Below are positions 1-64,000 of a stretch of 64,000 bases of DNA, piece after piece. The stretch comes from Syntrophorhabdaceae bacterium. Lineage in GTDB: Bacteria; Desulfobacterota; Syntrophorhabdia; Syntrophorhabdales; Syntrophorhabdaceae. The notes under the pieces were generated by a model. The model saw nothing but the letters and a program-made list of their open reading frames with translations, had not been told where the DNA came from and did not search any database. Positions within the stretch are counted from its first letter, which is position 1. Each line of letters starts with the position of its first letter. A program made the position numbers and the translations under genes. The stretch spans positions 1,312,001 to 1,376,000 of the forward strand of contig OY762209.1 of the NCBI GenBank assembly GCA_963665295.1. Reading direction: 5' to 3'.

Positions 1-151
1 CATAGCTTGGCAAAATCTCATCATGAGTCAACCGGCGGGCATGTGTTCCACGCGGACCGGACGCGGGAAAGACGGAAAAGGTCCGTCCACTCTTTCCTGT
101 CCATGTTCAGAGGTCAGGGATAGGGCTGTGATACTTCCTTATGGGCTTCGA

Positions 152-1432
152 TCATCTCCTGCCTTTCCCCGATATGCACGTATCAAGCATGTCCTCTCGT
201 GCATTGCATTCAGAGACTGCGCCCTGTTGTTTTCCTATGGTCTTGCACCATCCGGAATGATCGGCTTCCTTCCCGTGAAACCGGATGCTGTTCGTCTTGT
301 CGTAACCGCAACCGAGGGACAGGTTTTCGTTATTTTGTGCAATGGCATCCCTGCTGTACTGAGCGCAACTGGAAGCGCTGTTGTCGGCATATTTGCATGG
401 CTTCCGGGTCCGGACTTTGCCTGTCTGATCCGCCTGCGCAAAGGGATTGCTCTTTTCCTCCGTGTAGAATGAGTCCGACGCCTCACCCACGTTCTGCCAG
501 GTTTTACCGTTATCCTTCGTCTTGACCACGCGGAGCATCACCTTGTTGAGTCCTTTCTGGGGAATGGTGAAAGTGAAGGTGGTCTGGTTGTAGCCTTTTG
601 TCCTCACCTGTCCGTTGAGGTACCAGTAATACCCGTACAGGGCATTGCCGGACCATGCGTCCGATTCCACCCTGCCCTGATATGTCGCCTGTTTGCCCAC
701 TTGATTGGGGAGTTTGCCGGAGACAAATATCTTCACCGTTTCCAAGGGGAGCTTTTGCTGCTGACTCGCCTGCTGCTGACTTGCCTTGGCGCCCGCGAGG
801 TTCTGTTTTATCTCGTCGCAGGACCTCACCACCGACTTGAGTTGTCCCTCCAGGCGGAAGCATTCGTCCCGTTTCTTCGAACTTTCGAGGCAGGCGGCAT
901 ATTCCCGTTCCTTTTTTGCGATGAGTTCGTCGAGTTGCTTGATAGCCCTGGACTTTGGGTCGGTGATCGGATTTCGGCCGGCCTGCAAGTCCTCTAATTG
1001 GTCCTTCAAGTTATCCATCTCCTCCCGTTCGCTCCGGCAGGACAACCCGTAATTTTCACAATATAGTAAACGCTCCGAGAGTTGGGAAATCTGCTTTTTG
1101 ATCCCCTCCATCAAACGCTCCGGCGTGACAAATGACGGCATGGGAGTATTAAGGCGGGTGGCCCGCTCTTTCTTCTTCTTGTCCATGTAATCCTTGATCT
1201 GATCACACGTTTCATTTCTGGTCGGCGCGTAGGGACATTCCTTCAGGATTCTTTGATTCAGCCGATCCCAGCTTGCCTGGCAATCCCTGAGGCCTGTTTC
1301 GAGTTCCTTAACAGTAGCGGCTTCAGTACGGTCCAAAGCGGAAAAGGCGAACAGTGAAAGGGCGACGGCGAAACAGATAAACGGTAAAGAAACGGGGGAC
1401 CTCGTGGTTTTCCGCGAAAACAGGCCGGCCAT
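152..1432 (-). CDS. Secreted hypothetical protein with long coiled-coil, Ig/PKD-like middle and Cys-rich C-terminal module
   Basis: 426-aa ORF, GGAGG RBS, N-terminal hydrophobic signal, heptad-rich region, C-terminal CxxYxxxAxxQ..N...CG..R.....H..WC motif. Confidence 0.75.
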   Translation of the reverse strand: MAGLFSRKTTRSPVSLPFICFAVALSLFAFSALDRTEAATVKELETGLRDCQASWDRLNQRILKECPYAPTRNETCDQIKDYMDKKKKERATRLNTPMPSFVTPERLMEGIKKQISQLSERLLYCENYGLSCRSEREEMDNLKDQLEDLQAGRNPITDPKSRAIKQLDELIAKKEREYAACLESSKKRDECFRLEGQLKSVVRSCDEIKQNLAGAKASQQQASQQQKLPLETVKIFVSGKLPNQVGKQATYQGRVESDAWSGNALYGYYWYLNGQVRTKGYNQTTFTFTIPQKGLNKVMLRVVKTKDNGKTWQNVGEASDSFYTEEKSNPFAQADQTGKVRTRKPCKYADNSASSCAQYSRDAIAQNNENLSLGCGYDKTNSIRFHGKEADHSGWCKTIGKQQGAVSECNAREDMLDTCISGKGRR

Positions 1433-1686
1433 GCACCCTCCATGAGTCGGATTGGATACCCGTTCCTATGTCCTCAGTCCTGACGGCTTTGCGTGGACAC
1501 CGCAGCAGGCCTGCTCCCCGGGTTCAGGCTCAATTATCATATAGGAAGAGATGTTTTTCAACGAAAATAGCATGGATGTCTGTTGGTGATATATCATCTG
1601 TTCCACGGAAACCGATTACACGCTCTGCCATCTTGTCGGCCTCGAAGGATATCTGTGCCCACATCGCAACCATCGCCTTTCTCCCG

Positions 1687-2823
1687 TCACAGGACCCTCT
1701 TCATGCCGGGAATGAGGCGTATGAGGTATGACACGAGGAACGATCCCGGTATCGAGAGAAGGGACACGACGGCAAACAGGGTAAAAGGCCCGGCCTGCAC
1801 AGGGTCAAATGCATACTGGAGGGCAACCACCACGGGTACGTGAATGATGTATGTCCCGTACACGTTTTCCGCGAGAATCCGGGCAACAGGCCCCGTACGA
1901 TTGAAGAAGGCCCGGAACAGGGCGAGAAGTCCTATTGAGACCCCCACGCACAGCAAGGCCTCCCTGTATTCCCAAAGAAAGAAGGCGGCCCGGCGGCCCC
2001 TCGAGTATAGCTGGATAAGGGAGACCACATAGACGCCCAGGCCGGGGACCAGCCAGAGCATGTTGCGGGGCGTGGTAAGGGTCTCCAGGAAACGCCCCCT
2101 GCAGGCAAGAACGCCGAGGACGAAAAAAGACAGGTACTGCGGCATGTGTGCAGGTTCCATCTGTATGAATCCGAGAAAGAATATCCACCGGTCCATGGGG
2201 AACCCCCACGGGCCCCGCATGACGTGGGTGACAAACCCCAGGATCGCAATATAGACAAGGATCGCGTAGAGCCCCACGTCCCGGGGCGTGGAAGTCTGCC
2301 GGGAAGGCGCCCATTTTTGCAGGGCTGTTCTTATTGCCGCGTAGAGGACCGAGTAGACAAGCAAGTGCTCTATGAACCATAAATGGGCGATATTGAACAC
2401 GTTGCGAGGGTCCGCCGCATCCGGGGTGTGTCCCAGCCAGTGCCGAAAATAGAAATCATGGAAACTTATGCAATTCGTATAGTGCGCGTACTTCACATAT
2501 TCCATGACGGGAACCATAAGAAAGGCCCCGAAGAGGAGGGGGATGCCGAAGCGGATCAGCCTGTCGGTAACGAACCTGCGGGCCCCGTGGCGATCGAAGG
2601 ACGAAGGAAAAAAATATCCTGATATGAAGAAGAAGAGCCCCATGAAGAAGGACGCGTTGAAGTGGAATAGAAGCCCCAGCGACTTTACCCGGTCACCGGG
2701 ATATGAATAAGGCCAGACCCCGCCCGTTGACCCGTATGCCTGCCCTACATGGTGTATGATGACGAGAAATATAAGGGCGACCTTCAGGTTGTCGAGGTAG
2801 TAAAGGCGCCTCTCGTCGGTCAT
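1687..2823 (-). CDS. Acyltransferase family 3 (OpgC/MdoC-like) membrane protein
   Basis: RLYYLDNLK..H, F.MGLFFFISGYF, HLWF motifs; many TM segments. Confidence 0.9.
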   Translation of the reverse strand: MTDERRLYYLDNLKVALIFLVIIHHVGQAYGSTGGVWPYSYPGDRVKSLGLLFHFNASFFMGLFFFISGYFFPSSFDRHGARRFVTDRLIRFGIPLLFGAFLMVPVMEYVKYAHYTNCISFHDFYFRHWLGHTPDAADPRNVFNIAHLWFIEHLLVYSVLYAAIRTALQKWAPSRQTSTPRDVGLYAILVYIAILGFVTHVMRGPWGFPMDRWIFFLGFIQMEPAHMPQYLSFFVLGVLACRGRFLETLTTPRNMLWLVPGLGVYVVSLIQLYSRGRRAAFFLWEYREALLCVGVSIGLLALFRAFFNRTGPVARILAENVYGTYIIHVPVVVALQYAFDPVQAGPFTLFAVVSLLSIPGSFLVSYLIRLIPGMKRVL

Positions 2824-2858
2824 ATGCTCATCACCTGCGGTCGGCCGGCCTGACCCGG

Positions 2859-3359
2859 TCAGTCACTTGCCGAAAAACCTTCGTGAAACACCACAGTTCC
2901 TCGAGGTATTTTTTCGCTGAACGGCAGGGCGAGGAAGACTTCCTGCGGAATACCCTCGTAAATAAATCCCGGAATATTCCTGAAACCGAACCTTTTATAA
3001 TAGTTCGGGTCGCCCACAAGAGCACAACCCCGGCCGCCCCGCGCCTTGAGCAGGGACAATCCTTCGCGGATAAGCGCTTTCCCGATGCCTTGTCTGTGCA
3101 GTTCGGGCAGCACGGAAACTGGGCCGACGCCATACCAATCCGGGGTGCCGTCGGAAATAGTCACAGGCGAGAAGGCTATGTGACCCACCACCTGTCGATC
3201 ATCCTCCGCAACCAGCGAAAGGGCCAGCGCATTTCCTTTCCGTAACGCCTTTATTATGAATTGCTCCGTGTGACTGCTGATCGCAAGAGTCCGAAAGGCA
3301 GCGATGGTAACTTCGGATATTGCCGCAATATCCGAGACTGTTTCATTCCTTATGATCAT
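2859..3359 (-). CDS. GNAT N-acetyltransferase (YhbS-like)
   Basis: IRNE, VGHIAFS, GPVSVLPE..RQGIGKALI, LVGDPNYYKRFGF motifs. Confidence 0.92.
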   Translation of the reverse strand: MIIRNETVSDIAAISEVTIAAFRTLAISSHTEQFIIKALRKGNALALSLVAEDDRQVVGHIAFSPVTISDGTPDWYGVGPVSVLPELHRQGIGKALIREGLSLLKARGGRGCALVGDPNYYKRFGFRNIPGFIYEGIPQEVFLALPFSEKIPRGTVVFHEGFSASD

Positions 3360-3530
3360 TTTACCTCCTGTCTTTCACTTCCCCACGACGGCGGGCAATG
3401 ATCCGCCCCAACCGGCTGTTTCTCAAGAATACTATTATTTAAAAGGGTACCTTGTCAATGATGCCCGGCTCGTTCCTCCCCGGGGATTTCTGCGGAAAGG
3501 CCCTGGAATATGCTATCTTAATCTCCGAAC

Positions 3531-4724
3531 ATGGCAAGACCTGCACCCATATACGGACGCCTTTCATCGCCCTGGTTCATGCTGTTTGTGGTCCTTGCCG
3601 CCAGCCTCGCGGCCCCTCTCAACCAGTTCAAGGTTCCCCCTGTTATGCCCCTTCTCATGGATACTTTTACCCTTCCCGTGGGCAGGGCCGGTCTTCTCAT
3701 GTCCGTTTTTTCCATCACCGGCCTTGTGTTCGCCATCCCCGCAGGCTTTATTTACCAGAAGCTCGGCTACAGGGCCGCCTTTCTCATTGCCTTTGCCTGT
3801 ATGATGCTTGGCGGCATTACGGGGGCGGTGAGCGCCGACGCGGGGACCATGCTCGCCGGCCGTGTCGTCGAGGGGATGGGCCTCTGCCTTATCACCATGG
3901 CGGCGCCGCCCCTGATCCGCCTCCTTTTCACCCGGGAGAAAAGGGGCCGGGCGATGGCTGTCTGGGTCGTCTATGTTCCTCTCGGCCAGATGATCGTGTT
4001 CGGCGCCGCCCCGTATATTACCGCGGCGTGGGGTTGGCGGGGAATCTGGTGGTGGGCCCTTGCCTTTACCGCCCTTGCAGGTCTGCTCTTTTTCCTCTTT
4101 GTCAGGCCGGTCTCCTGTGAAAACGATCCGCCGGAGGCAGGGGCCGGGATGAAAGAGATGGGCCGGGTGCTTTTTCGCAGGGACCTGTGGCTCCTGGGCC
4201 TTCTCTTTCTCACCTTCAATTTTGTGTTCATCGCCTTCAGGACGTGGATGCCCACGTTCCTCTTACGAGTAAAGGGCGCCCCTGCAGGGTACGGCTCGTT
4301 CCTCATGGCCCTCATGTCCGTCTTCATTATCGCCCCCGCCCCCCTTATAGGGCGGGCGTGCGACGCGATAGGGTCCCGGAGGCTCGTCTGCATGTTCTCC
4401 ATGCTCGTCTTCATGGCCATGCTGCCCCTCTCCTCCTCCTTAAGCCCCCCCATGCTCATTCCCTGGCTGGCCGTGTTGGGCGTGATCTGCGCCTTTCTGC
4501 CTACCGCGGTCTTTCTTGCCGCCACCGACCTGATCCAGGACGAAAGGTTCGGAGGCCTGACCATGGCCGTTATCCAGTTGGGTCAGAATGCGGGGATGCT
4601 CCTGGGCCCGCTTGTCTTCGGCATGATCGTGAGTGAGACCCGGAGTTGGTATGCCGCTTTCTGGATGCTCGCACCCGTGAGCGCGGCAGGCGCTGTGGCC
4701 GCCTTCTTCACAAAGGTGCGTTAG
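3531..4724 (+). CDS. MFS transporter
   Basis: About 12 hydrophobic segments, MFS motif-like G...QKLGYR and D.IGSRR. Confidence 0.88.
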   Translation: MARPAPIYGRLSSPWFMLFVVLAASLAAPLNQFKVPPVMPLLMDTFTLPVGRAGLLMSVFSITGLVFAIPAGFIYQKLGYRAAFLIAFACMMLGGITGAVSADAGTMLAGRVVEGMGLCLITMAAPPLIRLLFTREKRGRAMAVWVVYVPLGQMIVFGAAPYITAAWGWRGIWWWALAFTALAGLLFFLFVRPVSCENDPPEAGAGMKEMGRVLFRRDLWLLGLLFLTFNFVFIAFRTWMPTFLLRVKGAPAGYGSFLMALMSVFIIAPAPLIGRACDAIGSRRLVCMFSMLVFMAMLPLSSSLSPPMLIPWLAVLGVICAFLPTAVFLAATDLIQDERFGGLTMAVIQLGQNAGMLLGPLVFGMIVSETRSWYAAFWMLAPVSAAGAVAAFFTKVR

Positions 4725-4815
4725 GGGCCGGTTTCATTGTGTCCGGCCGGGTAACAAGCCTTACCGGGGATATACCCACGAGGGGTTCGGGATGGGATGG
4801 TTCGGGGGGCGACGA

Positions 4816-4887
4816 CCGGGCAGGCAGGGGTTTTCCTGGATGTCCCCTGACGTTGAAATGTCGGCCCATGACCCGATTCCATTGCCC
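4816..4887 (+). repeat. Dispersed intergenic repeat, copy similar to 10308-10379
   Basis: GGGGTTTTCC.GGATG..CCCTGACG.TGAAATGT.G.CCCATGACCC.ATTCCA.TGCCC shared. Confidence 0.85.
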
Positions 4888-4992
4888 CTGAACCTTCCGG
4901 GACCGGCCTTTTTTGGGCCGGGCAGATTCCCTATTGACATTGACCCCCTCATTGGTTTATGAATTTGAAACGCGAAAAAGGAGGTAGTAACG

Positions 4993-5166
4993 ATGGCAAC
5001 AACAATTAATCAAGATGACTGCTCGGGCTGCGGTATGTGTGCTGAGGCGTGTGCGGCCAATGCTATTACTGTAGACGACGTGGCTTCGGTTGATGCAGGA
5101 CTCTGTACGGATTGCGGGACCTGCGCTGATGAGTGTCCTGTAGGAGCGATAACCAAAGCCGAGTAA
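4993..5166 (+). CDS. 2x[4Fe-4S] ferredoxin (57 aa; absent from the supplied ORF track)
   Basis: Manual translation MATTINQDDCSGCGMCAEACAANAITVDDVASVDAGLCTDCGTCADECPVGAITKAE*; two CxxCxxCxxxC motifs; GGAGG RBS directly upstream. Confidence 0.93.
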   Translation: MATTINQDDCSGCGMCAEACAANAITVDDVASVDAGLCTDCGTCADECPVGAITKAE

Positions 5167-5403
5167 ACGGCCGACAGCTTTCGATTCTCCGGTTCATCCG
5201 ATGCGCCCCGGGGCTGTATGATTATAACAGTCCCGGGGCCGTCTTCCTCCAACCTCCCCTTGCCCGGACTGACAGATGAGGTCCTTTCCGACGCAACGTC
5301 CGCCACAATGCTCCTCGTGTCCTGCTGTCGTCCTATGAAGAGGGAGGGATAGAAAATGAGTTCGACATTTCCGGCATCGTGCCGGGAAATGTGAGGGCGA
5401 TCT

Positions 5404-5763
5404 CTATCGCTCGCCGTGGGCGTGCGATTCGACCACCAGGCCGTTTTCACCGAACAGGAAGAACTCGGCGCACAACTCACCGCCAAGCCCTCTGTAGTGA
5501 ATGACTACGCTCTCCACGCCCTTGAGCACGGCCACGAGTTCAAAGTGGAGGTCGGGCCGCGCAGCAAGCGCCTTGACCCAATAGGACCGGACTTCCCCTT
5601 TGCTGTTTAGTCTCCCGCTGCTCCCCGGGATGAACATTGCCATTTTCGGAGAGGAAAACTTCAACGATTCGTCGTAGTACGACATGACGCGCTCCATGTC
5701 ATGGCTGTTCCACGCCTCAATCCACCCGATGGCAAACTTTTCGTAGAACTCGCTGTTCCTCAT
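5404..5763 (-). CDS. SnoaL-like / NTF2 family protein
   Basis: FA..WIEAWNSHD.E..M..Y...F.SP, PDLHFEL motifs. Confidence 0.88.
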   Translation of the reverse strand: MRNSEFYEKFAIGWIEAWNSHDMERVMSYYDESLKFSSPKMAMFIPGSSGRLNSKGEVRSYWVKALAARPDLHFELVAVLKGVESVVIHYRGLGGELCAEFFLFGENGLVVESHAHGER

Positions 5764-5766
5764 GGC

Positions 5767-6186
5767 TCACCTTCCGTAGTGTGGAACCTGCTTTTCCCGA
5801 TAGTAGAGGGGACAGAGGCCTGATGAACCGGGAATATAACTGCGGCATACCGTGGTGCGTGCTTCGTAAATCCCGCAGGAGGCGGATGCCCCGTCCCACT
5901 TGAGATACACGCAGGTCATCCGGCAGGTCTTTATATTTGCCCCGAACTTGTTGACAAGCCGGTCGTCGGACCACGTCACGTCGTTATCCCGCAGGCGGGC
6001 AATAATATCATGACGCCCCTCTGTCTGCCACCGCCTGACGTCCTCGAGAGTGACGTAGGCGATCATATCCAAATGGCAGCAACTGCCGCACCGGCGACAC
6101 GCGATATCCCTATCCTCTTTCACTTCACCCTTCCCCATGAGATAACAGGCAGGACCCCGTGTCCGGGTTTGCGACAAGGCCTCCAT
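5767..6186 (-). CDS. YkgJ-family cysteine-cluster (putative Zn/Fe-chelating) protein; true start may be the downstream Met
   Basis: CRRCGSCC, CVYL, CGIYEAR...CR.Y motifs. Confidence 0.85.
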   Translation of the reverse strand: MEALSQTRTRGPACYLMGKGEVKEDRDIACRRCGSCCHLDMIAYVTLEDVRRWQTEGRHDIIARLRDNDVTWSDDRLVNKFGANIKTCRMTCVYLKWDGASASCGIYEARTTVCRSYIPGSSGLCPLYYREKQVPHYGR

Positions 6187-6236
6187 CGCCCGAAGGGCGT
6201 CACCCGGACGCCCCCGGAGTCTTCCTGAATTTCTGT

Positions 6237-6833
6237 TTACTTCGTACCCTTAGGTGCCCCGCGGTTCTTCTGCGCCCCCGGCATTCCGGGCATGGTGACC
6301 TTGGCATATCCACTCGGAACTTCAAAAAGACTGTCCGCCTGGCCTCCCATCTTGATGTTGCGGTACTCCATGGTCCAACTGCCGTCAAGGGCCGCCATCT
6401 TTACCGGGAATTTGATGTCCGTCGCCATCCACTGATACATCTTCTCCGTCTTTCCACCCGTGTTATAGGTTATCTCGTACTTCTGCGTGGGATGGCCGTC
6501 GATCGTCTCGGACCCGACCAGTTTCCTGCTGACTTCGCCCTGGACCTTTTCGTCCACCTTCGGCTTTGCCGTGGGCTCGGCTTTCATCTCCATATATGAT
6601 TTCTGAGCCGGTGTGACGATCCAGACCACGTCCTTGTCGCCCCTCATGATCGAATACCCCTGCTGACCCTGTCCCTCCATGCGGACTTTCTTGTCTTTGA
6701 TAAACATTTTGGAGGTGTTTGTATTACCGCCCTGGGTCGAAACGACATTTGCGGAAAACTCCATGGCCCACGCGCATACTGCGAAACAGATCGCAATTGC
6801 GGCCACGCCTGACGCGAGAACTGCTCTTTTCAT
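6237..6833 (-). CDS. Secreted DUF4412-like protein
   Basis: Start set at MKRAVL after GGAGG; signal peptide; FSA, KVRME, G.ETIDGHPT.KY, SLFEVPSGY motifs. Confidence 0.8.
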   Translation of the reverse strand: MKRAVLASGVAAIAICFAVCAWAMEFSANVVSTQGGNTNTSKMFIKDKKVRMEGQGQQGYSIMRGDKDVVWIVTPAQKSYMEMKAEPTAKPKVDEKVQGEVSRKLVGSETIDGHPTQKYEITYNTGGKTEKMYQWMATDIKFPVKMAALDGSWTMEYRNIKMGGQADSLFEVPSGYAKVTMPGMPGAQKNRGAPKGTK

Positions 6834-7013
6834 AAATCCCTCCTGAATGAACGTTAAAATAACTGTAGTCATAAATAATCCGGGCGCCTTAAGAGGGCCG
6901 GATTTTCTATCTGTAACATTGGAGCAAGCAAAGCGCCTCCTTGTCAAGAAGAAAGGTTCGGTCCCCGTCCCAGACAGGCCGCCGGGCTATCCCGTTCTTC
7001 CGTGATACCCCTG

Positions 7014-9176
7014 TCAGGGGCCCTTCCTGAACTTCGCGGTCACGCTCTGGGCCTTGCTCATGACGACGGTACAGGTGTTGCCCGAAGCAATGCAGCCGGA
7101 CCAGCTCATAAGAGACGAACCGGCGTCAGGGGCAGCGGTGAGGGTTACCTGGGTATTATAGGTGTAGGATGCCTTGCACACGCCCTTGGAGCCGCCTGTG
7201 CAATTGATGCCGCCCGTGTCGCTCGTGACCGTGCCCGCTCCCTTATTTACCGATGAATTTTTCACAGTAAGGGCCTGAGGACCGGCGAATGTGGCCTTCA
7301 CGGTTTGGGCCTTGCTCATGGTGACGGCGCAGGTGGTTCCCGTGCATCCGGGGACAGACCAGCTCATAAGAGACGAACCGGCGTCAGGGGCAGCGGTGAG
7401 GGTTACCTGGGTATTATAGGTGTAGGATGCCTTGCACACGCCCTTGGAGCCGCCTGTGCAATTGATGCCGCCCGTGTCGCTCGTGACCGTGCCCGCACCC
7501 TTGTTTGCCGACGAATTCTTCACGGTAAGCGCTTGAGGACCCGTGAATGTGGCCTTTACGCTCTGGGCCTTGCTCATGACGACGGTACAGGTGTTGCCCG
7601 AAGCAATGCAGCCGGACCAGCCGGTCAAGACGGAGGAAACAGCGGGTGTCGCGGTCAAGGTTACCGTGGTGCCCGCCGCATAGGAAGCGGAGCAGGTGCC
7701 CCCGCAGTCGATGCCCGCAGGTGAGCTTGAGATGGCGCCGTCGCCGTTGTTCTGCCTCACCCTGGCGACGGTAAGCTTCATGGGGTTGGGGACGACGAAT
7801 GTGGCCTTTACATTCCGGGCCTTGCTCATGGTGACGGTGCACGTGTTGCCCGAAGGGGTGCAGCCGGACCAGGAGCCGAATGCGGAGCCCGCGTCGGGGG
7901 TAGCCGTGAGGGTTACGACCGTCTCCTCTGCAAAGATTGCGTTGCATGCCGAGCCGCAGTCGATACCCGGAGGATCGCTCGTGACCGTGCCTGAACCGGA
8001 GCCTGCGCGGGTGACCGCGAGGGTGTAGTTGGTTCCGCTATATAAAAAGGCATGGCACGAGCCGGAGGGGTCGCAGGAATCCCCCGCCACCTGCCCCGTG
8101 CTGTTGATGGCGGCCGCATAACTGTTGGGCCTTCCGGGCAGAACGCCCAGGTCGATCATGGTGCCGCTAAACAGAAAGGCATGACAAAGGCCGGACGCGT
8201 TGCAGGAATCCCCCGCCACCTGCCCCGTGCTGTTGATGACGGCCGCATAACTGGTGGTCCTTCCCGGCAGGACGCCGAGATCGGTCATGACGCCGCCGCT
8301 ATACAGAAAGGCACGGCAAATGTCGGATGAATCGCAGGAATTACCCACCACCTGTCCCGCATCGTTGATGCCGGTAGGAGTACTGTCCGTCATTCCCGGC
8401 AGGACGCCGAGATCGGTCATGACGCCGTTATTGTAAAGAAAAGCATGGCAATTGTTGAATATATCGCAGGACTTCCCCACCACCTGTCCCGCGTCGTTGA
8501 TGCCGACGGCATGACTGTTCTTCATTCCCGGCAGGACGCCGAGATCGGTCATGACGCCGCCGCTATACAGAAAGGCATGGCACGCGTTGGATGAATCGCA
8601 GGAATCCCCTGCCGACTGCCCGGTATTGTTGACCGTGTAGGCTCGACTGTAAATTCTTCCCGGCAGCGCACCCAGGTCGGCGAGAGCGCCGCCGCTATAC
8701 AGAAAGGCGTGCCCGCCGGATTCTCCCGCCACCTGTCCCGCGTCGTTGATGGCCCAGGCAAGACTGGTGGTGCCTCCCGGCAGGAGGCCGAGGTCGGTCA
8801 TGGCGTTGTTTGTGTAAAGGAAGGCGTGGCAAAAGAGGGCCGGGTCGCGGGAATTACCCACCACCTGCCCCGCTTCGTTCATGCCGGAAACATGGCTCAT
8901 GGTGCCTCCCGGCAGGACGCCGAGATCGGTCATGACGCCGTTACGGTAAAGGAAGGCACGGCAAAGGGCTACATCGCATGACCACCCCGCCACCTGTCCC
9001 GCATCGTTGATGAGGGCGGCGGAACTCTCGGTCTTTCCCGGCAGGACGCCGAGATCGGTCATGGCACTGCCCCCGAATGATGTCGCGGGGATCAAGGCGA
9101 CAAAGAAAAGCATATACACAAAGAGGGCTATCCGAGCCTCCCTCCTGTGACCTCCGGACCGGCGACACTCCTCCAT
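7014..9176 (-). CDS. Surface protein: HAF-family extracellular repeats plus four InlB B-repeat-like domains
   Basis: Repeated MTDLGVLPG...S.A..INDAGQV.G.SCD...CHAFLY units; C-terminal TLTA.P..GS...WSGC repeats. Confidence 0.9.
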   Translation of the reverse strand: MEECRRSGGHRREARIALFVYMLFFVALIPATSFGGSAMTDLGVLPGKTESSAALINDAGQVAGWSCDVALCRAFLYRNGVMTDLGVLPGGTMSHVSGMNEAGQVVGNSRDPALFCHAFLYTNNAMTDLGLLPGGTTSLAWAINDAGQVAGESGGHAFLYSGGALADLGALPGRIYSRAYTVNNTGQSAGDSCDSSNACHAFLYSGGVMTDLGVLPGMKNSHAVGINDAGQVVGKSCDIFNNCHAFLYNNGVMTDLGVLPGMTDSTPTGINDAGQVVGNSCDSSDICRAFLYSGGVMTDLGVLPGRTTSYAAVINSTGQVAGDSCNASGLCHAFLFSGTMIDLGVLPGRPNSYAAAINSTGQVAGDSCDPSGSCHAFLYSGTNYTLAVTRAGSGSGTVTSDPPGIDCGSACNAIFAEETVVTLTATPDAGSAFGSWSGCTPSGNTCTVTMSKARNVKATFVVPNPMKLTVARVRQNNGDGAISSSPAGIDCGGTCSASYAAGTTVTLTATPAVSSVLTGWSGCIASGNTCTVVMSKAQSVKATFTGPQALTVKNSSANKGAGTVTSDTGGINCTGGSKGVCKASYTYNTQVTLTAAPDAGSSLMSWSVPGCTGTTCAVTMSKAQTVKATFAGPQALTVKNSSVNKGAGTVTSDTGGINCTGGSKGVCKASYTYNTQVTLTAAPDAGSSLMSWSGCIASGNTCTVVMSKAQSVTAKFRKGP

Positions 9177-9324
9177 CGTATTCCCCCTTCACCACGGATT
9201 TATACATACTTTGCCGGGTTATTCCATGTTTGTAGCACGGAAGGACGCGCCCGGACGGGAAGAGCAAGGCATTGAGCCCACCGTGCATGCGCTTCGGAGC
9301 GGTCCGTGCCGCTCAGCCATGGCC

Positions 9325-10011
9325 TTACCCGTTTTTCTCGTCAACCTGTTCCCGGTACTCCTTGATTCTATGGGGCAATGCGTAAAGGCACTCAAGCAGA
9401 AAATCGAGAAATCTCACTATGTCGCCGGCGTCTTTCGGGGTAGGCGCCGACTGGCCCGGAACCGGGTGGGCGCCTTCATTTTCCAGCTCCCGAACGGCAT
9501 CGGACCACTCTTTCATTACGGGCGGGAGAATACCCTTCCTGTGCAGGTCCTCGATCCCCTGTTTGAGGTTTTCACCCTCTGCCCGGCTGTCTCTCAGGGC
9601 GATCTGCAGGGCGCTCCTTGCCATGATTACGGCAGCGTCGTAGTTTTTCTCCACCAGGTTCCTCTTGGCCTGCAACCAGTACCGTCCTACCTGCTCGGGC
9701 CAATAGCCGGGATACTCGTCATACTTGAGGGGCCACGGGAGGGTGCGAAAGCTGTGAATGCCGCTTGTCGGGCCGAGGACAAAGCTTGAGGAGGACCACA
9801 GTACCATGACGTAACCTTTGCAGTTTCCACATTCAAGAGTGTCGAAGTTCAGGCGTTTGGAGCTGTTGGGTTTCTTCTTTTCAGCGTGAAACACGGTTTT
9901 AAAGCCGCCTTTCTCAAGACAGAAGGGGCACGCTATTCGCCACAACGCAAGTTCGGCTCCCTGTACGCCCGCGTGCTCACCGAGATCCCACCAGCTATCC
10001 ATCTTATCCAT
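9325..10011 (-). CDS. DUF4145-like domain protein with N-terminal Zn-ribbon
   Basis: CPFC...CGNC; AAVIMARSALQ...NLKQGIEDL..G...VRELENEGAH. Confidence 0.8.
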   Translation of the reverse strand: MDKMDSWWDLGEHAGVQGAELALWRIACPFCLEKGGFKTVFHAEKKKPNSSKRLNFDTLECGNCKGYVMVLWSSSSFVLGPTSGIHSFRTLPWPLKYDEYPGYWPEQVGRYWLQAKRNLVEKNYDAAVIMARSALQIALRDSRAEGENLKQGIEDLHRKGILPPVMKEWSDAVRELENEGAHPVPGQSAPTPKDAGDIVRFLDFLLECLYALPHRIKEYREQVDEKNG

Positions 10012-10162
10012 GCCTTATCTCCCCCGTTTTGCCGGCCATGACAATTAATCCGTTGCGAACACGAATTTCCGAAATATTAGTATTTACAGGATATGTTGTC
10101 AACATTAAGGATGCTCAAAGTCCATTCCGGCGCAATGTTCGCAGTGACGCCGTGGTTTTACC

Positions 10163-10575
10163 GCAGACCCGCCGCAAGAACACGAGTCCGGGGCAGATGC
10201 TTTCTGCGGGGTTGGGAAGGTTGCAGGGTTGGGAAGGTTGCAGGGTTGGGAAGGTTGCAGGGTTGGGAAGGTTGCAGGGTTGGGAAGGTTGCAGGGTTGG
10301 GAGAAGGCCGGGCGGGGAGGGGTTTTCCCGGATGCTCCCTGACGGTGAAATGTTGACCCATGACCCAATTCCACTGCCCTCGGTGCGCAGTGCGCAGGAA
10401 GTCCTTGTCTATCCGGCCGTTGGCAGCCCGCAAAGCCCGCAGGTCCTGTCATGCCCGATCCGCCTGTCCGGCGCATGGTGGCGCAAAAACCGCGCCACCG
10501 GTCAATGGAATTGAATGGGTCCCCACCATTCCACCAGAATGCTCGCCACCGGCAAAACCCCTCCCCACCCGGCCC
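10163..10575. repeat. Composite intergenic repeat with imperfect inverted arms (10308-10379 / 10500-10575)
   Basis: Arms are imperfect reverse complements; left part matches 15186-15260 in inverted orientation. Confidence 0.75.
10209..10302 (+). repeat. 17-bp tandem repeat (GGGTTGGGAAGGTTGCA) x5.5
   Basis: Identical units directly abutting, no spacers. Confidence 0.97.
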
Positions 10576-10771
10576 CGACCGTTGGGATTGTGTTGAGGGT
10601 ATTACAGATTACATGAACCTGCAAGCCGGGATATCTGGCCGCAAGATAGACGCTATATGAGTGACTCGGGGATGGTCTTCCAGGGGCCGTCCCCCCTGAA
10701 CTCTCAACCTTGAAACACCTTGACACGTTCCCATGTGACGGTCATACTTATGAAACCGACGAGGGTTTTTA

Positions 10772-13700
10772 ATGAACGCTGAGTGCCATCAGACTATTTT
10801 TGAGCAATCCGGGGGAATGTCCACTTCAGGCAGACTATGCAAGAGACGCCATGCGTTCAGGGCAGAACGGAGGGCCAGAGCAGCACACAGGGTTGTCCGG
10901 TTTTTTTGCCTCGCGCTCCTTGCCTTCTTGGTTTTTCCTCTCCCTTCCTTCGGCTCAAATATACCCTCCAAGAAAGAAATAACGCGGAAGCTGATCGGTC
11001 TTTCTATTCCCTTCGTTGCCAACGAAGGGCAGATTGACAGGGATATCGCCTACTATGCCCGGACATTCGCAGGGACCATTTATGTCACGAAGGAAGGCTC
11101 CATGACCTATTCCCTCCGTAAGGGGGACAGGCGGGCCGCGTTTAAGGAAGAGGTCTCAGGGGTCAACAACCCCGTTCCTATCGGACAGGAACCCTCAGTC
11201 ACAAAGATAAGTTCCTTCAAGGGGAATGACCCTTCCAAATGGAGAAGCAATATTTCCTCCTTCAATACTGTTTCCTTGGGGGAGATCAAACCGGGCATCA
11301 TCCTTTCCCTCAAGGCCCACGGAAATAACGTGGAGAAAGTGTTTACCGTAAACCCGGGCACAACCCCTTCCATCTTCATGAAACTCTCCGGCATCAGGGA
11401 CCTCAACCTCACCGAAACGGGAGAGCTTGAGGTAATGACCGGTTCAGGTTCCTCCACCTTCACCAAACCGGTCGCATACCAGGAGGTCGAAGGAAACCGG
11501 GTATACGTGCCTATAGCCTATATGCTTGGAGACAACGCGTCCGAATGGGCCCTGGGAGATGAGCCCGAAGATGCCGGACGGATCTACGGTTTTGCGGTAG
11601 GGACCTATGACACTGCCAAGCCCTTAACGATCGATCCGCTGTTGGCGAGTACGTTTCTGGGCGGCAGCCGTGACAACTGTCCCGATACTATCATCCTTGA
11701 TCTCCAGGGGAATGTATTTGTGGCAGGATATACTGATTCCCTCGATTTTCCTACGACTGAAGGAGCGTACAGACGGGAACTGAACGGGGTCCTGGACGAC
11801 GTATTCATCGTCAAAATGGATAGCGCCCTCGCTTCATTGCTCTCCGGTACCTATATTGGAGGGACAGGAGATGATCTGAATAGCGGTATTGCCCTGGATA
11901 CGCTCGGTAACCTTTACATAGCCGGGCTAACATTTTCGAGGGACTTTCCTACCACTGAAGGAGCCTACGACCGTACCTTGAAAGGTATGCCCGCCGCCTT
12001 TATCGCAAAGCTGGACAATTCCCTTACCTCTCTTCTTGCATCAACCTATTTCGGAGGAAGTGGTGCGAACCGGGCGGACGGAGGAGTTGTGCTTGATCGT
12101 TCGGGTAACGTCTATGTTGCCGGAGTCACGACGTCGCCTGATTTCCCCACCACAAAGGGGGCATATCAGAGAGCCTATTATGGCGGCATGGTGGTTTTCA
12201 TCTCCAAATTCGACAGTTCCCTCGCCGCCCTCAGGGCATCCACGCTTTTGGGAGGGGATGCGACCGCAGGGCCTTCCTCCCTGGCACTCGATCCCTGGGG
12301 GAACGTGTATGTGGCAGGTTCCACTTCCGGGGCCTTCCCGACGACCAAGGACGCATATCAGCGTTGGCACCACGGGGAGTATTTAACGGACGGGTTCATC
12401 TCCAAACTGGATAATACTCTCGGCCATTTGCTCGCTTCCACGTACCTTGGAGGTGAGTACGAGGATGGTGTGACATCCCTCGCGCTCGGCCCGTCAGGGG
12501 ACGTATATGTGGGCGGGTGGACCTATTCCCCGGATTTCCCTACCAGCGCGGGGGCATTTATGCCCGCGTACCAGGGGTACGGTGATGCGTTTATCTCAAG
12601 GCTGGATAGTTCGCTCACCACACTTTTGGCCTCAACCTATCTCGGCGGGACAGGGTACGATACGGCTGGTATCATCCTTGATCCCTTGCTCGGGACCGTC
12701 TATGCGACCGGCTATACGGGTTCCACCGACTTTCCCACCACGGAAGGCGCATACAGCGGAACGTTTAACGGGGGAGACTGGGACGCCTTTATTTCAAGAC
12801 TCGACCCCTCATTGGGACAGTTCTTTGCTTCTACCTATCTGGGAGGAAACGATGCCGACGCCGGTTGGGACGTCGCGCTCGATCCCTCCGGCAATGTCTA
12901 TGTTGCCGGCACAACGGGTTCTCATAACTTCCCCACCACCGAGGGGGCGTACGATCGCACGTGGCATACCGGCTTCATCTCCAAATTAGATCCCAACTTC
13001 GGCACCCCCGGCGAGTATTTCCCCCTTACGGTATATCTCGGAGGCAACCAGAAGGGGAGCGTAACGGGTCAGTACCTCGTCTGCGGTCAGAACCCTTGTC
13101 CCGGGGTCTACGTGTCAGGGGCAAGTATTACACTTACCGCCTCCGCCACTCAGGGTTCTTCCTTTCAGGAGTGGGTGGGTTGTGATACCACTACCGGGAA
13201 TGTCTGTGCCCTTACCATGAATACCGCGAGGACCGTAACCGCCGTTTTCCTCTCTTCCCCCCGCATCTCAGTGCGCCCCAGGAGTATCAACTTCGGAACC
13301 ATAGGCCACGCCTCTCCCTCGAAGGTCATTACTATCAAGAATAACGGAAGCGCCGACCTTACGATTACCGGCCTTGCCTTTACCGGTCCCAATGCTTCCG
13401 AATTCACCGAAACGGACACCTGTGCTCAACCTGTCGTAAAAGGGGGAAGCTGCGTGATTGTCGTGCAGATTGTCCCCACCTCCTATGAGAAGAAATCGGC
13501 CGTCCTCACCATACCCTCGAACGACCCGGAATATCCCTCCATCACCGTTGACCTCAAGGGGACCGCCTCTCCCCCGAAGATATCCGTATCCCCCGGTTCC
13601 ATGAACTTCGGAACCCTCTCTCTTGGAAAAGTCTCCACCAAGAAGATCACCCTCAAGAACAACGGACCCGCCGACCTTATGATAGGCTCCATTACCCTCG

Positions 13701-13885
13701 ACGACCCTTATAGCCGGTTCTCCGTGTCCCACGACTGCTCCGTCCTTCCCAAAGGGACGACCTGCGTGATCACTACGACCTTTACCCCGGTCTCCGTCGG
13801 TCCTGCCACGGCAAATATTGCGATCTCTTCCACCGATCCGGCGCATCCTTCGGTGGAGGTGGGCCTCAAGGGGAAGGGAAAATGA
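10772..13885 (+). CDS. Large surface protein: SBBP beta-propeller repeats, InlB B-repeat, two choice-of-anchor D/ASH Ig-like domains
   Basis: FVANEGQ, IDP.LASTFLGG, repeated D..GNVYVAG.T.S.DFPTT.GAY; C-terminal ISV.P.S.NFG...N.G.ADL.I. Confidence 0.9.
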   Translation: MNAECHQTIFEQSGGMSTSGRLCKRRHAFRAERRARAAHRVVRFFCLALLAFLVFPLPSFGSNIPSKKEITRKLIGLSIPFVANEGQIDRDIAYYARTFAGTIYVTKEGSMTYSLRKGDRRAAFKEEVSGVNNPVPIGQEPSVTKISSFKGNDPSKWRSNISSFNTVSLGEIKPGIILSLKAHGNNVEKVFTVNPGTTPSIFMKLSGIRDLNLTETGELEVMTGSGSSTFTKPVAYQEVEGNRVYVPIAYMLGDNASEWALGDEPEDAGRIYGFAVGTYDTAKPLTIDPLLASTFLGGSRDNCPDTIILDLQGNVFVAGYTDSLDFPTTEGAYRRELNGVLDDVFIVKMDSALASLLSGTYIGGTGDDLNSGIALDTLGNLYIAGLTFSRDFPTTEGAYDRTLKGMPAAFIAKLDNSLTSLLASTYFGGSGANRADGGVVLDRSGNVYVAGVTTSPDFPTTKGAYQRAYYGGMVVFISKFDSSLAALRASTLLGGDATAGPSSLALDPWGNVYVAGSTSGAFPTTKDAYQRWHHGEYLTDGFISKLDNTLGHLLASTYLGGEYEDGVTSLALGPSGDVYVGGWTYSPDFPTSAGAFMPAYQGYGDAFISRLDSSLTTLLASTYLGGTGYDTAGIILDPLLGTVYATGYTGSTDFPTTEGAYSGTFNGGDWDAFISRLDPSLGQFFASTYLGGNDADAGWDVALDPSGNVYVAGTTGSHNFPTTEGAYDRTWHTGFISKLDPNFGTPGEYFPLTVYLGGNQKGSVTGQYLVCGQNPCPGVYVSGASITLTASATQGSSFQEWVGCDTTTGNVCALTMNTARTVTAVFLSSPRISVRPRSINFGTIGHASPSKVITIKNNGSADLTITGLAFTGPNASEFTETDTCAQPVVKGGSCVIVVQIVPTSYEKKSAVLTIPSNDPEYPSITVDLKGTASPPKISVSPGSMNFGTLSLGKVSTKKITLKNNGPADLMIGSITLDDPYSRFSVSHDCSVLPKGTTCVITTTFTPVSVGPATANIAISSTDPAHPSVEVGLKGKGK

Positions 13886-14506
13886 GTTGATTAACCTTTG
13901 CGGGAAATGGTATAAACCGAACCTTAACAGGCCTGTTTTGTCCTGTGTTGATGTCTTGTTTGGGGGCCCGGACGTCAACAATTCAACAACTCAGGCTGGG
14001 AAAAACCGGTTTGGCTTCCTTGTTTGGGGTCAGAGTCAAAGGCCCATGCGCCTGCAAGCCATGTATATGGGCCTTTTACCTCAGTCTCAAACTGGAGTTG
14101 CAGATGGCTGGGGCAAAGGGAATCATGGTGACCAGGGCTGACTTCCTGCGTTCGCCGAGTGCTTCAAAAGGTTTTTCTTGCAAGACACCTTCAATAGGGA
14201 GAGAATAAGTACGAAGAGGAAGATTGACCCAATCCGGTAGTCGGAGACCTAATTTCACTCTTCAGCTTGTAACGTGTTAAAAGACGATAAGTATGAACCA
14301 ACCATCTTAACCGAAAAGGATGTTCGGACGGATCGGATACGGTTTTTCAGAAGAACGAGGGCGACGAGGGATTTATAGGGAGGGGCGTGCGAGCATCGTT
14401 GAGGACTTATGGTGGGAGCAATCGTTCTTTGCAGGAAAGTTTGATCGTCCTAAAGGAGACGAGCCTGCAAAAATAAGGGCAACAGAACTATCAGGGGGAA
14501 TTGTAG

Positions 14507-15055
14507 ATGACAGCATTTCAAAAGATAGAGCTTCTGGGATTGGGTTTTATCTTGATTTCAGTCGGGTGGGAGCTTTTCTTTACCAGAACGCTGGATTCGA
14601 TGAAAGAAGATATCAAGTGGAACATCCTGATGTATAGGCTTGATCAACTGCATGATCGTCAACATGACCTGCAACAGCATATCGACTACAAAATCTATGA
14701 GGTCAAGTCCGGTAAACCTCTTCAGGGTGTACCGCTATCGAAGCATTGGAACAACTCGGCATCGGAGGACTCGCTGGCCAAGGTCGCTGACCAAAACAAG
14801 TATTTTTACGCACTGAAGCTGGTGCTGTACCTTTTGGGCGGCACTATGGTCCTTTTCGCTAAGTTTGGGGATTATTCCAATTCGCCTTCTAAACGTCAGA
14901 CATTATCTGAACAGAAAGGACCGGTCGTGAGTTGCGCTTTCGATGCCACGACCTTCAGACAGTGGTACGAGGTCCGCACAACCACGCCGAACAAGAGCAG
15001 CTTGGTGATATTGAAGAACAATGATAACATTATGGGGTGGCGGTCCGGCCGCTGA
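14507..15055 (+). CDS. Hypothetical two-TM membrane protein, visibly lower GC
   Basis: 182-aa ORF with RBS and two hydrophobic segments. Confidence 0.65.
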   Translation: MTAFQKIELLGLGFILISVGWELFFTRTLDSMKEDIKWNILMYRLDQLHDRQHDLQQHIDYKIYEVKSGKPLQGVPLSKHWNNSASEDSLAKVADQNKYFYALKLVLYLLGGTMVLFAKFGDYSNSPSKRQTLSEQKGPVVSCAFDATTFRQWYEVRTTTPNKSSLVILKNNDNIMGWRSGR

Positions 15056-15185
15056 TACTAAATTTGTTTGTGAAAAGGAAGGTGAGGACCGGGACGTCCT
15101 TCAACGATTCAATCGTTCAGCCGGAAGAAGCCGAGATCAAAGTCAAAGGCCCATGCGCCTGCTTGCAGGCGTGGTAATCAGTAAT

Positions 15186-15260
15186 ACCCTCTCCGCCTGG
15201 CCTTCTCCCAATCCCGTAGAAAACATCTGCCCCGGACTCGTGTTCTCGCGGCGGGTCTGC
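15186..15260 (-). repeat. Dispersed intergenic repeat, inverted copy of 10163-10323 lacking the 17-bp expansion
   Basis: Reverse complement GCAGACCCGCCGC.AGAACACGAGTCCGGGGCAGATG.TTTCT.CGGG.TTGGGA-GAAGGCC.GGCGG.GAGGG. Confidence 0.9.
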
Positions 15261-15564
15261 ACTGCGGGTCCGTACTGTAGTAAAGCCGGGATGTCACTGA
15301 ACGATGGGTAAAGATGGGTCGGCCTTTTCATGCCGCCGGGTTACCGGGAAACCCCTCCCCGCCCAAGGCTTCCGCCCGACGCTTCCGGCCGCAGCGTCTC
15401 CCGCGTCGCCGCCCCGCGCATACCGGCTGCCTGCGCTGTATGTTTCGTGCAAGTTTTTGCGCTTAGGTGCCGGATGCCGTTTCGCGCCGTTCCACGGGCA
15501 CGATGGGCCGCCGGGCGTGCCGCACCTTGCCGGGCGCTTTTTACCTGGAAGCCGGGCTGACCTC

Positions 15565-15906
15565 TTAGTCCGGGTAGGCTGCTACCACGAGGATTACCAT
15601 CATGGTTTCTTTTGTGTTTGTGAGGCTGTGGGGGTCGCCGGCGGGGAGCCAGATGGCGTCTCCTTCCTTTACCTCCCTTTCTTCGGTCCCCACTTTCATT
15701 ATTCCGCCGCCGTTCATGATGAAGTAGATCTCTTCCACTTCGTCCACGTGTTCCTCTATCACGTTTCCGGGGGGCAGCATGGCGTAGGCCAGGAATTCCA
15801 TGGATTTGAGAAATTGGCTCGTCATTATCATCCGGGCCACCGCGCCCCGGTGGGCGACGTAGGTAGTGGCAAGTACTTCGGGGTCGGTCATGTTTCGTAC
15901 GATCAT
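15565..15906 (-). CDS. Cupin domain protein
   Basis: H.D..EEIYFIMNG.G, V.EGD.I.LP.G.PH.L.N motifs. Confidence 0.9.
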   Translation of the reverse strand: MIVRNMTDPEVLATTYVAHRGAVARMIMTSQFLKSMEFLAYAMLPPGNVIEEHVDEVEEIYFIMNGGGIMKVGTEEREVKEGDAIWLPAGDPHSLTNTKETMMVILVVAAYPD

Positions 15907-16057
15907 TTCGCCTCTCAATCAAAAAGTTTGTTCTGTCCATTATGTACGTAAAAGGCAATCATGTCAACTCTTTTAGCCGGTGCGGGCGGCGCGGGAAAGG
16001 GGCCCCGGGGCTTCATTTCCGTTGATTTCCCGTATACAGTCTAGTATTCTAGGCTAT

Positions 16058-17269
16058 ATGGGCGATGATCGCGTGAAGCATGGACGGATGGCCTTTTTCA
16101 TTATGGGCTGGATCGGGATGCTCTTCTATTTCGCCCAGAGGTGGATCTTCGGTCCCCTGATCCCCTCGCTTATGCAGGCTTTCGACGCTGACCGGACAAC
16201 CCTCGGCGTGGTCGGGTCAGCGTCTCTCTGGGGCTATATGTTCACGCCCATCGCGGCGGGCCTGCTCTCCGACCGTTTCGGCAGAAAATACGCCATCTTG
16301 TTCGGCATCTTCGGCTTTTCCACCCTTACCATGGTTTCCGGCCTGACGAACAGCGCGACCCAGCTTTTCTGGAATCGCTTCTTCACAGGGATGGTGGAAG
16401 CCTTCTATTTCGTCCCCATCGCCGCCTTTACCCTCGAACTTTTTCCGGAAAGGCCCGCCTTTTTTCTCGGGCTTCTGACTTCGGGCGCTTCGGTGGGCTG
16501 GTTTGTGGGTCCCGCCGCGGCGGGCTGGCTCCTCGACCTCACGGGCACGTGGCGTGCCGCCTTCCTGGCCGTCGGGTTTGCCGGCTTGATAGTGGCTTTT
16601 CTTCAGTGGTGGTTTTGGCCGGACACAGGACGCAAAACCCATACCGGCGTATTCTTCGACAGGACCATTCTGCACCCGAAGAACGTGGTCATGCTCTTCT
16701 TTCTCGGCCTGGTGCTCATGTTGCAGATGGCGTCGGAGTTTGGTTTCACCATGTGGTTTCCCGTGTATCTGCGCACCGAGGTCCTGATGAGCGCCACGAG
16801 CGCGGGGTTGATCGCGGGTTCTTTCGGCATAGGTATGGCCCTCGGAAGACCGGTCATGGGGATTGTCTCCGACCGGGTGGGCTACCGGCTCACGGGCCTG
16901 GCAGGCAGCATCTTAATGGGCCTGCTTTTCATGCTCGCCCTGTGGGCGACGGGCACGCCACTCAAGACCTTCTTTACCTTTGCCGCGGGGTTCATAGGGG
17001 CAGCGGCAACAGGAGGCCTCTGGACTTTCACGGGCCTGGTCTTCGCGTCCTTTAAAGGGCTCGCCCTGGGCGTGATCGTTACCTTCGCCTATTGCCTGTC
17101 ATCCCTGTCTCCTATTGCAATCGGGTATATAGGCGACCACTACTCCATCGCGACGGCCCTCTGGACCGTGGCGGTGCCCTGCGCGTTCGCCGCCGGCCTC
17201 TCGTTCACGCCCACCTTTATCCTCAAGAGGATTCAGCGGCCCGGGTCAGGCGATAAGTGGGGCAGGTAA
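16058..17269 (+). CDS. MFS transporter
   Basis: GLLSDRFGRK and GIVSDRVGYR motif A copies; about 12 TM. Confidence 0.9.
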   Translation: MGDDRVKHGRMAFFIMGWIGMLFYFAQRWIFGPLIPSLMQAFDADRTTLGVVGSASLWGYMFTPIAAGLLSDRFGRKYAILFGIFGFSTLTMVSGLTNSATQLFWNRFFTGMVEAFYFVPIAAFTLELFPERPAFFLGLLTSGASVGWFVGPAAAGWLLDLTGTWRAAFLAVGFAGLIVAFLQWWFWPDTGRKTHTGVFFDRTILHPKNVVMLFFLGLVLMLQMASEFGFTMWFPVYLRTEVLMSATSAGLIAGSFGIGMALGRPVMGIVSDRVGYRLTGLAGSILMGLLFMLALWATGTPLKTFFTFAAGFIGAAATGGLWTFTGLVFASFKGLALGVIVTFAYCLSSLSPIAIGYIGDHYSIATALWTVAVPCAFAAGLSFTPTFILKRIQRPGSGDKWGR

Positions 17270-17284
17270 CGGACGCCCTCTTCC

Positions 17285-18517
17285 CTACACCCGAATGATT
17301 TCCAGGGAATCCGCAGTGATCCGTTCGAGGCCCCGGGGCCTCACGATGAAATCGACCTCGATCCCGATGGCCCCGCGATGGGGCAGGACAAACTTCGGTT
17401 CGAAGGCAAATACCATCCCCTCTTTAAGGAGCCTGCCGTGCCTCGGGGTGATGATCGGCAATTCGTTGATCTCAAGGCCCACGCCGTGGCCGATGAAGGA
17501 AACCTGCCCTTCGCCGTGTCCCATGAAATGGTCCTCGAGATGCGCCTTTTTCGCCATATCATAAGCCCGGGAGAATATCTCGGTGCAATCCACCCCCTCC
17601 CTGCCGAAAGACATGGCGTCTTCTATGATTTCCCGCGCCGTGTCGTAGGGCTTCCTGAAGGCCTCGTCGAGTTCCCCTGCTACGAAGGTCCTCGTCTCGT
17701 CGGTGTGGTAGCCGTTATAGCCCCCGCAATAATCGATGGTTACGGGGATGCCCCTCTCCACCCGCTTGAATGACGATCCCTGGGGCACCGCAGGGGTCAC
17801 CCCGGCCCCGGCAATGGGACCGTCCACAATGGTCGCAATGGCGCCCGTATAGCCGGACTGGACCGCCATGGTCATGATCTCCTGATTGAACCCGCGCATC
17901 CTGAGGTATCCATGGTGTCCCACCCTCCTGCCTTCAGCAAGAAGGGTCGCCTCGATTTCGACCTCCGTGACCCCTTCCCGGACAACGTCCCTTGCCTTCC
18001 CGAAAACGTGGGTCAGGGTCCGGCCCGATTTCTTCATCTGTTCCAGTTCCCAGGGGCTTTTTACGATCCTCACCTCTTTCACGAGGGGGGCGATGTCCCC
18101 GTAGCGGTCAAAGGCGATGCCCTTCTTCAGCCTCTCGAAAAGGGAGACGGGCAGGACGTCGAGTTCCAGGCCGGCCTTTCCCTTGAGGATGCCCCTGTCG
18201 CTCAGGATTTGTCCTATTTCCTTGTCTCTCCTCACGGGTATGAGGGGCAGGGCCGTCTCCCGCTTTGCCCTCTCCATGCCTTTCTCGACGAAGACGAGCG
18301 GGTCTCCGTCAACGGGCACGACTACCATGCCCTTTTGCATGGTGCCTGTAAAGTAGAACCTGTCCACATTTTCGAGAAGGAGGGCATAATCGAAGCCCGC
18401 CTCCGCCATCAGGCCTTTGAGCACTCCCATCCTTTTCAGGAACTCTTCTTCCGGAGCTTCGTCGAATGCGCCTACCTTTTTGAACATTTTGTCCCGGCCT
18501 CCCTTTTTCCGTCCCAT
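17285..18517 (-). CDS. Xaa-Pro peptidase (M24 family); start may be Met at 18487
   Basis: R.VKSPWE, GY.TDETRT, GHGVGLEINE.P, EPK motifs. Confidence 0.92.
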   Translation of the reverse strand: MGRKKGGRDKMFKKVGAFDEAPEEEFLKRMGVLKGLMAEAGFDYALLLENVDRFYFTGTMQKGMVVVPVDGDPLVFVEKGMERAKRETALPLIPVRRDKEIGQILSDRGILKGKAGLELDVLPVSLFERLKKGIAFDRYGDIAPLVKEVRIVKSPWELEQMKKSGRTLTHVFGKARDVVREGVTEVEIEATLLAEGRRVGHHGYLRMRGFNQEIMTMAVQSGYTGAIATIVDGPIAGAGVTPAVPQGSSFKRVERGIPVTIDYCGGYNGYHTDETRTFVAGELDEAFRKPYDTAREIIEDAMSFGREGVDCTEIFSRAYDMAKKAHLEDHFMGHGEGQVSFIGHGVGLEINELPIITPRHGRLLKEGMVFAFEPKFVLPHRGAIGIEVDFIVRPRGLERITADSLEIIRV

Positions 18518-18647
18518 GTTGTATCTTCAAGCCCGACGGACAATCGAAGAATATCGCTCCCCGTGGAGGCTGTCAAGTCAAATAAGCCAACGGCCGCCGG
18601 ACGGTCTCCGGCCCCGCGCAGCACTGCCCCTGCCTGCCGTGGGCCGG

Positions 18648-19862
18648 TCAGAAAAACCGCCAGAGGGACGTGGGAGGTTTCTGCCCCTTGAAGCGGTTGT
18701 ACCAATAGCAGAGGGGATAGAGGATGACCAGGCCCGCGAGCCAGGCGGCATACATGACCGGCAGGCTGTGCCCGGCCCTGAACAGGGCCCCGAGGAGGCA
18801 ATAGAGCCACAGATGGACAAGGTAAAAGAAGAGGGCAGTCCGGCCGAAGAGGACGAGGGGGTTTGCGGGCCTCCCGAATCGGGGCGAAAATTTGCTCCAC
18901 AAGGCTATGAGGAGGAGGTTCACGGACAGGGTGACTGCGAGAAAGGAAAGGGCGGGCGGATATTTGACCACGTTCAGAAAACCCATCCATCCCGGAGGGA
19001 CTGCATTGAGGTTACCGAAGCCGCCCGTAACCCGGACCAGTGCAAAGACAAGGGCCAGGCCCGCTCCGGCCCAGGCCGATAGGTTCCACGTGAGGCGGGG
19101 GTCCCCCATGAGAAGCCTGCCGAAAAGAATCCCCAGGCCCGTAACGCCCAGCCACGGAATTACAGGGTAGAATACGATCCAGCCATCGGTGTGCCCGGGA
19201 ATGAGGGCCGCCCTTACGAGGGGCGTGTAGAGGATGTCCGTCCCGGTGGGCCCGGGTGTGGCAATCTGGGTGACCATTATGGCGCTAAGGCTGATAACAA
19301 TAATGAGCCATGTTCCCGCCCTCCTCGCCACGGCCCAGAACGCCATGGTTGAGCCGAGGGCGAACAGCACTCCGAGGTAGGTTGCGCTGCCGCCCCCTCC
19401 CGGCACTGCCCCAAGGGCCGTCATGCCGGATTTCGCCATAAGGGTTTCCGCCATCCAGGCGGGATTTTCCACCAGTATCTGGAGGATGATGAGGATTATC
19501 CCCCGGACGAGGAAGAAGCCCGTGATGCGTGCCTCCGTCCATCCGAGCCTCAGCCGGGCGGCGGCAAAGAGGGCCATCCCCGCCCCCATGAGGACGAAGA
19601 ACCCCGGCGCCGCGGGATGGGTGATCACGCGCGTTAAGAACCAGAATTGGTCGGGGTAAACAGGCAGGGAAGTCCCCCAGAACTCCCGGGCATGCACGTG
19701 GGCCACGAAGTAACTTGCGTGGTCGATGGCCATCAAGACCATGATCAGGCCCCGTTGCAGGTCCAGCGACACGAACCTGGACGCCCGGTTGATCGCCGGG
19801 GCCGGTTCGTGGGCAGGGTTTATTGTCTTTTCTTCCCGGGTCATAGGGACTGCGTCCTCCAA
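18648..19862 (-). CDS. DUF1624/HGSNAT-like membrane acyltransferase
   Basis: SLDLQRGLIMVLMAIDH, TRVITH.AAPGF, KYPPAL motifs. Confidence 0.85.
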   Translation of the reverse strand: MEDAVPMTREEKTINPAHEPAPAINRASRFVSLDLQRGLIMVLMAIDHASYFVAHVHAREFWGTSLPVYPDQFWFLTRVITHPAAPGFFVLMGAGMALFAAARLRLGWTEARITGFFLVRGIILIILQILVENPAWMAETLMAKSGMTALGAVPGGGGSATYLGVLFALGSTMAFWAVARRAGTWLIIVISLSAIMVTQIATPGPTGTDILYTPLVRAALIPGHTDGWIVFYPVIPWLGVTGLGILFGRLLMGDPRLTWNLSAWAGAGLALVFALVRVTGGFGNLNAVPPGWMGFLNVVKYPPALSFLAVTLSVNLLLIALWSKFSPRFGRPANPLVLFGRTALFFYLVHLWLYCLLGALFRAGHSLPVMYAAWLAGLVILYPLCYWYNRFKGQKPPTSLWRFF

Positions 19863-19950
19863 CTGATTCTACCTTAAGCATTCATCCCCCCTTTGTGCAT
19901 CAGCCCCCGGCGCTCCGGGAGTGCCCAATCTCGACGAGACCGGCGCCGTT

Positions 19951-20100
19951 ATAGGCAGCTCACATCGCCCATACCGCCCCGGCCACGGGATAGAAGCAGG
20001 CTTAGGAGAGATCGAGCGGATGAGGGGCGTCCTCTACGACGTCGCGGTGGTGGACGCATGGGTCAGGCTTTTCAGGGAGAAGGGGTTCGAATTCGGATAG
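19951..20100 (+). pseudogene. Orphan C-terminal fragment of an HD-GYP phosphodiesterase gene
   Basis: Manual translation SSHRPYRPGHGIEAGLGEIERMRGVLYDVAVVDAWVRLFREKGFEFG*, matching the HD-GYP tail (HRPYR..G....L.EI....G.LYD..VVDA...LF); no HD core upstream. Confidence 0.75.
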
Positions 20101-20261
20101 ACCGGGAATGACATAACAGGGCGGGGGAAAGCAGGGCGTTGCGGTCCTTCCGCCGGACATGCGTCAATCCGGGCTTGCATCCGGGCCGGGAAAGATGTAT
20201 TAAGAATTGAGCGCGGCAAGCCGCGGGAGAGGCTCCGGGGCAACAGGCGGGGGCGGGGACA

Positions 20262-22871
20262 TTGAGGAGGTTCGCGATGAGGGCGAGTACAGGGCTTAAC
20301 GGTCTCGATGAAGCGATTGATGGTCTCAGGGACGGAGACAACGTGGTATGGCAGGTGGACAAGGTGGAGGACTACGCCGGATTTGTCGGCGCCTTTGTGG
20401 AGCGCGCATTGGCGGAGAACAGGAAGGTGTGTTACATGAGGTTCGCCCTCCACAAGCCGCTCATCGACTACGACGGCCGGATCACGGTCCACGAACTCGA
20501 CGCGAGAAGCGGTTTTGAAGCCTTTTCGGCCCAGGTGCACGCCATAGCCACCGAGGAAGGGGGGAGCGCGTACTATGTATTCGACTGTCTCTCGGACCTG
20601 CTTTCCGCATGGGCCACCGACCTTATGATCGGCAACTTCTTCATGATCACCTGTCCTTACCTTTTTCAGATCGACGCTATCGCCTATTTTGGCCTTCTGA
20701 GGAACAGCCATTCATTCAAAACCGTGGCAAGGATCCGGGAAACCACCCAGGTGCTTCTCGACATATACGATACGGGCGACGACCTTTACGTTCACCCTCT
20801 GAAGGTGAGGGGACGGCATTCGGCCACCATGTTCCTTCCCCACAAGAAGGAAGGGGGCCGGTTCATCCCCGTGACGAGAAGCGGAGACGCCACGAGGCTC
20901 CTCACCTTTATTTCGGGCAGGGAAACGGAACAGGCGAAGAGGAACCTCGATTACTGGGACAGGCTTTTTCTCGACGTGGAAGAGCTCGTCCATAAAGACG
21001 GCCGGGAGGACGAGAAAAGGGAGATGCTCGATCACCTCTGCAAGATCATGATCGGCCGCGAAGAACGGATGCAGGAGCTTGCGCGCGACTATTTTACCCT
21101 GGAGGATCTGCTCGGCGTCAAGACGAGGCTTCTCGGCACGGGGTACATAGGGGGGAAATCGGCGGGCATGCTGGTGGCGAGGAAGATTCTCGGCAAAGAC
21201 GCACGTTTCGACTGGGCGACCTGTCTGGAGCCTCACGATTCTTTCTACATAGGGTCCGATGTCTTCTATACGTATCTCATCGAAAACGGCTGGTGGCAAC
21301 TCAGGACGCGCCAGAAGACAAAGGACGGCTATTTCGACGCGGCCCGGACCCTGAAGGAACAGATGAGGGAAGGGTCCTTCCCCGAGGAGATCGAAGAACA
21401 GTTCCGTCACCTTATCGAGTATTTCGGCCAGTCGCCCATTATCGTCCGTTCAAGCAGTCTCCTGGAAGACGCTTTCGGGAACGCCTTCGCGGGCAAGTAT
21501 GAAAGCATCTTCTGCGTCAACCAGGGAACGCCCGAAGAGCGGTACAAGGCCTTCAGGGATTCGGTGAGGAAGGTCTATGCGAGCACCATGAATGAGGACG
21601 CCCTTGCGTACCGTATGCAGAGGGGCCTCGATCAGCATGACGAGCAGATGGCGCTCCTCGTGCAGAGGGTTTCCGGATCGCACAGAAGCCGTTACTTTTT
21701 CCCCGACCTGGCCGGGGTGGGGATTTCCTACAATACCTTTGTGTGGCAGGAAGGCATGGACCCCCGGGCGGGTATGCTGCGGCTTGTTCTGGGGCTCGGC
21801 ACCCGCGCGGTCAACCGCGTGGAGAACGATTACCCTCGGATCGTCTCCCTCGATCAGCCCCTTCTCAGACCTCATGGGGGATTGGGAGACATGCGCAGGT
21901 ACTCGCAACACGATGTGGATGTGCTCGACGTGGAATCGAACATGCTTGAAACCGTCCCCTTCGAACGGATCGCAGTCGAAGACACGGGCCTTGACCTCGA
22001 TCTTTTCGGGGTGCGAGACCTTGATGCGGCGGCCCTTCTGAGGGAGAGGAAGGTGAAGGGCAGGGACCCCTGGATACTTACCTTCGAGAATCTCCTTTCC
22101 GCCACCACCTTTCCCGCGGTCATGCAGGAAATGCTCCGCTGCCTGGAGACGGCCTACGGCTATCCCGTGGACACGGAGTTCACCGTTAACTTTGCGGGGT
22201 CCGACAGGTTTCAGGTAAACCTGGTGCAGTGTCGTCCCCTTCAGACCAAGGGGGAAGGCAGGAGGGTAGTTATTGAGGACAATATCGCGGAAGACCGGGT
22301 TCTTTTTGCGTCGCAGGGTAATTTCATGGGGGGCAGCATAGCGCTGCCCGTGAGGCGCATCATCTATGTTGAGCCGGGGGCGTACCTCGGACTTTCCATC
22401 TCTGAAAGATATGACATTGCCCGCCTGATAGGAAAACTCAACAGGCAGGTGGGGGGCGCGGCGGACAGGTTACCTACCCTCCTCATGGGACCCGGCCGGT
22501 GGGGCACGACGACCCCGTCCCTGGGCATCCCCGTAAGGTTTGCGGAAATCAACAACATCTCCGTGCTCGTGGAGATCGAATACGAGACAGGCAGCCTCGT
22601 GCCCGAGCTTTCCTTCGGCACCCACTTTTTCCAGGACCTCGTGGAAACGGGTATCTTCTATGCGGCCATATTCCCGGAAAGGGCATCCTCCTCCTTTAAC
22701 CCCGGATGGATGGCGTCCACGAAAAACCGGTTCGCCTCACTCCTTCCGGAAAACGTCCATTACGAAAACGTCCTCAGGGTGTATGACGTGGAAGAAGGGA
22801 AACTTACCGTCATGGCGGATATCGTATCTCAGAGGGTGATCTGTTTCAGTCCTTCGAAAACAGACCAGTAG
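20262..22871 (+). CDS. PEP/pyruvate-binding (PPDK N-terminal ATP-grasp) domain protein
   Basis: IGGKSAG, VRSSSLLED...FAGKY, GLGTRAV, D.EF..N, QCRP, GPGRWG motifs. Confidence 0.88.
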   Translation: MRRFAMRASTGLNGLDEAIDGLRDGDNVVWQVDKVEDYAGFVGAFVERALAENRKVCYMRFALHKPLIDYDGRITVHELDARSGFEAFSAQVHAIATEEGGSAYYVFDCLSDLLSAWATDLMIGNFFMITCPYLFQIDAIAYFGLLRNSHSFKTVARIRETTQVLLDIYDTGDDLYVHPLKVRGRHSATMFLPHKKEGGRFIPVTRSGDATRLLTFISGRETEQAKRNLDYWDRLFLDVEELVHKDGREDEKREMLDHLCKIMIGREERMQELARDYFTLEDLLGVKTRLLGTGYIGGKSAGMLVARKILGKDARFDWATCLEPHDSFYIGSDVFYTYLIENGWWQLRTRQKTKDGYFDAARTLKEQMREGSFPEEIEEQFRHLIEYFGQSPIIVRSSSLLEDAFGNAFAGKYESIFCVNQGTPEERYKAFRDSVRKVYASTMNEDALAYRMQRGLDQHDEQMALLVQRVSGSHRSRYFFPDLAGVGISYNTFVWQEGMDPRAGMLRLVLGLGTRAVNRVENDYPRIVSLDQPLLRPHGGLGDMRRYSQHDVDVLDVESNMLETVPFERIAVEDTGLDLDLFGVRDLDAAALLRERKVKGRDPWILTFENLLSATTFPAVMQEMLRCLETAYGYPVDTEFTVNFAGSDRFQVNLVQCRPLQTKGEGRRVVIEDNIAEDRVLFASQGNFMGGSIALPVRRIIYVEPGAYLGLSISERYDIARLIGKLNRQVGGAADRLPTLLMGPGRWGTTTPSLGIPVRFAEINNISVLVEIEYETGSLVPELSFGTHFFQDLVETGIFYAAIFPERASSSFNPGWMASTKNRFASLLPENVHYENVLRVYDVEEGKLTVMADIVSQRVICFSPSKTDQ

Positions 22872-23707
22872 TCGGACCGGCTTTTCACCTCTCCTACAGG
22901 CAGGTGATCGAGCATCCAGGCTTTCCGGAGCCCCGGGAAGGAGAAACCCTTTCCCGCAAAATCATCGGTCCGCCTCAACTTCGAATAGTCGTAGACCATG
23001 GCCATGGCGTGGGTTTCGACCACGATGCCTTCCTCCCGGAGGGCTGCCACGGGGTTGAGCCCGCCGAAGACGAGCATACCCACCCTGCCCGGCGCCACGG
23101 GCACGTTGAGGAGCGGCCGGCCGGGCAACCCGAAGGTGACGGCGCGGCAGAAGCCGCATCTTTCGAGTGCGGAGCCGAGTCTTGCCGCATCATCGAGGCC
23201 CGCTTCCGGGATTTCCCTGAAGCTGGCGAGGACCTTGCCCCGACCATATCTCATGGCGCCCAGGACATCGGTCGTTCTGGTCTTCATGAGTATTTCCAGG
23301 GGCGCCGAAGCCGACGCCTCGTAACTGATCGCCGAGAGCCACCTTACGGGCCTGTCGTCCTCCACCTCCACAATACCGCCGAACCTCGATGAGACAGGTA
23401 CCCCGGCCCTTGCAAGCACCCCGTTAAGGGTCATGCTGCAGACCGTCCCCATACCCACCATGTTTTCGGGCACCGTGAACCGGCCGAGAGAGTCTCCCGG
23501 GCGCGCCACAACTATTTTTCCGCCCATGCCGTAAGGGGAGTCGAGGGCTGTTCCGAGAATCCCCAGGGCGGTCTCTGTTTCCTCTTCCGGTACGTAGGTG
23601 ACATTGAGTATTACCTTGCCGATACCTGTTTCCGAATCGAAGTCCGCGAGGTTCGCGAGATCTTCGATCCTCTTTGCCATAAAAACGATCCTTTCAAAAC
23701 CGAACAT
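22829..23707 (-). CDS. NrpR regulatory domain (DUF128) protein without HTH
   Basis: G.V.LN, GTVCSMTLNGVL..GVPV.SRFGG, I.Y..S..PLE, G.VLASFREIP, GGLNPVAAL.E.GI motifs. Confidence 0.85.
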   Translation of the reverse strand: MFGFERIVFMAKRIEDLANLADFDSETGIGKVILNVTYVPEEETETALGILGTALDSPYGMGGKIVVARPGDSLGRFTVPENMVGMGTVCSMTLNGVLARAGVPVSSRFGGIVEVEDDRPVRWLSAISYEASASAPLEILMKTRTTDVLGAMRYGRGKVLASFREIPEAGLDDAARLGSALERCGFCRAVTFGLPGRPLLNVPVAPGRVGMLVFGGLNPVAALREEGIVVETHAMAMVYDYSKLRRTDDFAGKGFSFPGLRKAWMLDHLPVGEVKSRSDYWSVFEGLKQITL

Positions 23708-23737
23708 ACCTTTTAACTTTTCCTCTCTCTACGGATT

Positions 23738-23772
23738 GCCCGGCTGCCGGGTGAATATCCCGGCAGCCGGGC
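23738..23772. terminator. GC-rich hairpin between gdhA and the DUF128 gene (terminator or RNA-stability element)
   Basis: GCCCGGCTGCCGGG-loop-CCCGGCAGCCGGGC perfect 14-bp stem; no U-tract on the gdhA strand. Confidence 0.5.
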
Positions 23773-23818
23773 TTCTCTATGTTTCCTGACGCCAGGCTCT
23801 GTCCTTTCTGATAACTGC

Positions 23819-25177
23819 TTATACTATGCCGTAAGCAAGCATTGAATTGGCGACCTTGAGGAAACCGGCGATGTTCGCGCCCGCGCTATAGTCGCCTTTA
23901 CGCCCATATGTTTCCGCTGCTTCGAGGCATGTGCCGTGTATGCTCTTCATTATTCCGAGGAGGCGGTTGTCCACTTCCTCCCGGGTCCATGACAGCTTGA
24001 TGCTGTTCTGGGTCATTTCCAGGCCGGATGTCGCTACCCCGCCCGCGTTTGATGCCTTGCCCGGGGCGAAGAGCACGTTGTTGTCCCGGTAAATCTTGAC
24101 CGCTTCCGGGGTGCACGGCATGTTCGCGCCCTCCGACACACAGATGCACCCGTTCTTCACGAGGGCCGCCGCATGTTCCTGGTCGAGCTCGTTCTGAGTC
24201 GCGCACGGAAGGGCCACATCCACCTTGATGCCCTGCTCGCGGATGACGTCCCACACGCTCGAACCTATGTAGCAAACCGCGTTCTTGTACTTGTCGGCAT
24301 ACTCGCTGATCCTGCCCCTTCGCACGTTCTTGAGGTCCATGAGGTAATTGACCTTTTCTCCGTTTATCCCTTCTTCGTCAATAATCGCGGAGCTGGAATC
24401 GCACAGGGTGACCACCTTGCCGCCCAACTGGCCGACCTTTTCCACTGCGTACTGGGCCACGTTTCCCGACCCGCTTATGGCCACGGTCTTGCCGGCAAAG
24501 TCGAGACCCCTGGTGGCAAGCATCTCCGCCGCAAAATAGACACAGCCGTAACCCGTTGCTTCCGGCCTCATAAGGCTTCCTCCGAACTCCAGTTGTTTGC
24601 CGGTGAGGACGCCCGTATGCTCGTTCATGATCTTTTTGTAATAGCCGTACATGTACCCTATCTCACGTCCGCCTACGCCTATGTCTCCCGCGGGCACGTC
24701 CGTGTCGGGTCCGATGTGCCGGTAAAGCTCTCTCATAAAGGAATGACAGAACCTCATGACCTCGTTATCCGATTTTCCCTTGGGGTCGAAATCGGCCCCG
24801 CCCTTCGCCCCACCCATGGGGAGGGTGGTAAGGGAATTCTTGAAGATCTGCTCGAAGCCGAGGAACTTGAGGATGCTGAGGTTGACCGACGGATGAAAGC
24901 GGAGGCCGCCCTTGTAAGGTCCTATGGCGTTGTTGAACTGGATCCTGAAGCCCCGGTTCACCTGTACCCGCCCCTTGTCGTCAACCCAGGGGACTCTGAA
25001 GATTATGGTACGGTCCGGCTCTACGAGCCTTTCGTATATTCTCGCTTTCACGAACTCCGGGTGCTTCACCGCAGTAGCTTCAAGGCTTTCGAAGACTTCC
25101 TCAACTGCCTGATGGAATTCAAACTCGTAGGGATCTGTTGATTTCACCCGGTCGACAATCTCGTTCAATATGGACAT
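23819..25177 (-). CDS. gdhA: NADP-specific glutamate dehydrogenase
   Basis: EFHQAV.EV, GPYKGGLRFHPSVN, GGAKGG, DVPAGDIGVG, RPEATGYG, GSGNVA motifs. Confidence 0.97.
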   Translation of the reverse strand: MSILNEIVDRVKSTDPYEFEFHQAVEEVFESLEATAVKHPEFVKARIYERLVEPDRTIIFRVPWVDDKGRVQVNRGFRIQFNNAIGPYKGGLRFHPSVNLSILKFLGFEQIFKNSLTTLPMGGAKGGADFDPKGKSDNEVMRFCHSFMRELYRHIGPDTDVPAGDIGVGGREIGYMYGYYKKIMNEHTGVLTGKQLEFGGSLMRPEATGYGCVYFAAEMLATRGLDFAGKTVAISGSGNVAQYAVEKVGQLGGKVVTLCDSSSAIIDEEGINGEKVNYLMDLKNVRRGRISEYADKYKNAVCYIGSSVWDVIREQGIKVDVALPCATQNELDQEHAAALVKNGCICVSEGANMPCTPEAVKIYRDNNVLFAPGKASNAGGVATSGLEMTQNSIKLSWTREEVDNRLLGIMKSIHGTCLEAAETYGRKGDYSAGANIAGFLKVANSMLAYGIV

Positions 25178-25548
25178 ACCCTCTCCTCCCTCTCTTCATG
25201 GTAATGGAATCGGCTTTTTCAAGCTGGCATTTCTTCTGCTGCCGTGCTCCTCGTGAGAGGTGCCTTTCGCATAAGAAAAACGTATATAAAAAAACAGATG
25301 GGCGAAGCCTTTGCAATCGGGTGGAACCTGTTTTCGCCATAGGGGAATACGCTATACATCGGGTAGGGTACTGCCTGATGGGACGGAGAAAGCACGGAAA
25401 GGAGCGGGTTGGGAGGGAAACAGGTCCTGTCCACCAGGGCGCTGAACAAGAAAAATGGTGTCGGTTCCGGGTAGGGGTGGCGCGGTAACTACGGGGACGC
25501 TACCGGTTCTTCCCTGATCTCCCTATAGTCGTAAACCTTGCCGGAGGG

Positions 25549-26238
25549 TCAGGAATTCTTCTGCATCCACTGGATTGCATAGGTAAGGAGGTCCATGCCG
25601 CTCGTGAGCCGCAGTTTCTCCTTGATATGGGACCGGTAGGACTCTATGGTTTTCACGCTGAGATGAAGCTCTTCAGCGATCTGCCTTGTGCCCATGCCCC
25701 GGCCGATCAACTGGAATACGGACAGTTCCCGGTCGCTCAAAAAGTCGAGAGGTGAAGCCGTCTTTTTCGTGTCGCCTTCCACGAGTTTTTCGAGCATCTT
25801 GGTGGCGATGGTGCTGCTCACGAATATTTCACCCGCCAGGACGCGGCGGATGCCGTCGAGCACCTTTTCCACGGCCTCCTGCTTCATGATGTATCCCCGC
25901 GCTCCCGCGCGCAGGGCGCGCTCGGCGAAGAGGGCCTCGTCGTGCATGGAGACCACGAGAGCCGGGAGCTCGTTGTATTTCAATTTGATATTCTTGAGAA
26001 GTTCAACACCGTCAACACCGGGCAAGGAAATATCGATGATTACCATATCGGGACCGATGGAGTCGATGAGTTCCATGGCCTTTCTGGCGTCCCCCGCCTC
26101 TCCTGCCACTGCAAGGTCGGGTTCCTGGTTGATGAGCATGGAGAGCCCTTTCCTCATGATAGGGTGATCGTCAACGATCAGTATCTTCTTCACACCGCCC
26201 TTTTCCCTCCGCTCCGCACCGAGTTCCATCCCTGTCAT
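25549..26238 (-). CDS. NarL/LuxR-family response regulator
   Basis: ILIVDDHP receiver; LSDRE..V...G....IA..L.LSVKTIESYR HTH. Confidence 0.95.
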   Translation of the reverse strand: MTGMELGAERREKGGVKKILIVDDHPIMRKGLSMLINQEPDLAVAGEAGDARKAMELIDSIGPDMVIIDISLPGVDGVELLKNIKLKYNELPALVVSMHDEALFAERALRAGARGYIMKQEAVEKVLDGIRRVLAGEIFVSSTIATKMLEKLVEGDTKKTASPLDFLSDRELSVFQLIGRGMGTRQIAEELHLSVKTIESYRSHIKEKLRLTSGMDLLTYAIQWMQKNS

Positions 26239-27824
26239 GCGCCCTCCTTTGCATTGCTGTCATTCATGAAGGAACAGGTGAGGAGGGTGCCGCCGTCCGG
26301 GCCGTCTCCGATGCTCAGAGAGGCGCCGATCATTGAGGCGCGGTAATTCATGATGTTTATGCCGATGCCGCTCCCGTACTTTACGGTGTTGGTGAAGCCT
26401 ACGCCGTTGTCTTTCACCGTGAGTATGTTCTGGTTCCCGTCCCTCCTGAATGTGATAGTCACGCTATTTCCTTTACCATGTTTGATCGCATTGCTCAAGG
26501 CCTCCTGGGCAATCCTGTAGAGGTGGACCGCCACCGCATTGTCATGAAAGAGGATCGGTTCGTCGCACACGAAGCGGCACTTGATGCCGAAAAGCCTTTC
26601 CGTGTTTGCCGCCAGTTCGAGAAGCCCGTTCATGAGCCCGTCCGCCTCCAGTCTCACCGGGTTGAGGCCCCTCGCAAAACCCCGGGTGAGGGTGATGGCC
26701 TGATCGATAAGGCCCACGATCTCCCGGGCGTCGTCGGGTCTCGCCTCCGCCCCGGAGCTTATCCGCCTTTCAAGGGCCTTGCTGAGAAAGCCTATTCCCG
26801 CGAGGTGCTGACACAGGCTGTCGTGGAGGTCCTGGCCGATCCTCCTCTGTTCCCTGCCGCTGATTTCGAGGATTTCCCTTTCCAGGCGCTTGCGGAGGGT
26901 GATGTCCCGCACCATGGCAAGGACCTCGTCTTCCCGGATCACCACGATACGCACCTCGAAGTCGCTCGCTCTTCCGTCGAGGACGATATGCTGCTCGAAA
27001 ACCTGCGCCCTTCCCGTGCTAAGGGCGCGGTTCACGTAAATCATGCCCTGTTCGAGCATCCGTCTCGGCAGGACTCCCTGCCGGTCGGAGAGTTCGAAGA
27101 CGCTCTTGCCCACAAGTGTCCCGAGAAACCCCGCGAAATTGGTGAAGTTCCCTTCGTGAACCCCGAGCACGGCGCCGGCCTTGTCTACCTGAAAGATGAG
27201 GTCGGGGATGGCGCTCAGAAGGGCCCTGTTCTTGACCTCGCTCTCATGAAGCGCTTCCTCGGCCCTTTTCCACTCCACGATCGCCCCCATTCTCTCCGCG
27301 ATCACATTGATGAGGCTCCGCTCCTCCTTGAGGAAAGGGCCCTCGTCCTTTTCAGGTCTCTGATCGAGGTAACACACATCGAGGGAACCCACGACGCTCC
27401 CGTGGGCGAGGATACGCTGGGACTGTCTCCACCGGGTTTCCCTGAAACCCGGTGTGGTGAAGACCTCTCCCTCCAGGGTTATGCGGCAGGATGTAATTTC
27501 CGGGTATTGCCACGCGTCGGGTATGATGCCCACAGTCTCCTGGAGGACTTCCCGAAGCGATATGCCGTGCTTCTCCACGATGCCCGATATGGAATAGAGG
27601 CAGTTAAGCTCTTTGACCCTCTCGCGGAGGTCATAGGCGGAGCCTTCGTCCGGCGTTCCCGCGCCTTCCCGGCACGGGGACCCCTTGAGGAAGGCAATCT
27701 CCCTTTCCGCTTCGGCGAGGGCGGCCGCGAGCTCCTCCCGCGTTCTCTTCCCGGACCGCGGGCGCACCTTTTCCTGTTTCTCTTCCCCGACTTTACGGGG
27801 GCTGTTACTCGACTTTGTGCTCAT
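26235..27824 (-). CDS. PAS sensor histidine kinase (HisKA_3 type)
   Basis: EQRRIGQDLHDSL, YRIAQEALSNAIKH, DNGVG, GIGINIM; start set at MSTKSS. Confidence 0.92.
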   Translation of the reverse strand: MSTKSSNSPRKVGEEKQEKVRPRSGKRTREELAAALAEAEREIAFLKGSPCREGAGTPDEGSAYDLRERVKELNCLYSISGIVEKHGISLREVLQETVGIIPDAWQYPEITSCRITLEGEVFTTPGFRETRWRQSQRILAHGSVVGSLDVCYLDQRPEKDEGPFLKEERSLINVIAERMGAIVEWKRAEEALHESEVKNRALLSAIPDLIFQVDKAGAVLGVHEGNFTNFAGFLGTLVGKSVFELSDRQGVLPRRMLEQGMIYVNRALSTGRAQVFEQHIVLDGRASDFEVRIVVIREDEVLAMVRDITLRKRLEREILEISGREQRRIGQDLHDSLCQHLAGIGFLSKALERRISSGAEARPDDAREIVGLIDQAITLTRGFARGLNPVRLEADGLMNGLLELAANTERLFGIKCRFVCDEPILFHDNAVAVHLYRIAQEALSNAIKHGKGNSVTITFRRDGNQNILTVKDNGVGFTNTVKYGSGIGINIMNYRASMIGASLSIGDGPDGGTLLTCSFMNDSNAKEGA

Positions 27825-28165
27825 GGCGTTCAGTATACCACAAGATCCCGCCCTCTTCGACAGGGCAGTGACCGCGGAGGCGGGCGGCGGCCCACCCGGA
27901 CGCGGCAAAAAAGCCCATTTCGTCCCGAATATCGTCATGTCACGGCAGGGCGTCGCCGGAGGACAAAAATGTTGACACCCCCTCTCACGGGTTGATACAA
28001 TTTGTATGGTTGCCGGGTTCATGAGCTGCGTACCGGGGACTGTCTTGCGGGGGGGCATGATGCAGGAAATTCACGTCACATCAATGATCCGTTCTTTTCA
28101 CAGGATTCTTTCTTTCGGCAGGGCTCCAGACAAGTTGAAATACATATTCACCCGGGAGGTGTAGG

Positions 28166-30292
28166 ATGAGAAAGGCCGCGTACGGATTGTGTGCCGTCGT
28201 GTTTCTCCTGATTTCCCTTGGCGCGGCTCACGGGGCCGGAACGCCGGGAACCCTGAAGTGGAGCTATTCCACGGGATCGTCGATCCAGTCTGTCCCCGCT
28301 ATCGGAGCGGACGGCATGATCTACGTGGGGTCCGGGGATTCCAAGCTCTATGCCTTGACTCCCAAGGGCGCCCGCAAGTGGGTCTACACGACGGGGTCTT
28401 CCATCGACTCCTCCCCTGCCATCGGGGCCGACGGCACGATCTACGTGGGGTCCTACGATACCAAACTCTATGCCCTGACTCCCAAGGGTCGCCTCAAGTG
28501 GGCCTATACCACGGCGGACACGATCCTTTCTTCACCCGCCATAGGGACCGACGGGACCATCTACGTGGGCTCGCTGGACGGCACGCTCCACGCGGTAAGC
28601 CCTGAAGGCGACGCCAAATGGACGTATCCGGCGGGGGAAGGCGGAATCGCCTATTCCTCCCCTGCCATCGGAGCGGACGGGACCATCTACGTGGGGTCAG
28701 GGGACGGCGTACTCCACGCGGTAAGCCCGGAAGGCGACCCCCTGTGGACTTACACGGCAGGAGACGGGATCTTCTATTCCTCCCCTGCCATCGGAGCGGA
28801 CGGGACCATCTATGTGGGATCGGACGACGGCATGCTCCACGCGGTAAGCCCTGAAGGCGAGGCGAAATGGACGTATCCGGCGGGAGAAAGCGGGATCTTC
28901 TCCTCCCCTGTCATCGGGAAGGACAATACCATCTACGTGGGGTCGGTAGGCGGCACGCTCCATGCGCTGAATGCTGCGGGCGACGTCAAATGGACCTGTC
29001 CGACAGGGGGTGAGATGGGGTTTTCCTCCCCTGCCATCGGAGCGGACGGAACCATCTATGTGGGATCGGGCGACGGCACACTCCAGGCGGTGAGCCCCGA
29101 AGGTGAGATCATATGGACCTATACGACAGAGCAGCCGTTCTGGTCTTCCCCTGTCATCGGGACGGACAATACCATCTACGTGGGGTCCATGGACGGGACG
29201 CTTCATGCCGTCTACATCGCATCCCCCGGCCCGGCGGACTCGCCCTGGCCCGTGTTCCATCACGATCTTAAGCATACAGGCAACGCAGCGGCCCTTTCCC
29301 TCCTCACCCTCGCCAAAACCGGCGCCGGTTCAGGCGCGGTGACGAGCAATCCCGCGGGTATCGATTGCGGGGGCGCGTGCTCCCATTCATTTATCGACGG
29401 GACCACGGTGACCCTCACCGCAACCGCTTCTTCCGGTTCGATCTTCAAGTCCTGGTCCGGCTGTGCCTCGGTTTCGGGGGCCACATGCACCATAGTGACA
29501 AACGGCGCAAAGACAATCACGGCGAAGTTCGATATCCCGAACCCCCTCAAGCTCACCGTATCCAAGGTGAAGCAGTCGGGCGGGGACGGCACGGTGACGA
29601 GTACCCCTGCGGGTATCGACTGCGGCAAGACCTGCTCCGCCCTCTACGGGCCGGGTACTTCCGTAACCCTCAACGTTGACGTGGGTGCTGCGTCCACCTT
29701 TCTTGGCTGGTCCCTCTCCACGTGCCCGGGTATAGGTCCCTGCACCTTCACCTTGGACAAGGCCCAGACGGTGAAGGCCATATTCATGGGGCCCCAGGCC
29801 CTCACGGTGAAGAACACCCCGGTGAGCAAAGGCAAGGGCACGGTGACAAGCAAACCCGAAGGCATCGACTGCGGCACAACGTGCAAGTACGGTTTCATCT
29901 ACAAAAGCGAGGTGAGCCTCACCGCCTCCGCCGATTCCACGTCCAATTCCGTATTCTCGGGCTGGTCCGGGGCGTGCACCGGCACAGGCGCCTGCACCGT
30001 CACCATGGACAAGGCACAGACCGTAAAGGCCTCGTTCACAGGCCCCTTGACCCTCACCGTGAAGAACACCTCGGTGAGCAAAGGCAAGGGCACGGTGACA
30101 AGCAATCCCGCGGGTATCGACTGCGGCACTTCGTGCAAGTACAATTTTGCCTATAAAAGCGGGGTGACCCTCACTGCACAGGCTGAACCGAACTCCACCT
30201 TCTCGGGCTGGTCCGGGGCGTGCACCGGCGTTGACCTCTGCGTAGTCACCATGGATAAGGCAAAGACCGTCACCGCGAAGTTCACGAAGTGA
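28166..30292 (+). CDS. Surface protein: PQQ-like beta-propeller repeats plus four InlB B-repeat-like domains
   Basis: Repeated SSPAIGADGTIYVGS.D..L.A..P.G..KW.Y; WP.F.HD..HTG; C-terminal GTVTS.P.GIDCG repeats. Confidence 0.92.
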   Translation: MRKAAYGLCAVVFLLISLGAAHGAGTPGTLKWSYSTGSSIQSVPAIGADGMIYVGSGDSKLYALTPKGARKWVYTTGSSIDSSPAIGADGTIYVGSYDTKLYALTPKGRLKWAYTTADTILSSPAIGTDGTIYVGSLDGTLHAVSPEGDAKWTYPAGEGGIAYSSPAIGADGTIYVGSGDGVLHAVSPEGDPLWTYTAGDGIFYSSPAIGADGTIYVGSDDGMLHAVSPEGEAKWTYPAGESGIFSSPVIGKDNTIYVGSVGGTLHALNAAGDVKWTCPTGGEMGFSSPAIGADGTIYVGSGDGTLQAVSPEGEIIWTYTTEQPFWSSPVIGTDNTIYVGSMDGTLHAVYIASPGPADSPWPVFHHDLKHTGNAAALSLLTLAKTGAGSGAVTSNPAGIDCGGACSHSFIDGTTVTLTATASSGSIFKSWSGCASVSGATCTIVTNGAKTITAKFDIPNPLKLTVSKVKQSGGDGTVTSTPAGIDCGKTCSALYGPGTSVTLNVDVGAASTFLGWSLSTCPGIGPCTFTLDKAQTVKAIFMGPQALTVKNTPVSKGKGTVTSKPEGIDCGTTCKYGFIYKSEVSLTASADSTSNSVFSGWSGACTGTGACTVTMDKAQTVKASFTGPLTLTVKNTSVSKGKGTVTSNPAGIDCGTSCKYNFAYKSGVTLTAQAEPNSTFSGWSGACTGVDLCVVTMDKAKTVTAKFTK

Positions 30293-30363
30293 TGGCGGGC
30301 CCGAGCCCGGAATGAGTACCCTTCGCTGAATAGAGGGTGTGCTTGCAAAGGCGTGGTCCCGGC

Positions 30364-30885
30364 TTACTCGCCTGTCCCCAGGTCCTCGATTACATGGGCC
30401 GGGAAGTAGGTTGCCGTCACTTCAAGGGTACACGCGTTCTGAAAGTCCTTGTTCACCACCTTGTACCTCAGGCAATACCTCGCCACGTTCTTCCCGGCGT
30501 CTTCCCAATCGTCTATCCATTGCAGGACGTCATAGCCGTCCGGGCGATTGTGATAAAGGTCCCACACGCCGCCCGCCCGGCGGGCATGGTTCGTTCTGAG
30601 GTTGGGGTTGAAGGGGTTGAATTCCTGCCTCCTCCACCCGAGGGCGTTCATCTGCCCTACCAACCCTCCAAGATACTCGTTCGCGGGATGGCAGAGATTC
30701 AGCTTGTAGGAAAGGGCATATACGTCTCCCGAGGCGCTCCGCACCATGTCGTAAGCCCCCGAGGGGACCCACAGGCTTCGCTCCACCGGATCAGGCCAAT
30801 CTGAAGCCGCGACCAGGCAGGCGAAAGGCGCTATGGCCATGACAACCAACAATGCGATTGCGACGTAATTTGTCTTCCGTGCCAT
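30364..30885 (-). CDS. Secreted hypothetical protein
   Basis: 173-aa ORF with signal-peptide-like N-terminus. Confidence 0.6.
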   Translation of the reverse strand: MARKTNYVAIALLVVMAIAPFACLVAASDWPDPVERSLWVPSGAYDMVRSASGDVYALSYKLNLCHPANEYLGGLVGQMNALGWRRQEFNPFNPNLRTNHARRAGGVWDLYHNRPDGYDVLQWIDDWEDAGKNVARYCLRYKVVNKDFQNACTLEVTATYFPAHVIEDLGTGE

Positions 30886-31452
30886 GGAAAACCGTAGCAG
30901 GATGGGCAGGGATTGTCAATCCTGCGGGCAACGGCACCTCATCAACGGATGGCCCTTGCGTACCCGGTTCTCAAGATTGATTCCATACACAAACAGGTGT
31001 TCCCGGGGAGGTCCATGGCGACCCATCGTAGTGCGTATATCCCTGCATTCATATATTTCCCGCATTCTCCTCGGGACATTCACTCCTTACCCTGCAATCC
31101 CTGCGCATTCTTGTCAACCCGTTCAACCGCCCTGATGATCGAGGCGGTGGTCACTCTCAAGTGACGGGCGATCTCTGCGGTGGGAAGACCATACTCGGTA
31201 ACGGCCCTGAAGGCGATTGCCGCCCTGACATGGGACACCTTCATACGTCTCCGCCACTTTGGAGTCAAGGGGGTTTATCTGTACTTTTAAGACATTCTTC
31301 ATTGATAAGATGAAGAATGACATCTGCAGTCAATCTTCCTTTCATCTGCCGCCTCTCTTCTGACTCTTCGATTTCACCTATGACGAAATCGCTGCTTCCA
31401 AATATTCCTTCGTTGTGTTGCCCGAGAGAAGCAACCTGAGGCTAGTGTCACG

Positions 31453-32076
31453 TCACTCATCTAATGTCGGATAAAGTCGCCTAAGTTTCACCCGCGCATC
31501 CTTAGTAGTAAATTGCCAGTTCACCTTTGCGTTGAGATTGTCGCGATGGGCCTGCCAGGCAGACACGGCGGAGTGGACCTCGGCGAGAGTGTCGATCCGG
31601 CGACTCAGGCATTGATGAATGAGCACGTTAAGCTCAATCTCCGCCATATTGAGCCAGCTTCCATGTTTGGGAGTATAGACGAATTCAAAGCGGTCCCAGA
31701 TGCGTTTGGCCTCTTCGGGAGAAAAGGCTTCATAAAGAGAGCCGGGTTTATGGGTGTTCAGGTTATCCATGACAAGGGTGATCCTTTTGGCCTTTCCATA
31801 CCGTCCTGAAAGTTCCCGGATGAACTCCGCCCAGTCGCGCTTCGTTCTCCTTTCCGATACCTTGGTCAGGCGCGTGCCCGCCAATGGTTCGTTGGCCATA
31901 AATACGGTACAGACGCCACATCGCTCGTATTCGTAGTCGTGACGCTCGAGCCGTCCCGGAGCGCGGGGAATCGGGGTACGCGTTTCTTTGATCAGTTGTC
32001 TTGGGGTTTCATCCATACAGACCACCGGGAATCTTTTATCATACGGGCGTTTATATACATCGAGTACGTTCTCCAT
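31453..32076 (-). CDS. IS630 transposase DDE part (probably joined by programmed frameshift)
   Basis: MEN.LDVY, CMDE, DYEYER.G, MDNLNTH, TPKHGSWLNMAEIE motifs. Confidence 0.92.
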   Translation of the reverse strand: MENVLDVYKRPYDKRFPVVCMDETPRQLIKETRTPIPRAPGRLERHDYEYERCGVCTVFMANEPLAGTRLTKVSERRTKRDWAEFIRELSGRYGKAKRITLVMDNLNTHKPGSLYEAFSPEEAKRIWDRFEFVYTPKHGSWLNMAEIELNVLIHQCLSRRIDTLAEVHSAVSAWQAHRDNLNAKVNWQFTTKDARVKLRRLYPTLDE

Positions 32077-32089
32077 GGCGGCGACGAAA

Positions 32090-32584
32090 TCAGCATTGCC
32101 CTCCGGTGGAATGACCCATCCTTGCTGCTTCCAGGGTTTTGTTTCGTTTTTTTAAAACCCGACGCACGGTTTCATAGGAGATATTCTCGATATAATTGAG
32201 CGCTACGGCCCGGTTCGCGAGCATACGCAAGGTCCACCTCGCAAAACCTTCTGGTGGTTCGCTACAGCTCAAGGCAATGAGGTGGGCCTCGAAATCGCCA
32301 TCCGCCTTCTTCTCGTAGACTCGCTCTGCTTTGTGTCCGGTAAGGGCAGTCTCAAGTCCTTCTTCCACGAATCGCTTTTTTACTCTATCTATCTTACGCA
32401 TGCTGATTCGCAACACTGCCGATATATCCTCGTTCTTCATCGGGTGGTCCTGGAACCGGCCCTGATCGCAATTGAGAAGAACCAGCGCATTGAGCACCTT
32501 TTGGGCTTTATGATTTCCTTTTTGCACCACGCCTTCAAGTTCCTTTCGCTCTTCTTTTTCGAGCACCACCCTATATTTTATCAT
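32090..32584 (-). CDS. IS630 transposase N-terminal (HTH) part
   Basis: EGLE.AL, PPEGFARWTLR.LA, ISYETVRRVLKK followed by A7C slippery run. Confidence 0.9.
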   Translation of the reverse strand: MIKYRVVLEKEERKELEGVVQKGNHKAQKVLNALVLLNCDQGRFQDHPMKNEDISAVLRISMRKIDRVKKRFVEEGLETALTGHKAERVYEKKADGDFEAHLIALSCSEPPEGFARWTLRMLANRAVALNYIENISYETVRRVLKKRNKTLEAARMGHSTGGQC

Positions 32585-32743
32585 TCGGACCTCCCCATGG
32601 TGAAATTTAACCCTTGAGGAGATTCTATATCATACTATACGACATTACAAGTGTGATGTGACACTAGGTGTTCTACTGTGGTGGCTGAGTGCTGTCGAGG
32701 GGGAATGTAACGAAAGAAAGAACCCTAATGTCAAGGACGTCCC

Positions 32744-33175
32744 CTAAAGGGCACCATGGCGCCCCCGTTCTTGTTTTCCTCTAGCAGAGTGTTGCCTTCT
32801 GACAGTGGATTTTCCCAATAACCAAAAAGCAGCTGGGCCTAACGCCAGTGTTCCCAAAAGATAGGGCCCAATGTGTCGCGGCACTGGCAGATATTCAAGG
32901 TAGTGAAGCACAAATATCGCGCCCAAAGGAATACCTACAACCATCAGGATGATCGAATATGCAGCCGTCCTTTTCTCTGGATGTTCCCTTATATACCTAA
33001 GCATGCCAGACCAGTATGCAGGAACTAATACTGTCGCGGTCCATAGACAAACTGCCCCAGCGAATGAGGCCCACTTTGTGAAGAGTCCAAAGTGATCTAA
33101 TGCGGCGTATACGAAAAAAAGGCCTGCCATGATGAATAGTCGTAATACTGGTGCTCTAAATTCTAGTAATCGCAT
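32744..33175 (-). CDS. Hypothetical four-TM membrane protein (cassette gene); its TAG stop overlaps a GGGGACGTCC site
   Basis: ORF with four hydrophobic segments; start set at MRLLEF. Confidence 0.65.
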   Translation of the reverse strand: MRLLEFRAPVLRLFIMAGLFFVYAALDHFGLFTKWASFAGAVCLWTATVLVPAYWSGMLRYIREHPEKRTAAYSIILMVVGIPLGAIFVLHYLEYLPVPRHIGPYLLGTLALGPAAFWLLGKSTVRRQHSARGKQERGRHGAL

Positions 33176-33317
33176 TATACCTACCTGTTTGACATACTGG
33201 TTCGATCCTGATAATACCGATAAACGCACTTACTCGTCTGAACAATCAACGCTGTCCCAAAGGAATACGAACGAATCGCCATTCCGCTCCCAAATCCAGC
33301 GCGCACAGTAGATGATT

Positions 33318-33506
33318 TCAACGGGGAACGCAGATTTCGCGCTTGTTGTAGCGAACTTGATGGTCATACGTGATGCCGTTCTCGGCATAATGGAATGAAG
33401 GGGTCCAGTGAACCGACCGCACTATGGATTCAACTTCTTCGATTTCACTAGAAAGAGTTCGCTTGAGTTGGTCACCGCAATGATAAAATACCGTCTCAGA
33501 CTTCAT
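33318..33506 (-). pseudogene. Probably 3'-truncated ORF, ending at a CGTTCCCC site
   Basis: RBS plus ATG, 62 codons, frame ends as it runs into the GGGGAACG site at 33323-33330. Confidence 0.45.
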
Positions 33507-33860
33507 ATCGTAATGTGAATCTCCCTGCTAGCATTTCTAAAAGCAACGAATCACGTAATAGGCCCTTTGTCCCAATGATACAACCCCGGCTTCCGCATGG
33601 CAAGAGGATTCGCAGTCAGTTCCGAAAACCTGACGATAGACTTCGAGCCTAACCCACCCCAGCTTGGCCAATGATAGCCGCTCAAACAATAATTCCTTCT
33701 TGACAGTTAATTGAGATAATGTGAAAATGGGCCGTAGGCATGGAACTTTGCACAACCGAGAGGGGATTAGGTGGATGCAAGGCTCAGTATTATTCCATCA
33801 TGGCTTTTGCCTGATTATCTTAGACCCCTTTCAGCGCCAGGCGTTAACCTTCTTTTTAGC

Positions 33861-35781
33861 CCGAAGTTCCCCGCCCAATATTAACCCATCACCTTGATAT
33901 TCCAATGATTATGGCAGAAATTGATTTCCCGTTACTGGCTACAGTCCGAGGAGGGCAAGGGCGCGGGCCTGGAGAGGTGTCGGATCAGTAAGAAGGGTGA
34001 AGGCCGGGGCCATGGAGTCCAAAACCATCCTGCACCGGTTTTTGCATCGGGTCCCCAGTGCGGCAAGGAGGGTACGGAAGCTCTGGACGGGAAGGCCGTC
34101 AGGGGTGAGCTTGGTGGTCTTCTTTTTCTTTGCGGAAGAAGATGACTCCGCGGGCTTTACCGGGTCTCTCGTCGTTCGTGAGAGGGGAAGCTCCTCATCG
34201 TCGAAGAGCAGCGGCGTAAGGGCCTCCCTCATATGCCACTCTACGTAATAGGCGAGGGTGCAGAGAAAGATGTGGGCTCGCACGTGATCCTCGGTACGGT
34301 GGTGAATGGGACGGACGAGAAGATCGATGCCCTTCAAGGTCCTGAAGGCCCGCTCTACCCGGGCAAGGTTCTTGTAGTTCCGTACCACATCGGCGGGAGG
34401 AAGGGCTGGTTCACTCGTACGGATCACATAGATCCCGTCGAGGGCTTCTTCTTCGGTGATTGACTCCTCGTTCCGGGCGAATGAGAAGGACCCGTCTCCG
34501 ATGGTAAGGATAAAGTGCTTCGCCATCTTGTGATCGTTGACTACCGCGCCGACTTTCTTCCCTATCTCCGCTGCGGAAAGAGGCGTCCTTGTCCTTCTCC
34601 CGACCGCCCGTACAATGGAGGACAACTTCTTTTCCGTCACATCGAGGAGCGCGTTTCTTTTCCTCTTTCTCTCTTCGGCAAGAAGGGGGTTGAAGCAAGC
34701 GATGAGCCTTTCCCCCGGATACTCGGGAGAGGTGATTTCCGCAAAGTCCTGGGTATCGAAGAGGGACATCTGGATGCTCCCCTGTCCCACAAGCTCGCGT
34801 ATGGCGGAAGACCTGAGGGCCGATATCCACCCTATGCCGGGCATCTCCTTTATCTTTGTAATCTGTGTCTCCGTAAGCATGCCCCTGTCGCCCACGAGGA
34901 CGAGGTGATCGAGACCGAATCTTTCTTTGAGCTTTGCCGTCTGGTCGGGAATGGTAGAGGGATCGCCCGTATTCCCCGGATAGACGGTAACTGCAACAGG
35001 TCGGCCTTCGTGATCGGTGAGTACTCCATAGACGATGATCCTCTTTCCCTTTTCATCCCGGTCATGGCCGAACTGCGCAAGGGGACAGGTGTGGCCCTCG
35101 TAGTAACTGCTCGTCACATCGTAGAGCACGAGCGAGCCCTCGGTAAGGTGCTTATTCGCCAGCTTCTTCTCGATCCGCTCCTGTCTTGCCAAAAGCCAGT
35201 CCAGGGCATCATAGAGTTCGTCCTCATCGGCATCTGCAACCGAGAGTTCCTCCGCCACCGAAGTAGTATGCCAGAGCCTCGTAGTTGCTAATTTCGATGA
35301 GGGGTGGATGAGGCGTTCCACGATCATGGCGATTACGAGGTCTCTCTCCCTTCCAGGCTTCGAGGCAATGACCGTATCAAGGCCAAGCTTCTTTATTGTC
35401 CCGAGTATGGCCTCCACATGGCCGTGGGGGAGAGACTGCTCAACCTTAAAGGCTTCCTTCGGAGAGACGAGAGACTCCCCTTTCAATACACGCCTCAAGA
35501 GCTCGATCTTCTCTTCCGGCCAATCAGTGAGGTTTGCGACTGTCTTCTTCTTTATCTTTTTGCCTTCCCTCCATGCCTCCCTCAAGAGGATGGCGGGCCG
35601 GGAGTTGCGGTTGGGGATGCTTTCGATGTACATGGAACATATATAGCAAATAGCTTACCTACATGTCAAGTACATAATGCACTATTACATGGCAACAAGT
35701 AGAAGATATGATTATCACCCTATTCCCGTCATTTCAACGGGATAGAGTGATATTGGGGGGATTTCACAGGGGGAACTTCGG
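33861..35781 (-). mobile_element. IS1634-family insertion sequence
   Basis: TIRs CCGAAGTTCCCC/GGGGAACTTCGG; 6-bp target duplication TTTAGC (33855-60, 35782-87). Confidence 0.93.
33939..35633 (-). CDS. IS1634-family transposase
   Basis: LYDVTSSYYEG, GHDRD, VGDRGM, DGIYVIRTS, YKNL..VERAFR.LK, RPIHHR motifs. Confidence 0.95.
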   Translation of the reverse strand: MYIESIPNRNSRPAILLREAWREGKKIKKKTVANLTDWPEEKIELLRRVLKGESLVSPKEAFKVEQSLPHGHVEAILGTIKKLGLDTVIASKPGRERDLVIAMIVERLIHPSSKLATTRLWHTTSVAEELSVADADEDELYDALDWLLARQERIEKKLANKHLTEGSLVLYDVTSSYYEGHTCPLAQFGHDRDEKGKRIIVYGVLTDHEGRPVAVTVYPGNTGDPSTIPDQTAKLKERFGLDHLVLVGDRGMLTETQITKIKEMPGIGWISALRSSAIRELVGQGSIQMSLFDTQDFAEITSPEYPGERLIACFNPLLAEERKRKRNALLDVTEKKLSSIVRAVGRRTRTPLSAAEIGKKVGAVVNDHKMAKHFILTIGDGSFSFARNEESITEEEALDGIYVIRTSEPALPPADVVRNYKNLARVERAFRTLKGIDLLVRPIHHRTEDHVRAHIFLCTLAYYVEWHMREALTPLLFDDEELPLSRTTRDPVKPAESSSSAKKKKTTKLTPDGLPVQSFRTLLAALGTRCKNRCRMVLDSMAPAFTLLTDPTPLQARALALLGL

Positions 35782-35843
35782 TTTAGCGGGACATAAAGAT
35801 TAAACTACAAATTAAGGGTTCATTTTCAAGGGAGTGACTTAGC

Positions 35844-36008
35844 AGGGACGTCCATCAAGCTATCAAATCAGCCATGCTATAGCCTTCTGTACCCCTAAGA
35901 TGATGCACCGCCCCTGCGGCATCAATGCGAGCTTTTCTCGGCATGAAGATATGGTATCAGGGAGGGGTATGGATGTCAAGTGAATGTGATTATTTAATGG
36001 ACGTCCCT
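35844..36008 (-). mobile_element. 165-bp miniature RAYT-derived element, copy 1
   Basis: Inverted ends AGGGACGTCCAT; TTGACA-17-TACCAT promoter; mini-ORF MPRKARIDAAGAVHHLRGTEGYSMADLIA*. Confidence 0.85.
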
Positions 36009-36280
36009 AATGTCCTATTCATAACGAGATATTGTATGATATGGGGGCTATAAAGGCCCAGTACATTCGTTATCCGGACCCTCACCGACTTCACGACCTG
36101 GCCTCACACCATAATGCATGGAGGTCTCATCGGCGACTGCTGGTTTCTCCTTTTGTTTGGAGTCGCGGACAGGGCCCCTGCTTGTCAATCGAAGTCCCCG
36201 GCTTATCCGTCTTTGTGAGAACATGATCGTGGGGGCGAAAAGTAAAAAGTAGCCCCCTCGACCGGCTTGCCCTCTGCCCA

Positions 36281-38947
36281 CTATCTTAAGGGCAGCCTGA
36301 TGCTTGTCGTCCCTCCCGCCAGCCACTTTCTTGTAAACCCCACCTTCGTGGCAAGGCCGAGCATTTTGTCATTTTCCGTCAATACTTCTCCGACGATCTC
36401 GTCCAGCCCCTTTTTCCTCGCTCTCTCGATGAGGATCTGCAAGAGCTTATGGCCCAACCCTTTTTTCTGAAAACTGTCGTGGACAAGCAGCCCGAATTCG
36501 CCCGAGTTCTTTTCAACATCCACATAGAGCCGCCCCACACCTATCATCTTCTTGTGACCGTTTTCCGTGATTTCCGCGACAATGGCCAGTTGCCGGTCGT
36601 AGTCTATGTTGCAAAAGAGGACGAGCCTGTCATGGCTTACGTTCCCGAAGAAAGAGAAGAACCTTGTCCTGCGCGATTCTTCCGACAAGCTCTCAAGCAG
36701 CTCACGCTCCATGGGCTCATCCTCGGGTTTTATGGGCCTCAGCACTACCTCGGTTCCATCCGTAAACTTCCAGTTCGTGATGAGACCTATCGGGTATGGG
36801 GTGATTACCAGGTGGGGATATTGCGAAGAATAATTGATGGGTTCCGTTTCGAGGACGATCCGGGCATCAAGTGCATGGGGCTTACCTCGTGACACGGCCA
36901 GCGGATTTATATCAATCTCTGCTATTTCAGGGAAGTCCACGAGAAGATTGGAGAAACTGACAAGGATCTCCTCGATCTCCTCTAAGTTCGCAGGCGCTTT
37001 ACCCCTGTAACCTTGAATCAACCTGTATGCCTTGGTCTCTTCGAGAAGCCGCTTTGCAAGAGTCTGGTTAAGCGGGGGCAAGGCTATGGAAAAATCCTTG
37101 ATAAGCTCCGCGGTTATCCCTCCCATCCCAAAGAGGATGACAGAACCGAAATCTTTATCCCTTTTTGACCCGAGGATAAGTTCGTAATCGATTGCCTGGA
37201 TCATCTTCTGGACAGTCACGCCTTCTATGGCAGCGCGAGGTGCACGCTCGTTAACCTCCCTCATCATTCTTGCATAGGCGTTCCTGAGATGATCACCTGA
37301 ATTGATCCCTGTGATGACGCCCCCTACGTCACTCTTGTGCGAGATGTCCGGGGACACTATCTTGATCACCACCGGGTAGCCAAGCTGCTTTGCCACATCT
37401 TCCGCCTCTTCAGAAGTACTGGCCAAACGGGGAACCGTTGTGGGAATGCCGTAACCGGCGATTAACTCTTTCGATTCCTTCTCGTTAAGAAGCGTCCTCC
37501 CCTCCAGAGCAGCTTTTTTGATGAGGTCCTTGAGCGGCCCTTTCTGCGGGGTTTTATGCTCCGACAATTCCGAAGGAGTCTCATAGAGCAACCCGAGGTT
37601 TCTCTTGTATCTGAACATATTGGCATAGGTCCTCACCGCTTTTTCCGGTGTTTCATACGTGGGAATATTGTTTTGAACCAGCATCTCTCTTGCGTTTCTC
37701 ACCTGCCTTCCGCCCATCCAGGCCGTGATGATGGGTTTCCCCGATTTTTTCGCGCTGTCGACAACCGCCCGGGCAACGTCTTCGGACCCCGCGATAGTCA
37801 TGGGGACGTAAATGACGAGAACACCGTCTACGCCCGGGTCAGCGAGACATGCATCGACTGCCTTCGCATATCTCGCGGTATCGGCATCCCCGAGCACGTC
37901 AACGGGATTGCCCTTGCTCCAGTGGGGCGGCAAGGCATTATTCAGCTTCCCGATAGTCTCTGGGGAAAGCCGGGCAAGTTCCCCTCCAAGATCGATAAGG
38001 GCATCGGTTGCCATGACGCCGGGCCCGCCTGCTGCCGTCACAATGGCAAGTCTCGGTCCGCCGGGCAGCTTCCGGGAATCGAGAACCTCGGCGGCGTCGA
38101 ACAAGTCCTCAATCTCTCTCACCCGTACGACGCCCACCCTCTTGAACGCGGCCTCATAGATGGTATCGTCTCCGGCCATCGCGCCCGTATGGGATCGGGC
38201 AGCCTTCGCGCTTTCGGCAAACCTTCCCGGCTTGAGGACTATTATGGGCTTGTGGAGCGAGAAGGCCCGGGCAGCGCTCATGAACTTTTTTGCATCGCCG
38301 ACTCCTTCCATGTAAATCAGGATGCTCTTTGTATCCCAGTCGTCTCCGAGAAAGTCTACGAGATCCCCAAACCCGACATCGATCATTGAACCAAGGGAGA
38401 CAAACATGCTGAATCCAACGTGGGCGTCCGCTGCCCAGTCGAGTATTGCATCGCCCAGCGCGCCGCTCTGTGAAATGAATGCAATATCCCCGGGCGGAGG
38501 AGTTGTTTCCATGAACGTGGTATTGAGTCCCGCATTGGGCCTTATAAAGCCCAGACAGTTTGCCCCCAGAATACGCATGCCGTAACGTTTTCTGATATCA
38601 GATATCTGTTCCTCAAGGAGTACTCCCTCGGCGCCCGTTTCCTTGAAGCCCGCGGAGATTATCACGGCGCCGCCCACACCGGCTTTCCCGCAATCTTCCA
38701 CCAGGCCGGGTACCCCCTTAGCGGGCGTGGCGATAACCGCGAGATCTAAATGCTCTGGAATGCTGCCGATATCCGGGTAGCATTCGTGTCCGAGCAGCGT
38801 CTTTTTGTGGGGGTTCACGGGGAAAATCTTTCTATCCCTGGAATTGAGCAGGTTCGTCAGGATTATCCGGCCGACAGCGCCATCTTTATCCGTTGCGCCG
38901 ATCAAAGCTATGCTTTTGGGGTCAAAAATACTGGAAAGAGTTGCCAT
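36281..38947 (-). CDS. Bifunctional acetate-CoA ligase-like / GNAT protein (Pat/YfiQ-type protein lysine acetyltransferase)
   Basis: F.PKSIALIGA, SQSGALG, NPVDVLGDA, HKSDVGGV ATP-grasp, C-terminal GNAT (CNIDYDRQLA, Q.KGLG). Confidence 0.93.
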   Translation of the reverse strand: MATLSSIFDPKSIALIGATDKDGAVGRIILTNLLNSRDRKIFPVNPHKKTLLGHECYPDIGSIPEHLDLAVIATPAKGVPGLVEDCGKAGVGGAVIISAGFKETGAEGVLLEEQISDIRKRYGMRILGANCLGFIRPNAGLNTTFMETTPPPGDIAFISQSGALGDAILDWAADAHVGFSMFVSLGSMIDVGFGDLVDFLGDDWDTKSILIYMEGVGDAKKFMSAARAFSLHKPIIVLKPGRFAESAKAARSHTGAMAGDDTIYEAAFKRVGVVRVREIEDLFDAAEVLDSRKLPGGPRLAIVTAAGGPGVMATDALIDLGGELARLSPETIGKLNNALPPHWSKGNPVDVLGDADTARYAKAVDACLADPGVDGVLVIYVPMTIAGSEDVARAVVDSAKKSGKPIITAWMGGRQVRNAREMLVQNNIPTYETPEKAVRTYANMFRYKRNLGLLYETPSELSEHKTPQKGPLKDLIKKAALEGRTLLNEKESKELIAGYGIPTTVPRLASTSEEAEDVAKQLGYPVVIKIVSPDISHKSDVGGVITGINSGDHLRNAYARMMREVNERAPRAAIEGVTVQKMIQAIDYELILGSKRDKDFGSVILFGMGGITAELIKDFSIALPPLNQTLAKRLLEETKAYRLIQGYRGKAPANLEEIEEILVSFSNLLVDFPEIAEIDINPLAVSRGKPHALDARIVLETEPINYSSQYPHLVITPYPIGLITNWKFTDGTEVVLRPIKPEDEPMERELLESLSEESRRTRFFSFFGNVSHDRLVLFCNIDYDRQLAIVAEITENGHKKMIGVGRLYVDVEKNSGEFGLLVHDSFQKKGLGHKLLQILIERARKKGLDEIVGEVLTENDKMLGLATKVGFTRKWLAGGTTSIRLPLR

Positions 38948-39909
38948 CGTTCGCCTCCGTACTATTCGGTTTCTGTACCCTTGCGGATGGTCTGCGACTC
39001 TCCGATAACCCGGCCTGATCCGGTCGCTTATTGTCTTTATGATGGCAACCTATGCATTATGAGCCTGTTGTGCAACCAGGAACAATAGGCCCAAATCCAC
39101 CGCCTACTCTTCCCTATCCCCCGCTTTATGATCCCTGAATCAGAATTTTGATCAACTCACCCTTTTTTGGGCATCAAAAAAGGTTCGTCCGCTGCCGTTC
39201 GTTTAAGGAGACACCGTTTATGTTCCTCCTAAGGGTATTTTGGCGCGCACCTCTCCTTTTGCAATGCGCCTTATGCTTCTCCTTCATCTCAGGGTTTTCC
39301 CACGCATGCTATCCCGACAGAGCCAGTCTCATGATTTTCTGCCGTGCTTCCGCAAGAAGAGCGAAGGAGGGATGGTACCTTGCAATCCTGATCACCAGTT
39401 GCCGGGCATGGTCGACGATCCGGCCGGGCAGGTTGATAAGACCGAAGCGGATTGCTTTTATCCGCTTTTGCACCCAGGAGCCTCCGAGGGCGAGTTGTTT
39501 CATGGCTGCATGAAGATTGAAAGCAAGGACCATGATCCACCACCATGCCGCATTCTCTCCGAAGTTCCCCGACGGGAGCTTTCCGCCTGCGAGGTCCTCT
39601 TTTAGGACGGCGTGGGCCTCCTCGCTCTTACCGCAACGTTCATAGGAGAAGGTAATGAGTCTCTCCCCTGCCCACTCCATGTTCGAGACGAGCCCCCGGA
39701 GCTTGTACTGCACGCCCTTGTGATCGAGGGTCGCAAAGGGAAGATCCATACCGGGCAGCACAGGTTGACGAAGCGGCTCGCGAATGACGAAGTAGCGGTA
39801 GGTTTGTCCCTTTTTTGAATGGGCGAGGGCATTGGGCACGAACTGAGTTAGGATGGATATAGTGGACACCATATGCGGTACAATATGGATACATAACGGA
39901 GGTGTCCGA

Positions 39910-40218
39910 GTGGCAAAGATTCCCAGAGGAGTGTTTACAAAAGAGTTCAAAGAGGAAGCGGTAAGAATGGTGACGGAGGGCGGTCTCGGCATACCTGAGG
40001 TAGGCAGAAGACTGTCACTTGCGAAGTCAACCCTCGCTCGGTGGGTAGCCCAGGCAAAAAGGGGCGGCCTTGTGGTAACGCGAGGTCAGGCGACGGACCA
40101 GGACATGGAAGTGGCCCGCCTGAAGCGTGAGATAGCTGAGCTCAAGATGGAGCGCGATATTTTAAAAAACGCGACCGCGTACTTTGCCAGAGAGTCGCTC
40201 AAAGGTACGCGATCGTGA
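39910..40218 (+). CDS. IS3 OrfA
   Basis: FTKEFKEEAV, HTH, leucine zipper EVARLKRE...ERDILK. Confidence 0.92.
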   Translation: MAKIPRGVFTKEFKEEAVRMVTEGGLGIPEVGRRLSLAKSTLARWVAQAKRGGLVVTRGQATDQDMEVARLKREIAELKMERDILKNATAYFARESLKGTRS

Positions 40219-41075
40219 AAATCCTGCGACTCAAATATCCCCTTGCCCTTCTCTGTCAGGTACTCGAAGTATCTCGAAGCGGTTACTATGCATGGTTTAA
40301 CCGCCCGCTTTCGCGACGCGCCCAGGAGGAAGAACGGCTGGAGATAGAGATAAAAGCTGCTCACAAAAGAACCCGGAAGACCTGCGGTCCCGAGAGACTG
40401 CAAAAGGATCTTGCCGGGCATGGCGTAAAGGTGGGCATCTCAAGGATCAGACGGATAAGGAAGAGGCTCGGTATACGGTGTAAACAAGTGAAGAAGTACA
40501 AAACCACCACAGACTCGAATCATTCGCTCCCCGTGGCGGAGAACATCCTTGATCAGGATTTTACCGTGGAGGCTCCCGACGAGGTGTGGGTCAGCGATAT
40601 CACCTACATCCCTACCGATGAGGGCTGGCTCTACTGTGCCGCCCACAAGGACCTTTTTACCGGGGAGATCGTGGGCTACGCCCTGGGGGCGAGAATGACC
40701 AGGGAGCTTGTGCTTAGGTCTCTCATAAGAGCAGTGGCAGTAAGAAAGCCACCGAAAGGCCTGATCCACCACTCGGATCGGGGAAGCCAGTACTGCTCTA
40801 CTGAATATCAGAGACTACTCCTGCAGTTCGGCATGAAAGCTTCAATGAGCAGAAGGGGCAACTGCTACGACAACGCGCCCATGGAAAGCTTCTGGGGTAC
40901 GTTGAAAAATGAGCTTATCCATCACCGTAATTACCATACGAGGGATGAGGCGACCGGGGAGATTACCGAGTATATAGAAGTCTTCTATAACCGGGAGAGG
41001 CGCCAGAAACGGCTCGACTATTTATCTCCTGCGGCATACGCAAGAAGATACTATGCCCAGAAAAGGGCGGCGTGA
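40215..41075 (+). CDS. IS3 OrfB (DDE integrase core)
   Basis: VSRSGYY, WVSDITYI, HSDRGSQY, CYDNAPMESF motifs. Confidence 0.95.
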   Translation: MKILRLKYPLALLCQVLEVSRSGYYAWFNRPLSRRAQEEERLEIEIKAAHKRTRKTCGPERLQKDLAGHGVKVGISRIRRIRKRLGIRCKQVKKYKTTTDSNHSLPVAENILDQDFTVEAPDEVWVSDITYIPTDEGWLYCAAHKDLFTGEIVGYALGARMTRELVLRSLIRAVAVRKPPKGLIHHSDRGSQYCSTEYQRLLLQFGMKASMSRRGNCYDNAPMESFWGTLKNELIHHRNYHTRDEATGEITEYIEVFYNRERRQKRLDYLSPAAYARRYYAQKRAA

Positions 41076-42088
41076 GAGACATTATTGGTGTCCACTATTG
41101 ACATCGGGGGTCAAACACCACCGTCGCCCACTGGCGGCGACTGTCAAGATTCTTCCATTCCTCATCGGGTACAAGAGAGACCTCGCGCTTGAACGCCTCG
41201 GTAACGGGACAACTGATCGCGAACTCTACCCTTCCGAATCGCGGATGCGCTCCTTTGTCGCAGTATGCGAGAAGATCATGGACATAGCCCGCACCGTCGG
41301 AGCGGAGGCGGACCTTCTTTACTCCTTGAGGCAGGCCGTCGAGGGTTTCCTTAAAAACCCTGAGAAGGTCATGGTTGGCGGGAGTATTGCCGTTTCGAAA
41401 CTCGGTATGGACAAGGAGTTCCTGTTCCGCCCAGAATACCTGAAGAGGCTGGTAGGCCTTATACCCCTCATATGAGAAGAAGGCATTCTTTTTTGCGGTC
41501 TCCACGAGGGTGGCATCCATGTCGAGTGTCGCAACAGATGAGGATCTTCTCCGTTGGAAGGACGCAGCGAGATCGCGGTTGATGCGCGTAAAGCCGTCAA
41601 GGAGCGAGGTATCGTGGAAAGCGGCGAGATAGCGGAATACGGATGAGGGAGAGGGAACAACGCGCGTCTTCTCTCTCCGAAAACGCAAAGAGAGCGTCGG
41701 TTCCATGCGCTCAAGGAGTCGGCAAAACCCTTTATCGGCTTCCAGCACTTTAAGGTCGTCGACACATTCCCCGCCTGCGAGAGCAAGCAGCATAAGAGAC
41801 ATGATCATCCGGGAGTCAGTCCACCCCTGATGCGGTCGAAGGGACAAATGATGCCCGATGCTCTCAGGTAGGCCAAGGGTAAAGGCCAGATCCAGGTAGA
41901 GGGGGAGTCCGGCGAGGGCGGTCATGGCCGAACCCTTTCTGTCTTCTTCATACTTGTAAGCGAGGAGACCTTGTGGCATAATTGATTCACCTCGTTGGTG
42001 ATAGATTTGGTTGGCTACCTTTATTCTATCATGCTGATTATTCAGCGCCAACGAGGTTTTCAATTATTTTTGGCGGTGGATCAGGGAT

Positions 42089-42184
42089 AGGGACATCCAT
42101 TAAACCATCAAATCAGCCATGTATAGCCTTTCTCTCTCACCAAGGCTTCGCCTCTTGCGACTGCAATGCTTACTGCGGGCTGAC
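42089..42184 (-). mobile_element. RAYT element right-end fragment
   Basis: Encodes QPAVSIAVARGEALVREKGY..., ends GGATGTCCCT; matches the 165-bp element end. Confidence 0.8.
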
Positions 42185-42676
42185 CTATATCCCGTTGATC
42201 TCGGCCACCATCTTCTTGGTTATTCGTTTCCAATCATCGCTCTCCATTCCATCTACACGGTCATTTATGATCTTCATGAGTCCGCCATCTCTCGCAACAT
42301 TGTAGGCCTTATGCCTATTCATCTCCGAAAGGACAAAAACGATATCACAAATAGTCAAGTCATCCTTTGTCTGAAGCAATTTCGTTCTCAGGAAATCAAC
42401 TGCAGCCTTTCCCTCCATCGCAAAAGGTCTGGACAGGTATATCGCCGGAGGATGAAATACCTGATTTCCACAAATATATATGGAATACTGATCCTCAATC
42501 GTGTAACTACCAAATTTCCTGATTTGCTCGCTTGGCGGCATTTTGAAGAATGTTTCTATCCATTTGTTGCATTGCTTGCCTGATAATGACCCCATTCCTC
42601 TGCTATCGCCTAACGTAACGAGAAACAGAGTTGCGGAAAAAATGGTTGCTAAAAGAACCGTATTTGCCACTCGCAT
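42185..42676 (-). CDS. Secreted hypothetical protein (cassette gene)
   Basis: GGAGG RBS, start MRVANT, signal peptide; stop directly abuts the RAYT fragment. Confidence 0.7.
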   Translation of the reverse strand: MRVANTVLLATIFSATLFLVTLGDSRGMGSLSGKQCNKWIETFFKMPPSEQIRKFGSYTIEDQYSIYICGNQVFHPPAIYLSRPFAMEGKAAVDFLRTKLLQTKDDLTICDIVFVLSEMNRHKAYNVARDGGLMKIINDRVDGMESDDWKRITKKMVAEINGI

Positions 42677-42719
42677 AACCCTCCTCTGGAGAAAGGCGAA
42701 CAGTGAGCGAACGGAGGGG

Positions 42720-43205
42720 TCAGTTGGATCCTCTGAGCATATCCAGCAGAAGCGCCTTCCCGTCTCGGACTTTTCGCCAGTAAAAAACCGAGAAGAAGAA
42801 ACCCATCCCCACGCATCCAAATCCTGCAATAAGAAATGCGATGCCTCCGGTAATGTTGGCATCTTCGAAAGCACATGACCAAGCCACATAGAATACGGCG
42901 AGGGTTGAAAGCCAAATGTATATAACGGCCAAGCTCATAATCGGGTTTGATGCCGTGACGCATACGCGCACGTCATCATTGTCTCCTTCCAACCGGCCAT
43001 GAAAGACCGGAAGCAGCGCCCATGTATAGCCGACCACTTCTCGGATGTCAAATCGATCGGAATTGACTTTGCCTTGAAAAAAGACATTCTCTGGAGAAGA
43101 GAAAACATGGGTCTTCGCGACCTTATTCTTTAGCATCTCACGCACCGCGTCCCTGGTCAAGTGCGTTTGAATTTCAAAGGTACCTTTACGAGGCATGATT
43201 CTCAC
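42720..43205 (-). CDS. Hypothetical membrane protein, two C-terminal TM (cassette gene)
   Basis: GGGGAGG RBS plus GTG; TGA stop overlaps TGACCCC site. Confidence 0.7.
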   Translation of the reverse strand: MRIMPRKGTFEIQTHLTRDAVREMLKNKVAKTHVFSSPENVFFQGKVNSDRFDIREVVGYTWALLPVFHGRLEGDNDDVRVCVTASNPIMSLAVIYIWLSTLAVFYVAWSCAFEDANITGGIAFLIAGFGCVGMGFFFSVFYWRKVRDGKALLLDMLRGSN

Positions 43206-43304
43206 TGAAACCACCTCCCCATCTATCACAATTGAACTACTTCAGTCTGTTCCACCACCCTCATGCACACGAAGTCGCTCCAACCAGTCATGCGGGCGGG
43301 GTCG

Positions 43305-43733
43305 TCATGTGGCCGTTTTCGATTCAACAAGTGGTAATAAACGCGAATCTTCCAGCGCAGCCGTTCGATGCCCTATACCCGCCAAGTATTCTTTATTGGA
43401 GGAAAATGCAAGGAAGTCGGATAACGAGTTCTGGCGAACAAGCATCACAAGGTCCCACCGCTCTTCCTGAGGACCGATAAGGTATTTGCCACCTTTCCCT
43501 AAGAATACAAGATCACCACCGGTTTTCCTGAGAAACGGCAACGTGTGATCTATGTACTTTTGGTACGCCTCCGCACCGGATATGGGTTGGCTGGGCGTAA
43601 GCTCAGGATTAGCGGAATAATCGGCTACATCGCGAAATCGTAGCAGATTTAGCATAACGACTTCGCCAAGGATATTCCGGGTAAATAGTGCCGCCCCTGC
43701 CTCCTGTGTAACTTCCAGGAAATGTTCTGTCAT
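43305..43733 (-). CDS. DUF1330-like protein
   Basis: GEVVMLNLLRFR..ADY, SGAEAY..Y, LIGP.EERWD, HRTAALEDSRLLP. Confidence 0.85.
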   Translation of the reverse strand: MTEHFLEVTQEAGAALFTRNILGEVVMLNLLRFRDVADYSANPELTPSQPISGAEAYQKYIDHTLPFLRKTGGDLVFLGKGGKYLIGPQEERWDLVMLVRQNSLSDFLAFSSNKEYLAGIGHRTAALEDSRLLPLVESKTAT

Positions 43734-43858
43734 TACGATTCCCCTTTCTCTTTCATTGCAATGTGACGCAAAATGCAGCCGCCGGATGGAAGGACTGCTG
43801 CATTTTGCCAAGTTTGCGGATTCAGCCGCCATCGTTGTCGGCTTACTGCAGTGACATA

Positions 43859-44203
43859 TTAGAGACTCACAACGTGAGGCTCCGTTTTCTCCAGCCTCTC
43901 AATCCAAATCTGGGCAAGGACGCGTAGTTCCTGAATGTAGCTTACGTGGGAATTCTCTTCGGGAACGAGCTCGTCTAACACTTCAAACCGAAAAGATGAT
44001 TCTCCACAGGTTTTCCACTCTTCCTGCAACTCTCTGTTTCGATGATTTCCAAATTTCAACTCAGCCTTGTGTCTATTGAGTCTGGCACGCATATCAAGCC
44101 CGAAACCGATGTACGACCGGCCGTTTCCGATATTCCTGATTCTATATACCCCCATCGGCTGCTTGGCCTGCTTGTACTCCTTCTTTGCTGTTGATTTATC
44201 CAT
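43859..44203 (-). CDS. Small GIY-YIG family protein
   Basis: MGVYRIRN..NGRSYIG, L..G.H.N.ELQ.EW...G...F.FEVL. Confidence 0.85.
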   Translation of the reverse strand: MDKSTAKKEYKQAKQPMGVYRIRNIGNGRSYIGFGLDMRARLNRHKAELKFGNHRNRELQEEWKTCGESSFRFEVLDELVPEENSHVSYIQELRVLAQIWIERLEKTEPHVVSL

Positions 44204-44239
44204 TGTCCTCTTTTCCACGTATATTAGGCGAACTACTCT

Positions 44240-44368
44240 GGGGACGCAATTGACCAGCTTGACAAAGGTCCCGCGTCTCCATTTTCGTCGATGCCATATT
44301 GTCCTCTTAATTGTCTTCCTTTGGAGAGGGGCATGTCAAGGGTTATTTACTTATTTACGGTCGTCCCC
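44240..44368 (-). mobile_element. Second miniature element (129 bp) with GGGGACG inverted ends and internal promoter
   Basis: GGGGACG...CGTCCCC ends; minus-strand GGGGACGACCGTAAATAAGTAAATAACCCTTGACA resembles the left end of the 165-bp element. Confidence 0.6.
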
Positions 44369-44515
44369 AATGCATCCCCTAAGAATACAGTAACAGTTTA
44401 GTCCTCTCGGAACTTTTTCCAGCAAAATATTATGTCTAATTTGCACAACACCTTTGATTCCCTTGTTCCATGATGGTATTATAATAGAAGTACTACTACT
44501 CATGTGGAGGGTTCA

Positions 44516-44794
44516 ATGGAACAAATCGATCTTCTTAAAAGGCAGCGGGAGAGACTTAAGGAGGACATTGTCGCACAGCTGGATTTCTTCCTTATCGGGA
44601 CGGTGGCCAAGTCCCCTTCCATGACGGGCCACTCCCTTACCACAAAAGTGAAGGGGAAGACCGTAACCGTGTATGTGAGAAAACAGATTGCCGAGAAGGC
44701 GAAGGAGATGACGAAGCGGTACAAGATGATGTGGCTTCTCATACAGAAGCTTTCTAAGATCAACTGGGAGATACTGAAACAGGAGAGCGAGTGA
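44516..44794 (+). CDS. IS-associated small protein (DUF6788-like), copy 1
   Basis: GGAGG RBS; LT.KVKGKTVTVYV...Y.....LIQKLS.IN; stop overlaps transposase start. Confidence 0.75.
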   Translation: MEQIDLLKRQRERLKEDIVAQLDFFLIGTVAKSPSMTGHSLTTKVKGKTVTVYVRKQIAEKAKEMTKRYKMMWLLIQKLSKINWEILKQESE

Positions 44795-46311
44795 AGAGGG
44801 TCTATCCTCCATACGGCTACGATTGTCTTTATAAGGACAATTGCCCCCATCTTAACTTTCTCTCCACCCTATGGGTCTTTGGAGAATATGAGCGGGCCCA
44901 TGAGGTGTACGAAGAGCATCTTCGGATTATCGATGTGTTCCGGGACAGGCTGGATGACACCATGAAGCGTATCCGTCTTTTAGAGAAGGAGAACGAGGAA
45001 CTGAAGGCGAAGAATACCGCATTGCATCGAAGACAGTTCAAGGCGAACAAAAAACCGGAGCATGCGGTCTCTTTGGCAGGGAGGAAGCGCGGCGCTCCGG
45101 TCGGACACCCCGGGTGGTTCAGGCCCGAGCCTGCCCGCGTGGATGCGACGGTTCACGTGCCCGCTCCCGATCGATGCCCCCATTGCGGGTCAGGCCCTCT
45201 TGTCCCCGGGGAAGGGATCCGTGAGCATGTGCAGGAAGACATTGTCATAAGACCCCGCACGGTGGTGAGACGGTATGTGCATAAGGAAGCATACTGTAGC
45301 CGTTGCGGGCGTTCTGTGGTGAAGGCGGCTCCCGACGAACTTCCGAATGCTCCTATCGGACCGGTTACGAAATCCGTTGCCTTATACTTGCGGTACAGGA
45401 TAGGTATGAGCTATCGAAAGGTAGAGGAAGTTATGAGGGAGATCTTCGGCCTTGCCTTTGTCCCTGCTTCGGCAGTGGGGTTTGACAGGGCTGCGGCGAA
45501 AAGGGGGGCGCCTCTTTATGAAGACCTCCGGGAGAAGATACGCGCCTCGGAAATAGTTCATGCCGATGAGACATCATGGAGGAACGACGGGACCGGTCAT
45601 TACGCGTGGTATGCGGGAAACGCCGATCTTGCCCTCTTCCATATCGACCGGCACCGCTCGACAGACGTGGCTCAACATCTTCTCGGGGACAACTTCGACG
45701 GGGTGCTCATCACCGACCGCTATGCCGCGTATAACGGAGTTCATGCGAGAGAAAGGCAGACATGCCTTGCCCACCTTATCACCAGGGCCAGGGAGTTGAC
45801 CCGGGAGCTCGTCCTCATGGAGACAAGAGATACAAAAGCGGAGGCGTTCTGTGATGCGGTCGGGAGGCTCTTCTCGGATGCCTGCGCCGCGGGCGGGGAT
45901 CTTCTTAAGGGAAAGAGAGAGTGGGGAGATGCTCCCCGCATCGAGAAGCAATTGAGAGCAACCCTCGGGAAGATATGTGCAAAGCCCCTCAAGTATAAGC
46001 CGGCGGAAGGGCTCCGTACCTTCCTTACCGGCAAAGACCGGAAGTTTCTCTTCACGTTCCTTCGCTATCCGGGAGTACCACCTACCAACAACCAGGCAGA
46101 ACAGTCGATCCGCTTCCTGGTGATCATGAGGAAGCTCATGTTCGGTACGCGGTCGGCAACGGGACTGAAGACCCACAGTATCCTGCCGAGTCTCATCATT
46201 ACTTCCATGAGGCAAGGGAACGATCCACGGAAGTTCCTGGAGACGCTCCTGGTGTCGGATACCATGACGGCACAGGCGGCACTGTATCGCAATGGGGCGA
46301 GGGCTCCGTGA
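44791..46311 (+). CDS. IS66 transposase (TnpC-like), copy 1
   Basis: GAP.GHPG, CPHCG, HADETSW, TDRY.AY, QTCLAHL, PTNNQAEQ.IR motifs. Confidence 0.95.
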   Translation: MKRVYPPYGYDCLYKDNCPHLNFLSTLWVFGEYERAHEVYEEHLRIIDVFRDRLDDTMKRIRLLEKENEELKAKNTALHRRQFKANKKPEHAVSLAGRKRGAPVGHPGWFRPEPARVDATVHVPAPDRCPHCGSGPLVPGEGIREHVQEDIVIRPRTVVRRYVHKEAYCSRCGRSVVKAAPDELPNAPIGPVTKSVALYLRYRIGMSYRKVEEVMREIFGLAFVPASAVGFDRAAAKRGAPLYEDLREKIRASEIVHADETSWRNDGTGHYAWYAGNADLALFHIDRHRSTDVAQHLLGDNFDGVLITDRYAAYNGVHARERQTCLAHLITRARELTRELVLMETRDTKAEAFCDAVGRLFSDACAAGGDLLKGKREWGDAPRIEKQLRATLGKICAKPLKYKPAEGLRTFLTGKDRKFLFTFLRYPGVPPTNNQAEQSIRFLVIMRKLMFGTRSATGLKTHSILPSLIITSMRQGNDPRKFLETLLVSDTMTAQAALYRNGARAP

Positions 46312-46463
46312 GGGGGACTAAACTGTTACAGAATACAGTAACAGTTTAGTCCCCCCGGAACTTTTTCCAGCAAAATATTATGTCTAATTTCCACAAAACC
46401 TTTGATTTCCTTGTTCCATGATGGTATTATAATAGGAGTACTACTACTCAGTCGGAGGGTTCA

Positions 46464-46742
46464 ATGGAACAAATCGATCTTCTTAAAAGGCAGCGGGAGA
46501 GACTTAAGGAGGACATTGTCGCACAGCTGGATTTCTTCCTTATCGGGACGGTGGCCAAGTCCCCTTCCATGACGGGCCACTCCCTTACCACAAAAGTGAA
46601 GGGGAAGACCGTAACCGTGTATGTGAGAAAACAGATTGCCGAGAAGGCGAAGGAGATGACGAAGCGGTACAAGATGATGTGGCTTCTCATACAGAAGCTT
46701 TCTAAGATCAACTGGGAGATACTGAAACAGGAGAGCGAGTGA
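46464..46742 (+). CDS. IS-associated small protein (DUF6788-like), copy 2
   Basis: Identical protein to copy 1. Confidence 0.75.
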   Translation: MEQIDLLKRQRERLKEDIVAQLDFFLIGTVAKSPSMTGHSLTTKVKGKTVTVYVRKQIAEKAKEMTKRYKMMWLLIQKLSKINWEILKQESE

Positions 46743-48259
46743 AGAGGGTCTATCCTCCATACGGCTACGATTGTCTTTATAAGGACAATTGCCCCCATCT
46801 TAACTTTCTCTCCACCCTATGGGTCTTTGGAGAATATGAGCGGGCCCATGAGGTGTACGAAGAGCATCTTCGGATTATCGATGTGTTCCGGGACAGGCTG
46901 GATGACACCATGAAGCGTATCCGTCTTTTAGAGAAGGAGAACGAGGAACTGAAGGCGAAGAATACCGCATTGCATCGAAGACAGTTCAAGGCGAACAAAA
47001 AACCGGAGCATGCGGTCTCTTTGGCAGGGAGGAAGCGCGGCGCTCCGGTCGGACACCCCGGGTGGTTCAGGCCCGAGCCTGCCCGCGTGGATGCGACGGT
47101 TCACGTGCCCGCTCCCGATCGATGCCCCCATTGCGGGTCAGGCCCTCTTGTCCCCGGGGAAGGGATCCGTGAGCATGTGCAGGAAGACATTGTCATAAGA
47201 CCCCGCACGGTGGTGAGACGGTATGTGCATAAGGAAGCATACTGTAGCCGTTGCGGGCGTTCTGTGGTGAAGGCGGCTCCCGACGAACTTCCGAATGCTC
47301 CTATCGGACCGGTTACGAAATCCGTTGCCTTATACTTGCGGTACAGGATAGGTATGAGCTATCGAAAGGTAGAGGAAGTTATGAGGGAGATCTTCGGCCT
47401 TGCCTTTGTCCCTGCTTCGGCAGTGGGGTTTGACAGGGCTGCGGCGAAAAGGGGGACACCTCTTTATGAAGACCTCCGGGAGAAGATACGCGCCTCGGAA
47501 ATAGTTCATGCCGATGAGACATCATGGAGGAACGACGGGACCGGTCATTACGCGTGGTATGCGGGAAACGCCGATCTTGCCCTCTTCCATATCGACCGGC
47601 ACCGCTCGACAGACGTGGCTCAACATCTTCTCGGGGACAACTTCGACGGGGTGCTCATCACCGACCGCTATGCCGCGTATAACGGAGTTCATGCGAGAGA
47701 AAGGCAGACATGCCTTGCCCACCTTATCACCAGGGCCAGGGAGTTGACCCGGGAGCTCGTCCTCATGGAGACAAGAGATACAAAAGCGGAGGCGTTCTGT
47801 GATGCGGTCGGGAGGCTCTTCTCGGATGCCTGCGCCGCGGGCGGGGATCTTCTTAAGGGAAAGAGAGAGTGGGGAGATGCTCCCCGCATCGAGAAGCAAT
47901 TGAGAGCAACCCTCGGGAAGATATGTGCAAAGCCCCTCAAGTATAAGCCGGCGGAAGGGCTCCGTACCTTCCTTACCGGCAAAGACCGGAAGTTTCTCTT
48001 CACGTTCCTTCGCTATCCGGGAGTACCACCTACCAACAACCAGGCAGAACAGTCGATCCGCTTCCTGGTGATCATGAGGAAGCTCATGTTCGGTACGCGG
48101 TCGGCAACGGGACTGAAGACCCACAGTATCCTGCCGAGTCTCATCATTACTTCCATGAGGCAAGGGAACGATCCACGGAAGTTCCTGGAGACGCTTCTGG
48201 TGTCGGATACCATGACGGCACAGGCGGCACTGTATCGCAATGGGGCGAGGGCTCCGTGA
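46739..48259 (+). CDS. IS66 transposase, copy 2
   Basis: Near-identical to copy 1. Confidence 0.95.
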   Translation: MKRVYPPYGYDCLYKDNCPHLNFLSTLWVFGEYERAHEVYEEHLRIIDVFRDRLDDTMKRIRLLEKENEELKAKNTALHRRQFKANKKPEHAVSLAGRKRGAPVGHPGWFRPEPARVDATVHVPAPDRCPHCGSGPLVPGEGIREHVQEDIVIRPRTVVRRYVHKEAYCSRCGRSVVKAAPDELPNAPIGPVTKSVALYLRYRIGMSYRKVEEVMREIFGLAFVPASAVGFDRAAAKRGTPLYEDLREKIRASEIVHADETSWRNDGTGHYAWYAGNADLALFHIDRHRSTDVAQHLLGDNFDGVLITDRYAAYNGVHARERQTCLAHLITRARELTRELVLMETRDTKAEAFCDAVGRLFSDACAAGGDLLKGKREWGDAPRIEKQLRATLGKICAKPLKYKPAEGLRTFLTGKDRKFLFTFLRYPGVPPTNNQAEQSIRFLVIMRKLMFGTRSATGLKTHSILPSLIITSMRQGNDPRKFLETLLVSDTMTAQAALYRNGARAP

Positions 48260-48410
48260 GGGGGACTAAACTGTTACGTCGTCCGTAACAGTTTAGTCCT
48301 CTCGGAACTTTTTCCAGCAAAATATTATGTCTAATTTGCACAACACCTTTGATTCCCTTGTTCCATGATGGTATTATAATAGAAGTACTACTACTCATGT
48401 GGAGGGTTCA

Positions 48411-48689
48411 ATGGAACAAATCGATCTTCTTAAAAGGCAGCGGGAGAGACTTAAGGAGGACATTGTCGCACAGCTGGATTTCTTCCTTATCGGGACGGTG
48501 GCCAAGTCCCCTTCCATGACGGGCCACTCCCTTACCACAAAAGTGAAGGGGAAGACCGTAACCGTGTATGTGAGAAAACAGATTGCCGAGAAGGCGAAGG
48601 AGATGACGAAGCGGTACAAGATGATGTGGCTTCTCATACAGAAGCTTTCTAAGATCAACTGGGAGATACTGAAACAGGAGAGCGAGTGA
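48411..48689 (+). CDS. IS-associated small protein (DUF6788-like), copy 3
   Basis: Identical protein to copy 1. Confidence 0.75.
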   Translation: MEQIDLLKRQRERLKEDIVAQLDFFLIGTVAKSPSMTGHSLTTKVKGKTVTVYVRKQIAEKAKEMTKRYKMMWLLIQKLSKINWEILKQESE

Positions 48690-50206
48690 AGAGGGTCTAT
48701 CCTCCATACGGCTACGATTGTCTTTATAAGGACAATTGCCCCCATCTTAACTTTCTCTCCACCCTATGGGTCTTTGGAGAATATGAGCGGGCCCATGAGG
48801 TGTACGAAGAGCATCTTCGGATTATCGATGTGTTCCGGGACAGGCTGGATGACACCATGAAGCGTATCCGTCTTTTAGAGAAGGAGAACGAGGAACTGAA
48901 GGCGAAGAATACCGCATTGCATCGAAGACAGTTCAAGGCGAACAAAAAACCGGAGCATGCGGTCTCTTTGGCAGGGAGGAAGCGCGGCGCTCCGGTCGGA
49001 CACCCCGGGTGGTTCAGGCCCGAGCCTGCCCGCGTGGATGCGACGGTTCACGTGCCCGCTCCCGATCGATGCCCCCATTGCGGGTCAGGCCCTCTTGTCC
49101 CCGGGGAAGGGATCCGTGAGCATGTGCAGGAAGACATTGTCATAAGACCCCGCACGGTGGTGAGACGGTATGTGCATAAGGAAGCATACTGTAGCCGTTG
49201 CGGGCGTTCTGTGGTGAAGGCGGCTCCCGACGAACTTCCGAATGCTCCTATCGGACCGGTTACGAAATCCGTTGCCTTATACTTGCGGTACAGGATAGGT
49301 ATGAGCTATCGAAAGGTAGAGGAAGTTATGAGGGAGGTCTTTGGTATACCCTTTGTCCCTGCGTCGGCAGTGGGGTTTGACAGGGCTGCGGCGAAAAGGG
49401 GGACACCTCTTTATGAAGACCTCCGGGAGAAGATACGCGCCTCGGAAATAGTTCATGCCGATGAGACATCATGGAGGAACGACGGGACCGGTCATTACGC
49501 GTGGTATGCGGGAAACGCCGATCTTGCCCTCTTCCATATCGACCGGCACCGCTCGACAGAAGTGGCTCAACATCTTCTCGGGGACAACTTCGACGGGGTG
49601 CTCATCACCGACCGCTATGCCGCGTATAACGGAGTTCATGCGAGAGAAAGGCAGACATGCCTTGCCCACCTTATCACCAGGGCCGGAGAATTGACCCGGG
49701 ATCTCGTCCTCATGGAGACAAGAGATACAAAAGCGGAGGCGTTCTGTGATGCGGTCGGGAGGCTCTTCTCGGATGCCTGCGCCGCGGGCGGGGATCTTCT
49801 TAAGGGAAAGAGAGAGTGGGGAGATGCTCCCCGCATCGAGAAGCAATTGAGAGCAACCCTCGGGAAGATATGTGCAAAGCCCCTCAAGTATAAGCCGGCG
49901 GAAGTGCTCCGTACCTTCCTTACCGGCAAAGACCGGAAGTTTCTCTTCACGTTCCTTCGCTATCCGGGAGTACCACCTACCAACAACCAGGCAGAACAGT
50001 CGATCCGCTTCCTGGTGATCATGAGGAAGCTCATGTTCGGTACGCGGTCGGCAACGGGACTGAAGACCCACAGTATCCTGCCGAGTCTCATCATTACTTC
50101 CATGAGGCAAGGGAACGATCCACGGAAGTTCCTGGAGACGCTTCTGGTGTCGGATACCATGACGGCACAGGCGGCACTGTATCGCAATGGGGCGAGGGCT
50201 CCGTGA
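48686..50206 (+). CDS. IS66 transposase, copy 3
   Basis: Variant residues VFGIPF, STEV, AGELTRD, AEVL. Confidence 0.95.
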   Translation: MKRVYPPYGYDCLYKDNCPHLNFLSTLWVFGEYERAHEVYEEHLRIIDVFRDRLDDTMKRIRLLEKENEELKAKNTALHRRQFKANKKPEHAVSLAGRKRGAPVGHPGWFRPEPARVDATVHVPAPDRCPHCGSGPLVPGEGIREHVQEDIVIRPRTVVRRYVHKEAYCSRCGRSVVKAAPDELPNAPIGPVTKSVALYLRYRIGMSYRKVEEVMREVFGIPFVPASAVGFDRAAAKRGTPLYEDLREKIRASEIVHADETSWRNDGTGHYAWYAGNADLALFHIDRHRSTEVAQHLLGDNFDGVLITDRYAAYNGVHARERQTCLAHLITRAGELTRDLVLMETRDTKAEAFCDAVGRLFSDACAAGGDLLKGKREWGDAPRIEKQLRATLGKICAKPLKYKPAEVLRTFLTGKDRKFLFTFLRYPGVPPTNNQAEQSIRFLVIMRKLMFGTRSATGLKTHSILPSLIITSMRQGNDPRKFLETLLVSDTMTAQAALYRNGARAP

Positions 50207-50220
50207 GGGGGACTAAACTG

Positions 50221-50877
50221 TTACACTTTCTTTTGGACCGAGGGTGGAATCCTGTCGCTATCGAGTATCTGAAGGATTATCTTATTGATCTTTTCATCGG
50301 GTCTCTTTAGCAGCGCGACAAAAGCGTCTACGGTCTTCTTCTCGTTTGACAATCTCGTCAAAAGAAAGAGGTTCGTACCGAGAAGGAAAAGGTCTGTCTC
50401 ACGTGTCAGTAGCCCGACAAATTCATCTTCCACCGCGACAAAGATATCCTGATTTGACGCTCTCAGGCAAGAATATATCATTGCCCTTGTCGCCAAATCA
50501 GTCTGCGAACCGAACAGTACAGGAGATTTCCTGAGGAATGCCTTCCAACCAACGCCTTGAACAGATACTATCGTGAGGCCCACCTGCCTGTCATGCTGGA
50601 CAGAGGACGCAAGCAATTTTTCAATTGCCTCTTCGTCAGGCGGCAAAGAGTTAACCAAGTTTCGTCGAGCCTGTTCCAATCTGCCATAATCTTCGGGAAG
50701 TCTTCCTTGCTGATCCAGGTCGTTATGGGTCAACGCATCGCCCGCCTGGAGATACTCGCCGGCACATTTATACCAGGGCGCGGAGGTGTAGTTGCTTGCG
50801 AAACATTGGTTTGCTACCAGGACGAGGATTGCTATAGTAATCGCTTGACCTGCTCTTTTAGCCACAAGGCACCTCAC
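50221..50877 (-). pseudogene. Secreted helical (HEAT-like) hypothetical protein, truncated by IS66 copy 3
   Basis: Signal peptide; stop codon supplied by the IS66 terminal TTAC. Confidence 0.65.
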
Positions 50878-50974
50878 TCACCACCGCAGGTCGATAGCCG
50901 GCCTTTCCCGCGTGTAATATCATAACAACGCCCGGCACATAAATCGATCGCTCCTAATGTCCCCCCTGATGGTT

Positions 50975-51250
50975 TCACTTATCGAGAGGGAAACCACATT
51001 TGCTGCAATTTCGCGGGACCCACGGCGTGAATACCATCCCAAAGTCAAGGCCCAAGAAAGGGTTTTGGTACACTGATTTTCCGCAACTCGGGCATCTCAG
51101 ACGTTTTTTTACGATCATGTCCAAAGCAAGAATGGGAATCCATAGCAGGAGAATCAGCGCATTATTCAACGCGATTGCCAACAGGCCCATACCAAAAAAC
51201 ATGGCAATCCCACATGTTACCCAAAGGTGTGCCTTCGAACGCAAACTCAT
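50975..51250 (-). CDS. Small membrane protein with C-terminal Zn-ribbon (cassette gene)
   Basis: AGGAGG RBS; two TM; CPSCG...CSKCG. Confidence 0.75.
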   Translation of the reverse strand: MSLRSKAHLWVTCGIAMFFGMGLLAIALNNALILLLWIPILALDMIVKKRLRCPSCGKSVYQNPFLGLDFGMVFTPWVPRNCSKCGFPLDK

Positions 51251-51444
51251 CCAGATGGTCCCCTCCTATGGTCCCGGAGTGAAGTCAGAGGGAAGTTCGA
51301 CCTTTATACAGGAAATAAATCTCGTGGCACTAATAGAGCCTCCCGGAATCCCCGGGCCATAGTTAACAGTCAGTCCTGCCGGAGCGCTATCTGGTTTCAA
51401 TATAGCTGTGCCCCCCACGTCCCATTACTGACATTCACATTGCC

Positions 51445-51609
51445 AGGGACGTCCATTAAACTATCAAACCAGCCATACTATACCTTTCTGTACCCCTAAG
51501 ATGATGCACCGCCCCTGCGGCATCAATGCGAGCTTTTCCCGGCATGACGATATGGTATCAGGGAGAGGTACGGATGTCAAGGGAATGTGATTATTTAATG
51601 GACGTCCCT
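51445..51609 (-). mobile_element. 165-bp miniature RAYT-derived element, copy 2
   Basis: Perfect 16-bp inverted ends AGGGACGTCCATTAAA; TTGACA-17-TACCAT; mini-ORF MPGKARIDAAGAVHHLRGTERYSMAGLIV*. Confidence 0.88.
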
Positions 51610-52568
51610 AATGTCCCACTGAACTTGAATTCACCGGAATCGCTCTTCTTCATCAGACATACGCCGTTTATTTCGCCACTGGTAGGCACTCGGATCAAGT
51701 GAATCTTCTCTGTCTTGAGATTGGCTACGCCGATATTATTCTTATATCTGCCTAAGCTGTCAATAAAGATTACTCGATCATCATCAATCCAACCGCCTAT
51801 TTCTTTGAATACGTGCCCGGTAAAGGATTGGACGGTTTTGCCCAACCTATCAGCGATAATCAAATGCCTGTTATCAGAGGAGGAATACGCTATAAGGTTC
51901 CCAGTTCTTGAAATGAAAGGCATTATCCCCTCAGCCCAGGGGGTAAGCACATGAGTCTCTGTATTCAAAAAATATATTCGAGGTGCTTCGCCCATTTTAG
52001 TCGCTCCCGACAAAGCCAATACTTTGCTGTCGGGACTCCATGACCAAGGAAATGCCCACCCTTCCTTAAACTCCCCGTAGTGCTCAAGAAGTCCATTTTT
52101 GAGATTCTTAACAAGAACCGACGCTCCATCTACCATTGCCAGCTTAGACCCATCCCTTGATAATACCGGGAACGCAGTCCAAGTATTGTCCAAATCTGCC
52201 AGACTTTCAAGCTTCATAGTAGCTGGGTTATACGTCTTTATGCGAACTCTATGTTCCATGTCGCCTGAAGAAAGCATTCTGGAGGTAAATATCTGATGAA
52301 ACATGAGCGTTTTGCCAGGCCCACATTTCAAGGCATTCAACTGGAAACTTCCATCTGGTTGTTGCCTCTTTGGCGCGGCATAAATTAATTCAGCTTTATC
52401 ATTTTCTGAACCAATTCTATATATCTTGTGGTTCGACAAATAGAATAGATCATTCCCAGGCGGCAAAATACTGCTCTTGTCCCCGTCAATGCCCACGCCC
52501 GTCGAACACCCCCCAATAAGACAGAATACACTAGTGATAAACACGAATGCTAATTGGCAAATCTTCAT
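51591..52568 (-). CDS. Lipoprotein with TolB-like beta-propeller (cassette gene); 3' end reads into the miniature element
   Basis: Lipobox-like IGGC; P.LSRDGSKLA, WSPDSKVLA repeats. Confidence 0.75.
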   Translation of the reverse strand: MKICQLAFVFITSVFCLIGGCSTGVGIDGDKSSILPPGNDLFYLSNHKIYRIGSENDKAELIYAAPKRQQPDGSFQLNALKCGPGKTLMFHQIFTSRMLSSGDMEHRVRIKTYNPATMKLESLADLDNTWTAFPVLSRDGSKLAMVDGASVLVKNLKNGLLEHYGEFKEGWAFPWSWSPDSKVLALSGATKMGEAPRIYFLNTETHVLTPWAEGIMPFISRTGNLIAYSSSDNRHLIIADRLGKTVQSFTGHVFKEIGGWIDDDRVIFIDSLGRYKNNIGVANLKTEKIHLIRVPTSGEINGVCLMKKSDSGEFKFSGTLGTSIK

Positions 52569-52756
52569 AGTACCTCACATCTCATTCAGGTATTTATTCC
52601 ACCCAGACACAGTACCATTTTGCATCTTATCCAGCGGTGAAGCAGTAGCAGAATTAAGCATCACCTTGGCCCAAGTTTGACAGTTAAACGTGAAGGGGAA
52701 CATTAGGGACGGGAACATTGGCGAATTGTCCTGAGTCAAGGCTGACTCTTAATGGT

Positions 52757-53494
52757 TTACTCCAGTTTCCCCAAATAAGCATTAATTACTTCCAAGAAAT
52801 TATATACCCCGTGCGCAATGATGCAGGGGTATAGAGTACCCGACAGTTTATATAACAACCCAAGAAGCAAGCCGAAACCAAATGCCGAAACTAAATATGA
52901 CAGTAAGATTGTAACGTTCATGTGATGAATTTGGACTTGGGTCATGTGAAAAATGCTGAAGGCAGCGGCCTGAACAATTATGCCGAACGTCTCCCCCCAT
53001 TTTTTCCTCAGACCGGTGTACAAAAATCCCCTGCAGTAAATCTCCTCGGCTATCGGACCAAGAACGGTTAGAGGAAACCCGCTTATCGAAATTGGGACGG
53101 CTATAATCATGATAATATCCGATTTGCGTAACGCGGCCATAGAAGATAGCCTCCCGGACAGAAACGCGGCCATGCAAAAATATACGAGGCCGGATGCAAG
53201 TCCGATCCAGATGATTCTTTTCCTTCCCCAGTTTCCTTGCCTCAAACCTAATGATCGTAAGCCCAGACCGTACCGCTTTTTGATCCAGACCGTCGTGAGA
53301 AGGATAGAACTGACCGCTCCGAAGTACATTGCAACAGCCAACTGCGATCTATCGCTTAACCCGCTTCCCATGACAAGCAGAAGAATGGCGAAGACAATGT
53401 TTCCAACGAAAAGAATGGTTGACGCAGCTACAATATCACAGAGGCCCCATACCTTTGTGTCTTCAATTTCCACTATAGGCCCCAGACCATTCAT
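52757..53494 (-). CDS. CPBP/Abi (CAAX protease-like) intramembrane protease (cassette gene)
   Basis: P.AEE..CRG.LY, F...H, SG.LYP.I.AH..YN motifs; start set at MNGLGP. Confidence 0.88.
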   Translation of the reverse strand: MNGLGPIVEIEDTKVWGLCDIVAASTILFVGNIVFAILLLVMGSGLSDRSQLAVAMYFGAVSSILLTTVWIKKRYGLGLRSLGLRQGNWGRKRIIWIGLASGLVYFCMAAFLSGRLSSMAALRKSDIIMIIAVPISISGFPLTVLGPIAEEIYCRGFLYTGLRKKWGETFGIIVQAAAFSIFHMTQVQIHHMNVTILLSYLVSAFGFGLLLGLLYKLSGTLYPCIIAHGVYNFLEVINAYLGKLE

Positions 53495-53623
53495 CGCTGT
53501 TGCTCCGCCCTTCTCCTCTCCAATGCAGGCTGAATCCATCGGTTCCACACGTCCTTAAGTACGGTAAGAGCCTGCCCGTAAAATGTTAGACGAGCAGGCA
53601 CCCCTTCGGGTCCATGGAACAAT

Positions 53624-53682
53624 AGGGATATTAAACTATCAAATCAGCCATGCTATAGCCTTTCTCTCTCACCAAGGCTTCG
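53624..53682 (-). mobile_element. RAYT element right-end fragment
   Basis: Encodes EALVREKGYSMADLIV*; near-identical to 42089-42150. Confidence 0.8.
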
Positions 53683-53822
53683 TGGTTCCATTGTGAAATG
53701 ATGGCCTTAGTTCTTCCCGAGAGCTAATTGTCGAACATGGATAATACCTTTCGCATATCTGAATTGTGTTCTGATTTTTTCAATAATACAAGAAGAATTC
53801 TCTCAATGTCCCCAAAGTTCCT

Positions 53823-54269
53823 TCACCTGTTGCCCCGTTCAATACCTCCTCCGTCTCTAGTTTTAAGGAGTTTCTGATAGAGCATCGCTTCAATTCGGTC
53901 AATCTCAGCCTTTGTTACCGGTAAATCAGGTTTGGATGGATTAGCTATGATTATGCCAAAATTCACGCAAGTATCATTGTCCGAGCCGCGCTTGAAGTGC
54001 AACATTATTCGAATCTTCGCGCTATTATTGCCGTCCCTTGCAATTTTCTTCTGGTAGGCAGTAACCAACGCACCTGCATAGGGGTAACTATTTCCGCCGG
54101 TCCTTGCGTATCCGTTATCCTCGATCGTTCCTTTTATGGCATCCACTTCATTATTCGATATTTGCGATACAAGGAGTCTTTATTTTTGCGGGTCGAGCAG
54201 GGTGGCACATCCATAGGTAGAACTAATGAACCAAATACACAAAACCGTCACCGCAAGTATTCTCTTCAT
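53823..54269 (-). pseudogene. Lipoprotein gene with a single in-frame TAA at codon 30
   Basis: MKRILAVTVLCIWFISSTYG-CATLLDPQK*RLLVSQ... continues in frame into ORF 53823-54146; stop at 54180-54182. Confidence 0.7.
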
Positions 54270-54524
54270 CGCGCGCCGTCACCCCGCCCGCCTTGTAGAA
54301 TACCGCCTTCTTCTGCTTGTTGAAAGCGTTAAAATCAGGGTACCTTGCGAGGGTCCCTATGGTTGAATCGGTGCGGGAAGGTTTAGGCACAGGGAATGGA
54401 TTTTCGTGACGCCCCTGCGCCCGTCATTCCACGGGGAGAGGGCCGGTGCGCGACGAGGGGATGGCAAAAAGGCTGTAATATGGCAGGGGGAAGGGGGCGC
54501 GGGTTGGGCGGCAGCAGTTCTTTC

Positions 54525-54551
54525 TTGACTTTTGACCGCTACATGTATAAT
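54525..54551 (+). promoter_or_regulatory. Probable sigma70 promoter of the rplU operon
   Basis: TTGACT upstream of TATAAT (spacing 15, or 17 to TAATAT), about 40 nt before the rplU start. Confidence 0.55.
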
Positions 54552-54590
54552 ATAAGTAGTTTTTTTCTAAACTAAAGGAAGGAGTGTATC

Positions 54591-54920
54591 ATGTACGCCA
54601 TTATCCAGAACGGAGGCAAGCAGTACAGAATAGCGGAAGGAGAGAAGGTTAAACTCGAACTGTTCCCGGGTGCGGAAGGAGACGAGATTGACATAAGAGA
54701 AGTTCTCGCAGTGAACAACGGGGAGCAAATGCTGGTAGGCACTCCATATGTCGAGGGAGCAACGGTTCACGGGAAGGTACTCTCCCAGGGAAGGGCAAGA
54801 AAGGTTACGATCTTCAAGTACAAAAGAAGGAAAGACTACAAGAAAAAACAGGGACACCGCCAGGCGTACACTGAATTGTTTGTAGAAAAGATATTACTGG
54901 AGGCACCTCATGGCGCATAA
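54591..54920 (+). CDS. rplU: 50S ribosomal protein L21
   Basis: MYAII..GGKQYR, KYKRRK....QGHRQ.YT. Confidence 0.98.
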
Positions 54921-55167
54921 AAAAGCAGGCGGAAGCTCAAGGAACGGAAGAGACTCGGACGGTCAGAGACTTGGCGTGAAGATATACGGCGGCCAGGCAA
55001 TCAAGGCGGGCAGCATCATCGTGAGGCAGCACGGCACGAAGATACACCCGGGGACAAACGTCGGCATGGGCAGGGATTTCACCCTTTTCTCACTGATCGA
55101 CGGTGTGGTAAAGTTCGACTCTTTTGGAGATGAAAGAAAGAGGGTGAATGTTTACCCTGCTGAATGA
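54910..55167 (+). CDS. rpmA: 50S ribosomal protein L27
   Basis: [16 protein letters not shown]. Confidence 0.99.
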
Positions 55168-56162
55168 AATTTGTTGATGAAGCACGCATCCATGTAGAAG
55201 CAGGGGGTGGGGGACAAGGCTCAGCGAGCTTTAGAAGAGAGAAATTCGTTCCGAGAGGCGGACCGGATGGCGGTGATGGCGGAAAAGGGGGGGATGTAGT
55301 TATAACGGGGAAATCACACCTCACGAGTCTTCTGGATTTCCGATATAAACGCATCTACAGAGCAGAAAAAGGCAAAAACGGTAGTGGGGGAAACAAGAAG
55401 GGCAGGGACGGCAAGGACATATACGTCTCTGTGCCCCTGGGCACTATCGTGTATGATGAAAAGGATAACTCCATCCTTTGCGATATCACGAAGGATGGGG
55501 AGCTTTTTGTTGTCGCGAGGGGTGGCAGAGGGGGAAAAGGAAACTCCCATTTTGCATCTCCGACGCGCAGGGCTCCGACAATATTCCAACATGGTGAAGA
55601 AGGCGAAAAGAGGGACTTGAACCTTGTCCTCAAACTTCTCGCCGACGTGGGAATTGTGGGTCTGCCCAATGCGGGAAAATCGACCCTTATTGCGAAACTC
55701 ACGGACGCAAAACCGAAGATAGGGGATTACCCGTTTACTACATTGACGCCCACACTCGGCGTGTGCCGGGAGGGCGACGACATGTTTGTCATTGCCGATA
55801 TTCCCGGTCTTGTGGGGGGGGCTTCCCAAGGCAGGGGTCTCGGTATTACATTTTTAAGGCATATCGAACGGACGAACATGATACTGCTTGTCCTCGATGC
55901 CACCTCTCCCGACGTGGAGGGGGATTACGAGGTGTTGCGCCACGAGCTTTCGTCCTACAGGGAAGAGATACTTGAGCGGAAAAGGATCGTGGTGATCAAC
56001 AAGATAGACCTTGTTTCTCCGGAGGAGGCCGAAAAATGGGAATCCGCCTTTGCGGCCAGAGGGGAACAGGTGATGAAGGTAAGCGCTCTTAACGGATGGG
56101 GCATTGAGGCCCTTGAAGAAACGATAAGGGAGAAGGGGACCCAAAGGGTTACAGATGGCTGA
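55164..56162 (+). CDS. obgE: GTPase ObgE/CgtA
   Basis: [45 protein letters not shown]. Confidence 0.98.
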
Positions 56163-57267
56163 CACGGCAACGGTAAAAAGGGTTGTAGTAAAGATAGGCA
56201 CCTCCGTCCTGCTCGACATGGAGAACAAGGTCTCCATCGGCAAGATAGAGAGTATCGCAAAGCAGATAAAGGCCATACGGGACATGGGCATAGACGTGGC
56301 CATCGTATCGAGCGGGGCCGTGGCCTGCGGGATGGAAACCCTGCACCTGAAAAAGAAACCCCGGGAGATCGAAAAAAGGCAGGCCCTCGCATCTATCGGC
56401 CAGGTCTCTCTCATGAGGATGTACAAAGAGACCTTTGAACGGGAAAGGATGAACGTGGGCCAGATACTCCTCACCCACGAAGACATAAAGAGCAAAACCA
56501 GGTGCCTCAACCTGATGAACACGATGAACGCCCTTCTCGGCATGGACATCGTGCCCGTGATAAACGAGAACGACGCCCTGTCGTTCAAGGAAATAAAGTT
56601 CGGGGACAACGACAACCTTTCGGCCCTCATCGCCCAGATATGCGACGCCGACCTCCTGCTCCTCCTCTCCGATGTGGAGGGCCTGTATGACAAGGACCCC
56701 ACCAAGGAGCCTTTGGCCAGGATGATCGAGGTGGTGCCGAAAATAGACGCGGATATCGAGAAGCTCGCCGAAGGGACCAAGAGCGAGAAAAGCATCGGGG
56801 GCATGGTAAGCAAGCTGGAGGCGGCCAAGAAGGCGGGTTGTTACGGCATCTGCACGAGGATCGTGGGCGGCGGCGTGAAAAACATCATAGTGAGGACCGT
56901 CAAGGGGGAGCAGCTCGGGACCCTTTTCCTCCCCGGGAAGAAGCTGGGAAGAAGCAAATGGTGGACCGCCTTTGCCTTCAAGCCGAGGGGAGAGCTATGG
57001 ATCGACGACGGGGCTGAGAGCGCCATACTCCACCATGGAAAGAGCCTTCTGCCTTCGGGGGTCGTGAGACTCGAAGGGGATTTCAGGCAAGGCGACTGCG
57101 TGGAAGTGGAGAACACCAAAGGCGAGGTTATCGCGAAAGGCATCACGAACTACTCCTCGTCGGACCTGACCAGGATCAAAGGACTGAAAAGCCGGGAGAT
57201 AGAAAAGAAGCTTGGCTATAAATATACGGAAGAAGTGATTCACAGAGACCACATGGTGATTATATGA
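56155..57267 (+). CDS. proB: Glutamate 5-kinase
   Basis: [30 protein letters not shown] domain. Confidence 0.97.
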
Positions 57268-58508
57268 AACCCGAAGAACTCGCATACGCGGCAAAACAGG
57301 CGTCCAATGTGTGCGCCCATATCCCGACGGAACAGAAAGACCGGGCCCTTCTCGCCCTGAAGAGGATGATAGTCGAGAATAAGGAGTACCTCTTTGAAGA
57401 GAACCGGAAGGACATAAGGGAAGCCGAGGAAGCGGGCCTTCAGCGAGCCATGGTAGACCGGCTCCGGATCGACGGAAAGATTATCGACGAGATGGCGGCG
57501 AGCCTTGCCGATGTAGCAGCCCTTCCCGACCCCGTCGGCGAGATCGTGAAGATGTGGAAGAGACCGAACGGACTGAGGGTCGGCAGGATGAGGATACCCA
57601 TAGGGGTGATCCTCGTTATCTACGAATCCCGCCCCAATGTCACTGTGGAGGCCTTCTCCCTTTGCCTGAAGAGCGGCAACTGCGTAATCCTGAAAGGCGG
57701 CTCCGAAGCCCATAATTCCAACATGGCCCTCTATCGCCTGATCGGTGAGGCCCTCGCGGAGGCAGGCATCCCCACGGACGTGGCGCAACTGGTGCCGACA
57801 AGGGACAGGGCTTACGTGTATAATCTCCTGAAAATGGACGAACAGATCGACCTCGTCATCCCGAGGGGCGGCGAGGCGCTCATAAGAAGCGTGGTCGCCG
57901 AGTCCCGTATTCCCGTGCTGAAGCACTACAAGGGCGTGTGTCACACCTTTGTCGACGCGTCGGCGGAAATGGAGATGGCCCTCGCCCTATGCCTCAACGC
58001 AAAGGCGCAGAAGCCGGCCACGTGCAATGCCGTGGAAACCCTTCTCGTCCATGCAGGGATCGCCCATGCCTTCCTTCCCCCCATGGCAGCGCTTTTTGAA
58101 AAACACGGGGTGACCTTGAAGGGTTGTGAAAAGACAAGGCAGATCGTGAAGGGGATAGAGGAAGCGACCGAGGCGGACTGGTACGAGGAGTACCTTGACC
58201 TCACCCTTGCGGTAAAGGTAGTGGAGGATATGGACGAGGCAATCGCCCATATACGGAAATACGGCTCGGACCATACGGAAGCGATAATCACCTCCGACTA
58301 CCGCAGTTCATGGCGTTTTCTCCAGGAGGTAAACTCTTCCCTCGTGCTTGTCAACGCATCCACGAGATTGAACGACGGCTTTCAACTCGGCCTCGGGGCG
58401 GAGATGGGCATCAGCACCACAAGACTGCACGCCTTCGGACCCATGGGGCTCGAAGAACTGACGGTGACAAAGTTCATCGGCCTCGGGGAGGGCCAACTGA
58501 GGGTATAA
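57264..58508 (+). CDS. proA: Gamma-glutamyl phosphate reductase
   Basis: [46 protein letters not shown]. Confidence 0.98.
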
Positions 58509-59143
58509 TGGGCATCGGCATATTCGGCGGCACCTTCGACCCGGTCCACATAGGACATCTCAGGGCAGCAGAGGAGATAAGGGAATCCTTCGGCCTCGAA
58601 AAGATCTTCTTCGTGCCCGCCTACATCCCGCCCCACAAAAGGGGCAAGCGGATTGCGGATATCGACGAGAGGGTGGGGATGCTTAAGACGGCGATCAGGG
58701 GCAATGCATACCTGCGCTTCTCCGATCTGGAGATAAAGCGGGGTGGCGTCTCTTATTCCATAGATACCATAGAGACTTTTGAAAAGAGATACGGGGAGGT
58801 TTACTTTATAGTGGGGCTCGACGCCTTTCTGGAAGTGGATACATGGCACCGTTACGGGGAGCTTTTTTCCCATGCGAATTTTATCGTCATGCTCCGGCCG
58901 GGAGAGCGCGAGGAGTCCGGCCTCGATGCGTTGCCCAGGGACCTTTTGGACATGGTCACAAGGATCGACGAGTCCACCCTGCTCCATGCCTCGGGGAGAA
59001 AGATATACTTCCCGCGGATTACTCAGCTTGATATTTCGTCAACACGCATACGGGAGGCGTCGAAAAATCAAAAATCGATCAAATATCTTGTTCCCGACAG
59101 GGTAGAGCGGTTCATACAACAGAGGGGGTTATACAATACATAG
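58508..59143 (+). CDS. nadD: Nicotinate-nucleotide adenylyltransferase
   Basis: GIFGGTFDPVHIGH, PPHK, ISSTRIR. Confidence 0.97.
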   Translation: MGIGIFGGTFDPVHIGHLRAAEEIRESFGLEKIFFVPAYIPPHKRGKRIADIDERVGMLKTAIRGNAYLRFSDLEIKRGGVSYSIDTIETFEKRYGEVYFIVGLDAFLEVDTWHRYGELFSHANFIVMLRPGEREESGLDALPRDLLDMVTRIDESTLLHASGRKIYFPRITQLDISSTRIREASKNQKSIKYLVPDRVERFIQQRGLYNT

Positions 59144-59520
59144 TGGATACTAAGGAAAAGGCCCTGCTTGCAGGGAAGTACGCGGATGAGAAAAAGGGAC
59201 TCGATATCTCGGTGATCGAGCTTACAGGCCTCACGGACATTGCCGATTATTTCGTCATCGTGAGCGGCACGAGCGACAGGCACGTAAGAACCCTCGCCGA
59301 CCATGTGGAAAAGAGCCTGAAGGACGCGGGCGTAAAGCCCTACTCCGTTGAGGGGCACCAGCTTGGAAGATGGGTGATTATCGACTACCAGAATGTGATC
59401 GTTCACATTTTTCTCGAGCAGTTAAGAGAGCTTTACGACCTCGAAAGCCTGTGGATTGAGGCAAAGAAATACAGGATTGAAAGAGAAAATACGCAATTAG
59501 AGGTGCAAAATGGAGAATGA
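59143..59520 (+). CDS. rsfS: Ribosome silencing factor
   Basis: KKG.DI, DYFVI.SG.S.RHV, W..IDY...VHIF....R..YDLE.LW. Confidence 0.96.
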   Translation: MDTKEKALLAGKYADEKKGLDISVIELTGLTDIADYFVIVSGTSDRHVRTLADHVEKSLKDAGVKPYSVEGHQLGRWVIIDYQNVIVHIFLEQLRELYDLESLWIEAKKYRIERENTQLEVQNGE

Positions 59521-59878
59521 GAGACTCGAATACTTTAGGAAGAGACTGCTGAAGATGCGTGCGGACATCCTGAACAAGGCCAAGAAGCTCAAGGAAGATT
59601 CCTATTCACTGGGAACGGACGGCATCCAGGATATGGCCGATGCCGCAAGCAACTCATACACGTCGGACATACTTATGAGTATAAGTGACAATGACCTGCA
59701 TCTTCTCAAGGACATCGACAGCGCCCTCGACAAGATAGCCCACGGGACATACGGCGTCTGCGAAGAATGCGAAGAAAAGATAAACGAGAAAAGACTTGAA
59801 GCAAATCCAGTAGCGCGCTATTGTATTACATGTAAGAGACAAATGGAAGAAAAAGGAGCGGAAAGGCGGGGCGTTTAA
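59510..59878 (+). CDS. TraR/DksA C4-type zinc-finger protein
   Basis: D.AD.A, GTYGVCEEC...I...RLEA.P.A.YCI.CK. Confidence 0.92.
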   Translation: MENERLEYFRKRLLKMRADILNKAKKLKEDSYSLGTDGIQDMADAASNSYTSDILMSISDNDLHLLKDIDSALDKIAHGTYGVCEECEEKINEKRLEANPVARYCITCKRQMEEKGAERRGV

Positions 59879-61252
59879 GTGAAATACAAGTTATTCTTCT
59901 TCCTCTTTTTGCTGTTCTTTATCCTCTATCTGGGAGTCTCCCATCTTAACCCGGAAAACGTACGTTTCTATGTAGGATTCGGTAAAAGTTACGAAGACAG
60001 CGTTGCGCACTTCGTGGCCATATCCTTTGCCCTCGGCATGCTCGTCGCTTTTGTCATCGGTTTTTTTCACGACATAAGGAATTCACTGGTGGCGTGGAGG
60101 GGACGGAGGAAGGACAAGAGGTTCGATGAGTACCGTGACGTCATAGAGAAGGCAAGGGCATACGACCTCAGAGGAGACAGGGAAAAGGCAGTGGAGAGTA
60201 TGAGCCGCCTTGTAAAGAGGGGGCCCGACATGGAAGAACCCTATCTGGTTCTTGCGGATATGTACTCCTCCATGAAAGAGTACAACAAGGCGATCGAGAC
60301 CCTCGACTTCGCCCAGGTACACCTGGGCCGGAAGGAGAAGGTCCTGCTCAGGACGGTGAAGGCCCGCCTTGCCGCGAAGAATCTGCAGAAGGTCGAATCG
60401 GGGCTGAAGGAGATTGTAAGCCTCAACGAATCGAACCTGGAGGCCCTGGGTCTTCTCAGGGACTACTACATAGACAAGAGGGAGTGGGATAAGGCCCTCG
60501 ACGTGGAGAAAAGGCTTCAGAAGTTCATCAAGACCGATGACGAGAAGGGAAGGCTTCTCGGCATCAGGTATGAGATATCGAGAACCCTCTTCGACAAGAA
60601 GGACGTGGATTCCTATGAGACCATCACCACGGACCTGAAAGAGATCATCAACGAAAACAAGCGGTTCGTACCGGCCTATGTCCTTCTCGCGGATACGTAC
60701 AAATGCATGCAGAAAACCAACGACGCCGCAAGGGTCTATGCGAGGGGTTGGGCGAAGACAGGTCACATGGTCTTCCTCCTCAAGATGGAGGACCTTTACA
60801 TCGACCGGGGCGACCCCGGTGTCATACTGAAGATCTACCGGCGGATACTCGACGTGTCCCCCAAGAACCACCTCACCTCTTTTCTTTACGCCCGCCTTTG
60901 CCTGAGGCTCGAAATGATCGATGAGGCCATAGACACACTCAACCTCCTTATCGGGGAAGGGCAGGAGTTCAGAGGGCTCCACAGGGCCATGGCGGAGGCG
61001 TATTTTCACAGGGGCATGATGGAAAAGGCAATCGAGGAGTTCAGGACCGCCTTCCCCATGAAACAGGTCTATATCCCCTTCACGTGTAACAATTGCGGGT
61101 CCGTCAAAGAGGAGTGGATGGATTTCTGCGAGAGTTGCCTGAGCTGGAACACGATCCGCGTGAACCAGGACGAGTTCATGTCTGCCGAACCCCAGGAGAT
61201 CAGGATGCTGTCGCAAAGGGAAGACTGGGAAGAGGGAGGACAGGTGCTATGA
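59879..61252 (+). CDS. TPR protein with N-terminal TM and C-terminal rubredoxin-like motif (LapA/LapB-like)
   Basis: Two TM, helical repeats, C-terminal CNNCG...CESC..W. Confidence 0.8.
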   Translation: MKYKLFFFLFLLFFILYLGVSHLNPENVRFYVGFGKSYEDSVAHFVAISFALGMLVAFVIGFFHDIRNSLVAWRGRRKDKRFDEYRDVIEKARAYDLRGDREKAVESMSRLVKRGPDMEEPYLVLADMYSSMKEYNKAIETLDFAQVHLGRKEKVLLRTVKARLAAKNLQKVESGLKEIVSLNESNLEALGLLRDYYIDKREWDKALDVEKRLQKFIKTDDEKGRLLGIRYEISRTLFDKKDVDSYETITTDLKEIINENKRFVPAYVLLADTYKCMQKTNDAARVYARGWAKTGHMVFLLKMEDLYIDRGDPGVILKIYRRILDVSPKNHLTSFLYARLCLRLEMIDEAIDTLNLLIGEGQEFRGLHRAMAEAYFHRGMMEKAIEEFRTAFPMKQVYIPFTCNNCGSVKEEWMDFCESCLSWNTIRVNQDEFMSAEPQEIRMLSQREDWEEGGQVL

Positions 61253-62445
61253 TGGAAGAGCTTATCCTCGCAAATGATCAGAAGATCATTTTTCTCATAC
61301 TCGATGGGCTCGGAGACATTCCGAACCCCCTTTTTTCGTATCGCACCCCCCTCGAAGCCGCAGTGAAGCCCCATATGGACGACATGGCCATCAAAGCGGG
61401 CGTCCTTGGGCGCATCATGCCGGTGGACGTGGGAGTGACCCCCGGCAGCGGCCCCGGACACCTGAGCCTTTTCGGCTATGATCCCGTCAAGTCGGAGATA
61501 GGGCGGGGGGTCCTGGAAGTGCTGGGCCTTGACATGGACCTCCAGGAAGGGGACCTTGCCGCACGGGCGAACTTCTGCACCGTGAAGGATGGTGTGGTGA
61601 CGGACCGCAGGGCGGGCAGGATTCCCACGGAGGAGACCCGGCGGATATGCGCGATCCTTGAAGATGCGGTGCCTGAAGTGGAAGGCGTGAAGGTGATCCT
61701 TAAGCCCGGAGAATCTCACCGGTTCGCGGTGATATTCAGGGGAAAAGGCCTTTCCGACGCGGTAACGGACGCGGACCCCCATAAGGACAACAAACCTTTC
61801 GCATTGGCCCGGCCCAAGGATGACACGGGCGCCTTTGCCGCGAAGGTGATCAACGGGTTCATCGCAAAGGCGATGGAAGCCATTAAAGGCGAGAAAAGGG
61901 CAAACGGCTGCCTCCTCAGGGGTTTTTCCGCGAAGCCCGCAATTCCCGCGTTCCCGGCGAAGTACAAGATGAATGCCCTTGCCATTGCCGCCTATCCCAT
62001 GTACAGGGGGATCGCGAAGGTGCTCGGCATGGACGTGTTGGAAGAGCCCGGGAGCTATGAAGACTCGGTAAGGATACTGAAGGCCAATTACGACGCCTAC
62101 CGGTTCTTCTTCGTCCACATAAAGGAAACGGACATCGCGGGGGAAGACGGCAATTTTCCCGCGAAGGTGAAAGCCATTGAAGAGGTGGACCGGATTATTT
62201 CCGATATTTACGGCCTCGACCCCGCGGTCATGGTAGTCACGGGCGACCATTCCACGCCGTGCCCCATGAAAGGCCATAGCTGGCATCCCGTGCCGCTCCT
62301 TCTCCTCACGAAAACAGGTGAGAGGGACGGACTCGCGTTTCATGAAAAAAACTGTATAGCCGGTAGTATCGGGACCATACACAGCACACAGCTCATGTCT
62401 CTAGCCCTTGCCCATGCGATGAAGCTGGACAAGTACGGTGCCTGA
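61249..62445 (+). CDS. 2,3-bisphosphoglycerate-independent phosphoglycerate mutase (archaeal/ApgM type)
   Basis: LDGLGD, TPLEAA, PGSGPGHLSLFGYDP, DRRAGRI, TGDHSTP. Confidence 0.93.
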   Translation: MMEELILANDQKIIFLILDGLGDIPNPLFSYRTPLEAAVKPHMDDMAIKAGVLGRIMPVDVGVTPGSGPGHLSLFGYDPVKSEIGRGVLEVLGLDMDLQEGDLAARANFCTVKDGVVTDRRAGRIPTEETRRICAILEDAVPEVEGVKVILKPGESHRFAVIFRGKGLSDAVTDADPHKDNKPFALARPKDDTGAFAAKVINGFIAKAMEAIKGEKRANGCLLRGFSAKPAIPAFPAKYKMNALAIAAYPMYRGIAKVLGMDVLEEPGSYEDSVRILKANYDAYRFFFVHIKETDIAGEDGNFPAKVKAIEEVDRIISDIYGLDPAVMVVTGDHSTPCPMKGHSWHPVPLLLLTKTGERDGLAFHEKNCIAGSIGTIHSTQLMSLALAHAMKLDKYGA

Positions 62446-63133
62446 TGTTTTACGAAACGTACTAGACATTCTTTTCCCCCGGCTTTGCGGAGGATGCGGC
62501 GCCCGCGGGTTCGTACTCTGCGGGGAATGTTTTGAAAACCTCCGGATGGTCGAAGAGGCATTCACCTGTCCCGTTTGTGGAAGGTGGATAGGCAGAAGAA
62601 CCATGTGCGGCGAATGCATCGTCGAAGAAAGAGGATTCCGGGAAGGCCATTACGGCTTCTACTTCGAGAACAGGCTGAGGGACGCGATCCACGCCTTCAA
62701 GTTCCAGAAAAGGAAGGACGTGGGTAGATACCTTGTTTCGCTTATAAGAGAGAAAGTGGCCGCCCTTTCCGAAAAGGTAGACGCCATAATCCCCGTCCCC
62801 ATCACCGAGAAGCGGTTGCGGGAGAGGGGCTTCAACCAATCTTTCATCATCGGCGAAGAAATATCCGGAATAACGGGTTGCCCCGTCCTCCATGCGACAC
62901 TCCTCAAGACAAGGGAGACAAAAGACCAGTACAGTCTTTCAAAGGATGAAAGACGCACGAACATAAAAGGTGTGTTTGCGGTGAAGGACAAGATATCCAT
63001 ACAAGGAAAAAGACTTCTCCTCGTGGACGACCTTTTCACCACGGGCTATACGGTGCGCGAGGCCTCCCGGGTCCTGCTCAAGGCCGGGGCGGCAGAGGTG
63101 ATCGTGTTCGCCCTCGCGAGGGCGGGGACATGA
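62438..63133 (+). CDS. ComF-family amidophosphoribosyltransferase-like protein
   Basis: N-terminal double Zn-ribbon, ERGFNQS, LLVDDLFTTG.T. Confidence 0.93.
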   Translation: MPDVLRNVLDILFPRLCGGCGARGFVLCGECFENLRMVEEAFTCPVCGRWIGRRTMCGECIVEERGFREGHYGFYFENRLRDAIHAFKFQKRKDVGRYLVSLIREKVAALSEKVDAIIPVPITEKRLRERGFNQSFIIGEEISGITGCPVLHATLLKTRETKDQYSLSKDERRTNIKGVFAVKDKISIQGKRLLLVDDLFTTGYTVREASRVLLKAGAAEVIVFALARAGT

Positions 63134-64000
63134 AAAAGCTCCTTTGCGCTTTCGTGGTTCTCGCGGGCATTTTTGTGGTGGCCGTCCTCTCCCTGTGGTG
63201 GAACCTCCCCTCCGTAAGTTCTTATGTCATAGGAAGGCTCGCGGGCGGCGAAGTCAGGATCGAGCAGATGGGCTTCGGCTATAAGGAGGGTATCGTCACT
63301 GTCGCCCTCGAGGGCGTGCACCTGAAAGGAAGGATCACGGGTGACGCAAATACGTGGAATCTGGCCTTCGACATCAGAAAAGGTCTTTATCTCAAATATA
63401 TAACCCTGTCCGGCTTCGATTTCACCATCACGACTCCTGCGAAAAAAGCGAAGAAAGAGTATCGCATGGTGCCTACGGACCTGCTCGAAGCACGGGACGG
63501 CATCATACGGTACGGGGATCAGGTGTTCACCCTCAAGGAACTGGTTGTCGAGCACCTCAGGGTGGGAAAGCCCTTCCTCTTCCGCATCGACGTGACCAAT
63601 ACCCAGTGGTTCGGCAACCTCAAGGCGGAAGGTGAAGGACTCATGAAGGGCAAGCCCGTCTATTTCAAAGGCCGCGCATCGGTTGCCGGCATGGACATGG
63701 GGCAGTGGACCCCGAAGATGGCGGGCATCACGGACGCCCGGGGTGACTTCATCTATGAAAAGAACAAGTTGTCCGTGGACGGCTCCTTCGAAGTGGTCAA
63801 ATATGCGCTCAGGATATCCGAACTCAAGGAGCACCGCTTCCCCGGAGTGCTCGCGGGCAAGGTCCGGCTCACCCACGCCAAGAACATAACCGACATCGCG
63901 GTAAAGGGCGTGCGCTTCAAGGGAACACCTTTTGATGTCGATATCCGGCTGAACAGGGATGACGTGTCCCGCGTGGAGATTTCGTCCGGACAGGTAGACA
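63130..64000 (+). CDS. AsmA-like membrane-anchored protein, truncated by window end
   Basis: ATG overlapping the ComF stop; MKKLLCAFVVLAGIFVVAVLSLWW anchor then beta-rich open frame. Confidence 0.6.
   Translation, partial: MKKLLCAFVVLAGIFVVAVLSLWWNLPSVSSYVIGRLAGGEVRIEQMGFGYKEGIVTVALEGVHLKGRITGDANTWNLAFDIRKGLYLKYITLSGFDFTITTPAKKAKKEYRMVPTDLLEARDGIIRYGDQVFTLKELVVEHLRVGKPFLFRIDVTNTQWFGNLKAEGEGLMKGKPVYFKGRASVAGMDMGQWTPKMAGITDARGDFIYEKNKLSVDGSFEVVKYALRISELKEHRFPGVLAGKVRLTHAKNITDIAVKGVRFKGTPFDVDIRLNRDDVSRVEISSGQVD

What the first reader, a model, noticed from the sequence alone, without database searches (positions are those of the whole stretch)
31073..54358. Integrase-free gene-cassette array punctuated by RAYT (Y1/HUH transposase) end sites
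Seen: after removing the IS elements, about ten small genes of visibly lower GC all lie on the minus strand. Nearly every junction carries a short related site: GGGACATT 31073; GGACGTCCCC 32735-44; GGGGAACG 33323; GGGACAT 35788; AATGTCC 36009; AGGGACATCC 42089; GGGGTCA 42716; GGGGTCGT 43298; GGGGACG 44240; GTCGTCCCC 44360; TAATGTCCCCC 50955; ACGTCCC 51417; AATGTCCC 51610; GGGGAACATTAGGGACGGGAACATT 52695; AATGTCCCC 53805; GTCCCT 54353. Several stop codons overlap or abut a site (32744, 42720, 43305) and one gene reads into one (51591). The same motif forms the ends of RAYT-type transposase remnants in the array. Known: RAYT/TnpA(REP) enzymes cut and rejoin ssDNA at short cognate sequences. Inference: a trans-acting RAYT captures and stacks 0.4-1.3 kb DNA pieces here, an integron-like array built by an HUH enzyme rather than a tyrosine recombinase. 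I know of no description of this arrangement but could not search.
Basis: partly seen in the sequence, partly recalled or inferred. Interest (0 to 1): 0.9.

Follow-up and report, generated by a model that had tools for sequence, protein, structure and literature searches.

The report
Transposase-end gene patchwork with homing IS66
This patchwork of foreign genes is stitched with the end repeats of a known but little-studied tyrosine transposase rather than being a new integron, but it exposes a group of IS66 jumping genes that land, one fixed end first, a fixed distance beside those end repeats in many bacteria.

Summary
All 16 quoted motifs sit where stated. Eight are true terminal inverted repeats (TIRs) of TIRYT/TIRtron Y1 transposases: two 173-bp MITEs plus solo ends. 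Four intact genes lie elsewhere in the genome. The other motifs are only short cores; these are enriched at cargo stop codons (5 of 11 against 4%) but are individually weak.

An integron-like system is not shown. Sites face both ways, no module is repeated or reshuffled, and there is no IntI or intact attC. One module is a former integron cassette. This scan has noted TIRYT-end arrays and a TIRYT–attC link before, on other DNA.

The new result concerns the tandem IS66/DUF6788 element in the array, which is target-specific. Its left end lies 27 nt outside a TIR core at 7 of 7 insertion sites in this genome. In other genomes it lies at 26–29 nt in 25 of 29 homologous loci and at 26–27 nt in 4 of 4 prospectively tested ones (right ends 1 of 26; background 1%). 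I found this in neither the paper searches nor the scan's notes. How it targets the ends is unknown.

The parts
31073..31274 (-). C-terminal helix-turn-helix remnant of a Y1/TIRYT-type gene ending at a GGGACATT site (right end of a third subfamily)
   Evidence: HMM of C-termini of 34 related Y1 proteins E 6e-7, but DnaA also hits at 1e-8; Pfam HTH_23 below cut-off; no full-length homologue found
31442..32667 (-). IS630-family element inserted in that remnant; not TIR-targeted
   Evidence: a TIR core in the flanks of 2 of 10 copies, at no fixed distance
32726..32744 (-). True TIRYT left end, overlapping the stop of gene 32744-33229
   Evidence: 16 of 18 nt identical to the left TIR of the Y1 gene in L148
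32744..33229 (-). Cargo gene, 161 aa, membrane-protein-like, GC 0.47
33861..35781 (-). IS1634-family element with 6-bp target duplication; not TIR-targeted
   Evidence: NF033559; core in the flanks of 1 of 12 copies
35843..36015 (-). 173-bp MITE of TIRYT subfamily A (left end with TTGACA, first codons, last codons, right end)
   Evidence: 94% to 51444-51616; third copy at genome 1.81 Mb; matches both ends of the intact genes
36281..38947 (-). Acyl-CoA synthetase/GNAT fusion gene, 888 aa, host-like GC; does not fit the small-cassette pattern
39090..42086 (-). IS1380-type element (with an IS3 at 39844-41113) inserted in the outer part of the right TIR, 5-bp duplication
42087..42189 (-). Right end plus last ~100 nt of a subfamily-A TIRYT gene, joined to the stop codon of gene 42185-42676
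   Evidence: 93-94% to intact genes; joint shown
42185..43229 (-). Two cargo genes (163 and 169 aa); the site at 42716 is either a TIR core or a collapsed attC half
   Evidence: attC R'-half score 10.9 bits at 42726
43305..44203 (-). Two-gene module (GIY-YIG-like + DUF1330-like); relatives occur as integron cassettes
   Evidence: the pair is conserved in 4 of 80 metagenome loci; attC directly after the gene in 3 of 80
44330..44368 (-). Left end of TIRYT subfamily B with TTGACA; the target of the IS66 insertion
   Evidence: 32.6 bits; 96-98% to the left ends of the intact B genes
44390..50224 (+). Three tandem copies (1940 bp each) of an IS66-family element, DUF6788 ORF + transposase, left end 27 nt outside the TIR core; copy 1 is flanked by an 8-bp duplication
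   Evidence: NF033517 and PF20586 over cut-off
50221..51250 (-). Two cargo genes (the first ends inside the IS66 end) separated by an outer-TIR motif at 50955-50964
51444..51616 (-). Second 173-bp MITE of subfamily A; gene 51591-52568 reads into its left TIR
51591..53539 (-). Cargo genes: TolB-like propeller lipoprotein (325 aa) and CAAX/CPBP protease (260 aa), separated by two outer-TIR motifs at 52695-52719
53615..53682 (-). Degenerate right end plus last ~55 nt of a subfamily-A TIRYT gene
53805..54270 (-). Outer-TIR motif at 53805 and last cargo gene (lipoprotein-like, with an in-frame stop near its start)

Best explanation
The region upstream of rplU is a strain-specific insertion hotspot with three layers. 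(1) Ends of TIRYT/TIRtron elements (Y1/HUH transposase with a DnaA-type C-terminal HTH, bounded by TIRs that start GGG[AT]C[AG]) from at least three subfamilies, present as MITEs, solo ends and gene stumps, all oriented the same way. Shown. Inferred: the enzyme, supplied by four intact genes elsewhere, cuts and rejoins single-stranded DNA near these ends at the replication fork; one-ended or aborted events leave solo ends and join foreign DNA to them. (2) Small foreign genes, at least one module of which comes from the integron-cassette pool and has lost its attC. The origin is shown for that one module; how it arrived is inferred. (3) DDE insertion sequences. One of them, IS66/DUF6788, is a specialist that inserts left end first 26-27 nt outside a TIRYT TIR core, makes an 8-bp duplication, and forms tandem stacks by hitting the same spot again. 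The pattern is shown. The most likely mechanism is recruitment by a TIR-bound or TIR-processing TIRYT complex (about 45%), then direct reading of the extended TIR (about 40%), then other means (about 15%); none is shown. The array is best read as accreted debris around active ends, not as a regulated cassette system.
For: TIR anatomy, HUH motif and Y---NP; Y1_Tnp over cut-off plus weak Bac_DnaA_C. 22 of 26 full-length related genes have a core at the left, 18 of 26 at the right, and 13 of 26 have a matching pair. Tandem duplications of TIR plus flank are frequent. The core is enriched at cargo stops. 4 of 4 intact genes and 24 of 29 ends lie head-on to replication (dnaA at 1.07 Mb; ends typed by a heuristic and clustered). 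IS66: 7 of 7 host-facing left ends at the same distance with seven different spacers; 25 of 29 left against 1 of 26 right ends elsewhere, background 1.1%; 4 of 4 new loci. Targets match an independently built TIR library at >=8 of 12 inner nt in 19 of 29 against 10% of other cores. A Y1 gene starts right behind the target in 6 of 29. The genome holds 8176 cores (889 with an intergenic insertion point), yet all 7 hits are among about 29 TIRs.
Against: No strain pair or read shows any joint forming at a site. Short sites score poorly with an independent matrix. Homologues of the DUF1330-like gene have no TIR within 200 nt downstream and a core near the stop in only 3 of 77. Co-orientation of small low-GC genes with TIRYT (50 of 66 over 20 loci) falls to 25 of 38 without three integron arrays of one genome. 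For IS66, 4 of 29 left ends lack the motif, and a variant end present 4 times in this genome is not at the fixed distance. Most comparison genomes are MAGs.
Confidence: 0.6

Rival explanations
1. One reading: a dedicated integron-like system in which the trans-acting TIRYT excises, captures and stacks gene modules at short cognate sites.
For: Core enriched at stops. Runs of same-facing sites enclose single genes (42092-42717-43299-44241). All cargo is co-oriented with the remnants, and left ends carry TTGACA pointing into the runs. A low-GC gene at 14507-15055 also lies between two directly repeated ends. A preprint proposes a diversifying role for subclass 2.1 enzymes at prochlorosin arrays, then withdraws the causal claim.
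Against: Sites face both ways and are mostly short cores. No module is duplicated in the genome or found TIR-bounded elsewhere. No skipped-module joint appears in contigs of four runs, though contigs drop rare variants. A 2.7-kb host-like gene sits inside the array. 34% of this genome's genes lie in same-strand runs of 11 or more.
Confidence: 0.12
2. The array is a decayed integron cassette array (CALIN) whose attC sites were split or collapsed by TIRYT insertions, after loss of the integrase.
For: In one relative, close TIRYT homologues sit inside real attC arrays, co-oriented, twice in the place of an attC. attC occurs in 6 of 20 TIRYT loci (3 genomes) against 0 of 20 control loci (the model was trained partly on these loci). 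The GIY-YIG + DUF1330 module is a cassette elsewhere. An attC half lies at 42726.
Against: No intact attC in 28-57 kb (best 9 bits). Only 2 attC in the whole genome, none in the 5 own TIRYT regions searched, and no IntI over cut-off. Relics at only 1-2 of 13 junctions.
Confidence: 0.13
3. Passive junkyard: TIRYT ends, IS elements and foreign genes collected independently in dispensable DNA; the short sites are chance and TIRYT made none of the cargo joints.
For: Four unrelated IS families sit in 23 kb. Independent-matrix tests are not significant. TIRs also lie singly elsewhere in the genome.
Against: Core and outer-motif enrichment. Cargo stops are fused directly to TIRYT gene stumps and ends. 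All remnants share one orientation. It does not explain IS66 homing.
Confidence: 0.15

Closest known systems
TIRtron / TIRYT (Di Nocera et al. 2013, PMC3733652) = TnpA-Y1 subclass 2.1(.2) (Quentin et al. 2018, PMC6006769) = RAYT group 1 (10.1101/119735)
   Same: Y1/HUH transposase of about 320 aa with a DnaA-type C-terminal HTH, flanked by TIRs starting with a G-run core, no REP hairpins, with moderately repeated solo or paired TIRs in the genome.
   Different: The passages read describe the repeats but not ends as joints of foreign genes, MITEs, a link to replication direction, or an IS that targets them. The core here is mostly GGG[AT]C[AG], only partly GGGGWSAS.
Integron cassette arrays / CALINs
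   Same: Co-oriented small genes of lower GC with short sites near stops; at least one module is a cassette elsewhere.
   Different: No IntI, no intact attC, sites in both orientations, no evidence of cassette excision or shuffling.
Site-seeking IS: IS4321/IS5075 (Tn21 TIRs), IS1111-attC group, ISPa11 (REPs), as cited in PMC11187229
   Same: An IS that parasitises the ends or recombination sites of another mobile element in a fixed orientation.
   Different: Those are RNA-guided DEDD IS110/IS1111 elements. This is a DDE IS66 with an 8-bp duplication that inserts 26-27 nt outside a short core, with a variable insertion-site sequence; its upstream non-coding stretch is only 126 nt.
IS66 family (NF033517)
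   Same: IS66 transposase, GTAA-starting terminal repeats, 8-bp duplication in 12 of 24 loci with both ends.
   Different: One 92-aa DUF6788 ORF precedes the transposase, and target choice is strict. That IS66 is generally regarded as unspecific is recalled knowledge, not tested here.
tnpA-REP / prochlorosin association (10.1101/2020.03.09.984088)
   Same: Subclass 2.1 genes and C-terminal fragments interspersed in arrays of small genes.
   Different: There the genes face each other, no inverted repeats were found, and the cargo is one gene family; the authors later found no strong evidence for causation.

Membership tests
TIRYT/TIRtron (subclass 2.1) | Y1_Tnp core with HUH motif and Y---NP | tested here: met
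   PF01797 over cut-off for four genes; H60, H62, Y119, N123, P124 conserved in 36 rows
TIRYT/TIRtron (subclass 2.1) | C-terminal Bac_DnaA_C/HTH extension | tested here: inconclusive
   Bac_DnaA_C hits at E 0.03-0.08, below cut-off; a local HMM of the C-termini also finds DnaA
TIRYT/TIRtron (subclass 2.1) | Gene flanked by TIRs with a G-run core instead of REP hairpins | tested here: met
   window ends 93-98% identical to these
TIRYT/TIRtron (subclass 2.1) | Formal placement in subclass 2.1 by the authors' profiles | not tested
   profiles not used; assignment rests on length, domains and TIRs
Integron / CALIN | IntI integrase in the genome | tested here: not met
   13 TIGR02249 matches, none over the cut-off
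Integron / CALIN | Two or more attC sites in the array | tested here: not met
   own covariance model from 22 attC sites: best 9 bits in 28-57 kb; IntegronFinder itself was not available
Integron / CALIN | One site per cassette, all in one orientation | tested here: not met
   both orientations among cargo stops
REP/RAYT (REPtron) | GTAG-tagged palindromic REPs flanking the gene | tested here: not met
   flanks are non-palindromic TIRs; NF047646 below cut-off
IS66 family | IS66 DDE transposase | tested here: met
   NF033517 233 bits, cut-off 180
IS66 family | Terminal inverted repeats and 8-bp target duplication | tested here: met
   no same-species strain; contigs identical or patchy, with no joint at a site
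   needs biochemistry

The most novel reading that the evidence does not exclude
TIRYT ends are the recombination sites of an integrase-free, HUH-driven gene-capture platform that also strips integron cassettes of their attC and stacks them. The platform is used widely enough to have its own parasite: an IS66/DUF6788 clade that finds the ends through the TIRYT-DNA complex and inserts at a fixed offset. The homing pattern alone I put at about 0.9 (interest about 0.65); the figure below is for the whole reading.
Probability: 0.12. Interest if true: 0.9.

Novelty: new variant of a known kind. Interest (0 to 1): 0.6.

Why it matters
TIRYT enzymes are among the commonest Y1 transposases (subclass 2.1 occurs in 14.9% of strains, PMC6006769), yet I found no described activity for them. 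An IS66 that lands a fixed distance from their ends marks which ends are live and makes their biology testable. It would be a DDE transposon that homes to another element's ends without the RNA guide of IS110/IS1111, and a compact two-gene candidate for orientation-fixed, site-directed integration. It also explains why TIRYT ends turn into hotspots where foreign genes and IS stacks pile up. If the cassette reading held, it would add a second, integrase-free route to gene arrays.

Tried and rejected
Synteny at rplU: 20 relatives share no array gene or Y1 hit upstream, so no empty site could be defined. Cargo DNA in 300 phylum genomes: one hit (the GIY-YIG gene) for 42100-44330 and none for 50230-54500. 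Public runs: 5 listed, 4 laid on 50240-58600. Two match the window without differences (one may be the source sample), two are patchy, and no joint falls at a site; only this 8-kb part was laid. Rfam: no match. My first attC finders failed and were replaced. IS630 and IS1634 are not TIR-targeted. Integrase fragments at genome 0.54, 1.87 and 2.17 Mb look like phage-type remnants, not IntI. IS66 homologues: none in plasmids at E 1e-50 or in viral contigs. Two distant IS66 without DUF6788 lack the motif, but their ends are uncertain, so they are a weak control. DUF6788 folds as a helical hairpin with a small beta insert (pLDDT 83) with no informative structural match or named atlas family beyond itself. 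A DUF6788-TIRYT complex job gave no verdict. The idea that the TIR mimics the IS66's own end was dropped because the core faces the opposite way. The R''/R' pair at 42608-42729 overlaps a coding sequence and was not accepted as an attC.


Full report
Setting. The window is G000:C1:1312001-1376000 of a single-contig 5.5-Mb genome. dnaA is at 1.07 Mb and the GC skew turns at about 1.09 and 3.91 Mb, so the array's minus-strand genes face the replication fork. The region between a beta-propeller gene (28166-30292) and rplU (54591) holds IS630, IS1634, IS1380 with a nested IS3, three tandem IS66 copies, one 888-aa host-like gene and eleven small genes of GC 0.43-0.49.

The sites. The genome has four intact Y1 genes of 312-323 aa, none in the window. 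They fall into two subfamilies about 43% identical, each flanked by terminal inverted repeats. A matrix trained on 18 ends outside the window finds six window ends at 24-33 bits, and 29 genome hits at >=20 bits against 3 in a shuffle. Four of the six form two 173-bp MITEs; 42092 and the degenerate 53626 are right ends with gene stumps; 44365 is a left end of the second subfamily. Site 32743 is the left end of a third subfamily (16 of 18 nt to L148), and 31080-31274 is an HTH stump consistent with it (a direct homologue search found nothing). The remaining sites are short. A 7-nt core is enriched at cargo stops: 5, 6 and 7 of 11 for three windows against 4.3, 7.3 and 12.5% of 2747 genes (windows set after looking). 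An outer motif is enriched 6 against 0.7. But the published consensus gives 1 of 11, and an independent 18-nt matrix gives 2 of 12 with no excess density. Sites face both ways.

What the family is. Earlier notes of this scan pointed to TIRtrons, and I checked the papers. PMC3733652 (abstract and passages) defines TIRYT/TIRtrons and their solo, dimeric or grouped TIR families. PMC6006769 (passages) equates them with subclass 2.1 and describes the DnaA-type HTH. 10.1101/119735 (passages) calls group 1 the more IS-like RAYTs. Among 26 full-length relatives, 22 have a core on the left, 18 on the right and 13 a matching pair; tandem duplications of a TIR with a few flanking bases are frequent.

Is it a cassette system? 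There is no IntI over cut-off, no intact attC in 28-57 kb and two attC in the whole genome, so an integron does not explain the array as it stands. Nor is there positive evidence for HUH-driven shuffling. No module is repeated in the genome. The locus is not syntenic in 20 relatives. Cargo is almost absent from 300 phylum genomes. Four runs laid on 50240-58600 show no joint at a site (contigs only, and only part of the array). For the one cargo gene followed into metagenomes (80 best of 432 loci), relatives often end in an attC R''-like box, have an attC directly behind the gene in 3 of 80 by covariance model and keep the GIY-YIG neighbour in 4 of 80. They show a TIR core near the stop in only 3 of 77 and no TIR within 200 nt. 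So this module comes from the integron pool and is not usually TIR-bounded. In relatives, attC sites occur in 6 of 20 TIRYT loci (three genomes) and 0 of 20 control loci (model trained partly on these loci). In G034 the TIRYT sits within attC arrays, co-oriented with the cassettes. Small low-GC genes are co-oriented with TIRYT in 50 of 66 cases (large genes 47 of 98), but in only 25 of 38 without the three G034 loci. The scan has noted the TIRYT-attC link before. I read the array as debris accreted around active ends: TIRYT-made joints are likely but unproven, and a dedicated cassette system is unlikely (0.12). The full text of 10.1101/2020.03.09.984088 makes, and then softens, a related proposal for prochlorosin arrays.

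The unexpected result. The IS66/DUF6788 element has 13 left ends in this genome. Six abut another copy; the other 7 face host DNA, and all 7 lie exactly 27 nt outside the G of the G[AT]CCC core of a TIR, with seven different spacers and both TIR subfamilies hit. A variant end present 4 times does not follow the rule, although two of these touch TIR sequence. A scan of representative genomes gave 34 loci. I dropped 3 distant ones, and 2 had no readable left end. Of the remaining 29, 25 have the core at 26-29 nt (22 at 26-27), covering all 16 assemblies with a readable left end; these are labelled delta proteobacteria, Nitrospirota, Verrucomicrobiae, Chlamydiales, Bacteroidales and Bathyarchaeia (MAG labels, not checked). 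Right ends show it in 1 of 26 and random positions in 1.1%. A later search gave 28 more loci. Among close relatives a left end was found in six: one repeated an earlier locus, one lay at a contig end, and the other four all have the core at 26-27 nt. The targets are TIRs, not just cores: 19 of 29 match an independently built TIR library against 10% of other cores, and a Y1 gene starts directly behind the target in 6 of 29. The genome has 8176 cores, 889 with an intergenic insertion point, yet all seven insertions are at about 29 real TIRs. IS630 and IS1634 show no such pattern. An 8-bp duplication is present in 12 of 24 loci with both ends. Repeated insertion at the same offset explains the tandem stack: copy 1 is flanked by the same 8 bp on both sides. 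Spacers between copies recur at other loci, suggesting that tandem dimers move as units (inference).

Mechanism, shown and inferred. Shown: the anatomy, the distances and the orientations. From established knowledge: Y1/HUH enzymes act on single-stranded DNA and favour the lagging-strand template (PMC3971601, passages). Here 4 of 4 intact genes and 24 of 29 ends are head-on (heuristic typing, clustered sites). Inferred: TIRYT cleavage and strand transfer near the core scatter ends and join foreign DNA. The IS66 finds the ends either through a TIRYT-bound complex or by reading the extended TIR. The tolerance of very different inner TIR sequences, together with strict selection of real ends, leans slightly to the first.

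Comparison and novelty. The array is a further example of TIRtron ends in variable DNA, which this scan has noted at least eight times. Homing of an IS to another element's ends is known for IS4321/IS5075, the IS1111-attC group and ISPa11 (PMC11187229, passages), and group IIC introns home to attC (PMC7923331, passages), but these are not DDE IS66. PMC8266576 (passages) only compares TnpA-REP with IntI. I found no description of IS66 homing to TIRYT ends, or of a TIRYT cassette array, in paper searches (listings only unless named above). The IS66 homing is also absent from look-ups of the scan's notes. The library lacks most subscription journals, ISfinder could not be searched, and supplements were not read, so prior mention cannot be excluded.

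Verdict. Observation partly confirmed; interpretation partly supported; new variant of a known kind; interest 0.6, carried mainly by the IS66 result.

Noticed in passing
window 13960-14060 and 15085-15170: Two related TIR-like ends of another subfamily in direct orientation enclose a low-GC 1.1-kb stretch with gene 14507-15055: a second, small end-bounded module outside the finding.
   Followed up: partly
G000:C1 819804-825640, 2293559-2297445, 2655037-2658924: Further tandem stacks of the same IS66 next to TIRs; spacers between copies recur between loci (one matches the window's 8-bp duplication), suggesting mobile tandem dimers.
   Followed up: partly
L138, L140, L141 (G034): Close TIRYT relatives inside intact attC arrays rich in toxin-antitoxin-like cassettes; in L140 the element lies between an R''-like box and a GTTA-starting sequence, and in L141 an IS66 sits at its left end.
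   Followed up: partly
G000:C1 596429-596489 and 2371147-2371237: Two isolated attC sites in a genome without IntI; the second lies about 500 nt from a truncated TIRYT gene.
   Followed up: partly
G000:C1 1810855-1810900, 837250-837275; L047, L052, L103, L153: Tandem repeats of a TIR or its outer 10-12 nt directly outside TIRYT ends, a possible footprint of repeated cleavage and rejoining.
   Followed up: no
G000:C1 861848-872720: A cluster whose ORFs resemble a type I restriction-modification system (read from sequence, not scanned) lies between a TIRYT right end and a TIRYT left end.
   Followed up: no
window 53823-54270: The last cargo gene has a lipoprotein-like signal peptide separated from the rest by an in-frame stop; probably a pseudogene.
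   Followed up: no
window 7014-9176, 10772-13885, 28166-30292: Three large secreted proteins with similar repetitive C-terminal stretches; for 28166-30292 these are InlB B-repeat-like domains behind a beta-propeller.
   Followed up: no
L135, L136, L137 (G029): A 581-aa ORF recurs directly beside TIRYT genes in two loci and elsewhere in a third; it may be another element that favours TIRYT ends.
   Followed up: no
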